A program made the position numbers and the translations under genes. Positions 1-64,000 of a stretch of DNA of 64,000 bases are shown in pieces. Within the stretch, counting starts at the first letter, position 1. Every line of letters starts with the position of its first letter. A model generated the notes under the pieces. The model worked only from the letters and a program-made list of their open reading frames with translations, ran no database searches and was not told the origin of the DNA. The DNA is taken from assembly GCA_964016885.1 (NCBI GenBank), contig OZ024744.1:80910001-80974000 (forward strand), in the 5' to 3' direction. Origin of the DNA: Eledone cirrhosa. Taxonomy: Eukaryota.

Positions 1-508
1 GATAGCAATGGAATAATACTCCAGATTATTTAAAATGCCCTCCAAGCCACTTCTGACATTTGCTGCCAGCTCTTCAATTCACCTTGCTACTGTTCTTGCC
101 GATAAGCTGATTGCAGAAAATAATTCCCTATTTTCTGGACAAACAATATCTGCTACCTTCAACAATAATTCTTTGAAGAAATCTCCATCAGTAAAAGGTT
201 TCATCCTTTCTGCAATTAGTTTTGACACCTCATAGCTAGCACGAGTGTTTCGGTCACTTTCTTCAACTTTTCTAGTGAAAAAGGATGATTGTTTTGTTAC
301 ATTATTTCTCAGCCGTGCAACTTCGCTTACTCGTGCTTTTCCAGTAAAACTGTTGTAATGATTATGACGAGTTTCATAATGCCGTTTAATATTTGAAACT
401 TTCTTCACGGCAATGGTTTCCGAAGTGCTCAATGAAAAAATAGTTAAGTGTCCAGCCATCGTTAAAAGTTTGGCACTCCAAATCCACTTTTCTTTTCTTA
501 GCTTCCAT
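1..508 (-). pseudogene. GTF2IRD2/Buster-type hAT transposase N-terminal fragment, frameshifted with a stop
   Basis: ATG at 508 reads MEAKKRKVDLECQTFNDGW. ORF 79..459 contains NIKRHYETRH...ASYEVSKLIAERMKPFTDGDFFKE...ISLSARTVAR, typical of this transposase family. Confidence 0.8.
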
Positions 509-622
509 GGGCTTGTTTTTGTTCAAACAAAAAAGATTTATGGAAAGGAAAAAGAACAAAAAGTATAATAATCAGAATGAAGAAATAAGAAACAATGAAA
601 ACAAATGTAAATGCAAAAACAG

Positions 623-812
623 TAATTGTTTCTACTTTAGGCACCAGGCCAGCAAATACCCAGTGCATTACTGGTACTTTATTTTATCGACCCCGTAAGG
701 ATGAAAGGCAAAGTCAACCTCGGCGGGATTTGAACTCAGATCGTAAAGGGACGTAACTATGCTGGAAAGCATGGCGTCCGACCCTCTACCGATACTGCCA
801 ATCCACCGCCCA
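623..812 (-). mobile_element. tRNA-derived SINE (Meta/MESC-like core)
   Basis: Near-identical to the reverse complement of 5101-5290 and 54885-55066; A box, B box and core present. Confidence 0.85.
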
Positions 813-1591
813 ATAGTAAATGCAAAAACAGTAATGCGATAAAATATGATAATTGTGAATAAATTATATAAAACCAGGTTTCTAACAACATTGTTAGATC
901 AGGGTAGCCATTTGTTTTTTTAAACCACTTTTGACCTAATTCTAATAATAATAATTCACACAATTTATCACAAATAATTAAATAAACGTTATTATCGAAT
1001 AAAGATACCTACTGTATAGTTATTATACTACCAGACAACAAACTCAAATGAAAATACTCTGGGGAGGAGGGAACAAAGTAATTTTTCCAAGGACAGCTTT
1101 ACCTTGTACGGGGGGCACAGGTAAGGTCAGGCAAACGAAGATGACAATAATTCACAAGTGATTTTATTGAATGACAATATGGGTATAAAAGTGAGTCATG
1201 CGAACCGTAAGGTAGTATACCTCCCAGTCGCTGACGAAAAGGCATATTTCCAGCCAACATTTGTGTTTGTTGACTGGAACAAAAACACATACAGGAAATC
1301 ACAGGAAATAATAATACAGGTGATATAATGCTTGGCGGAAAGCCCAGAAAAAGATGGATAAGAGGAAATAATAATAAATGGAAAATATAATAAGGTTTAA
1401 AGGTATCTGTAAATATATATGGTATGAGCAGCGATTTGTGATGGGCATCAGGTCGGCACAACCTTGAAGTGAACTACTGTATCTGTATTCAATACTAATT
1501 AGATAATTAGTGTCCAGTGTAAGATGGCGGGCTGGACAAAAATCCCTCGAGGGCCGGATGTGGCCTGCGGGCTGGGGATTGCCGACCCCTG

Positions 1592-2200
1592 CCCTAGAGG
1601 ATGGTGAGGAAGATGCACTGGAAGAGCCATTCCAACTTATGAGGCTCACACCTGTGGGAAGCCAACTCCATGCTATTCCAAATACCAACTTAATAATTCT
1701 TACTTTCTAACATTGACACAAGGCTAGTAATTTGAGGGAATGAGAAAGTCATTTATATCAGCATTAGTAGTTGACTGGTGCTTTATTTTATAATAATGAA
1801 AGGGATGGTAAATGTTAATAATGTTTGGAGTTTCCGGTGAAATAATAGAGAACAATATAATATTTATATATGTATGAATCACTACCTCCCTATGGACAAC
1901 TGACGCTGCACACACGGAAGAGGCGAATTCCAACTGTCATCGCCTCCATCTCTCTCACCCTCCCCATCTGTCTCTATTATGAGCAAAAGAGGTCCCACGT
2001 GCTGGCTGCCCCATGGCCCCGGCAGACAGAATGGAGAAGGCGTTTTTCCGGAGGATTGTAAGAGAGATGCACTGGATGAGCTATTCCATCTCATGAGCTT
2101 CACACCTGCAGTGAGTCAGCTCAGTACTTATGGTGGTAAGTAGGGAGGTAGCCCTAGGGCCAAGGACACCAGAAGTCTCCACTGCTAGAGAAATTAATCT
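1592..2200 (+). repeat. Unclassified degenerate dispersed repeat (two pieces, ~1592-1690 and ~1885-2200)
   Basis: Shares GAGGAT..GATGCACTGGA.GAG..ATTCC and AGAAGT.TCCAC motifs with 47930-48470, 53945-54200(-) and 63670-63910. Confidence 0.55.
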
Positions 2201-2549
2201 CAGTGAGATTTTAACTCAGAACATTAAAATAACAAGACAAAAACTGAACAATATTTTATGCAAAAAACACTTAAATGAAACACCAACTTCAAAATTGTTT
2301 CTACTTTTGGCACAAGGCCAGAAATTTAAAGGGAAAGGGAAAGGGAAAAACGATTATATCAACCACACTTCCTTTTATCAACCCTGTGAGAAGGAACGGC
2401 AAAGCTAACCTTGACAGGATTTAAACTCATCACCAACTTAATAATGAGAAAGATAGTTATATTACCAAATTCCTCCAAATTCTTGATATTTCCAGAATCA
2501 ATTTTAAATCACAAGCATTGTATTTTATAAGAAATGTCTTTTTAAAAGG

Positions 2550-5100
2550 GGAAGGCTTAAGAGAATGTAAAAGCCTCGCAAACCTGTTCAGACGTTTTCA
2601 ACTATCTGACAGGTACCAGTTGTATTTCCCAAATGTGCCAATGTGGACTTGGACAAACCACATCGGGTCATCCAGATCATATCTAGATAGGGTATTTTGT
2701 AGGGAAATAGATAGATCTATCATAGGTTGTCCACAATTCAAGATAGTCGACTACATGGACCACAAATTCGTGATCTGTGTGGTTGACTTAGATAGGTTTC
2801 ATAGACAGGGACCCGGCTACTGGAAATCTTACAGAGACTGGATTCGCGAATTAGTTAAGCGGCCGTTGACGGGGGCCATCATCAACAACAAAGGGTGGTT
2901 TGCCCTGAAAAGAGCGATTAGAATAGAGTCCATTAGGTTTAGTAAGGCATTAGTAACAGAGAAAAATAGAGCAGAGGGAGATCTAGTTTGCAAATTAGAC
3001 GAGGCGCTTAGTAAAGGCATCGCGACCGACGTGCTTGCAACGAAATTGGCTCTCGACCAATTTTTCAACGAAAAGCATGAAGGCTGCATTGTCAGAGCTA
3101 GGGTGCATGCTCTCAGACATGAGAGGATGAAAGCCGTTCAATGGGCCTGGGTGGCGGAGACACGTCGTGGCAACAAAGCCACGATCCGGTGTTTGGCGGA
3201 CCACAACGGGCGCATGACACTCGATCCCGGGCAGATGTGTGAGGCTTTTCAGCAGCACTTTGCTCAGCTGTTTGGGGGCAGTGGCGGGCCGCATTGCGGG
3301 ATGGACTTTAGTGCCTACCTCGACGGACTGCCGCAGCTCTCAGCCACTGAGGCGGAGTGTTGCGAAAGGCCGATAACAGCTGCTGAAGTACGGGAGGCAA
3401 TGACTAGCTGTACAATGGGAAAATCGCCTGGTTTGGATAGGGTCGACCATCGTTATCTAGAGGCATTCCTGATGAAGGCTGGCTTTGGGCCCATCTTCAG
3501 AGGCTGGAGCGCTGCCATGCACAGCGACATCTGCTCTCTGGTGAGAGGGGTTCCGCATATGCAGACGACATCACCGCATATGCAAACACATTGAGGCGAT
3601 CGGCACCACACTAAGAGAATAAGAGGCGGTGACAGGAGCAATGATCAACCAGGAAAAGTCGGTGGGCCTGCAACTTGGCACCTGGAGAGGCAGGTCCATG
3701 CCATCCAACAGCGTCATCGGGTGCTGGACGGACGGACCGGTTAAATTGCTAGGGGTCTGGTTTGGTCCGGACCTCCAGACGGACAAAAACTGGGACGAGG
3801 TGATGAGCAGGGTGGCCTCTCTCACCCAGAAATGGGCCTAGAGGAAGCTATCGAGTGGAGGTGGCGAATGCATAGATTCTGTCCGTCATCTACTACAGCC
3901 TGACCATCGTGCCTTGTCCTAAGCTTCGTCTGACTGCGCTGGAGCATTTGCTCTTTCGCTTATTGTGGAAGGGACGGGCTCCGATGGTCAGCTGGTCCAT
4001 CTGCTGTCAACACCCGCTATGTGGAGGGCTGGGCATCTCCACCTCTTCCTCGACGGTGATCAGGTGTGGTTGCCATTTGCTAGATGTGTGTTTCCCCAGC
4101 TCGTCTCCTTGACGGAGCTGCAGTCCTGGGTCAAGCACTTGGAGACTGGAATGTCTTCAGGCGCTAGCAGCCCTCGACCAGTCGGGCAATGTGATTGGTG
4201 AAAACTCCACCTTGGCGTTCTATAGAGGATTAGTGGAGGGGAAGAGCGACGACGTCCATGAGGAGACTCTGGGCGTCGACAAAAATCAACTAGCCAATCT
4301 CTTCAGGAGAACTTTCCATGGACAACTTCCAGAAATCCCTGACCTGGCAGTGCTACCGAGGATCTTTGCCAGTTTGGGATAAACTCTACAGGCATGGAAG
4401 TGCATCAGCCGGGCCTGTCTGAGATGCGCGCAGGGTGACGAAACCGTCCTGGATGCACTCATCCAGTATCCGATCATTGCTAACTTATGGGTTTATGTCG
4501 AACACCTGTTGTCACATGTAGAATGGATCTGGCTATCAGCTGAGTCCATCGTGAGGATTGTCCCACCGCCTTCCTTTAGCCGGGAAAGGCAGGCAGTTTT
4601 TATCTGCCTGGTGGCCATGATAAAAGAGATTGTATGGTCGACACATCTGAAAGGGTTGAAGACGGGTACTTTCCTCTTCAGTGATGCCCTCATTAAGTTT
4701 TTCAAGTTTCACCTGAAAAGGAAAATCAGGGTGGAGAGGGAAGTGCTGCCTTCCAGCCAGTTTGTTGAAAGGTGAGTGAGAGAGGTAAGAATGGCCTGTG
4801 TGAATGGGCCTAACCTGAGCGTGTCCCTGTAGCATCGTAGGAGGAAAACTGGAAGAGGGTATTTGCCCTGGTGGTCAGGGTAACCGTGGCTTTTTTGTGG
4901 GCTTTCTTCACAAGCGACCCCCAGAAGTCTCTCCCCTATTGGGGAATTTTTCATTATTTCTATTTTTGTTACATCCTCTGTTTTTGTTTTTTTTACACGC
5001 AGAAACGCCTATTTGTACCATCCTGTATTGTTCTGTACTGTCCTTAATGTTATACTTTGTGTCAACCCTTGTGGTTAATAAAGAAAGCATTATTATTATT
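2550..5100 (+). mobile_element. Tx1-clade LINE copy A: 5'-truncated, internally deleted, degenerate, ends in (TTA)n
   Basis: ORF 2518..3594 and downstream pieces align to ORF2 of copies B-D. A deletion joins GKSPGLD directly to RVDHRY. Same 3' UTR end CCTTGTGGTTAATAAAGAAA. Confidence 0.9.
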
Positions 5101-5308
5101 AGTGGATTGGCAGTATCAGTAGAGGGTCGGACGCCATGCTGTCCAACATAGTTACGTCCCTTTACGATCTGAGTTCAAATCCCGCCGAGGTTGACTTTGC
5201 CTTTCATCCTTACGGGGTCGATAAAATAAAGTACCAGTAATGCACTGGGTAATTACTGGCCTTGTGCCTAAAGTAGAAACAATTATTATTATTATTATTA
5301 TTATTATT
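5101..5308 (+). mobile_element. tRNA-derived SINE with (TTA)n tail, between Tx1 copies A and B
   Basis: A box TGGCAGTATCAGTAGAG, B box GAGTTCAAATCCC, core GCCTTTCATCCTTACGGGGTCGATAAAATAAAGTACCAG, tail AGAAACAATTATTATT. Confidence 0.9.
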
Positions 5309-5522
5309 GAATGCCATGGTTGACGGAGGCTCGGCTCTGTAAGGTATAGTAATTTTTAACCGTTAAAACAATTGTAAATTGTTTAAAACTTGAACCAAAT
5401 TGTTGATAAAGACACCCTCCTCCTCGTGAGAGGGGTCTTTCTGTCCGTTATTTGGCCCTTCGGGGTTAAATAACCAGTTATTGGGGTTTTGTACCCAATA
5501 TTCATTTTAAACAAAAAACAAC

Positions 5523-7620
5523 ATGGCTACGAAAAAGAAATTTCATACGTCACTCCCACTCATTCCGTCTTCTTCTTCCTCAATCATCACTACAGCAGAG
5601 AGAAGATTGTCTCTCTCCCTCCCTTCTTTAAATGTGTCTCTCTCCCTCCCTTCTCTTTCGCAAGTGACGAAAGAAAAGAAAAGTCTCGTGCAAAGCGTGC
5701 AAGGTTTCTCCACGACGATGACGACAGCGACGAAACAGGTGTGCGGGAAATACGAAAACCCAGTTCATTCGTCTGACGTCAGGAATAATAGCAGTAGCAG
5801 CCGTAATAACAACAGCAACAGTGACAATGAAAACAACAGTAGCAGCCGCAACAGCATCACCAGCAGCATAAACAACAACAGCATTAGCAGCAGCAACACC
5901 AACAACAACCACAGCAACAGCGGCGGAGGCAGTAGTCGTAGTACCTGCAGCAACAACAAAAGTACCAGCAGCTCTGACGACAACAACAGCAGCAGAGAAA
6001 AACCAATCTCATTTGCAGGTATTGCGAAAAACTTGGAAACAATCCTCATAACAAATGAGGAATTAGAGGAAGCGAAGAAGATGGTTACAAAGAACGGACA
6101 CCGAGCAATCTGCAAGGCAGCGGAAAAATTTTTCGAAACCCAAGAGCACTGTACGGTCACGTACCGTACAGTAAGTACAAAATCCCGTAGGGTGGAAAGA
6201 GCCACAGAGGCCCAAATACAAAAAGCCTTGGGGTCTGTGTGGCAGCAGAAAACGCACATCACCCGAGGCAAAAAATATGCCACCGTAGACGTACTTTTTG
6301 CCACACCCCAGGAGGCAAAGGCCCAATCAGTAGTGACCCTAAGGAGCGAGGAAATGGTGTTGGTGCCCTCCTACTGCGGGCAAAAAATTGTGAGGGTCAA
6401 ACTGACCCACGTCCCCCCCCGGAATGACCCCTTCTTGGCTGGCCGCGTCTGTCCTCGTCGGAATCGAGGACAAAACAACTGTACTGCAAGTACAGAAAAA
6501 AGTAAGAGAAGATTGGGTCGGCTCCTCCATTGAGATGCTAATCCAAACCAACCAGGAGTGCATCGAAGCTATCCCGGATGTGATAGACTTCGATAACGGC
6601 ACTCAACTGCCCATAAGTGTTGAGGGCAAACGCCCGAAATGCTTTCACTGTGGATCGAAGACTCACCTCAGGGCCTTCTGCAACGAGAAGACCCTGAGAA
6701 AGGAGAAAACCCCCCTCCTTCCGAATCCGGCTCCACAGCTACCAGCAACAGGACAAGCGGCAACCAGGAACGATAGGTCCGTGGCACCCATACCCACTCC
6801 ACGGAAATCAAAAACAGCAGCAGCAGTGGAAATATTAACAACAACAACAGCAATACCAAATGCAGCTGCAACAGAGACTCCAGTGCAAACATCACCAACA
6901 ACAACAAGTGAAAGAGTGGAGCTGGTACCTCTCCCCGACCTCACAGAATCAGACATGGAGTGTGAGGTGGGAGAGGGATGGCAAAAGGTCGCAAGAAGGC
7001 ACAAACGCAGAAGCAGCGCATCGTCGCCTTTGAAAAGGGAGGAAAGAAATGAGAAAAGGGTAAAGTCTACTGCAAAGAGACCCACAGCAGCAACACCACC
7101 AACACCATAACCACCCACACCAGCACCACCATCACCACCGGCGACAACCCCACCGCCAACAACACCTTCAACACCACCACCACAAGCACCAACATCGCAA
7201 ACACAACAACAAAACACACACACCCAGCAACAACGACAAGAAAATAGCAGAACCACACCCCACCCCCAGAAAAACAAATGCACGGCAATAAATACACACA
7301 ACAAGAAACTAATGACTTACATAATTGAACACACAGACATTTCACAACACGACTACATAATACCAGCACCAATCAAAACGCCAACTAACATAAGACTGCT
7401 AAAAATAGCACAGAAACAATACACAAACATTAAAACGAAATTCCCCAACGCAGTTGGTGATTTCAGGGACCTAGGAGGAACCATCAATCGAAGAGTATAT
7501 TCAGACATTCTCTTAGAAGAGCCGACGACCAGCCGAAGGGACGATTCAACGGTCCCTTCACCAGACGATCAAGTGAAAAGGGATGTAAAAACCATCCCTC
7601 CTCTACCAAAAGTACGGTAA
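5523..7620 (+). pseudogene. Tx1 ORF1 (RRM-like region plus CCHC zinc knuckle), split into ORF1a 5523..6533 and ORF1b 6424..7620; ORF1b has a premature TAA at 7108-7110
   Basis: PSYCGQKIVRVKLTHVPP / SWL...IPDVIDF...VEGKRPKCFHCGSKTHLRAFC. ORFs 6424..7110 and 7312..7620 are in the same frame. Confidence 0.85.
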
Positions 7621-7655
7621 GTGGTCTTTCCCATCTTTTCCACTCTATTTTAAAC

Positions 7656-10600
7656 ATGACCTCACTCAGAATAGGCAGCATAAATGCGCGTGGCTTGGGG
7701 TCGTCATGGAAGCAGGGTCACCTGCTCAACGACCTCAGGTCACTAAACATAGATGTAGTGGCCATCAGCGAGACCAGAATCTCCGAAGCACGGGCCTTCA
7801 CACCGATCTTCGGCGGCTACGATGTGTACGCATCTCCCAGCCGTCCTGGATCGGGTGGAGGAGTTGCTGTGCTTTTTCGGAGAGGTTTGGATCTCGCCAT
7901 ATGGGCCATCTTCCTGGACCCAGAGGGTAAGCTGGTGGTGCTGGACGTGACCAGCGGAGACGGGCAAGCTTTCAGGCTAGTGGCCGTCTATGCCCCGACA
8001 GGAGCAGGGCGGCCTGATTTCTTCCGGCGTCTGGAGACCTTTCTTGGAACGTCCCGCTCTTTAGTGTTAGTGGGCGACTGGAACGGGATCTTAGATGCAC
8101 GCTGGGACTGTGTGGGATTAGCGGATAGGGGTGGAGGGTGCAAGAGCCTCACCAACCTGCTCAGGCGTTTTGAACTGTCTGACAGGTACCGATTGGATTT
8201 CCCGAATGTGCCAATGTGGACTTGGACAAACCGCATAGGGTCATCCAGATCATATCTAGATAGAGTATTTTGTAGGGAAATAGATAGGTCTAGCATAGGC
8301 TATCCACAATTCAAGATAGTCAGCTACACGGACCACAAATTCGTGACCTGTGTGCTTGACTTAGATAGGCTTCATAGACGAGGACCCGGCTACTGGAAGC
8401 TAAACGCGTCCTTACCAGCGCGCAAGGCCTACAGAGACCGGATTAGCGAACTAGTTAAGCGGGCGTTGACGGGGGCCATCGTCAACAACAAGTGGTGGTT
8501 TGCTCTGAAAAGAGCGATTAGAATAGAATCGATTAGGTTTAGTAAGGCTTTAGCAATAGAGAAAAATAGAGCAGAGGGAGAACTAGTTAGAAAATTAGAC
8601 GAGGCGCTTAGCAAAGGCATTGCGACCGACGTGCTTGCGGCGAAATTGGCCCTTGACCAATTCTTCAATGCAAAGCACGAAGGCTGCGTTGTCAGAGCTA
8701 GGGTGCGTGCTCTCAGACACGAGGGGACGAAAGCCGTTCAATGGGCCCGAGTGGCGGAGGCGCGTCGTGACAACAAAGCCACGATCCGGTCTTTGGTGGA
8801 CCACGACGGGCGCATGCTACTCGATCCCGGGCAAATGTGTGAAGCTTTTCAGCGACACTTCGCTCAACTGTTCGGGGGCAGCGGGGGGCCGGGTAGAGGG
8901 ATGGACTTTAGTGTCTACCTCGACGGACTGCCAGGGCTCTCGGCCACTGAGGCGAAGTGTTGCGAAAAGCCGATAACAGCCGCTGAAGTAAGGGAAGCAA
9001 TGACTGGCTGCACAAGGGGTAAATCGCCTGGTTTGGATGGTCTGCCCTATGAACTTTACGTACAGATGCCAGACTTGTTCGGAGGCCTCTTGGCGGACGT
9101 CTACTGCAACTGCCAACAGAACGGGAGAATTCCCAGTTCTGTGAGCCGAGGAGCAGTGGCACTGCTGAGAAAGGATCCGAACAAGGGGAATAACATAGAC
9201 AATTTCCGGCCCATAACTCTGCTAAACACAGAGTTCAAGATTTTGGCCAAGGTGCTAGCAAAGAGGTTGGCGCTTGTCGTTGGTGGTCTGGTGGGAGAGG
9301 CGCAGACATGCGCTATTCCCGACAGATCCATCCACGACAACCTCCACCTCATGCGATACATCATAGAGAGAGTAGCTAAGGAACCTGGCACGGGTGGGTC
9401 CTTGATCAATTTAGATCAGTCGAAAGCTTTCGATAGGGTCGACCATCGTTACCTAGCGGCAGTCCTGAGGGCGGCTGGCTTTGGGCCCGTCTTCAGAGGC
9501 TGGATCGCTGCCATGCACAGCAACATCTGCTCTGTGGTGAGAGTGAACGGTCACCTGTCGGAACCGTTCAACATCATGCGCTCGGTCCGCCAAGGATGTC
9601 CCCTCTCGTCCCTCTTGTACGTATTGACTCTCGAGCCATTACTGCACAAACTGGAGACGTTGAGGGGAGTCCCGCGCGAACTAGGATGCGGAAGATCCGT
9701 GTCAGCATATGCGGACGATGTCACCGTAGTGGTGTCGAACGCCAAACACATCGAGGCGATCGGCACTACACTAAGAGAATACGAAGCGGTGACAGGAGCA
9801 ATGATCAACCAGGAAAAGTCGGTGAGCCTGCAGCTCGGCACCTGGAGAGGCAGGTCCATGCCGTCCAACAGCGTCGTCGGGCGCTGGACGGACGGACCGG
9901 TTAAATTGCTAGGGGTCTAGTTCGGTCCGGACCTCCAGACGGACAAAAACTGGGACGAGGTGACGAGCAGGTTGGCTTCTCTCACCCAGAAATGGGCCGA
10001 GAGGAAGCTATCCCTGAAAGGTCGAGCGGAGGTGGCTAACGCGTACATCGCGTCTGTCATCTGCTACCGCCTAACCGTCGTACCTTGTCCTAAGCCTCGC
10101 CTGACTGCGCTGGAGCGTTTGCTCTTTCGCTTTTTGTGGAAGGGACGTGCTCCGATGGTCAGGCGGTCCATCTGTTGTCAACACCCGCTACGTGGAGGGC
10201 TGGGCATGCCGTGGCTGATGATGCGCAGGCACGCGCTCAGGCTACGACATCTCCACCTCTTCCTCGACGGTGATCAGGTGTGGTCGCCGTTTGCTAGACG
10301 CGTTTTTCCCCAGCTCGTTTCCTTGACGGAGCTGCAGTCCTGGGTCAAGCGAAGACCGAGAGGGAGCGCCTGGAGACTGGAATGTCTTCAGGCGCTCACA
10401 GCCCTCGACCAATCGGGCAATGTGATCGGTGGAAACTCCACCTCGGCGTTCTATAGAGGATTAGTGGAGGGGAAGAGCGACGACGTACTTGGGGAAACTC
10501 TAGGCGTCGACGAAAATCAACTAGCCAATCTCTTCGGAAGAACTTTCGGGCCGGGGCCTATGGACAACTTCCAGAAATCTCTGGCCTGGCAGTGCTACCG

Positions 10601-11075
10601 AGGAGCCTTGCCAGTTCGGGATAAACTCTACAGGCATGGAGGTGCCGTCAGCCGGGCATGTCCGAGATGCGCGCAGGGCGACGAAACCATCCTGCACGCA
10701 CTCGTCCAGTGTCCGAAAATTGCTGACTTGTGGGTTTATGTCGAACACCTGCTGTCGCGTTTAGGACGGATCCGGCTATCATCTGAGTCCATCGTGAGGA
10801 TTGCCCCGCCCTCCTCCTTTAGCTGGGAAGGGCAGGCAGTTTTTATCTGCCTGGTGGCCATGGTGAAAGAGATAGTATGGTGGACACGTTTGAAAGGGCT
10901 GAAGACGAGCACTTACCTCTTCGGTGATGCTCTGATTGACTTTTTCAAATTTCATTTGAAAAGGAAAATCAGGGTAGAGAGGGAAGTGCTCTCTTCCCAG
11001 CATTTTGTAGAAAGATGGGTGAGAGAAGCAAGAATGGCCCGAGTGAATGGGCCTACTCTGAGTATATATCTGTAA
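7656..11075 (+). pseudogene. Tx1 ORF2 (APE endonuclease, reverse transcriptase, C-terminal zinc finger) with a single TGG>TAG nonsense at 9918-9920
   Basis: SINARGL, ISET, GDWN, YLDR, TDH; KSPGLDG, FRPITLLN, DQSKAFD, VRQGCPLS, YADD; CPRC...H...C. ORFs 7656..9920 and 9960..11075 are in the same frame. Confidence 0.93.
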
Positions 11076-11323
11076 ATTAAAGGTGGAAAACTGGGAGAGG
11101 GCACTTGCCTTGGTGGTCAGGGTCATTGTGGCTTTTTACTGGGCTTTCTCCACAAATGTCCCTCCGAAGTCTGCCCCCTATTGGGGAATTTTTCATTGTT
11201 ATTTTTTGTTACATCCTCTGTTTTTGTTTTTTACACGCAGAAATGCCCATTTGTACCGTCCTGCATTGTCCTGCACTGTCCTTAATGTCTACTTTATGTA
11301 AACCCTTGTGGTTAATAAAGAAA

Positions 11324-11361
<38 letters not shown>

Positions 11362-11587
11362 TTTATTATTGAATGCTATGGTTGACGGAGGCTCGGCTCT
11401 GTAAGGTACTGTAAATTTTGAACACTATAACAATTGTAAATTGTTTAAAACTTAGACCAACTTGTAGACAAAAACACCCTCCTCCTCGTGAGAGGGGTCT
11501 TTCTGCCCGTTATTTGGCCCTTCGGGGTTAAATAACTGCTTATTGGGGTTTTGTACCCAATATTTATTTTTAACAAAAAAAAACAAC

Positions 11588-13661
11588 ATGGCTACGAAAA
11601 AGAATTTGCATAGGTCACTCCCACTCATTCCGTCTTCTTTTTCCTCAATCGTCACTACAGCAGAGAGAAGATTGTCTCTCTCCCTCCCTTCTTTAAATGT
11701 GTCTCTCTCCCTCCCTTCTCTTTCGCAAACGACGAAAGAAAAGAAAAGTCTCGTGCAAAGCGTGCAAGGTTTCTCCACGACGACGACGACAGCGACGAAA
11801 CAGGTGTGCGGGAAATACGAAAACCCAGTTCATTCGTCTGACGTCAGGAATAATAGCAGTAGCAGCCGTAATAACAACAGCAACAGTGACAATGAAAACA
11901 ACAGTAGCAGCCGCAACAGCATCACCAGCAGCATAAACAACAACAGCATTAGCAGCAGCAACACCAACAACAACCACAGCAACAGCGGCGGAGGCAGTAG
12001 TCGTAGTACCTGCAGCAACAACAAAAGTACCAGCAGCTCTGACGACAACAACAGCAGCAGAGAAAAACCAATCTCATTTGCAGGTATTGCGAAAAACTTG
12101 GAAACAATCCTCATAACAAATGAGGAATTAGAGGAAGCGAAGAAGATGGTGACAAAGAATGGACACCGAGCAATCTGCAAGGCAGCGGAAAAATTTTTCG
12201 AAACCCAACAGCACTGTACGGTCACGTACCGTACAGTAAGTACAAAATCCCGTAGGGTGGAAAGAGCCACAGAGGCTCAAATACAAAAAGCCTTAGGGTC
12301 TGTGTGGCAGCGGAAAACGCACATCACCCGAGGCAAAAAATATGCCACCGTAGACGTACTTTTTGCCACACCCCAAGAGGCAAAGGCCCAATCCGTAGTG
12401 ACCCTAAGGAGCGAGGAAATGGTGTTGGTGCCCTCCTACTGCGGGCAAAAAATTGTGAGGGTCAAACTGACCCACGTCCCCCCCCGGAATGGACCCTTCT
12501 TGGCTGGCCGCGTCTGTCCTCATCGGAATCGAGGACAAAACAACTGTACTGCAAGTACAGAAAAAAGTAAGAGAAGATTGGGTCGGCACCTCCATTGAGA
12601 TGCTAATCCAAACCAACCAGGAGTGCATCGAAGCTATCCCGGACGTGATAGACTTCGATAACGGCACTCAACTGCCCATAAGTGTTGAGGGAAAACGCCC
12701 GAAATGCTTTCGCTGTGGATCGAAGACTCACCTCAGGGACTTCTGCAACGAAAACACCCTGAGAAAGGAGAACCCCCCCCTCCTTCCGAAACCGGCTCAA
12801 CGGCTACCAGCAACAGGACAAGCGGCAACCAGGAACGATAGGTCCGTGGCACCCATACCCGCGCCACGGAAATCAAAAACAGCAGCAGCAGTGGAAATAT
12901 TAACAACAACAACAGCAATACCAAATGCAGCTGCAACAGAGACTCCAGTGCAAACATCACCAACAACAACAAGTGAAAGAGTGGAGCTGGTACCCCTCCC
13001 CGACCTCACAGAATCAGACATGGAGTGTGAGGTGGGAGAGAGATGGCAAAAGGTCGTAAGAAGGCACAAACGCAGAAGCAGCGCATCGTCGCCTTTGAAA
13101 AGGGAGGAAAGAAATGAGAAAAGGGTAAAGTCTACTGCAAAGAGACCCACAGCAGCAACACTAGCACCACCATCACCACCGGTGACAACCCCACCGCCAA
13201 CAACATCTTCAACACCACCACCACAAGCACCAACATCGCAAACACAACAACAAAACACACACACCCAGCAACAACGACAAGAAAATAGCAGAACCACACC
13301 CCACCCCCAGAAAAACAAATGCACGGCAATAAATACACACAACAAGAAACTAATGACTTACATAATTGAACACACAGACATTTCACAACACGACTACATA
13401 ATACCAGCACCAATCAAAACGCCAACTAACATAAGACTGCTAAAAATAGCACAGAAACAATACACAAACATTAAAACGAAATTCCCCAACGCAGTTGGTG
13501 ATTTCAGGGACCTAGGAGGAACTATCAATCGAAGAGTATATTCAGACATTCTCTTAGAAGAGCCGACAACCAGCCGAAGGGACGATTCAACGGTCCCTTC
13601 ACCAGACGATCAAGTGAAAAGGGATGTAAAAACCATCCCTCCTCTACCAAAAGTACGGTAA
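11588..13661 (+). CDS. Tx1 ORF1 of copy C: ORF1a 11588..12598 plus intact ORF1b 12489..13661, joined only by a +1 frame change
   Basis: No internal stops in either part; zinc knuckle CFRCGSKTHLRDFC. Confidence 0.75.
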
Positions 13662-13696
13662 GTGGTCTTTCCCATCTTTTCCACTCTATTTTAAAC

Positions 13697-16600
13697 ATGA
13701 CCTCACTCAGAATAGGCAGCATAAATGCGCGTGGCTTGGGGTCGTCATGGAAGCAGGTCACTAAACATAGATGTAGTGGCCATCAGCGAGACCAGAATCT
13801 CCGAAGCACGGGCCTTCGCACCGATCTTCGGCGGCTACGATGTGTACGCATCTCCCAGCCGTCCTGGATCGGAGGGAGGAGTTGCTGTGCTTTTTCGGAG
13901 AGGTTTGGATCTCGCCATACGGGCCATCTTCCTGGACCCAGAGGGTAAGCTGGTGGTGCTGGACGTGACCAGCGGAGACGGGCAAGCTTTCAGGCTAGTG
14001 GCCGTCTATGCCCCGACAGGAGCAGGGCGGCCTGATTTCTTCCGGCGTCTGGAGACTTTTCTTGGAACGTCCCGATCTTTAGTGTTAGTGGGCGACTGGA
14101 ACGGGATCTTAGATGCATGCTGGGACTGTGTGGGATTAGCGGATAGGGGTGGAGGGTGCAAGAGCCTCACCAACCTGCTCAGGCGTTTTGAACTGTCTGA
14201 CAGGTACCGATTGGATTTCCCGAATGCGCCAATGTGGACTTGGAGAAATCGCATAGGGTCATCCAGATCATATCTAGATAGAGTATTTTGTAGGGAAATA
14301 GATAGGTCTAGCATAGGCTGTCCACAATTCAAGATAGTGAGCTACACGGACCACAAATTCGTGATCTGTGTGCTTGACTTAGATAGGCTTCATAGACGAG
14401 GACCCGGCTACTGGAAGCTAAACGCGTCCTTACCAGCGCGCAAGGCCTACAGAGACCGGATTAGCGAACTAGTTAAGCGGGCGTTGACGGGGGCCATCAT
14501 CAACAACAAGTGGTGGTTTGCTCTGAAAAGAGCGATTAGAATAGAATCGATTAGGTTTAGTAAGGCTTTAGCAATAGAGAAAAATAGAGCAGAGGGAGAA
14601 CTAGTTAGAAAATTAGACGAGGCGCTTAGCAAAGGCATTGCGACCGACGTGCTTGCGGCGAAATTGGCCCTTGACCAATTCTTCAATGCAAAGCACGAAG
14701 GCTGCGTTGTCAGAGCAAGGGTGCGTGCTCTCAGACACGAGGGGACGAAAGCCGTTCAATGGGCCCGAGTGGCGGAGGCGCGTCGTGGCAACAAAGCCAC
14801 GATCCGGTCTTTGGTGGACCACGACGGGCGCATGCTACTCGATCCCGGGCAAATGTGTGAAGCTTTTCAGCGACACTTCGCTCAACTGTTCGGGGGCAGT
14901 GGCGGGCCGGAGCGTGGGGTGGACTTCAGTGCCTATCTCAAGGGACAGCCACGGCTTTCGGCCACTGAGACGGAGTGTTGCGAAAAGCCGATAACAACCG
15001 CTGAAGTACGGGATGCAATGACTAGTTGCACAAGGGGTAAATCGCCTGGTTTGGATGGTCTGCCCTATGAACTTTACGTACAAATGCCAAACTTGTTCGG
15101 AGGCCTCTTGGCGGACGTCTACTGCAACTGGCAACAGAACGGGAGAATTCCCAGCTCTGTGAGCCGAGGAGCGGTGGTGCTGCTGAGAAAGGATCCGAAC
15201 AAGGGGGATAACATAGATAATTTTAGGCCCATAACTCTGCTAAACACAGAGTTCAAGATTTTGGCCAAGGTGCTAGCAAAGAGGTTGGCGCTTGTCGTTG
15301 GTGGTCTGGTGGGAGAGGCACAGACATGCGCCATTCCCGACAGATCCATCCACGACAACCTCCACCTCATGCGATACATCGTAGAGAGGGTAGCTAGGGA
15401 ACCTGGCACGGGTGGGTCTTTGATCAATTTAGATCAGTCGAAAGCCTTCGATAGGGTCGACCATCGTTACCTAGCGGCAGTCCTGAGGGCGGCTGGCTTT
15501 GGGCCCGTCTTCAGAGGCTGGATCGCTGCCATGCACAGCGACATCTGCTCTGTAGTGAGAGTGAACGCTCACCTTTCGGAACCGTTCAACATCATGCGCT
15601 CGGTCCGCCAAGGATGTCCCCTCTCGTCCCTTTTGTACGTATTGACTCTCGAGCCATTACTGCACAAACTGGAGACGTTGAGGGGGGTCCCGCGCGAACT
15701 AGGATGCGGAAGATCCGTGTCAGCATATGCGGACGATGTCACCGTAGTGGTGTCGAACGCCAAATACATTGAGGCGATCGGCACTACACTAAGAGAATAC
15801 GAAGCGGTGACAGGAGCAATGATCAACCAGGAAAAGTCAGTGGGCCTGCAGCTCGGCACCTGGAAAGGCAGGTCCATGCCGTCCAACAGCGTCGTCGGGC
15901 GCTGGACGGACGGACCGGTTAAATTGCTAGGGGTCTGGTTCGGTCCAGACCTCCAGACGGACAAAAACTGGGACGAGGTGACGAGCAGGGTGGCTTCTCT
16001 CACCCAGAAATGGGCCAAGAGGAAGCTATCCCTGAAAGGTCGAGCGGAGGTGGCGAATGCGTACATCGCATCCATCATCTACTACCGCCTGACCGTCGTA
16101 CCTTGTCCTAAGCCCCACCTGACTGCGCTGGAGCGTTTGCTCTTTCGCTTCTTGTGGAAGGGATGCGCTCCGATGGTCAGGCAGTCCATCTGCTGTCAAC
16201 ACCTGCTATGTGGAGCACTGGGCATGCCGTGGCTGATGATGCGCAGACACGCGCTCAGGCTACGACATCTCCACCTCTTCCTCGACGGTGATCAGGTGTG
16301 GTCGCCGTTTGCTAGACGCGTTTTTCCCCAGCTCATCTCCTTGACGGAGCTGCAGTCCTGGGTCAAGCGAAGACCGAGAAGGAGCGCTTGGAGACTGGAA
16401 TGTCTTCAGGCGCTCACAGCCCTCGACCAATCGGGCAATGTGATCGGTGGAAACTCCACCTTGGCGTTCTATAGGGGATTAGTGGAGGGGAAGAGCGACG
16501 ACGTACTTGGAGAAACTCTAGGCGTCGACGAAAATCAACTAGCCAATCTCTTCGGAAGGACTTTCGGGCCGGGGCCTATGGACAACTTCCAGAAATCCCT

Positions 16601-17093
16601 GGCCTGGCAGTGCTACCGAGGAGCTTTGCCAGTTCGGGATAAACTCTACAGGCATGGAGGTGCCGTCAGCCGGGTATGTCCGAGATGCGCGCAGGGCGAC
16701 GAAACCGTCCTGCACGCACTCGTCCAGTGTCCGAGCATTGCTGACTTGTGGGTTTATGTCGAACACCTGCTGTCACGTGTAGGACGGATCCAGCTATCAG
16801 CTGAGTCCATCGTGAGGATTGCCCCGCCCCCTTCCTTTAGCCTGGAAGGGCAGGCAGTTTTTATCTGTCTGGTGGCCATGGCGAAAGAGATAGTATGGTG
16901 GACACGTTTGAAAGGGCTGAAGACGAGCACTTACCTCTTCGGTGATGCCCTGATTAACTTTTTCAAATTTCATTTGAAAAGGAAAATCAGGGTAGAGAGG
17001 GAAGTGCTCTCTTCCCAGCATTTTGTTGAAAGATGGGTGAGAGAAGCAAGTATGGCCCGAATGAATGGGCCTTCTCTGAGTATGTGTCTGTAA
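13697..17093 (+). pseudogene. Tx1 ORF2 of copy C; a 23-nt deletion near 13755 takes the native ATG out of frame, the remaining ~1110 codons are open
   Basis: B and D read GGAAGC[AGGGTCACCTGCTCAACGACCTC]AGGTCACT; C lacks the bracketed part. ORF 13725..17093. Confidence 0.9.
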
Positions 17094-17348
17094 ATTAAAG
17101 GTGGAAAACTGGGAGAGGGCACTTGCCCTGGTGGTCAGGGCCACTGTGGTCATTTAATGGGCTTTCTCCACAAATGTCCCTTGGAAGTCTCCCCCCTATT
17201 GGGGAATTTTTCTTTGTTATTTTATTTCAACCTCTGTTTTTTTACACGCAGAAATGCCCATTTGTACCGTCCTGTATTGTCCTGTACTGTCCTTAATGTC
17301 TACTTTATGTGAACCCTTGTGGTTAATAAAGAAAACATTATTATTATG

Positions 17349-17386
<38 letters not shown>

Positions 17387-17678
17387 TACTACTACTAAAG
17401 GTGGTTTGGAGCAGGTTGATATGAAAAGGGTTAAACACAAGACTTTCCTAAACGAATAAAGGTGAAAGCTATTTGGAATGATCTGTGAGAAAGATTTGAC
17501 TGTTTTCTACATAAGTGCTGCTGTTGTTGTTCATATGAAATTGGAGCTTACTTTGCCGTAAGTAAGCTAATGTTATAAACATAAGAAATTAAATGTCACT
17601 AGCCCAGCATTTGAAATATGCAGGTCTAATATATCTGGTTCTTTTGCTTGGATTGAAGTTTATTATTTGATCTATTAC

Positions 17679-18060
17679 ACCAGTAGCCACACAATCTTTA
17701 TTTCAAGGTATGCTGTTTTAACTCTTCAGATACCAAGGCATACCTTTAATCTAGTCCACCTGTAGCTATACAATCTATATTTCAAGGTATGCTGGTTTAA
17801 CCCTTCAGGGACAAAGGCCTACCTTTGATCTACTCAACCTGCAGCCATACAATCTTTATTTCAAGATATGCTGGTTTAACCCTTCAGATATGAAGGATTA
17901 CCTTTGTTCTATTTCACCTGTAGCCATGCCATCTTTATTTCAAAATATGCTGTTTTAGCCCTTCAGGTATCAAGGCCTACCTTTAATCTATTCCACCTGT
18001 AGCCATGCCATCTTTACTTCAAGGTATGCTCTTTACCCTTCAGATATCAAGGCCTACCTG
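17679..18060. repeat. Minisatellite, ~79 bp unit, ~4.7 diverged copies
   Basis: Repeated ACCTGTAGCCATACAATCTTTATTTCAAGGTATGCTGGTTTAACCCTTCAG...CCTACCTTT. Confidence 0.9.
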
Positions 18061-18739
18061 CCCATATTGGACAGATGTGCACAGGAGAGGGTGCAGAATT
18101 CGAACTCAGAGGGCCAAGATCCAGAACAGATACTGCAAAACATCACATCCGATAATTTATCAATTTTACTATTTAAACTGCCTATGGAAAATTACTTTAT
18201 TTAAAACAACCTCGAAAGAATGAAATACAAAATTGACTCCACTGGGATTTAAACCTAGAGTACAGAGAGCCAGAATAAATACTGAATAGTATTTAATTCA
18301 ATACTCTAAACCCTGTCATTTTGTCACCAAAAGATGTTTGTGTGTTTAACCTTTTTGTTGCCATATTTTTTTTATGAAAGACACTGCCTATGATTTTCAG
18401 ATAGTTTTGAAAATAATCAAGAATATTGAGGGATTTAGTAATGTAAGTAAAGACATCTAGCTGTAAAATATAGCCTCAAAAAGGATCTCATGGTGAGTAT
18501 TAACCTGTCATCAGGCCCAGAAGGCTAAACCCTACTCTAGCAGGGAAAATATCTTTAACTCTTTCATTACCTTAATTTTAATGAATGACACTTTCTTATG
18601 GTATTGAAAATATTCAAGGATTTGAAGTATCAAATGAAATAACTTTCTTATTATTTATTTGGTGTTTGGAATATAACTTGACAAATGTTCTGACATAAAA
18701 TTATGATGGAAGGTATTTAGATACATGTATATATTCAGT

Positions 18740-19110
18740 AATCAGAAGGGAGGTAGGGGTAAAAGCAAAATTCACAATCTTCAATTGGTATTTGTGACAA
18801 CCTTTACCTATGGTCATGAATCTTGAGTAATGACCAAAAGAATACGATCGTGAATACAAGCAGATGAAATGGGGTTCCTTCAAAGGTTCTTTGGACTAAC
18901 TTTACTCAATGGAGTGCATAGCTCGGAGATCAGAGATTCACTCAAGGTAGAGTTGTTTCTTCTCCGAATTGAGAGATCACAGCTCCGATACTATGGACAT
19001 GTGGTTAGAATGTCTCAAGAAAGAATTGCTGGACAGATTTTATGGGCAAAACCAACCAGCAGGAGATCCCTAGGGGTAGATCCCTGAGCAAGATGGTTCT
19101 ATCTGGAGTG
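18740..19110 (+). mobile_element. RTE-clade LINE 3' fragment (Expander/Rex3-like)
   Basis: EMGFLQR...IRDSLKVE...IERSQLRYYGHVVRM...ILWAKPT in and just upstream of ORF 18869..19087. Confidence 0.8.
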
Positions 19111-19984
19111 ACTCCCTAATCTCTGAGTTATGCACTCTGTCTTTCTCAGAGTTAGGAAACAAAATGAAGGTGTTGAGTTGTGGTTTTATTTTAAAATGGA
19201 AATTCTTTCACTATAAAAACATTCATTATCGTCATACTTGCATGGGCTGGTCAAGTCTGTTTTAGCTTAGCTTCCTTCCACTTGTTGTGGTCAGCTTTGT
19301 CTTTCAACCTTCTTGGCTGGGTTGATAAAATGAAGTACTACTCAAATACTGGGGTTGAATTTGCCCTTCCTTCAAATTGTTACATTACTCCAATCCAAAA
19401 ACACTTCAGAGGAACTCTATTTTGACCGCTTGTATTCGTTGTTTTATTAAATGAAAATAAGCTCTATACTAAGATGAATCATTATGCCAATTTTCATTCA
19501 TTGGCCAGAAATATACACATCTTTCTCTCTCGCTCTGATTGGCCGTTAAGATCCCAGACCCCATTTGCTTACTGAGCGGGGTCGACCTCATCAAATTGGA
19601 CAAAGGAAACAATGTTTCCATTGGTCTTTCCATTCCTGATACTATCTACTGGTTGCAAATCCTGGCAGAAGGTGCAATATAAAATAAAGTGTCTTGCTCC
19701 AGGACATAACGCATCATCTGGTCCGACAATTGAACTTGCAACATCACAATTACAAATCCAACTCTCTAACCACTAAGCCACGTGTCTTCACATACACATA
19801 TGACCTAATAAATCTGTCTCACCAATGTTTTATTAAACAGGAGCGAACTGTGTGTGTCTTCTGTTTAGAATAGAAACACTGCATCCCACCAAGATTGTAT
19901 GAGGTGACTAAAAGGGGTTGGTTGGTGCCAGGAAGGAACATTACCTCAAAACAAAGGATCTAATGATGTGATGAGTATTAAGAC

Positions 19985-20085
19985 TGTTATTGTTGATGCT
20001 GCTGCTGTTGTTGATGATGTCGTCATCCCTGTTGCTGCTGTTGTTGTTTCTGCTGCTGCTGCTGCTGTTCTTCTTCTTCTTCTTC

Positions 20086-20121
<36 letters not shown>

Positions 20122-20341
20122 TTGTTGTTGTTGGTGTTGTTGTTGTTGTTTTTGCTACTGCTTTTGTTGTTGCTGCTGTTGTTGTTGTTGTTGTTGCTGT
20201 TGTTGTTGTTGTTGTTATTGTTGTTAGTGTTGTTGTTGTTGTTGTTGCTGCTGCTGCTGCTGCTGTTGTTGTTGTTGCTGTTGTTGTTGGTGGTGTTGGT
20301 GTTGGTGTTGTTGTTGTTGTTGTTGGTGATGGTGTTGTTGG

Positions 20342-20372
<31 letters not shown>

Positions 20373-20469
20373 GGTGGTGATGGTGTTATGTTGTTGTTGT
20401 TGTTGGTGGTGTTGTTGGTGTTGTTGTTGTTGGTGTTGTTGTTGTTGTTGATGTTGTTGTTATTGTTGG

Positions 20470-20515
<46 letters not shown>

Positions 20516-20641
20516 ACTGTTGTTGTTGCTGATGTTGTGGTTGTTGCGGTTGTTGTGGTTGTTGCTGCTACTGCTGTTGCTGTTGTTGTTCTTCTTCTTG
20601 CTGTTGTTGCTGCTGCTGTTGTTGTTGTTGTTACCGCCGCC

Positions 20642-20672
<31 letters not shown>

Positions 20673-20875
20673 TTGTTTTTGTTGTTTTTGTTGTTGTTGC
20701 TGTTCTTGTTATTACTGCTGCTGCTGTTGGTGTTGTTGCTCTTGTTGTTGTAGTTGTTGCTGTTGTTGTTGTTGCTCTTGTTGTTAGTGTTGTTGCTGCT
20801 GTTGTTGTTGTTGCTGCTCTTGCTGTTGTTGCTGTTGTTGTTGTTGTTGCTGCTGCTCTTGTTGTTGTTGCTGTT

Positions 20876-20906
<31 letters not shown>

Positions 20907-21045
20907 TTGCTGTTGTTGTTGTTGCTGCTCTTGTAGTTGTAGTTGTTGCTGTTGTTTTTTGTTGTTGCTCATGCTGCTCCTGTTAGTGTTGTTTTTATTG
21001 TTGTCACTGTTGTTACTATTCTTCTTGCAGCTGCTGCTGTTGTTC
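19985..21045. repeat. Compound (GTT/GCT/GGT/CTT)n microsatellite, ~1.06 kb
   Basis: Directly visible trinucleotide tract. Confidence 0.97.
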
Positions 21046-21454
21046 CATTAAACAAGGTAGTTCATTTTATATTTTCTTTAAGATTATCTAATCTCAAATT
21101 TCTGCAACAGAAAATTTTACACTAATCAAATTTTTCTTCTGACTTATCAATTTTCTCATCTATTGTATTATTTATCAAATATATAAATCTATACAGTTAC
21201 AATTTATATGTTCCCTGGTGGCTTGTGTTTCCATATAAACCATGTTTTGTTTGTTTGTTGGTTTGTTATTTTGGATATCTATAGTTTGATTTATATTAAA
21301 CAAACGTATTGATTTAGAAAAAAAACAAAACAAAAGGATGTTTGGTAAAAATCACAAAAAATATTACACTATGCTGCTTTGTTTATGCATATACTAATAT
21401 TTCCTCTCTCTCTCTCGCCTCTCTCGAGCATTATGGTAAAACAAACAAAAGCCA

Positions 21455-21510
<56 letters not shown>

Positions 21511-21629
21511 ATGTATATATTTATATAGTTAATAAAAATATCTATTATATTATATATATATATATATATATAGTTAATAAAATTATTTGCATGAGCCAGA
21601 CACAGTTGTCTGAGCTGCCTGTCTAGCCT

Positions 21630-21666
21630 AAACCATGCAAGCGTGGAAAATGGATGTAAAACAATG

Positions 21667-21742
<76 letters not shown>

Positions 21743-21745
21743 CGT
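21630..21745 (+). repeat. RTE-type 3' end with (ATG)n tail
   Basis: CATGCAAGCGTGGAAAATGGATGTAAAACAATGATGATG resembles the RTE 3' ends at 39890(-), 42467(-) and 62230(+). Confidence 0.7.
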
Positions 21746-22353
21746 TCACATTGTCAGTTCAATTTACAAGATGAATAAGTAGCAAAATAAAAAAAAAAGA
21801 AGGAAAGAAACAAGGGGAAATAATGACGAAGGAAAAGGGAGTGGAGAGAAGACATGCGTGCGCGCACACACACACACACACACTCTCTCAACTGCACACA
21901 GCACAAAGGGCACTGGAGCATCCCTCTAATAATTTTTGAAACTAGCCTCCCTATCACTTGCAGCAATGCTGCAAGTGATAGGGAGGCTAAAGCACTGGAA
22001 TACGCAAACACCCTCTTGAACATCACTTGATGCCTTGGTAAGGCAAGCTGCCAATAATGAAATGAACTTCATTGTCAGTAGTCCTGTTCCGCTAAAACAT
22101 CCCAAATACCTCAGGATGAAAGGCTGATGAGCGATTGAGATGGTAACACTTGAAATAAACAAATAAATTGGACTATAATTTTTCGGTGATAGCGACTTAA
22201 TTTATCACAGGGTTTAACACCACTGTTGGTTGCTTTTAATCAAAAACACATATATATAATATGTATGTAAAAGGTAAAAAGAAATAACAACTCAATCAGT
22301 ACAGTATATGGAAGGAATATATTAGGTTAACGCTTGAAATAGCAGGAAGAGGG

Positions 22354-22393
22354 TCTTAACGTTTTGTTCGGACACTAGTCCTTCATCAGAAGA
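22354..22393 (-). ncRNA. Degenerate minimal hammerhead ribozyme (PLE-type)
   Basis: Minus strand TCTT CTGATGA AGGAC TAGT GTCC GAA(caa)AACGT TAAGA; an insertion disrupts the GAAA box. Confidence 0.5.
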
Positions 22394-23063
22394 AAGAATG
22401 AGAATTAGAAAGATTGAAGGGACTAGAGAAAAATAACAGGTCCATTGATGTTGCTATCTCTTGGAAAACTGTTGATGTTGGCGTTTTGTGTATTATATAT
22501 TTTTTTTAGAAAAGTGGATGATGGAGTGCCTCTACCTGAAATGGAAAAAAAAGCATTTTGTATAAAGAGCTATACTTGTGCGCATGCGTATGCGTGTGAG
22601 TGTGTGTGTGTATGTGTATATATATGCGCCCCTATTTTGAATTTATATTCTAAAGTCTTAGTCATGCAGGCTTTTTTTGAAACTATGATATAATAGACAT
22701 CACGCCACCTCACCTGTTTACCTCTATTCTCCCTTCTTACCTTTTCTACACCCCAGTTTCCTTCTTCTTTGTCTGCACATTAGACTACACTCCTTATTCT
22801 ATACTGTTTTGGGTCGACAGACAGGCAGAATCGGTAGAGCATCAGACAGCATGCTTTGCAGCATATAGTTGCAGTCCTTTACATTCATTATCATCAATTA
22901 ACGTCTATCTTCCACACTAGCATGGGTTAGACGATTCTGAGTTGAAATCCTGCCAAAGTTAACTTTGTCTTTGATCCTTACAGGGTCGATAAATAAAGTA
23001 CCAGTAACACACTGCGGTCCATTTAATCAATTTAATCAATTTCTTCTCCCACAAAATTGTTGG

Positions 23064-23642
23064 CCTTGTGCCTAAATAAGAAACCATTATTCTCTTCTGT
23101 TTTACTATTTCTCTCCTTTCTATATTTTCTTTCTCCTTTGGTTAAGCCCTGGTGCACTTTATATTTGTGTTATTTGCGTAAAGGCAAAACTTGTCTCTTC
23201 CTGTTTTGATATGTCCCAATGTACACTGGAATGAATGGTATCGACTTTAATGCACTGAAACTGTAGTGATTTCCAGAGGTTGACTGAGGAGATGGGACTG
23301 TCCATCTTTCTGTTGTTTTTCCATTGTCTTTATCCTGCGCACCCCTACTTTGAATTTATATATATATATATAAATTCAAAGTAGGAAAAACAACAGAAAG
23401 ATGGACAGTCCCATCTCCTCAGTCAACCTCTGGAAATCACTACAGTTTCAGTGCATTAAAGTCGATACCTTTCATTCCAGTGTACATTGGGACATAACAA
23501 AACAGGAAGAGACAAGTTTTGCCTTTACGCAAATAACACAAATATAAAGTGCACCAGGGCTTAGCCAAAGGAGAAAGAAAATATAGAAAGGAGAGAAATA
23601 GTAAAATAGAAGAAAATAATGGTTTCTTATTTAGGCACAAGG
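23064..23642. repeat. Inverted duplication, ~260 bp arms (23064-23322 / 23384-23642), with a (TA)n-centred palindrome at 23344-23385
   Basis: Arms are reverse complements with a few mismatches and include a SINE 3' tail. Confidence 0.92.
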
Positions 23643-23750
23643 TCCATAACCCCTGTGTCACCTTGAGCCAATCCTCTGTGAAACGCGCGTAACAGGTCAA
23701 TACATGATAAATATATTTTTAATATGTAAACGAAACTTCCTTGTTTTTTC

Positions 23751-23792
<42 letters not shown>

Positions 23793-23835
23793 AAATGAAG
23801 TAATTCCGTCGGAAAGGTCCAGATATATATATATT

Positions 23836-24041
23836 ACAAGGGTCGGCTGAATGGTGCATAGGTGAAAAGTTCATTGGCTGACAAAGATTTGGTCATAGAA
23901 TGACCAAATAAGGTTTATTTTCCAACATAGTCCTTTGAAAGAAACAGTTAATAAGAAAAGTTGAAATTAATGATGCAAGATTTTACAGCTCTAGCATCAC
24001 TCCTTCATAGACAACCTATGAACTTTTCAGCCACCTCCTCA
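23836..24041. mobile_element. Tc1/mariner-type MITE (second, degraded copy ~53740-53925)
   Basis: Termini resembling CGAGG..GGCTGAAAAGTTCATAGG / CCTATGAACTTTTCAGCC flanked by TA. Shared internal GCAAGATTT.ACAGCTCTAGCATCACTCCTTCATA. Confidence 0.7.
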
Positions 24042-24689
24042 TACCCTATATATACAGTATATATATACTCTATATAAACCCTATATACATATATATATAA
24101 TAAGACGATGGCAGGCCTAGCATAAGGTTTCCCTGCTAGTACCGGTTGCATCTCAGCATACCCAATAGTTAAGATTATGTAAAAATCCCAGAGTGGACAC
24201 AAAGTTATTTGCCTCAATACAATTCATATAAATGGGTACCATAAATCTTTACCTGTACTCGAGTTTTGGCCACACATAATGCAGCTAGAGAGCGTACAGC
24301 ATCCACAATCAGTGCATATGGCTTCAGCAGCAGGTCTCGCCTAATCAATAACCAATTGATCGACAGGATTTGATTCGAGTCTGTGTTGGCTATGGCAGTA
24401 AATGTGACAGGCAACACAATAGTGCAGCAGCAACTGAAATCCCTATGTGTCATCAAAATACTGTCAACCGATTGGCCACTGGTTCAGAAATTTATGTGAT
24501 GGTATGAGTCGAGATGCTATTCTTTGGCCTCTCCATAAGGACTCACCAACATATCTCAAGTTAAACACAAATTAACAAGTGAGTGAAAAAATTGGTTATT
24601 AAAGAAAATCTGTCTCAAATCTCTGTACAATAGAATGGTAGCATTTGACTCTAATTGCTTGACAGGCATGATGAGTAGCATCTCTGACA

Positions 24690-24975
24690 GCAGCCTGGTA
24701 GTCAACCACTGGTCTTACTTTATGACTGCGAAGATGACTTTTGAGTTCAGCTTTGCTGAGGCTGAGTCTCGCACAGACGCTGCATGTCAGCGCCGTAGGA
24801 GGACCTTTGTTATCTGGAAATGTAACAGCAATGCCCTTCCTCACATCCTGCTTTACTTTCTCGTATGCGATTCGAGATGCCTCAAAGGCAACTTTCCCTC
24901 CATGTACAGTCTTTCTCCATTTATTACGATCAGCAGCAATATTCTCCCATGTATCAGCAGAGATAAAACACATGG
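24690..24975 (-). mobile_element. RTE-clade LINE 3' fragment with C-terminal C2H2 finger
   Basis: WENIAADRNKWRKTVHGG...CSVCARLSLSKAELKSHLRSH. Confidence 0.75.
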
Positions 24976-25060
24976 CACACACTCTATAGCACTCAATCAC
25001 ACCAATTCAATACTGATTTGGTCTGTAACAACCCATCCAACTCTTTCTAGTGTACATTAA

Positions 25061-25298
25061 ATGATGATGATGATGATGACAAACACGATATCAATGACGA
25101 TGATGATGATGACGACAACAATTATGATGATGATGATGACAATGATGATGAGGATGACGATGATGTTGATGTTGATGATGATGATGATCATGATGATGAT
25201 CATGATGATGATCATGATGATGATCATGATGATCCTGATGATGACGATGATGGTGATGATGATGATGATGATGATGATGATGACGACGATGACAACGG

Positions 25299-25331
<33 letters not shown>

Positions 25332-25523
25332 CAATGACAACGTTGATGATGATGATGATGATGACGACGACAATGACAACGGTGATGATGATGATGATGA
25401 TGATGACGACAATGACAACGGTGATGATGATGATGATGATGACGACAATGACAACGGTGATGATGATGATGATGATGACGACAATGACAACGGTGATGAT
25501 GATGATGATGGTGATGATGATGA
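25061..25523. repeat. (ATG)n microsatellite with higher-order GACGACAATGACAACGGT interruptions
   Basis: Directly visible. Confidence 0.95.
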
Positions 25524-25696
25524 AATAATTAATGATTCTTTCCCATATTTCTTTTAGATGTAGTAATTGAAAATGTTCATTACATGAGACAATTATATAG
25601 TGGGGTTTATCTGAAATAGTGTGAGAACGCTGCTCCCCTTCCCCATAAATTAAGAGAACATCACTCACACATCTTCCCACAGTACTGCACCACTCA

Positions 25697-25897
25697 TAAT
25701 AAAAATAATAACAATAATAATAATTGTTTCTACTTTTGGCACAAGGCCAGCAATTTTTTTCCAGTGTATTACTGGTACTTTATTTTATCGACCCCGTAAG
25801 GATGAAAGGCAAAGTTAACCTCGGCGGGATTTGAACTCAGAACGTAAAGGGCCATAACTTTATGCTGCAAAGCAGGGTGTCAGATACTCTACCACCC
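25697..25897 (-). mobile_element. tRNA-derived SINE with (TTA)n tail, abutting the 3' tail of Tx1 copy D
   Basis: Homologous to 5101-5290. Confidence 0.85.
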
Positions 25898-25954
<57 letters not shown>

Positions 25955-26212
25955 TTTCTTTATTAACCACAAGGGTTTACATAAAGTAGACATTAAGGAC
26001 AGTGCAGGACAATGCAGGACGGTACAAAACGGTACAAATGGGCATTTCTGCGTGTAAAAAACAAAAACAGAGGATGTAACAAAAAATAACAATGAAAAAT
26101 TCCCCAATAGGGGGGAGACTTCGGAGGGACATTTGTGGAGAAAGCCCAGTAAAAAGCCACAATGACCCTGACCACCAAGGCAAGTGCCCTCTCCCAGTTT
26201 TCCACCTTTAAT

Positions 26213-29200
26213 TTACAGATATATACTCAGAGTCGGCCCATTCACTCGGGCCATTCTTGCTTCTCTCACCCATCTTTCAACAAAATGCTGGGAAGAGAGC
26301 ACTTCCCTCTCTACTCTGATTTTCCTTTTCAAATGAAATTTGAAAAAGTCAATCAGAGCATCACCGAAGAGGTAAGTGCTCGTCTTCAGCCCTTTCAAAC
26401 GTGTCCACCATACTATCTCTTTCGCCATGGCCACCAGGCAGATAAAAACTGCCTGCCCTTCCCGGCTAAAGGAGGAGGGCGGGGCAATCCTCACGATGGA
26501 CTCAGATGATAGCCGGATCCGTCCTAAACGCGACAGCAGGTGTTCGACATAAACCCACAAGTCAGCAATTTTCGGACACTGGACGAGTGCGTGCAGGACG
26601 GTTTCGTCGCCCTGCGCGCATCTCGGACATGCCCGGCTGACGGCACCTCCATGCCTGTAGAGTTTATCCCGAACTGGCAAGGCTCCTCGGTAGCACTGCC
26701 AGGCCAGAGATTTCTGGAAGTTGTCCATAGGCCCTGGCCCGAAAGTTCTTCCGAAGAGATTGGCTAGTTGATTTTCGTCGACGCCTAGAGTTTCCCCAAG
26801 TACGTCGTCGCTCTTCCCCTCCACTAATCCTCTATAGAACGCCGAGGTGGAGTTTCCACCGATCACATTGCCCGATTGGTCGAGGGCTGTGAGCGCCTGA
26901 AGACATTCCAGTCTCCAGGCGCTCCCTCTCGGTCTTCGCTTGACCCAGGACTGCAGCTCCGTCAAGGAAACGAGCTAGGGAAACACGCGTCTAGCAAACG
27001 GCGACCACACCTGATCACCGTCGAGGAAGAGGTGGAGATGTCGTAGCCTGAGCGCGTGCCTGCGCATCATCAGCCACGGCATGCCCAGCCCTCCACGTAG
27101 CGGGTGTTGACAACAGATGGACCGCCTGACCATCGGAGCGCGTCCCTTCCACAAAAAGCGAAAGAGCAAACGCTCCAGCACAGTCAGGCGAGGCTTAGGA
27201 CAAGGTACGACGGTCAGGCGGTAGTAGATGATGGATGCGATGTACACATTCGCCATCTCCGCTCAACCTTTCAGGGATAGCTTCCTCTCGGCCCATTTCT
27301 GGGTGAGAGAAGCCACCCTGCTCGTCACCTCGTCCCAGTTTTTGTCCGTCTGGAGGTCCGGACTGAACCAGACCCCTAGCAATTTAACCGGTCCGTCCGT
27401 CCAGCGTCCGACGACGCTGTTGGACGGCATGGACCTGCCTCTCCAGGTGCCGAGCTGCAGGCCCACTGACTTTTCCTGGTTGATCATTGCTCCTGTCACC
27501 GCTTCGTATTCTCTTAGTGTAGTGCCGATCGCCTCGATGTGTTTGGCGTTCGACACCACTACGGTGACATCGTCCGCATATGCTGATACGGATCTTCCGC
27601 ATCCTAGTTCGCGCGGGACCCCCCTCAACGTCTCCAGTTTGTGCAGTAATGGCTCGAGAGTCAATACGTACAAGAGGGACGAGAGGGGACAACCTTGGCG
27701 GACCGAGCGCATGATGTTGAACGGTTCCGACAGGTGACCGTTCACTCTCACCACAGAGCAGATGTCGCTGTGCATGGCAGCGATCCAGCCTCTGAAGACG
27801 GGCCCAAAGCCAGCCGCCCTCAGGACTGCCGCTAGGTAACGATGGTCGACCCTATCGAAAGCTTTCGACTGATCTAAATTGATCAAAGACCCACCCGTGC
27901 CAGGTTCCCTAGCTACCCTCTCTACGATGTATCGCATGAGGTGGAGGTTGTCGTGGATGGATCTGTCGGGAATGGCGCATATCTGCGCCTCTCCCACCAG
28001 ACCACCAACGACAAGCGCCAACCTCTTTGCTAGCACCTTGGCCAATATCTTAAACTCTGTGTTTAGCAGAGTTATGGGCCGGAAATTGTCTATGTTATCC
28101 CCCTTGTTCGGATCCTTTCTCAGCAGTGCCACCGCTCCTCGGCTCACAGAACTGGGAATTCTCCCGTTCTGTTGCCAGTTGCAGTAGACGTCCGCCAAGA
28201 GGCCTCCGAACAAGTCTGGCATCTGTACGTAAAGTTCATAGGGCAGACCATCCAAACCAGGCGATTTACCCCTTGTGCAGCCAGTCATTGCCTCCCTTAC
28301 TTCAGCGGCTGTTATCGGCTTTTCGCAACACTTCGCCTCAGTGGCCGAGAGCCGCGGCAGTCCGTCGAGGTAGACACTAAAGTCCATCCCTCTACCCGGC
28401 CCCCCGCTGCCCCCGAACAGCTGAGCGAAGTGTCGCTGAAAAGCTTCACACATTTGCCCGGGATCGAGTAGCATGCGCCCGTCGTGGTCCACCAAAGACC
28501 GGATCGTGGCTTTGTTGCCACAACGCGCCTCCGCCACTCGGGCCCATTGAACGGCTTTCGTCCCCTCGTGTCTGAGAGCACGCACCCTAGCTCTGACAAC
28601 GCAGCCTTCGTGCTTTGCATTGAAGAATTGGTCAAGGGCCAATTTCGCCGCAAGCACGTCGGTCGCAATGCCTTTGCTAAGTGCCTCGTCTAATTTTTTA
28701 ACTAGTTCTCCCTCTGCTCTATTTTTCTCTATTGCTAAAGCCTTACTAAACCTAATCGATTCTATTCTAATCGCTCTTTTCAGAGCAAACCACCACTTGT
28801 TGTTGACGATGGCCCCCGTCAACGCCCGCTTAACTAGTTCGCTAATCCGGTCTCTGTAGGCCTTGCGCGCTGGTAAGGACGCGTTTAGCTTCCAGTAGCC
28901 GGGTCCTCGTCTATGAAGCCTATCTAAGTCAAGCACACAGGTCACAAATTTGTGGTCCGTGTAGGTGACTATCTTGAATTGTGGACAGCCTATGCTAGAC
29001 CTATCTATTTCCCTACAAAATACTCTATCTAGATATGATTTGGATGACCCTATGCGGTTTGTCCAAGTCCACATTGGCACATTCGGGAAATCCAATCGGT
29101 ACCTGTCAGACAGTTCAAAACGCCTGAGCAGGTTGGTGAGGCTCTTGCACCCTCCACCCTTATCCGCTAATCCCACACAGTCCCAGCGTGCATCTAAGAT

Positions 29201-29632
29201 CCCGTTCCAGTCGCCCACTAACACTAAAGAGCGGGACGTTCCAAGAAAGGTCTCCAGACGCCGGAAGAAATCAGGCCGCCCTGCTCCTGTCGGGGCATAG
29301 ACGGCCACTAGCCTGAAAGCTTGCCCGTCTCCGCTGGTCACGTCCAGCACCGCCAGCTTACCCTCTGGGTCCAGGAAGATGGCCCGTATGGCGAGATCCA
29401 AACCTCTCCGAAAAAGCACAGCAACTCCTCCACCCGATCCAGGACGGCTGGGAGATGCGTACACATCGTAGCCGCCGAAGATCGGTGCGAAGGCCCGTGC
29501 TTCGGAGATTCTGGTCTCGCTGATGGCCACTACATCTATGTTTAGTGACCTGAGGTCGTTGAGCAGGTGACCCTGCTTCCATGACGACCCCAAGCCACGC
29601 GCATTTATGCTGCCTATTCTGAGTGAGGTCAT
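26213..29632 (-). pseudogene. Tx1 ORF2 of copy D with two nonsense changes (CGA>TGA at 27263-27265, CAG>TAG at 26975-26977)
   Basis: ORFs 27263..29632, 26975..27256 and 26213..26965 share one frame. Confidence 0.92.
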
Positions 29633-29667
29633 GTTTAAAATAGAGTGGAAAAGATGGGAAAGACCAC

Positions 29668-31747
29668 TTACCGTACTTTTGGTAGAGGAGGGATGGTTTT
29701 TACATCCCTTTTCACTTGATCGTCTGGTGAAGGGACCGTTGAATCGTCCCTTCGGCTGGTCGTCGGCTCTTCTAAGAGAATGTCTGAGTATACTCTTCGA
29801 TTGATGGTTCCTCCTAGGTCCCTGAAATCACCAACTGCGTTGGGGAATTTCGTTTTAATGTTTGTGTATTGTTTCTGTGCTATTTTTAGCAGTCTTATGT
29901 TAGTTGGCGTTTTGATTGGTGCTGGTATTATGTAGTCCTGTTGTGAAATGTCTGTGTGTTCAATTATGTAAGTCATTAGTTTCTTGTTGTGTGTATTTAT
30001 TGCCGTGCATTTGTTTTTCTGGGGGTGGGGTGTGGTTCTACTATTTTCTTGTCGTTGTTGCTGGGTGTGTGTGTTTTGTTGTTGTGTTTGCGATGTTGGT
30101 GCTTGTGGTGGTGGTGTTAAAGGTGTTGTTGGCGGTGGTGATGGTGGTGCTAGTGTGGGTGGTGATGGTGTTGGTGTTGTTGCTGCTGTGGGTCTCTTTG
30201 CAGTAGACTTTACCCTTTTCTCATTTCTTTCCTCCCTTTTCAAAGGCGACGATGCGCTGCTTCTGCGTTTGTGCCTTCTTACGACCTTTTGCCATCCCTC
30301 TCCCACCTCACACTCCATGTCTGATTCTGTGAGGTCGGGGAAGGGTACCAGCTCCACTCTTTCACTTGTTGTTGGTGATGTTTGCACTGGAGTCTCTGTT
30401 GCAGCTGCATTTGGTATTGCTGTTGTTGTTGTTAATATTTCCACTGCTGCTGCTGTTTTTGATTTCCGTGGAGTGGGTATGGGTGCCACGGACCTATCGT
30501 TCCTGGTTGCCGCTTGTCCTGTTGCTGGTAGCCGTGGAGCCGGATTCGGAAGGAGGGGGGTTTTCTCCTTTCTCAGGGTCTTCTCGTTGCAGAAGGCCCT
30601 GAGGTGAGTCTTCGATCCACAGCGAAAGCATTTCGGGCGTTTGCCCTCAACACTTATGGGCAGTTGAGTGCCGTTATCGAAGTCTATCACATCCGGGATA
30701 GCTTCAATGCACTCCTGGTTGGTTTGGATTAGCATCTCAATGGAGGAGCCGACCCAATCTTCTCTTACTTTTTTCTGTACTTGCAGTACAGTTGTTTTGT
30801 CCTCGATTCCGACGAGGACAGACGCGGCCAGCCAAGAAGGGGTCATTCCGGGGGGGGACGTGGGTCAGTTTGACCCTCACAATTTTTTGCCCGCAGTAGG
30901 AGGGCACCAACACCATTTCCTCGCTCCTTAGGGTCACTACTGATTGGGCCTTTGCCTCCTGGGGTGTGGCAAAAAGTACGTCTACGGTGGCATATTTTTT
31001 GCCTCGGGTGATGTGCGTTTTCTGCTGCCACACAGACCCCAAGGCTTTTTGTATTTGGGCCTCTGTGGCTCTTTCCACCCTACGGGATTTTGTACTTACT
31101 GTACGGTACGTGACCGTACAGTGCTCTTGGGTTTCGAAAAATTTTTCCGCTGCCTTGCAGATTGCTCGGTGTCCATTCTTTGTAACCATCTTCTTCGCTT
31201 CCTCTAATTCCTCATTTGTTATGAGGATTGTTTCCAAGTTTTTCGCAATACCTGCAAATGAGATTGGTTTTTCTCTGCTGTTGTTGTTGTCGTCAGAGCT
31301 GCTGGTACTTTTGTTGTTGCTGCAGGTACTACGACTACTGCCTCCGCCGCTGTTGCTGTGGTTGTTGTTGGTGTTGCTGCTGCTAATGCTGTTGTTGTTT
31401 ATGCTGCTGGTGATGCTGTTGCGGCTGCTACTGTTGTTTTCATTGTCACTGTTGCTGTTGTTATTACGGCTGCTACTGCTATTATTCCTGACGTCAGACG
31501 AATGAACTGGGTTTTCGTATTTCCCGCACACCTGTTTCGTCGCTGTCGTCGTCGTCGTGGAGAAACCTTGCACGCTTTGCACGAGACTTTTCTTTTCTTT
31601 CGTCACTTGCGAAAGAGAAGGGAGGGAGAGAGACACATTTAAAGAAGGGAGGGAGAGAGACAATCTTCTCTCTGCTGTAGTGATGATTGAGGAAGAAGAA
31701 GACGGAATGAGTGGGAGTGACGTATGAAATTTCTTTTTCGTAGCCAT
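29668..31747 (-). CDS. Tx1 ORF1 of copy D (ORF1a plus intact ORF1b, +1 break at the C8 run ~30850-30857)
   Basis: No internal stops; zinc knuckle CFRCGSKTHLRAFC. Confidence 0.75.
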
Positions 31748-31983
31748 GTTGTTTTTTGTTTAAAATGAATATTGGGTACAAAACCCCAATAACTGGTTAT
31801 TTAACCCCGAAGGGCCAAATAACGGACAGAAAGACCCCTCTCACGAGGAGGAGGGTGTCTTTATCAACAATTTGGTTCAAGTTTTAAACAATTTACAATT
31901 GTTTTAACGGTTAAAAATTACTATACCTTACAGAGCCGAGCCTCCGTCAACCATGGCATTCAATAATAATAATAATAATAATA

Positions 31984-34900
31984 AAAGCACATAGAAACAT
32001 ATATATATATAAACAATAAAAATGAAAATTGAAACAATGAAAAATTCCCCAATAGGGGGGGAAACCTCCGAGGGTTACTCGTGGCGAAAATCACACAAAA
32101 AGACCACGGCCACCCTGACCACCAGGGCAAGTGCCCTCTCTCAATTTTTCCATTTCTCAAACTACAGGCGTATATTCAGAGCAGTCCCGTTCACTCGGAC
32201 CATTCTCCCTACATTCACCCACCTTTCAACAAACTTGCTAGAAGGCAGCACTTGCCTCTCCACCCTGATTTTCCTCTTCAAGTGAAACTTGAAAAAGTTA
32301 ATTAGGGATTCGCCGAAGAGGAAAGTATCTATCTTTAACCCTTTCAACCTTGTCCACCACACAATCTCTTTCGCCATGGCCACCAGGCAGATGAAAACCA
32401 CCTGCCCTTCCTCCTCGAAGGAAGACGGCAAGACCATCTGCACAATGGACTCAGTCGACAATCGGATCAGTCCTACACGGGACAGCAACTGTTCGACATA
32501 GCTGTACAAGTCAGCAATGCTCGGACACTGAACGAGTGCATGCACGACGATTTCGTTGCTCTGCGCACATCTCGGACAGGCTCGGCTGATGGCACTTCTG
32601 TGCCTGTAGAGCTTATCTCGAACCGGCAACGCTCCCTGGTAGCACTGCCAGGCCAGGGATTTTTGGAAGTTATCCATAGGCCCTGGCTGAAAGTTCTCCA
32701 GAAGAGAGCAAACAGCTGATCTTCTCTGACGCCCAGGATCTCTCCGAGAACGTCGTCGCTCTTCCCCTCCACTAGTCCTCTATAGAACGCCGAGGTGGAT
32801 GTTCCACCAATACTGGTGCCAAGCTGGCAGAGTGCAGTGAGCGCCTGGAGACATTCCAGTTTCCAAGCGCTATCCCTCGGTCTTTTCCTAACCCAGGACT
32901 GCAGCTCCGTCAAGGAGACGAGCTGTGGGAAAACGTGCCTGGCGAACGGCAACCACACCCGTTCACCGTCAAGGAAGCACCAGAGATGTCGCAGCCTCAG
33001 TGCTTGTTTGCGCATCATCAGCCATGGCATGCCCAGTCCTCTACGCAACGGGTGTTGACAGCAGATGGATCGTCTGACTATGGGAGCGCGACCCTTCCAC
33101 AAAAAGCGGAAGAGGAAGCGCTCCATTTTGGTGAAAGTTGGGCCGGGGCAAGGGACGACGGTGAGGCGGTAGCAGATGATGGATGCGATGTATGCATTCG
33201 CCACCTCCGCCCGGCCTTTCAGGGACAGCTTCCTCTTGGCCCATTTCTGGGTGAGGGAGGCCACTTTGCTCATCACCTCGCTCCAGTTTTTCTCCATCTG
33301 GAGGTCCGGTCCGAACCAGACCCCGGGCATCTGGACGTGTCTGGTGCTTGACACCACCACGGTGACGTCGTCGGCGTAAGCCGACTAGGATTTCCCACAT
33401 CCTAGTTCGCATGGGACGACCCTCATCGCCCCCAGTTTGTGCAGTAACGGCTTGAGAGCTAATACGTACAAGAGGGATGAGAGGGGACAACCCTGGCGGA
33501 CCGAGCGCATGATGCTGAACGGCTGCGACAGGTGACCGTTCACCCTCACAACTGAGCAGATGTCGCTGTACATCGCAGCGATCCAACCCCTGAAAACGGG
33601 CCCGAAACCGGCTGCCTCAAGGACCGCCGCCATGTACCGATGGTCGACCCTATCGAATGCTTTGGATTGATCCAAGTTGATCAGGGCCCCACCCATGCCA
33701 GGTTCCTTAACCACCCTCTCTATTGTGTATCGCATGAGGTGGAGGTTGTCGTGTATGGATCTGTCCGGAATGGTGCATGTCTGCGCCTCTCCCACCAGAC
33801 CCTTGACGACTAGCGCCAACCTCGTTGCTGACACCTTGGCCAAAATCTTGAACTCTGCGTTTAGCAGAGTTATGGGCCTGAAATTATCGATAACATCCCC
33901 CTTGTTCGGGCCTTTTCTCAGCAGCGCCACCGCTCCCTGGCTCACAAAACTGGGAATGCTCCCATTCTGCTGCCAGTTGCAGTAGACGTCTGCCAAGAGG
34001 TCACCGAGCAAGTCTGGCATAAATGCATAAAGCTTGTAGGGCAGACCATCCAAACCTGGCGATTTACCCCTCGTGCAGTTAGCCATCGCTTCCCGTATTT
34101 CACCGGCTGTTATTGGCTTTTCGGAACACTGTGCTGCCATTGTCGAAAGCCGAGGCAGTCCGTCGAAGTATGCACTGAAGTCCGTACCCCGATTCGGCTC
34201 GCTGCTGCTCCCGAACAGTTCAGCAAAGTGCTGCTGAAAAGCTTCACACATCTGCTCGGGTTCGAGCAGCACGCGCCCGTTTTGGTCAGATAAAGACTGA
34301 ATTGTGGCTTTGTTGCCATGTCGCGCCTCTGCCATCCGGGCCCATTGTATGGCTTTTGTCCCCTCGTGTTTCACAGCACGCGCTCTAGCTCTGACAACGC
34401 AGCCTTCGTGTTTTGCATTGAAGAATTGGTCGAGTGCCAACGTCGCTGCAAGCATGTTGGTTGCGATGCCTGTCCTAAACGCCTCTTCTAGCTTTTTGAT
34501 TAGCTCTCCCTCTACTCTATTTTCCTCTATAACTAGTCCTTTGCTAAACCTAATCGACTCTACTTTAATTGCCCTTTTCAGGGTGAACTGCCACCTGTTG
34601 TTGACAACTGCTCCCGTCAACGCCGGCTTAACTAATATGCTAATCCGGTCTCTGTAGGCTTTACGCGCCGGGAAAGACGCGTTCAGCTTCCAGAAACCGG
34701 GTCCATATCTATGAAGTCTGTCTATGTCGATCTCACAGATCACAGATTTGTGGTCTGTGTAGTCGACTATTTTAGATTGTGGACAACTTATACTAGCCTT
34801 ATCTAGTTCTCTGCAGAATACCCTATCGAGATACGATCTGGATGACCCGATGCAGTTTGTCCATGTCCACATTGGCACATTCGGGTGATCCAGTCGATAC

Positions 34901-36835
34901 CTGTCAGACAGTTCAAAACGTCTGAGCAGGTTGGTGAGGCTCTTGCACCCTCCTCCCCTATCCACTAGCCCCACACAATCCCAGCGTCCATCCAAGATAC
35001 CGTTCCAGTCACCCACTAACACTAAAGAGCGGGACGTTCCCAGAAAGATCTCTAGACGTCTGAAGAAATCTGGCCGTCCTGTCCCTGTCGGGGCATACAT
35101 GGCTACTAGCCTGAAAGCGTTGCCTTCGGTGCCGCTTACGTCCAGCACCACCGACTTACCTTCTGGGTACAGGAAGATGGTCCGTATGGCGAGACCCAAG
35201 CCTTTCCAAAACAACACAGCCACTCCACCCCCTGCTCCTGGACGGCTTGGAGATGCGTGCACCTCATAACCATCGAAGATCGGTGCGAAAGCTTGCGTTT
35301 TGGAGATTCTCGTCTCGCTGATGGCCACGACATCTATGTTTAGTGATCTGAGGTCGTTAAGCAAGTAACCCTGCTTCCAAACCAAGCTCAAGTCGTGCTG
35401 TGAAATGTCTGTGTGTTCAATTATGCAAGTCATTAGTTTCTTGTTCTGTGTATTTATTGCTGTGCATTTCTTTTTCTGGGGTTGGGGTGTGGTTCTGCTA
35501 TTTTCTTGTCGTTGTTGCTGGGTGTGTGTTTTGTTGTTGTGTTTGCGATGTTGGTGCTTGTGGTGTTGTTGTTGTTGGCGGTGGGGTTGCCGCCGGTGGT
35601 GATGGTAGTGCTATTGTGGGTGGTGATGGTGTTGGTGCTGCTGCTGCTGTAAGTCTCTTTGCAGTAGCCTTCACTCTTTTTTCAACTCTTCCTTCCCTTT
35701 TCGAAGGCGACGATGCAGTGCTTCTGCGTTTGTGCCCTCTTGCGACCTTTTTCCATCCCTCTCCCACCTCACACTCCATGTCCAATTCTGTGAGGTCGGG
35801 GAGGGGTACCAGCTCCACTCTTTCACTTGTTCTTGTTGGTGATGGTTGCAGTGGAGTCTCTGTTGCAGCTGCAGTTGGTATTACTGTTGTTGTTGTTAAT
35901 ACTTCCACTGCTGCTGCTCTTCTTGATTTCCGTGGCGTGGGTATGGGTGCCACGGACCCATCCTTCCTGCTTGCCGCCTGTCCTGTTGCTGGTAGCAGTG
36001 GAGCCGGTTTCGAAAGGAGGGGGGTTTCTCCTTTCTCAGGGTCTTCTCATTGCAGAAAGCCCTGAGGTGAGTCTTCGACCCACAGCAAAAGCATTTTGGG
36101 CATTTGCCCTCAACACTTATGGGAAGTTGAGTGCCGTTATCGAAGTCTATCACATCCGGGATAGCTTCGATGCACTCCTGGTTGGTTTGAATTAACATTT
36201 CAATGGAGGCGCCGACCCAATCTTATCGTACTTTTTTCTGTACTTGCAGTACAGTTGTTTTGTCCTCGATTCCGATGAGGGCAGACGCAGCCAGCCAAAA
36301 AGGAGCCATCCTGGGGAGGGTGGGAGGACTTGTGTCAGTTTGACCCTCACAACTTTTTGCCTGCAGTAGGAGGGCACCAACACCATTTCCTCGCTCCATA
36401 GGGTCACTAAGGATTGAGCCTTTGCCTCCTGGGGTGTGGCAAAAAGCACGTCCACGGTGGCATATTTCTTGCCTCGGGTGATGTGCGTTTTCTGCTGCCA
36501 CACAGACCCTAAGGCTTTTTGTATTTGAGCCTCTGTGGCTCTTTCAACCCTACATGATTTTGTGCTTACTGTTCGGTACATGACCGTACAGCGCTGTTGG
36601 GTTTCGAAAAATTCTTCGGCTGCCTTGCAGATTGCTCGGTGTCCGGTTTTCCTCACCATCTTCTTTGCTTCCTGTAATTCCTCATTTGTTATAAGGATGG
36701 TTTCCAGGTTCTTTGCGATACCTGCAACTGAGATTGGTTTTTCTTTCTTGTTGTTGTTGTTGTTGTCGTTAGAGCTGCTGTTACTTTTGTTGTTGCTGCT
36801 GGTACTACGACCGCCGCCACCGCTGTTGCTGTTGT

Positions 36836-36867
<32 letters not shown>

Positions 36868-37453
36868 TTGCTGCTGCAGTTGTTGTTTTTGCTGCTGCTG
36901 CTGATGTTGCGGCTGCTACTAGTATTTTCCTCGCCACTGTTGCTGCTGATGCTATTCTTCATGACGTCAGATGAATGAAATGGCTTTCCGTATTTACCGC
37001 ACACATCTTTCGTCATCGTCGTCATGGAGAAATGTTCCACGGTACGCGTGTTCTCTTGATGAAGAACGCTACGAGAAACTACACTTTTCTTTTTCTTTAA
37101 TGGTGTCGCTTGCGACAGAGGCGACACCACATTTAGAGAAGGGAGGGAGAGAGACATCTTTTCTCTGACGTAATGACGATTGGGGAAGAAGACAGAAAGA
37201 GTGGGAGTGACTTGTGAAAATTCTTTTTTGTAGCCATGTTTTTTTACGGTTTAAAATGAATATTGGGCAAAAATCCCCAATAACTAGATATTTAACCCTG
37301 AAAGGGCCAAATAACGGGCAGAAAGACCCCTCTCACGAGGAGGCGGGTGTCTTTATCTACAATTTGGTTCAAGTTTTAAACAATTTACAATTGTTATAAC
37401 GGCTAAAAATTACAATACCTTACAGAGCCGAACCTCCGTCAACCATGGCATTC
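31984..37453 (-). mobile_element. Tx1-clade LINE copy E: older, more diverged, with frameshifts and internal deletions
   Basis: Same 5' end. A deletion at ~35390 fuses the ORF1 C-terminal part to ORF2 (ORF 33385..35433). Second deletion at ~33330. The 3' UTR lacks the standard terminus. Confidence 0.92.
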
Positions 37454-37651
37454 AATAATAATAATAATAATAATTGTTTCTACTTTTGCCACAAGGCCAG
37501 CAATTTCCCCAGTGCAGTACTGGTACTTTATTTTATCAACCCCGTAAGGATGAAAAGCAAAGCTAACCTCAGTGGAATTTAAACTCAGAACGTAAAGGGC
37601 CATAACTCTATACTGCAAAGCATAGTGTCTGACGCTCTACCGATACTGACA
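37454..37651 (-). mobile_element. tRNA-derived SINE whose (TTA)n tail abuts the 5' end of Tx1 copy E
   Basis: Homologous to 5101-5290. Confidence 0.85.
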
Positions 37652-37800
37652 AAATAATAATAATGTTTTCTTTATTAACCACAAGGGTTAGCACAAAGCA
37701 TAACAGTAATGATAACACAGGATGGTACACATGGGCGTTTCTGCTTGTAAAAACAAATACATAAAACAAAGACAAAGGATGTAACCAAAAAAAAAAATAA
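37652..37800 (-). mobile_element. Tx1 3' UTR-only fragment (copy F) with (TTA)n tail
   Basis: Minus strand GCAGAAACGCCCATGTGTACCATCCTG...CCCTTGTGGTTAATAAAGAAAACATTATT. Confidence 0.85.
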
Positions 37801-38129
37801 TAATAATATATAAAAAAATATTATATAATATATAATAATATATAAATCATGATGATATTTTAGAGAAAATAAAATAAATTAACAATTACATCATGAAAAC
37901 GTTTTACTGTCCTTCTATGACCTGGTCACTGAAATAATTATTTTATGACTAGGTTACAGAAGTAAGACAAAACTTTTTTGACATTCTGTAATTCATTATT
38001 CTATTAAGAAATATGCAATTGTGAAATGTTTATGTTTTTTAAATTTATATCCTTTTGCCTGAAACTGGCTTTTCTATGATATAAAACTGCTGGTTTTAAA
38101 TTCATTTTTCTTAAATCTAAAAACCTTCT

Positions 38130-38620
38130 TCAGTTAGCCGCTCTCCAGCCATCTATTTAAAGCTGTATACAGCTATGGTACGACCACACTTGGAATTCGC
38201 ATCATCAGTCTGGAACCCCTATCTTGCTCAGAACATTGACCTCCTGGAAACTGTTCAGAGACGTGCAACCATGCGCATACCCTCCATCAGACACCTACCA
38301 TACTCTGAACGCCTTGCTTCCCTGGGCATGGATTCATTGAAGCTCCAACGTCTGGCAATGGACTTGGTAAACACCCACAAAGTTATTAACCATCTCGCCA
38401 ACAACAACCCTGAGCACCTCTTTGATCTCCATGTGTCTAACACGTGGACATGCCTACAAAGTCAGAAAACAGCACAGCTCCCATGACTTTCGGAAACATT
38501 TTTTCACACTTAGAGTTGCTGAAGCATGGAACAAACTGCCTGGGTCAGTTGTTAGCTGCTGAGACACTGCATCCTTTAAAACTCTCATGCTTCCCGAAAT
38601 TCGCCAAAACTACACCTGAT
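38130..38620 (+). mobile_element. CR1-clade LINE 3' fragment
   Basis: MVRPHLEFASSVWNPY...LETVQRRAT...LPYSERL; downstream frame RKHFFTLRVAEAWNKLP. Confidence 0.88.
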
Positions 38621-38935
38621 GTCCTCCTTCCATACACATGCACACATATGTCTATCATGACTCATGCACTGTTCATTTTCCTGATGTTTGTACATTACCC
38701 TATGCATACATACACTTTTGATAACTATCTTTATAAAACCATATTTATTTTATTATCAAGGGTACCAACATGTTTGGTACGCTCTCATCAGATAAAAAAC
38801 AAAAGTTGTTTTAGAGATAGTGACATATCCCAAAACAAGAACTTATCGTTTTAAGTTCTGTTTGTATATATATATATATATATATAAGTTAAAACAATGA
38901 AATAAAAAATCAAGTCATTAGAGATATACTTCACT

Positions 38936-39065
38936 GCTTTACGATCGTTTCTAGATGGTGATAATACATTCTATCTATACTCAGTTATTGATCTATGTAA
39001 GTTTACAAACTATCAGATAGAGAGAATATTTACTTACATGCATATCACCAGCTGTTTTCAAAAGC
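38936..39065 (-). ncRNA. Degenerate hammerhead ribozyme with long stem II, near (TA)n
   Basis: Minus strand GCTT TTGAAAA (mutated CTGAAGA) ...TGGTGATA/TATCACCA... GAAA CGATCG TA AAGC. Confidence 0.45.
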
Positions 39066-39830
39066 AATAATAATTTTATTCAATAATAATTTTACTCAGA
39101 ATTAGTATCATGTCCTTATTTGGAGGTAGTTGAAGAACTAACAAATCAAATTTTTTTTTTCATATGGTGTTAAGATGAAAAGTAATACACTTTAGTTGAG
39201 GTCATGACCCTTTGGAAGGAATGGTTGAAAGGTGTTAGTAGAAATGGCATAAAAATCTATTAGGAAGGAAGGGGATTGTCAAACTGATAGTTGAATGTAT
39301 CTTGTATAGTGAATTTAAAAGGAATGTCAAAATAAATGGTGATTAGTGTTGTATTGAGTTTTAAGGTGAATATAAATTAATGTTATGGCTAGGAAAGATA
39401 GTATATTAAAAGATGAAAATTATAATAAGATAATGTGATATAGTAATGCGATAATATACAACTTAACCAACAGCATATAGTACGGTGTGGTAAATTGCAC
39501 TCAGTATAATATAACATATTATACGCTCTAAAATATTACTAAGTATGTTTATGCATAAACAATCAAACTCAGATAAGTACATGTTGGCATAGTTAAAACA
39601 CATAAATTTCATAGTCTACAAAGTGCACATATTCACACCACATATAGAGAGAGGTACAGTTATATTGATATCTAACCAAAATATACATACGTGCAAATAG
39701 ATGCAAACCTAAATACACATCCACACGCATGCATATAATCATATATATACATATCCATACGTATCTATATCTACACATACACATCTATACCCCCATATAT
39801 ACATATACATATACAGATACATACACATAT

Positions 39831-39889
<59 letters not shown>

Positions 39890-39892
<3 letters not shown>

Positions 39893-42431
39893 TCATCATC
39901 AGGTTTAGCGTCCGTGTTCCACGCTTGCATGGGTTTGGACGGGGGTTTTCCCACTTGAGGCAAGAGTGGTTGTCTTGCTCGCATAGGACTGTCTGGCGGG
40001 TTTTCTACAGTTGGGTGCCCTTCCTAACACCAACCACATTTACAGTGTGGGGCTGGGAGGTTTTTACCGTGTTGCCTACACGGCCACATTACAGCGTGGA
40101 CTGTCTGGCGGGTTTTCTACAGCTGGATGCCCTTCCTAACACCAACCACATTTACAGTGTGGGGCTGGGAGGTTTTTACCGTGTTGCCTACACGGCCACA
40201 TTTACAGCGTGGACTGTGTGTTTTTTGTCGTGACACCTACACGATCTCATTTGTTTCGGCCTGGATGTTGTGGGACCAACATAACTTTACATTGAAAGGG
40301 GCGGTGTGGGTGGGGTGGAGGTGGTGGGACGGGGGGGGGGTTGATAGAGATGCCTACTGACTGTAGTAGGTTTTTACTTTGTATTTAGGTAAGGCGGGTC
40401 TTCTCTATTACTGAGTACCGCCAAAGGTCTCGGTCCAGTGACATTGTCTTGGAGAGGTGTAAGCGTGTGAGGTCGGAATTTATCAGCTCGTCCCATGTTT
40501 TTCTGGGTCTGCCTACTCCGTGGCTACCGTCTATCTTTATTGCCCTGCACTTTGTTATACAGCTGTCGTCTTTCATGCGCATCACGTGACCGTACCAACG
40601 TAGCCTTCTCTCGAGTAAACAACATCTGATCCCTCATATTTCTAATTTTTTCCTTAGTTCGTTTATGCTTTGCCGTTCACGTATATTACTATTGCACATC
40701 CAGCGGAGCATGCAAGCTTCGTTCCTCTCTAGTCTGCGTATATCCTCTGCACACAATGCCCAGGTCTCACTGCCATGCAGCATTGCTGTTCGTATGCAGG
40801 CATCGTATAACCTGCCTTTCATTTTTAGGGAGAACCCTCTAGCGGCTAATAGTGGTATAAGCTCTCTGAACTTTTTCCATCCAGTTCTGACTCTAGCTAC
40901 TGTACTTTCAGAGCACCCTCCCCCACTGCTGATTTTGTCACCCAGATAACGGAAGCTGTCCACTATTTCTATAGAACCCTCTGCGCAGTTGAAGGAGCTA
41001 GTATTTTGTGGGCACTTGCTGCTACTTATTGCACCAGAGCACCGGCCACATGTAAAATCTATGTTCTTAGTTAGCTTACCTGTGATCCCACTACATCTTT
41101 TATGCACCCATACTTTGCATTTGGGACATAAAATGGAGTTTCTACCTACGCCTTTCCTACACACTGAGCATGGCCATTTCCCAGATGGGACCGCCGCCTT
41201 ATTTTCTTTCCTACAAACTAGAACTTTAGTCTTAGCCAGGTTAATTTTAAGGCCTTTTGATTCTAGGCCGTGCTTCCATGTTTGAAATTTCTTCTCTAGT
41301 TCGGTCATTGATTCAGCTATGAGCGTTAGATCATCTGCGTATAGGAGTTCCCATGGGCAGCCGGTCTTGAACTCCTCTGTTATAGCCTGAAGGGCAATAA
41401 TAAATAGTAGGGGGCTAAGAACAGAGCCCTGATGGACACCAACTTTTACGCTAAACTCTTCACTATATTCGTTGTTAATTCTAACCTTACTGACTGTTTC
41501 TTTATACATGGCTTGTATAGCTCTCACAAGCCATTCGTCAACACCTAGTTTTCTAAGAGACCACCAGATAATGGAACGGGGGACTCTGTCGAAGGCTTTC
41601 TCCAAGTCGACGAAAGCTAAGTATAGGGGTTTACTTTTAGCTAGGTACTTCTCCTGTAGTTGTCGTACAATGAAAAGAGCGTCTGTGGTACTTTTGCCTG
41701 ACACAAACCCGAACTGCATTTCATCTAGATCAATTCTCTCTCTGATTAGTTGCACTATTACTTTTTCCGTGACCTTCATGACCTGGTCGATTAATTTAAT
41801 GCCTCTATAGTTACTCCTATCTAGGGCATCTCCTTTTCCCTTATAGCAGTTAACGATGATACTGCTACGCCATTCCTTCGGAACAACCCCATTCTGTACG
41901 ACTTGGTTAACTATCCGGGTGACCATGGTGTGTCCCACCGAACCAGATGCCTTCAGCATCTCAGCAACTATTTCCGATGGCCCAGCCGCCTTACCCGTCT
42001 TCATATCTTTGATTGCCTTACTTATTATACTACCTTCAACTAACACTGCTGGTCCCTCTATTGGATCGATCTGGGGGAGACTGTCTTTCTCCCATTTGTT
42101 CTCCTCATTTAGAAGCCTTTCGTAGTGACACTTCCAAGCTACCTTCTTATCAGCATCGGTGATGGCAAGTATGCCATCATCGTTAAGTACACACTTCTCC
42201 CCGACAATATCACGGTTTTCCTTGACACATTGCCTGGCAATCCTGAACACCTCACGTTTTTGGTCCTCACGTTGTAGAACATGCTTGAACTTTCTTTCCT
42301 CTGCTTCCCTTCTTGCGAAGTACACTTGTCTCCTAGCTTCCCTCCTGGCCACTTGATAGTCTTCTCTACTTCCCCCATCCCGCCATACTTTCCAAGCCTG
42401 CTTTTTGGCCTTAATTGACTCCTCCACCTTA

Positions 42432-42432
<1 letters not shown>
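39890..42432 (-). mobile_element. RTE-clade LINE, 5'-truncated, (TGA)n tail, flanked by (TA)n; ~111 bp tandem duplication in the 3' UTR (39987-40210)
   Basis: RT ORF with YRGIKL, QFGF, FVDLEKAFDRV, GVHQGSVLSP, LLYADD and a Cys/His insertion CSVC...CPKC..WVHKRC...CGRC. Confidence 0.95.
40634..42432 (-). pseudogene. RTE reverse transcriptase, open ~600 codons, N-terminally truncated, frameshifted near the C-terminus
   Basis: ORF 40634..42511; its first ~26 codons are microsatellite-derived. Confidence 0.9.
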
Positions 42433-42466
<34 letters not shown>

Positions 42467-42468
<2 letters not shown>

Positions 42469-43300
42469 TCATCATCATCATCATTTTACATCCGCTTTTC
42501 CCTGCTTGCAAAGGTGGGACGTGTCTTATTCAGCACAGCATCTCTCCACTCATCACGGTCCTTCGTCATCTCCACCATGAGCTTCAATGATCTGAGGTCT
42601 GTTCTCACCACCTCCGCCCATGTTTTTCGTGGTCTACCTCTACCACGTCTTCCTTCAACTGGCATTTCCTCACCCATCGGTCATCCTCCATGCGCATCAC
42701 ATGTCCATACCACCTCAGTCTCCTCTCCCGTACACTACATTCTATCCCTCTCAAGCACAGTTTCTCTCTCAACACATTTATGCTGGGTCGTTCACGCACA
42801 TTTACACTGCACATCCAACGGAACATGCTTGCCTCATTTCTCTCCAGCCGTCGCATATCCTCTGCAGTTGCTCCCATGTCTCACTACCATGCATCATCGT
42901 GCTCCTCACACAGGCATCATACAACCGGCCTTTCGTACGCAGGGAGAAACCCTTCTTCGTCAACAGAGGAAGCAACCTGTCCTTATTCTAGATACTATGG
43001 CCTCGGAACACCCTCCACCCATGCTAATCTGATCTCCTAGGTACCGGAAGCTATCCACCACTTCTATAGCGCCCTCCTGCATTTGAAAAATGTGTCTATC
43101 AATGCAACTTCTACTGTCTAATTTCCCTGTACATCTACTACATACATATTTCTCCCTTCCTGTTAGTTTGCCTGCTATCCCACTACATCTATTATGTACC
43201 CAGGATCTGCATTGTGTGCATTTTATAGAATCTATGCCAGTTCCTTTTCTGCATATCGAACATGGCCATTTCCCTGATGGAATCAGAGTTTTGTCCTCTG
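42467..43300 (-). mobile_element. Second RTE LINE 3' fragment, same subfamily as 59275-62275
   Basis: ATAEDMRRLERNEA...LRWYGHVMRMED...GRGRPRKTW; 3' end GCAAGCAGGGAAAAGCGGATGTAAAATGATG. Confidence 0.9.
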
Positions 43301-43320
43301 ATATATATATATATATATAT

Positions 43321-46250
43321 AAATTTTGAGTATATGTTGGTTGTATACCAACACCTCAGTATGCAGATTGGAGCACTCAACGAAGTGTGCAGGTTGGTTT
43401 GGTTACTCCGGAGTAATGTAAAATAAATAAGTCAAATGTTTAAAATTTAGCTTCGTTTATTACTGCTATATATATTTCGGTGACAGCCATCTTTGGCTGT
43501 GACCTCTTCAGGCAGTCCGAATTAGTGTGGTAGAGACGAGTACACATGTTGTTGACGTGTATAACTTTGTCAATACTCTGATATGCCCAGTTCCTGGTTG
43601 GGTTGTTATTTCACTGAGGAACTGGAATCATATGAATTCAAACAAACGAATTTCAGCCTCAAAGGTCAGCATCAAAGGGCCTCTTCTCTCATTGGTCAGT
43701 TGTTAGAACATTCCTCAGTCAAAAGTCTATAGAAATTCGTTCTGAGGCAAGCCAATCTGTAGTTGTTCTTGTTATTGTTAAGTACATCTGACCTCTATTC
43801 TTGTGTTGGTAGTGGTGTTATTGTTGGAGTCAGCTAAAAAAAAGTGTGATAAAGTGGTAGAAGGAATAAGATGGTAAAGGAACAAAATAAAATAAAATAA
43901 TCGAATAAAATGTGTATGTGTGTTATACCCATCTCAATGTTATAAAGATTTGTAAGGTCAAACTTCCTATTGGTCAGTTTTGAGAGCATTCCTCAGTCCA
44001 AAGTCTATAGAATTTCTTTCTGGGGTGAGGCTCCCTGCAGTGTTTGTGTTTGCTATTGTTAAGTACATCAGACCTCTACCCTTATTTTGGTAGTGTTGTT
44101 GGTGTTGTGGTCAGCTTATGTCTTGCTGCTGCTGACAATTTAGAAGTATCTGTGTGTGTGTTTCTTCACCCCCTCCTGCCACCATCTCCCGTGGTGGTGG
44201 TGGTGGTGGTGGTGTGTGTGTGTGTGGGGGGGGGGGTTCTGCCATGTATATGAAGAAATAGAAGGCAATAAAATAAAGTAAACAGAAAATAAATAATAGA
44301 TAGAGAATAAATGAAAAATTAATGAAAAGGTAATGAAAAAGTAATGAAAAGTGAATATGGAAAATGAAAAATAAAAATGAAAAGTGAAAAATAAAATGAA
44401 GATTCGAATAAAATGAGATAAAATGTGTGTGTGCTATAACCAATCTCAAGGTCAGAAATATGTTGGATAGATTGGTAGGAGGAACAAGATGGTAAAAGAA
44501 TAAGATGAAATAGGATAATCACATAAAATGTGTGTGTGTTATAACCAATCTTAACTTAAATATAAATATAAGGTGATAAAGTGAAGAAAACAGAAAACAA
44601 ATAACAAATGAATAATGAGAAATCAAAATTGAAAAATCAAAAATCAGGTAAATTAAAATGTGTGTGTTATAAAGATGTTGGCCAAATTATAAAGGCTGTG
44701 TCAGAATCAATCTCTAGGCTATCATGGTGTCTGCTCAGCCTGGGTTGGTCCCTATGGCTTGAGGGGAATTCCCAACCTATGGTGTTGTTACTGCCCATAT
44801 AGCTTGAGGGAGGTTTGGCCGGGAGGTGTCTACATGTTCTGGAGAAGTCCCTATAGCTTGAGGGGAGTTCACATCTTATTGTGTTGCTACTGTCCATATA
44901 TCTTGAGGAAGGTCCCGGCCCTGAGGTGTCTGCATGTCCCGAAGAAGTCGGTTCTGAGGTTTATCAGGCCGCTTCCACCTCTTATTATCTCGAAGGTCTC
45001 GTTCAGACATAGTTTGCATATGCAAGATCCCCCTTTAATGGGTGGTACTTTCCTGATTATGGACCAGGCCAGAGAGTCCTCTCCAGGGTCCTCTCCAGCT
45101 TAAGCTTCCGTACTTTTCCTTTTGGCCTCCTTATTGAAGGAATGGCGATGGTTATACCAGCGGTCTTTAAAGCTCATTGATGTGACTCCTATGTAGAGGT
45201 GTTCGAAGTTGGGGGTTTTAACCCTACAACCGTATACTAGGTTCTTCTTAAGGCATTCATTACCAAGGGGGCAGGATTCGGGGTTTCTGCAGTTGCAGAG
45301 GGTGGTCGACCTCTGCGTGCCTAGATTGGGGTTCCCATTAGGTGTTATATGGTGGTCTTCTCCCAGGTGCGGTGGGGGGTCCCCGGGTCTGTTTGGGTTT
45401 CTTGGGTGGGCACTGGGTACCCCCTTCCCTCCTTTCCCTCGGGAAGCATTTATCAAGTACTCCAAAGAATGATTGGGCCAAGCTGTTCTTTAGGGCTGCT
45501 GAGTAGGGTGGGTTTTACCACGTAATTTTTCTATGTCTCCTCCTATATGTGTGGGTCGGGGGCGTCGTGAGTTGTTAGAGATTTGTTGGGTTGCTGGTGG
45601 TTCCCGCATTGTTGCTTCTCCTTTGGGTTTTGCTACCTTCACGGCCCGAATCTGTGGGGTTGTCGTTGCCCGCGCTGGGGGATCTACCATGGGGGTGGTC
45701 CCCCGTTTCCCCCCCACGTGTCCTGCATTTGGGGTCGTCGGGCTCGGGGTGGTTAGCATCACCCCTGAGACTGCTACTCATATTGGGTTTCATCCCATGG
45801 TTAAGCGTACTTGTCACCATCACCCGTGTGGTTGTGTCGGGCTTATGGTGCCTATTTGTTTTTGTACTGCCTGTATTGTTAGGGTTCGCCCCGCCCCCGC
45901 CCCCCCGAGGGCAACGGTGGTGTGGGTGTCCATTGGGCCATCCCCATCCTGGCATTTCAGACTGTATGTTATATTTTGTCCATGTGCCGCCTTATTTAGA
46001 GCTGCATTGTAATATTCCACGTTGTTATCAAATATTTCCTTACTTGCGGACAGGCTGGAGATCCTGCCTGAGACACTCTTCACCACGGCCTTGGTTATGG
46101 ATCTAAGGTGGTTTGACTTGGCGTTAACATACACGAGTTTCTCGTTGGGCTTGTATGGGTAGTATTGTTCGGTGTTCAGGTTTAGGGTGGTGTCTAGGAA
46201 GTTAACTACCTTTCTATTTGGGTCTAGTTCTAGTTCAGTTTACCTTTTAC
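43321..46250 (-). mobile_element. Penelope-like element, 5'-truncated and degenerate: RT thumb, linker, GIY-YIG endonuclease, 3' region with hammerhead; bounded by (TA)n
   Basis: VNFLDTTLNL...YKPNEKLVYVNAKSNH...RISSLS (46230-45970). CNCRNPESCPLGNECL..LVY...YIGVT..FKDRWYNH (45300-45110). CKLCLNE...GTCRH (45030-44925). Confidence 0.88.
43462..43516 (-). ncRNA. Complete minimal type I hammerhead ribozyme
   Basis: ACTGC CTGAAGA GGTCACAGCCA AAGA TGGCTGTCACC GAAA TATATA TA/GCAGT: stems I and II pair, stem III region is palindromic, AATAAA follows. Confidence 0.88.
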
Positions 46251-46277
46251 ACATATATATATATATATGTAAAAGGT

Positions 46278-46500
46278 AATTTATTGGACATATTACAATC
46301 GTTTTTCTGGCGACCAGCTCGAAGCCCGATCGATGTGATGATCGAACCTGACTCTGAAAATCGCAAGGTCCATAGGAAAATCTGCTTTGTAGAATCAAGT
46401 CGTATCTGAGGACCTTGCGATTTTCAGAGTCAGGTTCGATCATCACATCAATCGTGCCTTGAGCTGGTCGCCAGAGAAACGATTGTATGTCCAATAAATT
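46278..46500. repeat. Fold-back inverted repeat (46278-46371 / 46410-46500) containing a hammerhead on + (46401-46490)
   Basis: CGTAT CTGAGGA ...long stem II... GAAA CGATTG TA; the left-arm copy preserves the stem I partner ATATG. Confidence 0.8.
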
Positions 46501-46626
46501 CCATTCGTCGCAACATTGATTCTCTTTTTTTCTGTGTTATATTTATATATATATATATATATATGAAGTATTTCCGTAGGAAAGGTAAAGGAAAAGAGAG
46601 TGCTCTATGTAGACTACAGAGCTTTT

Positions 46627-46758
46627 TAGTTATGTAATAAACAACATAAGATAATTATTTCATTTACCAGTGGTTTCTTGAAGACAAATATAAATATCTG
46701 TCTTCAAGAAACCACTGGTAAATGAAATAATTATCTTATGTTGTTTATTACATAACTA
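46627..46758. repeat. Fold-back inverted repeat with the 3' half of a hammerhead at the apex
   Basis: ~60 bp arms; stem TTGAAGACA/TGTCTTCAA then GAAA CCACTGG TA; right arm ends in (TA)n. Confidence 0.8.
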
Positions 46759-46773
46759 TATATATATATATAA

Positions 46774-46936
46774 AGAAGAAGAAGAAGAAGAAGAAGAAGA
46801 AGAAGAAGAAGAAGAAGAAGAAGAAGAAGAAGAAGAAGAAGAAGAAGACGAGAGTGAAAGAGAGAACGAGACAATTGGTACCAGAAAGGAACAAAAACAC
46901 AGTAATAGACAAGATATATATATATATATGTGTGTG

Positions 46937-46981
<45 letters not shown>

Positions 46982-47142
46982 TGTCTATTGCTGTGTTTTT
47001 GTTCCTTTCTGGTACCAATTGTCTCGTTCTCTCTTTCACTCTCGTCTTCTTCTTCTTCTTCTTCTTCTTCTTCTTCTTCTTCTTCTTCTTCTTCTTCTTC
47101 TTCTTCTTCTTCTTCTTCTTCTTCTTCTTCTTCTTCTTCTTC
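46774..47142. repeat. (TA)n-centred palindrome with ~65 bp unique arms and outer (GAA)n/(TTC)n tracts
   Basis: 46847-46915 is the reverse complement of 46978-47047 with one mismatch. Confidence 0.92.
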
Positions 47143-47929
47143 TCCCACTTATTCCTGTGAGGGTTGTAGGGGCAGAGACCTCAAATACTCCTTCCAAAAG
47201 CAACCGCTTCAAACTGATCAGGCTGGATCCCTAAATGTGATTAGCCAAGCTCATGGATGTTATCCAACCATAATTTTATTGTAAGAACCTTTGTTAAGTT
47301 ATGTTCGAAGCACCAATTTCATAATGAGAAAGTTAGTTTTATTTATTCATTTCCTTCAAAATTCCTGATTACTAGGTGCACCCTCTTCACTGGCTCCTTA
47401 TCCCCCACCCCTACAGATCTCTACCTTATTAATCTAACCCTTATAGATTCTTAAGCTATAAGCATGACATAAGTTATCTCCCTTCTCCTCTAAACTTAAA
47501 AAAAGGGGTTTCCTCACCTTTTTACTCCTCTCCTTTTCCCTCTTTCTACATATAAATGTTTTGGACAGACAGACGGAGAAACAACTCTTCTTTTATAATA
47601 TAGATGATTTTCAAAATTATTTGAAAATTATTTGGCAGGGTCTTTCATTAAAAATGACTCTATCGTGATGCAATTGCTTCAACTTTCAACACACAACTAA
47701 CTAACTAATACAGCTCCAAAATAATATAATTTACTGGAAAAATAAAAAATAAATAATGATTTCTAATTTAGGCACAAGACAAACAATTCTTTGGGGCAGG
47801 GAAAGTTGATTAAATTGACCCCAGAGCGTTACTGGTGCTTTATTGACCAACAATAACAGCATGAACCAATTGAAGAAAAATTGTCATAGCCCCTTGTTTA
47901 TCTACTCTGTCTCACTGACATGCATATGC

Positions 47930-48470
47930 CACCCCATGGTCCCAGCAACCAGAAAAGAAAAAGCATTACTCTGGAGGATAGCAACGGAGATAGATGCACT
48001 GAAAGAGCCATTCTTACTCACAGGGCTCACTTCTGTGAATAGTCAACTCCATCCCAATAGAAGTGAGTACGGAAGTGGTTCAGAGTCCCAGAAACTCAGA
48101 AGTTTCCACCACTACAGATTTGAGAAGCCAGTTCCATTTCATAGAGCTCTCTGCTGTGAGTAGCCAACTCCATTCTGATAGCCGCGAATAGGAAGGTAGT
48201 TCAGTATCCTAGAAGACCAGAAGTCTCTAGGTTTGACTTTGACAAGAAGCCAATCCATGTCATTCGGCTCCCTCCTGCAGATGGCCAACTCTATCCTGAA
48301 AGCAGCAAGTACGGAAATGGTATGGGGGCCTAAAAACACCAGAAGTTTCCACCATGATAAGTTCGATGACAAGCTTATCAGAATACAGCCGATACTTCAA
48401 AAGCTTGCGACCTTCAATTTGTCCCTCAGCAAAGCATCTCTGTGTCTGACACCAAATGTATCAAGTTGCT
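47930..48470 (+). repeat. Unclassified degenerate dispersed repeat with internal tandem subunits
   Basis: Homologous motifs to 1592-2200, 53945-54200(-) and 63670-63910. Confidence 0.55.
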
Positions 48471-49046
48471 GCTGGAGAAAGTGTGTCATTCTTATTTATT
48501 TTTTTATTGCCCTCACTCACTCAAATTTTTATTGCCCTTCCCCACATCAAATTTTTTACATGAGTAAAAAAAAAACCGAATCACTTTACTGCTGCTTGAC
48601 CTGTTACAAATAGCAACTAAATTTCTCTCAAATCACACTCTCAGCCATCATACATAAAATGAAAGATCATATTGCATAGTTTGAGATTTCCAAATATGTG
48701 GGATAGTCACAGTTGAAACAGTTTTGGTTATAAGTTTGTTCAACCCACATGAAGTCACCTTCCTCACTGATTAACTCTAATTGGTTATCAAATTATTGTG
48801 TGAATGAGGAAACAACAGAAGCTGTGTCCTTCTATTCGATAAGCTTCATTCCATTATTTTATATATATATATATATATATAATGTAGGAGGTGAGTTTTA
48901 TTGTTGTACAATAAAGCAATGCAGATATCGGATAAGAAGCACTCTACAGTTTGTAGGACTGGAGTATACATAATATATAAGAACAAAAGATGGTTAAAAG
49001 AGTTCCATGTATTTTATTATGCGCATTTCAAAAACAAATATCCTCC

Positions 49047-49117
49047 TGTTTTATCTGATGAAAACACAAATATTATTGCATGATGATATTTGTTTTTGAA
49101 ATGCGCATAATAAAATA
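49047..49117 (+). ncRNA. Complete minimal type I hammerhead ribozyme at the apex of inverted repeat 48973-49042 / 49085-49154
   Basis: TGTTTTAT CTGATGA AAACACAAATATTATT GCAT GATGATATTTGTTTTT GAAA TGCGCA TA/ATAAAATA. Confidence 0.85.
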
Positions 49118-49145
49118 CATGGAACTCTTTTAACCATCTTTTGTT

Positions 49146-49198
<53 letters not shown>

Positions 49199-49485
49199 TT
49201 ATATATATATATATATATATATGACAGCAACACAACAAAAGCACCCAGCCCAATCTGTGAAGTGGTCATGTTGGTATCACAACAAAAAGCACCCAGTCAA
49301 TATTGTAAAGTGGTTGTTTCGATACCATGATGAAAAGCACACAATCCACACTGTAAATGTCGTTGGTGTCAGGAAGGCCATCCAGCTGTAGAAACCATGC
49401 CAGAAACAGTTCTGTGTGAGCATGCCTAAACTGGAGCAACATGAAATAAATTGTCTTGCTCAAAGATATAAGGCATCACCCGGTC

Positions 49486-49870
<385 letters not shown>

Positions 49871-50170
49871 TTCCAGCTCTGCGCACCTAACTTCTGCATG
49901 AACCCAGCCACCTAGCTGCTTTCTACTGCATATTGCACATTGAGCACATGCCTTTACGCTTTGGCTTCTAATTAACTCACCAATCTCTCCTCTACTATCT
50001 CCATCTCTCTCTTTAAGATTGGTTACTCTTGAACTGATTATATATATATATATATATATCCGGGGAGTGTAACTTGGAGTTACTGTAGGTTCACCCGGGT
50101 GACGACTCGATGTTTAAGTTCACTTCAGTGCCGAGGTGTAGAGCTAGACAGAGTGTATTATAGTGAAATA

Positions 50171-50281
50171 AAATAACAAGGACGATTGGTTACTCCTTCA
50201 TTATGTTTATTGGTTGGTGACGCATATTTCGCCACCAACCAATAAACGTAATGAAGGAGTAACCAATTGTCCTTGTTATTT
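50171..50281. repeat. Fold-back inverted repeat whose 13-nt loop is the 3' half of a hammerhead on the minus strand
   Basis: Minus strand GC GAAA TATGCG TC/ACCAACCAATAAA; arms 50171-50219 / 50233-50281. Confidence 0.78.
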
Positions 50282-51211
50282 CACCGTTAATCCGTAAATT
50301 CACAGTAGTCAAATCCCGGATCTTCAGCAAGGGAGAAGATTTAACTATCTGTGTTTACACATCAAATGCAAATCTGCGAATGACCCGTCACACGTGTTGC
50401 ATTTTTAAAAATACACACATCATACCAGCATCATCTCAGTGGCATGAATAGGATTATCGACAGCTAGAAGTTCTAGTTACACTTTAATTAGTTATCTACC
50501 TAGCTGTGTGTGCTTACACACTTTACAAATTATCCCCTGTGATTGTTTCATGTGTTTATTTTATATATATATATGTCAATCAATTTCTAGTTGATATAAA
50601 ATGCTTGGATCTATTCATTGGAATCTTTTAGCTTATTCTACGGGGGATATGGCACATGTCTCGGACATAACTCCCTTAATTTAATTTTGGATATATATAC
50701 GGCCCCTTAATTGTAGAGCTAACGCAGTTGAAAGGATTCGGCTGCTATTTCTAGCTGTCGATAATCCTTTTCACGCCACTGTGATGACACTGGTACGATG
50801 TATGTAGTTCGATGTGCGATGGGTCATTTGTAGATTTGAATTTGATGTGTAAACACAGATAGTTAAATCTTCTCCCTTGCTGAAGATCCGGGATTTGACT
50901 ACTGTGAGTTTACGGATTAATGGTGAAATATATTTCTTTAATGAAATATATACAAGGAAGATTAATCATTTTAATTTTGAAGTTCTAGTTAAACTATAAT
51001 TAGTTACCTACCTAGCTATGTGTACTTACACACTTTACAAATTAACCCCTGTGATTGTTTCATGTGTTTATTTTAGATATATATATATGTCAATCAATTT
51101 CTAGTTGATATAAAATGGTTGGATCTCTTCATTGGAATCTTTGAGCTTATTCTACGGAGGATATGGCGCATGTCTCAGACATGACTCCCTTAATTTAATT
51201 TTGGATATATA
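50277..51211. repeat. Interleaved inverted (50277-50367 / 50840-50930) and direct (50467-50699 / 50979-51211) repeats
   Basis: Directly alignable by eye, few mismatches. Confidence 0.85.
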
Positions 51212-51285
51212 TATATATAAATATATATCTATATCTGTATCTATATATATATATATTAGAATTGGTGCTCTGAAATAGCGATGTG

Positions 51286-51602
51286 TATATGAATGTATAT
51301 ATAGTATATTTGGCAATACACTGTATGCTTAATTAAAAGCATTTTGAAGACCTTACGCTATTGTTTTAAAGTAGTGACTATGTCACTTACTTCTTTTTTC
51401 AACAAACAAAGGGAGATAAGCTGACAGATCTGATGAATACCAACAGTATGAAACAGAGATCTGTCAGCTTATCTCCCTTTGTTTGTTGAAAAAAGAAGTA
51501 AGTGACATAGTCACTACTTGAAAACAATAGCGTAAGGTCTTCAAAATGCTTTTAATTAAGCATACAGTGTATTGCCAAATATACTATATATACATTCATA
51601 TA
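51286..51602. repeat. Fold-back inverted repeat, ~146 bp arms, loop contains a hammerhead core
   Basis: Loop CTGATGA ATAC CAACA GTAT GAAA CAG (51430-51456); one mismatch seen between the arms. Confidence 0.88.
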
Positions 51603-52744
51603 TATATACATTCGTATGTATGTGTGTGTATATGATAGGTTTCTGTAGTTTACATCCACCAAATTTCCCTCACAAAGCATTGGTCAACCCAAGGCTAAAG
51701 TAGAAGACACTTAGTCAAAGTACCCACAAAGAGAGTGAACCTGAAACACCTTAACCACAAACCATACAACTCTTTCTGTGCCTTTACATGAATTCCTTAT
51801 TGGACATTTACATTCTAAAATATTTGCATTTGAAAACAAAATGGCTACATATATTTTATCACAAAAACCTCTCACTTACTCAAGTAAATAGATGACAGGA
51901 GTTATGTAGATAAGATAGCTATTTAGCATGAATCAAATTTCAACTTGACAAGTATTCTGATACATAAGACTTCCTTCTAAGGCCGACCTGTTGTTTTATA
52001 ATCTATGTACGTCACCGAGCCTTTGTGCATGTATTCATTACATATATATTAGATAATAAACAAGTGGCAAATTGGCAGAATCATTAACACTCAGATTAAA
52101 TTCTTTAGTAATTTGTTCTGGCTCAATTTGACCCTGTGTTCAAATCCTGTCAAGGTGGTGGTATAGCTTGAGTGTGTGCTGTTCAGTGCAGCCCTTAAGT
52201 TAGTTGCTCCACGAACCACAATAGCATTTACAGGCTTATGCAACAGACCCCAAAAATATTATCCAAGGTGGACTGCCACTCTTGTCCCCAGCTAAATTAC
52301 TGCACTGAGGTCAACATTGCCTTTCATCCTTTTGAGGTTGATAAATAAAGTACCAGTATAGTCCAGTACTGAAATTGATTTTTACCTCTTTCTCCCTTTC
52401 CCTGCCTCTCTATTTCCTTTTCTCTGGAAGAAATCAGTTGTATTCAGACATGGTGAGTATTACACTCCACTTCGTTTATAATACATCAAACCAGCCATGT
52501 ATCAGGATGGAGTCCCAGTGACTCCATCAGGAGTTAAGAGCTCCTATGTACATAAAACAGTATTAATGTTACCAACCATCTATCCAAACAAAGTAGACCT
52601 ATACATTTAACATAACACTTCATTTAGATTATGTTTCAAATATGGTTTAAGTTGAATCAAATTCTATTGCACTGTGAGTACCTTTCTACATCATTTCTAC
52701 ATTATTCAGAGGATGAATAAAAAGTTAGTCATACCTATACCTAG

Positions 52745-52930
52745 ACGTTCACTCTGCCTATTGCATGAGGTATTCTGCTCCACAAAGTTTGATCACCAAC
52801 AGCAGAGTTTAAAGACCAAAGGTCAAGTCCAGTCCATAAGTTGACATTATCAAACCAGCGTTTTGGCTGTCGATGACCTTTGTTTCTCTTATTGGCCAAC
52901 TTTCCTTTGAGGCATAACTTACTCACACCA
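52745..52930 (-). mobile_element. Old RTE-type LINE 3' fragment
   Basis: LKGKLANKRNKGHRQPKRWFDNVNLWTG resembles the GK..G.R.RGR....W motif. Confidence 0.5.
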
Positions 52931-53021
52931 CAAGTTTATCTTTTGATATGACTGTACATTTTAAGTACTCTTGATTTAATAACTGGTGTGATTGGTTTAA
53001 GCTTGGTAAAATATGTACTCT

Positions 53022-53240
53022 TTAACCCATTAGCATTTACATTACCCTCTATTTATTATTGTATTTTCACAGTAAAGGCTATTTCTTACATAACTATCTC
53101 ACATAATATACAATCTACAAGATTTTAATGTTATTTATTTTACTGTAATGATAGTATGAGCAGTGAGTTACAGCCAGTTTGAACAGAAAGAGGTGAGAGA
53201 ATACTGACCGGATACAGCTGGTTTAAATGCTAAAAAGTTA
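53022..53240. mobile_element. piggyBac-type MITE (~215 bp); further copies at 56626-56848 and 62700-62915 (inverted)
   Basis: TTAA|CCC(T/A)TTAGCATT ... AATGCTAA.GGG|TTAA-like termini and shared internal sequence. Confidence 0.78.
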
Positions 53241-54879
53241 AAAGAAGATGTATATTCTTTGACTACTAATTCTTTCACATCTTTTGTTTGTATTCTCATG
53301 AAGGGCCATACTTTTATATGTGATCATATATTCTCTACTTTGAGAAAAAAGGTTATCAGTTGGGCAAAAAGATTTACTTTTAGGGGCAACAGCTCTATTC
53401 AGTTTTTGTAAGAAATTTCTATTTCAGTTCTATACGATTATTTCCCTTATATTTAACCAATTTGTTACTATATTTCTAATGAAAGACATTGCCTATGATT
53501 TTCAAATAATCAAGAATTTAGAGAGATTTAATATATGACTAACTTCCTTTGTTTTCCTGAGGGTTAGCCACTAGATCTGTGAGTAACATAAATGTTGCTG
53601 TGGTTCCATTGTGAACTCTTTCGACTTTCAGCTACCAAAAGATGGCAGAAGGACTGATGGCATACTGATCTTCCTGTTCTGTTGTGGTAAACCCCTCATC
53701 TTAGACTCTACAAGTAATAACACTTTCTCCAGCAGCAGTCTGATGTGGCTAAAAAGTTTGTAGATTGACCAAGACACTCTCATGAAATGACCAAATGAGG
53801 TTTATTTTTCAAAATAGTCCCTAAAAAGAAGCAATGCAGTTATTAATAAGAAAATTTGAAATTTATGCATGCAAGATTTCACAGCTCTAGCATCACTCCT
53901 TCATATGAATTTTTCAGCCTACCCTGAGAGACTCAGGCTTCATTGCTTGACGAGCCAAAGATCATAAGTTGTAGAAGTACTGGCCACTCTCCAATAGGTT
54001 TATTGTCAATCTTATATCAGTGGAGACTTTTGACATTCTTGAGTCCTGTACCACCTCATTATACACATCTTGAAGAGCAGTTGGCCACCCACAGGAGTGA
54101 CCCCCATTCTCCATTCTATTTTTTGCTGGAACCACATGGTGGCCAGTGCCTGGGGTCCTTCGTGCCAGAGAGTGTTCCCTCCACCATCAATACTATCTAG
54201 GCCTGTATCCTTGAGGTAGCAATGTTTAAGCACAATTTGGGGATTTAATTCGTAAAGAGCTTAATTCATATAATTGTTTCTGCATTTGGCATAAAAGCTA
54301 GCAATTTGAAGGTAAGGGGGAAGTTGATTGAATCGACCCCAATGCATTACTAATAACTTTATTTAAAAAGCCCTAGTGCATTACTGACCCCGTAAGGATG
54401 AAAGGCAAAGCTAACCTCAGCAGGATTAGAACTCAGAAAGTAAAGGGCTGTAGAACATGTTGTCCAACACTCTATCGATACTGTCATTCCTTTTAAATGA
54501 TAGTAACATATGAATACTAACTTTTTTATTATTAAGCTGCTGTTTGGAACATAACTTAAAGAAGCTTCTTACTTAAAATTATGATGGAATGTTTTTGTAA
54601 CATAGAGCCAAGAAGTTTGATATCATAAGGAATAACAAGATTAAAATATTTCATCTTGTTGTCTCATATCTGTTTGCTTATTTTTTAATGAGCTTGTCAA
54701 TGTCATGGAAGCTAGCAAATTAGTAGAGTCATTAGAACGTCAGGAAGAATGCTTTGCAGTATTCACTCTTGTTCAAAACACACAAAAGTCAACCTTTCCT
54801 TTCATCCTTTCAAGGTCAATAAATAAAACACCAGTCCAGTACTGGGCTTGATTCATCATCATTATCTTCACCATTTAGA

Positions 54880-55066
54880 CGGTAGATTGGCAGTATCGGT
54901 AGAGGGTCGGACGCCATGCTTTCCAGCATAGTTACGTCCCTTTACGATCTGAGTTCAAATCCCGCCGAGGTTAACTTAGCCTTTCATGCTTACGGGGTCG
55001 ATAAAATAAAGTACCAGTAATGCACTGGGTAATTGCTGGCCTTGTGCCTAAAGTAGAAACAATTAT
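54880..55066 (+). mobile_element. tRNA-derived SINE, young copy (older copies at ~54270-54490(-) and ~54710-54850(+))
   Basis: Near-identical to 5101-5290. Confidence 0.88.
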
Positions 55067-55179
55067 CTTCACCATTTTAATGTCTAATTTTTCCACTCTA
55101 GCATAGGTTAGATGGGTTGTTACGTTATGAGACAAGTCATATCAGGTGACCATATCTTGCTCTTACAGAACTGTATCAG

Positions 55180-55580
55180 GCTTGGTTTCTATGGCTGGAT
55201 GCCCTTCCTAACACTAAACACATTTACAGCATGGACTGGGTACTTTTTATTGTAGCATCAAAATGACCATCTAACAGAGTGGACTGGGTGTTTTGTCATG
55301 TCATCAGCACAACCATCATTCCAATGTGAACTGGGTGCTTTTTTTCTCATGTAATCAGCAGGAGTACCATTACAGGGTGAACTGGATGCTTTTGTCATGT
55401 CAAAAGCATGACCAGCATGACCACCATTACAATGTGAACTGGGTACTTTTTGTCATGTCAAAAGCATGATCACCATTACAGGGTGGACTGGGTGCATTTT
55501 GCCATGTCAAAAGTATGATCATCATTACAGGGTGGACTGGGTGCTTTTTTGTCGTATCACCAGCACAACCACCTTACAGT
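55180..55580 (+). repeat. Tandem ~55-60 bp units (ACCATTACAG.GTGGACTGGGTGCTTTT..TCATGTCA) related to the RTE 3' UTR repeat at 39987-40230
   Basis: About six diverged units; head GGCTGGATGCCCTTCCTAAC shared with 40120, 49370(-) and 58865(-). Confidence 0.7.
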
Positions 55581-57206
55581 TTCTTCTCTATCACTCACTC
55601 TTTCTCTCTCTCCTTTTCTGGAAGAAATTGACTATGTTCAAATATGGGGAGGGATGGGTTCCACCAGGTTTAAAATGGTCAAGAAACACTGTATCCCATT
55701 ACAGCCCCCTTGTGACTCTAGAGGCACATTACAATACAATACAAAAGAAAAAAAACATCATGTAAGGTTTACATATAAAAATTCAAGTTTCAAGGACAAT
55801 TTGTGAAGCCAATAAACCCTCCTTAACTTCTTTATTTTTTATATGTGATTGTCAAACTTTACATTGGTTCTGTTGTATTGTTCTAACGGTTTCATTACCA
55901 TATTCAGTACCATAAGATAGCTTTACTTGTATTTAACCAGTTCATTACTATATTTCTAATGAAAGACACTACCTATAATTTAGAAACTATGCCAAACTGG
56001 AACATATAAGCAAGACATGGTCATCTCACCTGTCTAGTCATCTGCATAACCCATACCAACATAGAATACAGATTTAAAACAGTGATGATGATGGTGATGG
56101 TGATTTTATCTTAAACCATATTTCTAATGAAAGACATGTAGCAGAGTTATTTTCATGGCGTGTAACAATAATCTATCCATGGGTGATTTGGTTACTGTAG
56201 ACCAATCGTAAGTTACGCATGGATATTAACTATTTCCGCCCACACAAAGATTTGCCCACTTCTTTTGTTTTTCACTTAAAAGAGTTGCAGCTTTGACATC
56301 AAAAGGTAAACATACATTTTTCATTGCCGTGTCCACACCAAGCGCAAAATGTAACGGTAAAACACAACTTCAGCCGGACTGGCCACACGTCGGTTAGCGA
56401 CCGTGCATTCTTTCCATATAACATTTAATTTGTTTGTTCTTTTTGTTTGGCATGCCAGCACAACTTTTGTAATGATATTCCAGTTGTAAATAAATCATAT
56501 AAAAAGTCATAAAGTCTTATGGTGCTTTTACAACTGCCACCGCCTTGGATGTGATATGGGGAAAATACTTTTCCCAAGGTTCTTATTACTACAACAGCAA
56601 ATTCTCTTCTTTCGTGGCTACAACCTTAACCCTTTAGCATTCACATTATTTTATATATACTATTATATTTTAATGGTCTTTACCTCGCATAATTATCTCA
56701 CATAATATCGAATTTATGAGATTTTGAAAGTATTTATTTTGAGAACAATACATTAACATCAGTTTGAACTACCAGTTACAGCGAGTTTCAACAGAAAGAG
56801 GTAGAGAATTCTGGCCAGTTTTGGCCTGTTTGAACATTAAAGGGTTAAAACTGAATAACAACTAACTTCAACTTCTACGTTACATTCATCTTTACTACAA
56901 ACAACATTCAATTTCGGTTAACATTGCCTCACACATAACAAAATGTTACATTTCTTGGTACTTCAATTCCTCGGACAACATGCTTTGTGGCATATACTTA
57001 TGTATCTTTATGTTCTGAGTTGATATCCCACTGAAGTTAGCTTTGTCTTTTATCCTTACAGGGTCAATAAAATAAAGCACCAGTAATGCAGTAATCCTAA
57101 ACAACAATCTCGACTATCAGGTCATGTACGAATGATACTGTTAGTTGATTCTTTGGCATTTTTGATTGCTGAGTTTTGTGAATAATTCTATTGATTTGTC
57201 CATTGC

Positions 57207-57590
57207 AATAATTGTTTCTACTTTTGGCACAAGGCCAGCAATTAGCCAGTACATTACTGGTACTTTATTTTATCGACCCCGTAAGGATGAAAGGCAAAGT
57301 TAACCACAACGGGATTTGAACTCAGACCGTAAAGGGACATAACTATGCTAGAAAGCATGGCACACAACCCTCTACCAATACTGCCAATTCACCAGCAATA
57401 ATTGTTTCTACTTTTGGCACAAGGCCAGCAATTACCCAGTACATTGCTGGTACTTTATTTTATCGACCCCATAAGGATGAAAGGCAAAGTTGACCTCAGC
57501 AGGAATTGCATTCAGACAGTAAAGGGCCGTAACTCTATGCTGCAAACCATGGTGTCCGACCTTCTACCGATACTGCCAATCCACCGCCAT
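57207..57590 (-). mobile_element. Two SINE copies in direct tandem (57207-57394, 57395-57590)
   Basis: Each starts on + with GCAATAATTGTTTCTACTTTTGGCACAAGG. Confidence 0.88.
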
Positions 57591-58505
57591 TCACCGGCAA
57601 TAATGGTAGTAAACAAGCAGCTCTGTTAACAAAGTATGTGTTGAATCTATTCCCACCATATATTGTGAGCATGCTTCTATCCTTAATTTCTTCAAAATAA
57701 TGAGTGAATTCAATAATAAAGCATCCAGCTTCCACCTCAGCTTCAGATCCAAATGTCAGAAATGCTGTCCTTATAGTTAAAAACATGTAGCTAGCCGATT
57801 CCTTTCTTTTACCAGAGCAAATGCTTTTCTCTTCCAATCTTTCATTCCATGTAACTCAATGGATTCCAAATTCTACTATGCTACTTCAGTGTATTTTTGT
57901 AGGTTAAGAACCACATAATTCTGACAGTATACACCATTAACTACAGTCATGTTTTTTTTTGCTTAGTTTGTCTCAGTTATTTTGGCTTTTTTAAATACTT
58001 TTTGGAGTGATGTTTTCAAGAAGTGGATCAAATTTCTTGTTTACAATGCCACCATTAGTCATTGTATTCTTGATTTTCAACAGCATTTGATGATTTATTT
58101 TCTCATTTGCAGATAAACCATCAATTGTAAATAATTGTTCCATTGCACTTGTAGTCACTTAAAGAAGGATTTCGGAATTTAATTTAATTTCGATATAAAT
58201 ACTTTTAAATGAACAGTTATGCATCATAAAATCATAAACCCAGGTTAGTTTCATATGGGTTGTTAGTATAAAAAAGATTAAGCAAGTTTTGCAGTCAAAA
58301 CAAGCTACAAGGGAAACAATAGACCTGGGCAATATTGACCACATGTAGGCAATTTCAACTGTTGGTGGGTGATGAGTAATTGAACAGAAAATGGTGGGCT
58401 GTTGGAAATTTTGGTGGGTGATATAAGATTTTGAGAATTAAGAAGGTATTTCAACATATGCTACCCCCCCAAAAATATTCAAAGGAGATATACAAAGAAT
58501 ATATA

Positions 58506-58852
58506 CAGTGTATCCCCAGAATTCGTGGTCCTGACATTTGTGGTCCTGATTATTTGTGGAATTTTCCTTATAGAACTTAACTAATAATTAACCATGGAAA
58601 CCACCATATATTCGTGGAATCATAAATATATACTGCGATTTTTTTATGGCTTTTTTTGTGCCAATATATATTTTTTCCTGCTTTTTTTAACGCTAAATTA
58701 TTAATAACAATATACCATATTTTCCAGCCTATATTTTACATTATGTTTTAACGTTTATAGGCATTTTTATGGACCTCATCCAATATTCGTGGTTTTTTAC
58801 TCTTCATGGGTGCTCCAGGAATGTAACCCACATGAATACCTGGGGACAACTG
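58506..58852. mobile_element. Tigger/pogo-like MITE
   Basis: TA|CAGTGTATCCCCAG ... CTGGGGACAACTG|TA with internal TTCGTGG repeats. Confidence 0.7.
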
Positions 58853-59274
58853 TATATATATCGTGTTAGGAAGGACATCCAGTCGTAGAAACCTAACCAG
58901 AAACAGCTCTATATGTGCAATACACGATTTACTGACCCAACTTGTTTCTAATGGGACAACCCATCTAGCCCATGCTAGCATGGAAAATGGACTTTAAATG
59001 ATGATGATGATGACAATGATATATATATACATAGATATAATAGGAAGCTAAATGGGAATAACAAACCAGTAACAAACTTTTACCAAACACTTTTGGTATT
59101 CTTTTAAATATATACTATACTGCATGAACAGCAATAACACTAACCATGTTAGGGCTCTGCACGGTAGTGGGGTGGCTAGTGCAGCCATGTGCGAGAACCC
59201 CCCGACCATCATCAAGCAATTGCATAACATGATTATAAACAATTTTTCTTTGCAGAAAAGGAAGAAATTTCAAT

Positions 59275-62200
59275 GAAAGACAACGCATCTCAGGGTTGCC
59301 ACACTTAATGTTGGCACTCTAACAGGTAGATCTGGTGAGATAGTGGAGATTCTAGAGAGAAGACATGTGGATGTTTGCTGTGTGCAAGAGGTGAGATGGA
59401 GAGGTGCCTCAGCAAGACCAATCACAGGCAAACAGCTTAGCTATAAGCTTTTCTGGGTAGGTAATGATTATAGGTTAGATGGGGTAGGCATTTTACTGGC
59501 TAAGAGGTGGATCAATAAAACAATAAAGGTAGTTAGAGTTAATAATAGAATAATTAAAATTAGATTAGTTGTAGGCAAGAGACTGCTGACAATCATCTCT
59601 ACCTATGTTCCCCAGGCGGGCCTAGGTAAAGAAGAGAAAGACTGCTTTTACAAACAGCTTCCAGAAACAATCACAATGACAGCGGACAGAGACCTAGTTA
59701 TACTAGCAGGGGACTTCAAAGATCATGTTGGACAGCTCCAGGATGGATTCACTGGAGTGGTGGGCATGGTTATGACTCAAGAAATGAAGAAGGAGTGAAA
59801 TTTCTTAAATTTTGTGATGTAAGTGAACTAACCATTTGCAATACTAACTTCAAGAAACCTACCAACCACCTAATAACCTACAAATCAGGCGAGCACATAA
59901 GCCAGATTGACTTCTTGCTAGTTAGGCAACGAGACAGACAGATGGTGTCAAATACTAAGGCATACCCCAGGGAAGAATGTACCCCACAGTATAGGCTAGT
60001 CGTTGGTGATATCTCAGTAAGCAAGAGACGAAAAGAGATATACAGGAAGATGTGGAAAAGGAAGGTCTGGAAACTAAAAGACCTTTCACTAAAATATAAA
60101 TTTAGGAAAGACCTTCAAGATGTGTATGACGAAAAAGAAGACGAGTTAGAATTGTATGACATAGATGATAACGGGAATTTCTTACGTGACAACTTACTAG
60201 AGGCTACTGAAAAAACTTGTGGCTGGAGCAGAGCTCCAACCAGACAGAGGGTGACCTGGTGGTGGAACAGCATGGTAGATAGGGCCATTAAAGACAAAAG
60301 ACTAGCATGGAAGGCTTGGTAAAATGGTGGGAGTAGAGACTGATACACAGCTGCTAAAAGAGAAGCTAGATGTCAGGTGTACTTAGCACACAGGGAGGCT
60401 GAGAGTAGGAGGTTTGCCAATGTTCTGCGATGAGAAGATCAGAGATGTGCAGTGTTCCGCATTGCAAGGCAGTGTGTCAATGTAAATCAGGATGTTGTTG
60501 GAGATAAGTGTGTCCGAAATGATGCTGGTGTACTTAGTGTCACTGATGATCAGAAAAAAGAGGCCTGGAAATGTCATTATGAGAGACTGATGAATGTGTA
60601 GAACGAACGGGAGAGAGAGAAACTACCCCCAGTTGACCCGACAGAGGGACCAGCTATTGAGATTGATGATGATAGGGTCAAAGAGGAAATTAAGGAAATG
60701 AAAAGTGGTAAGGCTGCTGAGATGCTGAAGGCATCAGGAGAAGTAGGAGCTAAACTGGCTGCACGCATCGTCAATCAATATGGTGGAGTCATACCCAAAG
60801 ACTGGTGTAGCAGTATTCTTATAAATTGCCACAAAGGTAAAGGGGTTGCTCTGGAGAGGAGAAATTATAGGGGCATAAAACTGATGGATCAGGTTATGAA
60901 AGTGGAAGAGAGAATACTAGCACAGCTAATTAGAGAAATGGTCAAATTAGATGAGATGCAGTTTGGTTTTGTGCCTGGGAAAAGTACAACAGATGCCCTC
61001 TTCTTAGTGAAACAACTACAAGAGAGGTTCATAGAGAAGAATAAGCCACTATACTTATCTTTTGTTGACCTAGAGAAGGCCTTTGATAGAGTACCCCGAT
61101 CTGTCATCTAGTGGTCCCTAAGGAAACTAGGTGTAGAGGAATGGCTTGTGAGGACAGTGCAAGCTATGTACAGTGGTGCTGTCAGTAAAGTGAGAGTAGG
61201 TATGAAGTTTAGTGAGGAATTCCAGATACAAGTAGGAAAACATCACAGTTTGGTCCTCAGCCTGCTCTTGTTTATTATAGTCCTCCAAGCCATAACAGAG
61301 GAGTTTAAGACTAGCTGTCCATGGGAACTTCTCTATGCTGACGATCTAGTTCTTATAGCAGAATCAGTAGAGGAGCTAGAGAATAAATTCTGGCTATGGA
61401 AACAACAGTTGGAATCAAGAGGACTGAGAGTGAACCTAGCTAAGACAAAGGTGTTGATGAGTAGAAAAGAGGACAAAACTCTGATTCCATCAGGGAAATG
61501 GCTATGTTTGATATGTAGAAAAGGAACTGGCATAAATTCTATAAAATGTACACAATGCAGATCTTGGGTACACAAGAGATGTAGTGGGATAGCAGGCAAA
61601 CTAACAGGTAGAGAATACTACATATGCAGTTAATGTACAGGGAAATTTTACAGTAGAAGTCACAGTGATAGACACATTTTTCAAATTCAGGTAGGATCTC
61701 TATAGATCAGATTAGCAAGGGAGAGGGGTGCTCCGAGACCATAGTATCTAGAATAAGGACAGGTTGGAAGAAGTTTAGGGAGCTGCTTCCTCTGTTGACA
61801 AAGAAGGGTTTCTTCCTGCAAACTAAAGGCCAGTTATATGATGCTTGTGTGAGATGCGCGATGCTGCATGGTAGTGAGACATGGGCAGCAACTGCAGAGG
61901 ATATGCGACGGTTGGAGAGAAATGAAGCAAGGATGCTCCAATCGATGTGCAATGTCAATGTGCGTGAACGACCATGCATGGATGAGTTGAGAGAGAAACT
62001 ATGTATAAGAGGAATAGGTTGTAGTGTGTGGGAGAGAAGACTGCGATGGTATGGACATGTGATGCGCATGGAGGATAACCCCTGGGTAAAGAAATCCCAG
62101 TAGAGGGAAGACCAGAAAAAACATGGGCGGAGTTGGTGAGAGCTGACCTCAGATCGCTGAAGCTCACGGCGGAGATGACGAAGAACCGTGACAAGTGGAG

Positions 62201-62275
62201 AGATGCTGTGCTGAATAGGACCCATCCTATCCTTGCAAGCAGGGAAAAGCGGACGTAAAATGATGATGATGATGA
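59275..62275 (+). mobile_element. Near-full-length degenerate RTE LINE (APE plus RT, multiple stops and frameshifts), (ATG)n tail
   Basis: TLNVGTL, CVQEVRWRG, AGDF, QIDF, FVDLEKAFDRV, LLYADD, LRWYGHVMRM. Confidence 0.93.
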
Positions 62276-62348
62276 CTGGTGGGCGGTGGAAAAAAACATT
62301 CCCATGTGAAAGTGGGTGATGAGGCAAAATAGGTTGGGAACCTCTGCG

Positions 62349-62529
62349 ATAGACAATAGTAATAGTCCTGTCAGGATGCAGACTGATGGGATATCTAAAA
62401 AGTAGTGTATGGGGCTATGTTGGCTAGAACTAATACCATAAGTTCTCATATTGGTTCTAGCCAACATAGCACTTACGTTTTAGATGTTCTGTTAACCTGC
62501 ATCCTGACAAGACTATTACTATTGTCTAT
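62349..62529. repeat. Long imperfect hairpin or MITE-like fold-back
   Basis: Outer arms ATAGACAATAGTAATAGTC.TGTCAGGATGCAG; inner arms GCTATGTTGGCTAGAAC. Confidence 0.75.
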
Positions 62530-62914
62530 TGTTTCCTTTGTGGCTTGTTTTGACTGAAAAACTTGCTTCAGCTTTCTAATACTAACCCACATGAAACCAT
62601 TCTGGATTTATGATATAAAATTATTTCTTTTAAAGTGTTCATATCTAAATTAAAACCTACCATCATAATATTTTGTTTTGTAATGTTACATACATCAGCT
62701 TAACCCTTTAGCATTTAAACCAGCCTTATCCGGCCAGATTTCTTTCACCTCTTTCTGTTTAAACCAGCCATAACCAGTTGCTCATACTTATGTTAAGGTA
62801 TTCTTCTCAAAATAAATAATATAAAAATCTCATAGATTCGATATTATGTGAAATAAAGTGTTTACCGTGAAAATAAAATAGTAAATATAGAGTAATGTAA
62901 ATGCTAACGGGTTA

Positions 62915-63356
62915 ATAATGATTTTTAATTTAGGCACAAGACCAGAGAGGAAGGGGAAAAGTGAATTATATTGACTCAGTACTTGACTGGTACTTTATTT
63001 TACTAACCCCCAGAAGGATGAAAGGCAAAGTTGACCGTGGCTGAATTTGAACTCAGACTGTAAGTTGTAACTAAATACTAAAAAGAATTTTGTTCGATGC
63101 ACTGTTGATTCTGCCAATCCTCTAACCTTACACATCAGCTTAATAATGATTTCTAGTAGAGGCACAAGGCCAGTAATTTGGGGGCAGGGGAAAGTCGATT
63201 AAATTGACCCCAGTACATTACTGGTGCTTTATTTTATTGTAAGGATAAAACGCAAAGTTAATCTCAGTGGGATTTGAACTCAGACCATAAAGGGCTGTAA
63301 CTCTATGCCGCAAAGCATGGTGTCCGACACTCTACCAATACTGCCAATCCACTGCC
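62915..63356 (-). mobile_element. Two older SINE copies (~62915-63120, ~63142-63356)
   Basis: Core AAGGATGAAAGGCAAAGTT...ATTTGAACTCAGA and head CTGCCAATCC. Confidence 0.75.
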
Positions 63357-63394
63357 CTCATACGCATCAGCTTAATAATGAAAAAGCAGTTATA

Positions 63395-63471
63395 CAGGGT
63401 ACGACAGAAAATCCTCCTATCGTTTACACAGTCAACCCTTAAAATATGGGAGGTATTTCTGCCGCACCTTG
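63395..63471. mobile_element. Tiny mariner-type MITE (77 bp)
   Basis: TA|CAGGGTACGACAGAAAATCCTCC ... GGAGGTATTTCTGCCGCACCTTG. Confidence 0.6.
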
Positions 63472-64000
63472 CATTACTAAATTCCTTTAAATGTTTCATA
63501 ATAGACTACTGACTACATTGTGTGTTAGTTGTTCTATAATATAAAAAAATAGTAGGATAGTAATATTTTCTCTGTGTGCTCATGTGTGCATGTGTGTGTG
63601 TGCGTGTGTGTGCGCGTGTGTGTGTGCGTGTGTGTGTGTGATCTGTATATACCACTCACTGTTCAAGAGTCTATTCACCTCATGGTCCTGGCCAACAGGA
63701 TGGAGAAGACATTACCCCAGAGGATGACTAGGGAAGTGTGCTGGAACAGCCACTCCACCTCGTGGGGCTTGCACTTGTTGGTAGGCAACTCCACCACAAT
63801 AGCAGTGAGAAGGGATGTGGTCTGAGGGGAGGAGTGGGGGCCAAGAATGCCGGAGGTCTTCACTGCTACAAACCTATCAGAGAAGCCGATACTTGTTTTC
63901 AGAATAAATCGAAACACATGGGTTATGTATTTGAGGAAAATGTGAGAAATGTGATAAATCTGTTAAATGCTATATATCAAATGCAGACAGGCTTGTGTTG

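What the first reader, a model, noticed from the sequence alone, without database searches (positions are those of the whole stretch)
2550..37800. (TTA)n-associated Tx1 LINE builds head-to-tail arrays at its own tails and SINE tails
Seen: all four full-length copies start at the same base (GAATGC) directly after (TTA)n, and all six copies end in (TTA)n. The two clusters have parallel architecture. Plus: A-SINE-B-C. Minus: F-SINE-E-D-SINE. Every junction is a TTA tract. Established: Tx1-clade elements are often sequence-specific, including microsatellite-targeting families such as Kibi and Koshi. Inference: this family targets (TTA)n and regenerates its target with each insertion, creating self-feeding sinks shared with the SINE.
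Basis: partly seen in the sequence, partly recalled or inferred. Interest (0 to 1): 0.7.

Follow-up and report, generated by a model that had tools for sequence, protein, structure and literature searches.

The report
ATT-repeat-seeking LINE stacks with partner SINE
Copies of a jumping gene (likely a Tx1-type LINE, probably from an octopus) begin right after ATT repeats and mostly end in them, so each insertion likely makes the landing site for the next and builds head-to-tail stacks, and a short repeat (SINE) that ends in a matching predicted hairpin likely borrows this lineage's enzyme.

Summary
Largely confirmed. Two oppositely oriented stacks (A-SINE-B-C; F-SINE-E-D-SINE) are joined at ATT tracts. 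All 4 intact heads start at ...ATT|GAATGC. In raw reads of two other samples, about 94% of the depth over the head runs on through 14 nt of perfect TTA upstream. The stacks are not segmental duplications: neighbours differ, unique flanks do not match, and ORF2 dN/dS between copies is 0.21-0.35. Corrections: E lacks the family's 3' end, A's 5' flank is not TTA, no copy is intact, and solo SINEs land at single ATTA(T) sites with 16-20 nt duplications, not in tracts. That suggests a sequence-recognised partnership. Tx1 membership is likely but not proven by a tree. Microsatellite-targeting Tx1 families and Tx1-moved SINEs are known; the ATT target and the shared hairpin are the new variant. Untested: flanks of 5'-truncated copies, and whether the 5' TTA is partly carried by the RNA. 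The scan has reported this same system before, on other pieces of this genome and in other genomes.

The parts
2550..5088 (+). LINE copy A, 5'-truncated (start approximate), many internal deletions, 88% to B
5064..5076 (+). 3' hairpin of A (AACC-CTTGT-GGTT), 12 nt before the tail
5089..5101 (+). (ATT)4 tract, A tail / SINE junction
5102..5281 (+). SINE, slightly 5'-truncated, 96% to the solo SINEs near 615 and 54880; hairpin GGC-CTTGT-GCC at 5258-5268
5282..5308 (+). (ATT)9 tract, SINE tail / B head junction
5309..11325 (+). LINE copy B, complete outline: ORF1 from 5523 with +1 shift at the C8 run 6413-6420, ending 7620; ORF2 7656-11075 (APE, RT, CCHC) with one stop at codon 755; hairpin 11301-11313
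11326..11370 (+). (ATT)n tract with one interruption, B tail / C head junction
11371..17336 (+). LINE copy C, 96.6% to B; same ORF1 shift; 23-nt deletion near the ORF2 start; open frame 13725-17093; hairpin 17312-17324
17337..17397 (+). C tail (ATT)16 running into (ACT)4, likely the rest of a pre-existing compound microsatellite
25696..25724 (-). degenerate (ATT)n tract after the last SINE of the minus stack
25725..25899 (-). SINE, 5'-truncated, in the tail of D
25900..25952 (-). (ATT)17 tail of D
25953..31961 (-). LINE copy D, 98.8% to B; same ORF1 shift; two stops in ORF2
31962..31984 (-). (ATT)7 tract in front of the D head, abutting the shortened end of E
31985..37453 (-). LINE copy E, older subfamily (84.5% to B), intact head, internal deletions, lacks the terminal hairpin
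37454..37474 (-). (ATT)7 tract, SINE tail / E head junction
37475..37652 (-). SINE, 5'-truncated, 85% to the SINE of the plus stack
37653..37664 (-). (ATT)4 tail of F
37665..37800 (-). LINE copy F, 3' UTR stub with hairpin (37677-37689); 5' limit uncertain
627..808 (-). solo SINE with 20-nt target duplication beginning ATTA
54880..55061 (+). solo SINE with 16-nt target duplication beginning ATTAT
57213..57588 (-). tandem SINE pair; the upstream copy carries a 16-nt duplication beginning ATTAT that overlaps the head of the second

Best explanation
These are separately inserted copies of an APE-RT LINE, likely of the Tx1 clade and likely from an octopod, whose intact heads sit directly after ATT tracts and whose 3' ends carry ATT tails; the element likely inserts into (ATT)n tracts, so that each copy would leave a new tract (its tail plus the target duplication) for the next, in the same orientation. 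Inferred mechanism: the endonuclease nicks the AAT strand; the RNA's (AUU)n end pairs with the freed strand and primes reverse transcription, which fixes the orientation; a second nick about 16-20 nt away duplicates part of the tract in front of the head. The SINE ends in the same predicted CUUGU-loop hairpin at the same distance from the tail, so it is likely copied by this LINE lineage (about 0.6; perhaps by a sister subfamily with looser targeting). It enters the stacks because tails are rich in its short ATTA(T) site.
For: Shown: 4 of 4 heads after ...TTATT and 7 of 7 internal junctions at ATT tracts. Raw reads laid on 5295-5414: mean depth 558 at the first four bases of a 14-nt TTA flank against 591 at head bases 3-6 in run X17, and 500 against 529 in X18 (94% and 95%). 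No other letter reached 1% at 5295-5307. Reads with only about 39 aligned bases were laid in the same call, so heads with other flanks should have shown as a step. Two contigs of run X1 join the SINE's last 11 nt plus (ATT)4 to the head region. Independent origin: B-D dS 0.033, B-C 0.072, B-A 0.255, B-E 0.568, with dN/dS 0.21-0.35; the two stacks' unique flanks share no match better than 27 nt at E 0.02; their SINEs are 85% alike and truncated at different points. APE catalytic motifs, YADD and the CCHC motif are present. SINE link: 14-15 of the last 25 nt match in register without gaps, reached by 8 of 2,554 other ATT-preceding 25-mers; 3 of 4 stem pairs change on both sides around a loop kept in 12 of 13 ends; 4 of 9 SINE tails outside the stacks have 16-20 nt duplications starting ATTA. 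Known: Tx1 families target microsatellites, SINEU shares targets with Tx1-Mar and inserts in tandem (PMC4494074).
Against: Only intact heads were tested outside the window. 3' ends outnumber heads roughly five- to eight-fold by summed contig depth (a rough measure), and the flanks of truncated copies are unknown. In the window A has no TTA 5' flank and F is ambiguous. No unique-sequence duplication could be found for any LINE copy. The read sets are RAD libraries whose reads end at AATT sites, so they sample a subset of loci (69-82 start places for single variants) and under-sample SINE-head junctions; alignments over short repeats are error-prone. The junction register is fixed while SINE duplications vary in length. 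The SINE is not enriched in tracts (3 of 12 against 31%, p 0.77). The hairpin is weak (-1.7 to -4.2 kcal/mol) and was not the predicted fold of the longer SINE ends; its covariation rests on two or three related lineages, not 12 independent sequences, and the shuffle control does not correct for that. E lacks the hairpin. No copy here is intact.
Confidence: 0.72

Rival explanations
1. The true target is only the short ATTA(T) site that the SINE uses. The long TTA run in front of intact heads is partly carried on the LINE RNA (transcription starting in the upstream tract or tail) and copied with it. Stacks still form, because tails are dense in such sites.
For: Identical register ...ATT|GAATGC in 4 of 4 heads and in about 94% of read depth, while SINE duplications vary from 16 to 20 nt. 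SINE lands mostly outside tracts. A has no TTA 5' flank. Transcription from flanks is discussed for SINEU and R2 (PMC4494074).
Against: All 5 canonical LINE ends run into tracts of 4-17 units; 4 of them lead into another element and C ends in an (ATT)16(ACT)4 compound repeat. Tract lengths before heads differ (7, 7, 9, about 15 units). A phased second nick, or pairing of only 2-3 terminal bases, would also fix the register.
Confidence: 0.17
2. Stacks arise in single events, by read-through transcripts of neighbouring elements or by template jumping of the reverse transcriptase between LINE and SINE RNAs, not by later insertion into tails.
For: SINE-tail/LINE-head junctions occur twice here and again in run X1; template jumps are described for SINEU (PMC4494074).
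Against: Neighbours within a stack differ widely in divergence and subfamily (B-C 96.6%, D-E 84.5%, A-B 88%), and near-identical B and D have different neighbours on both sides.
Confidence: 0.06
3. The two stacks are an old inverted segmental duplication or products of unequal crossing-over between tracts, and the TTA junctions are inherited, not targeted.
For: A-SINE-B aligns to F-SINE-E at about 85% over 2.4 kb.
Against: B-E differences are strongly synonymous (dN/dS 0.21), B is 98.8% like D, the SINEs have different 5' ends, and the unique flanks do not match.
Confidence: 0.03
4. The SINE is moved by an unrelated LINE (RTE, CR1 or Dong/R4), and the likeness of the 3' ends is chance or convergence.
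For: The shared stretch is short (14-15 of 25 nt). RTE, CR1 and Dong-R4 are all recently active in Octopus vulgaris (PMC13282606, Table 1 passage). Only two RTE-like ends were available here for comparison.
Against: Same loop, same 12-nt spacer with AGAAA at the same place, compensated stem, same ATT junction. The motif search found no such end at the two RTE-like elements of the window; one of them ends in (ATG)n.
Confidence: 0.25

Closest known systems
Kibi (TC)n, Koshi (TTC)n and crocodilian (TTCC)n/(TTTC)n Tx1 families (PMC4494074, parts 1-4 of 5 read, figures not visible; PMC3812793, passages)
   Same: APE-RT LINEs of Tx1 type that sit in a microsatellite.
   Different: The repeat here is (ATT)n and matches the element's own tail. 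The window's lineage forms its own branch with Argonauta and unnamed marine proteins, 35-39% identical in RT to the vertebrate Tx1-type proteins.
SINEU / Tx1-Mar of crocodilians (PMC4494074)
   Same: A SINE sharing insertion sites with a Tx1 group; tandem arrays from serial insertion.
   Different: SINEU has snRNA heads, a poly(A) tail and no LINE with a shared 3' end was found; target is Mariner-N4. Here a 3' hairpin is shared and the site is ATT.
Maize LINE1-1_ZM with ZmSINE2/3; Chlamydomonas L1-1_CR with SINEX-3_CR (PMC3472496, passages)
   Same: L1-clade LINE and SINE sharing a 3' end; in the maize lineage a stem-loop with conserved loop and compensated stem.
   Different: Plants and algae, poly(A) in the algal pair; that 2012 survey of 58 SINE-LINE pairs found only three SINEs with L1-clade tails, none animal.
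Zebrafish ZfL2-1/ZfL2-2 stringent LINEs (PMC4176376, abstract and section 20)
   Same: Model for ORF2 recognising a 3' stem generally and its loop specifically.
   Different: L2 clade; shown by assay there, only predicted here.
Dong (Bombyx, Anopheles, Biomphalaria), TAA-microsatellite targeting (PMC3812793, passage)
   Same: Same microsatellite class.
   Different: R4 clade with a restriction-like endonuclease (recalled; that review lists it among APE types). Here the endonuclease is an N-terminal APE and the sense-strand tail reads ATT.
Keno-like (U2-inserted) elements in fetched loci L018, L016, L006
   Same: Among the nearer relatives with DNA context (L018: 36% RT identity, 347 bits).
   Different: Flanked by U2 snRNA sequence; none of the 80 fetched loci holds an ATT run of 14 nt or more.

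Membership tests
Tx1 clade (L1 group) | ORF2 with N-terminal APE, RT and C-terminal CCHC | tested here: met
   Pfam Exo_endo_phos, RVT_1, zf-RVT; catalytic motifs located
Tx1 clade (L1 group) | ORF1 with a CCHC knuckle, unlike mammalian L1 ORF1 (feature recalled) | tested here: met
   CX2CX4HX4C motif read in ORF1 of C and D; no Pfam hit for ORF1
Tx1 clade (L1 group) | RT groups with reference Tx1 families to the exclusion of L1 | tested here: inconclusive
   phmmer bits 347 to U2-flanked L018, 245-260 to proteins named YTX2/TX1, 143 to human L1. Trees (quick and FastTree only) put the lineage in an unresolved fork with them and held no L1 or Repbase reference
Target-specific Tx1 (criterion of PMC4494074: one sequence type in over 20% of flanks) | Flank shared by more than 20% of copies | tested here: met
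   4 of 4 intact heads in the window; about 94% of read depth over heads. Truncated copies not tested
Target-specific Tx1 | Endonuclease cleaves the target sequence | not testable with these tools
   needs purified enzyme
Kibi / Koshi | Insertion in (TC)n or (TTC)n | tested here: not met
   all junctions are (ATT)n
Keno | Insertion in U2 snRNA genes | tested here: not met
   no Rfam match in the window
Dong / R4 | C-terminal restriction-like endonuclease, no APE (recalled) | tested here: not met
   N-terminal APE
Stringent SINE-LINE pair | Shared 3'-terminal sequence | tested here: inconclusive
   14-15 of 25 nt in register; 8 of 2,554 control 25-mers reach that; shorter than in most described pairs
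Stringent SINE-LINE pair | 3' stem-loop with conserved loop and compensated stem | tested here: met
   3 of 4 pairs change on both sides, 89.6% of cells paired, slid controls 25-60%; few independent lineages
Stringent SINE-LINE pair | LINE protein needs the stem-loop to move the SINE | not testable with these tools
   needs a retrotransposition assay
tRNA-derived SINE | tRNA-like head with A and B boxes | tested here: inconclusive
   ARAGORN and Rfam found nothing; A- and B-box-like words are visible by eye against a recalled consensus; short length, tail and duplications fit a SINE

The most novel reading that the evidence does not exclude
An animal Tx1/L1-group LINE that picks its RNA by a CUUGU stem-loop, targets the very repeat it writes as its tail, and drives a major octopod SINE family. 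One enzyme lineage would then explain both the SINE burst and the growth of multi-element stacks in ATT microsatellites, and give a compact system for testing how L1-group enzymes moved between strict and relaxed RNA recognition.
Probability: 0.45. Interest if true: 0.65.

Novelty: new variant of a known kind. Interest (0 to 1): 0.45.

Why it matters
It adds an ATT target to the Tx1 microsatellite-targeting families, with the twist that target and tail are the same repeat, so insertions feed on themselves and stay out of unique DNA. The shared hairpin points to a partner LINE for a SINE type that recurs across the window; SINEs make up about 40% of octopus TE content (PMC8967140, passage). A strict-recognition pair in the L1 group was reported only from plants and algae in the survey I read (PMC3472496). 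Both points can be tested with standard assays. The principle itself (target-specific Tx1, serial tandem insertion, Tx1-moved SINEs) is in print, which caps the interest.

Tried and rejected
No whole genome was held, so the flank logo and the count of tandem copies against expectation could not be run. The first read lay said nothing about the junction because the tool skips long repeats; it gave only the rough 3'-to-5' depth ratio. Contig depth falls towards the tract, but such contigs break at repeats, so it was not used. Loose ends of low agreement behind 5352-5357 coincide with an AATT site and were taken as library artefacts. No RNA holder was listed. The 80 related metagenome loci are distant (best RT segment 37-46% identity at most) and none carries an ATT tract, so they do not test the target of this lineage. 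The careful tree did not finish; quick and FastTree trees were read instead. A search for an unbroken long ORF1 homologue found none among 268 candidates (weak evidence). The ESM Atlas gave only generic names. ARAGORN and Rfam did not identify the SINE head. Segmental duplication was tested and rejected. Six paper searches showed no description of an ATT-targeting Tx1 or of an octopus SINE with a Tx1 tail. That is not proof of absence: Repbase entries, Kojima and Fujiwara 2004, Ohshima and Okada 1994 and Akasaki 2010 were not read (seen only as citations), the Tx1L endonuclease paper was not held, and the target labels in Fig. 3 and the supplements of PMC4494074 were not seen.
Full report
Anatomy. 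Self-comparison and junction reading confirm two stacks. Plus strand: A (about 2550-5088), (ATT)4, SINE (5102-5281), (ATT)9, B (5309-11325), an interrupted tract, C (11371-17336), (ATT)16(ACT)4. Minus strand: F (about 37800-37665), (ATT)4, SINE (37652-37475), (ATT)7, E (37453-31985), (ATT)7, D (31961-25953), (ATT)17, SINE (25899-25725), a degenerate tract. Identities: B-D 98.8%, B-C 96.6%, A-B 87.9%, B-E 84.5%. B, C, D and E start at the same base after ...TTATT. Five of six copies end in the family terminus; E does not. None is intact.

What the LINE is. ORF2 has APE, RT and zf-RVT domains with the catalytic motifs in place. ORF1 carries a CCHC knuckle. The closest named protein is from Argonauta hians, 72% over the RT region, so the host is probably an octopod; L1-Tx1 families are recently active in Octopus vulgaris (PMC13282606, passage of Table 1). 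With one query and one program, scores were 347 bits to a U2-flanked, Keno-like element (L018), 245-260 to proteins named YTX2/TX1 and 143 to human L1. The trees give the window's element, the Argonauta protein and unnamed marine proteins their own supported branch in an unresolved fork; they held no L1 reference. Tx1 membership is likely, not shown.

Is the TTA flank general? No genome was held, so I used public runs. Laid on 5295-5414 (14 nt of tract plus 106 nt of head), raw reads of X17 had mean depth 558 over the first four tract bases against 591 over head bases 3-6, and X18 500 against 529: 94% and 95% (92% against the peak). No other letter reached 1% at 5295-5307, and one did at 5308 (6 of 437 reads). 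Reads aligning over only about 39 nt were laid, so heads with another flank should have made a step at 5309; the step is about 2-3%. Limits: both runs are RAD libraries of one study, under the same species label as a run that holds 64% of the head's words; reads stop at AATT sites; single variants had 69-82 start places, so the number of loci is probably tens or more but unknown. 3' ends are about five to eight times deeper than heads in contig depth, so most copies are truncated or of sister families and were not tested.

Serial insertion, not duplication. A-SINE-B aligns with F-SINE-E at 85%, which could suggest an old duplication. But ORF2 differences are mostly synonymous (dN/dS: B-A 0.33, B-C 0.35, B-D 0.33, B-E 0.21), as expected for copies of different active sources. 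The SINEs are 85% alike with different 5' ends, B and D have different neighbours, and about 1 kb of unique flank on each side of the two stacks gave no match beyond 27 nt at E 0.02. The order of insertion cannot be read, since a newcomer can enter the tract before or behind an older copy.

The SINE. A motif search without a tail requirement found 5 LINE ends and 12 SINE-type ends; 10 of the 12 are followed by ATTAT. Of 12 tails in a second search (which required ATT), 9 lie outside the stacks, and 4 of those 9 have duplications of 16-20 nt that begin ATTA. Only 3 of 12 lie in tracts, where 31% of the window's 285 ATTAT sites are (p 0.77; partly circular, as the insertions made the tracts). 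So the SINE uses a short site and is not a tract-seeker. Its end matches the LINE's: LINE AACC-CTTGT-GGTT, SINE (T)GGC-CTTGT-GCC(A/T), each followed by exactly 12 nt with AGAAA at positions 6-10, then ATT. In-register identity is 14-15 of 25; 8 of 2,554 control 25-mers reach 14. Three of four stem pairs change on both sides; 89.6% of cells pair, against 25-60% when slid. The sequences are related, so this counts as two or three events. The hairpin is weak and was not the best fold of longer SINE ends. I noted this match before looking at the scan's earlier notes.

Mechanism. Shown: junction sequences, fixed register, read support, independent origin, SINE duplications, shared end. Inferred from established target-primed reverse transcription: nick on the AAT strand, priming by the (AUU)n tail, orientation fixed by that pairing, duplication of 16-20 nt (length taken from the SINE), and each insertion leaving tracts at both ends. 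Open: why heads have a fixed register while SINE duplications vary, and why LINE heads need long tracts while the SINE does not.

Comparison with print. PMC4494074 (parts 1-4 of 5 read) gives Tx1 targets (TC)n, (TTC)n, (TTCC)n, (TTTC)n, U2 and transposons, and SINEU moved by Tx1-Mar with tandem insertions but no shared 3' end. PMC3812793 (passages) lists TAA targeting only for Dong. PMC3472496 (passages) found three SINEs with L1-clade tails among 58 pairs, in maize and an alga. PMC4176376 (abstract, section 20) gives the stem/loop recognition model for L2. Passages of PMC4824008, PMC11481361, PMC4758252, PMC3747384 and PMC8967140 name CR1, L2, Nimb and RTE partners for other SINEs and no partner for octopus SINEs. 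Six searches showed no ATT-targeting Tx1. Repbase, several primary papers, and the figures and supplements of PMC4494074 were not seen and may already describe the family.

Earlier notes of the scan (the sequence look-up gave nothing) report the same system 11 times, on other pieces of this genome and in other genomes. They are unchecked and add no independent support.

Verdict. ATT-tract insertion with self-renewing stacks is the best explanation (0.72). The SINE partnership is likely at lineage level (about 0.6). New variant of a known kind; interest 0.45.

Noticed in passing
window 6413-6420 (B), about 12478-12485 (C), about 30850-30857 minus (D), about 36310-36327 minus (E): B, C and D share a +1 shift at a run of eight C in ORF1, and E has its own shift at the same place, although both ORF1 halves show purifying selection between B and E. 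Shared lesion, assembly homopolymer error or programmed shift; no unbroken homologue was found.
   Followed up: partly
window 5309-5522: The 5' UTR of about 214 nt folds into several stable predicted hairpins (-67.5 kcal/mol, no shuffle control) and is well kept between B and the 84% copy E.
   Followed up: no
window 40634-42529 (-) and about 59277-62290 (+): Two RTE-like LINE remnants (RT plus PHD-like region); the plus-strand one ends in (ATG)n. RTE label by recalled likeness.
   Followed up: partly
window 23061-23085, 23621-23645 (-), 47758-47781 (-), 63148-63172 (-), 2296-2320 (-): Other, older SINE-type ends with the same CTTGT loop but different spacers; the one at 63148 has a 19-nt duplication beginning ATTAT. 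Suggests several SINE families with this tail.
   Followed up: partly
window 22826-23091: A SINE that appears interrupted by an unrelated stretch of about 45-50 nt after CCTTTAC.
   Followed up: no
window 19985-21044 and 25061-25523: Long degenerate (TGT)n and (ATG)n tracts between the two stacks, which hold no copy of this LINE.
   Followed up: no
window 49693-49772: An (AAT)n tract followed by an (ATT)n tract, about 80 nt, unoccupied by the LINE.
   Followed up: no
window 17666-18059: Five copies of a 79-nt tandem repeat just past the plus stack.
   Followed up: no
L018 5815-5977, L016, L006, L004, L012; L014 5495-5618; L008 start: Metagenome relatives flanked by U2 snRNA or 5S rRNA sequence, like Keno and Mutsu (Mutsu recalled); L008 has a U1-like word near its start, seen by eye, with no Rfam match.
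   Followed up: partly
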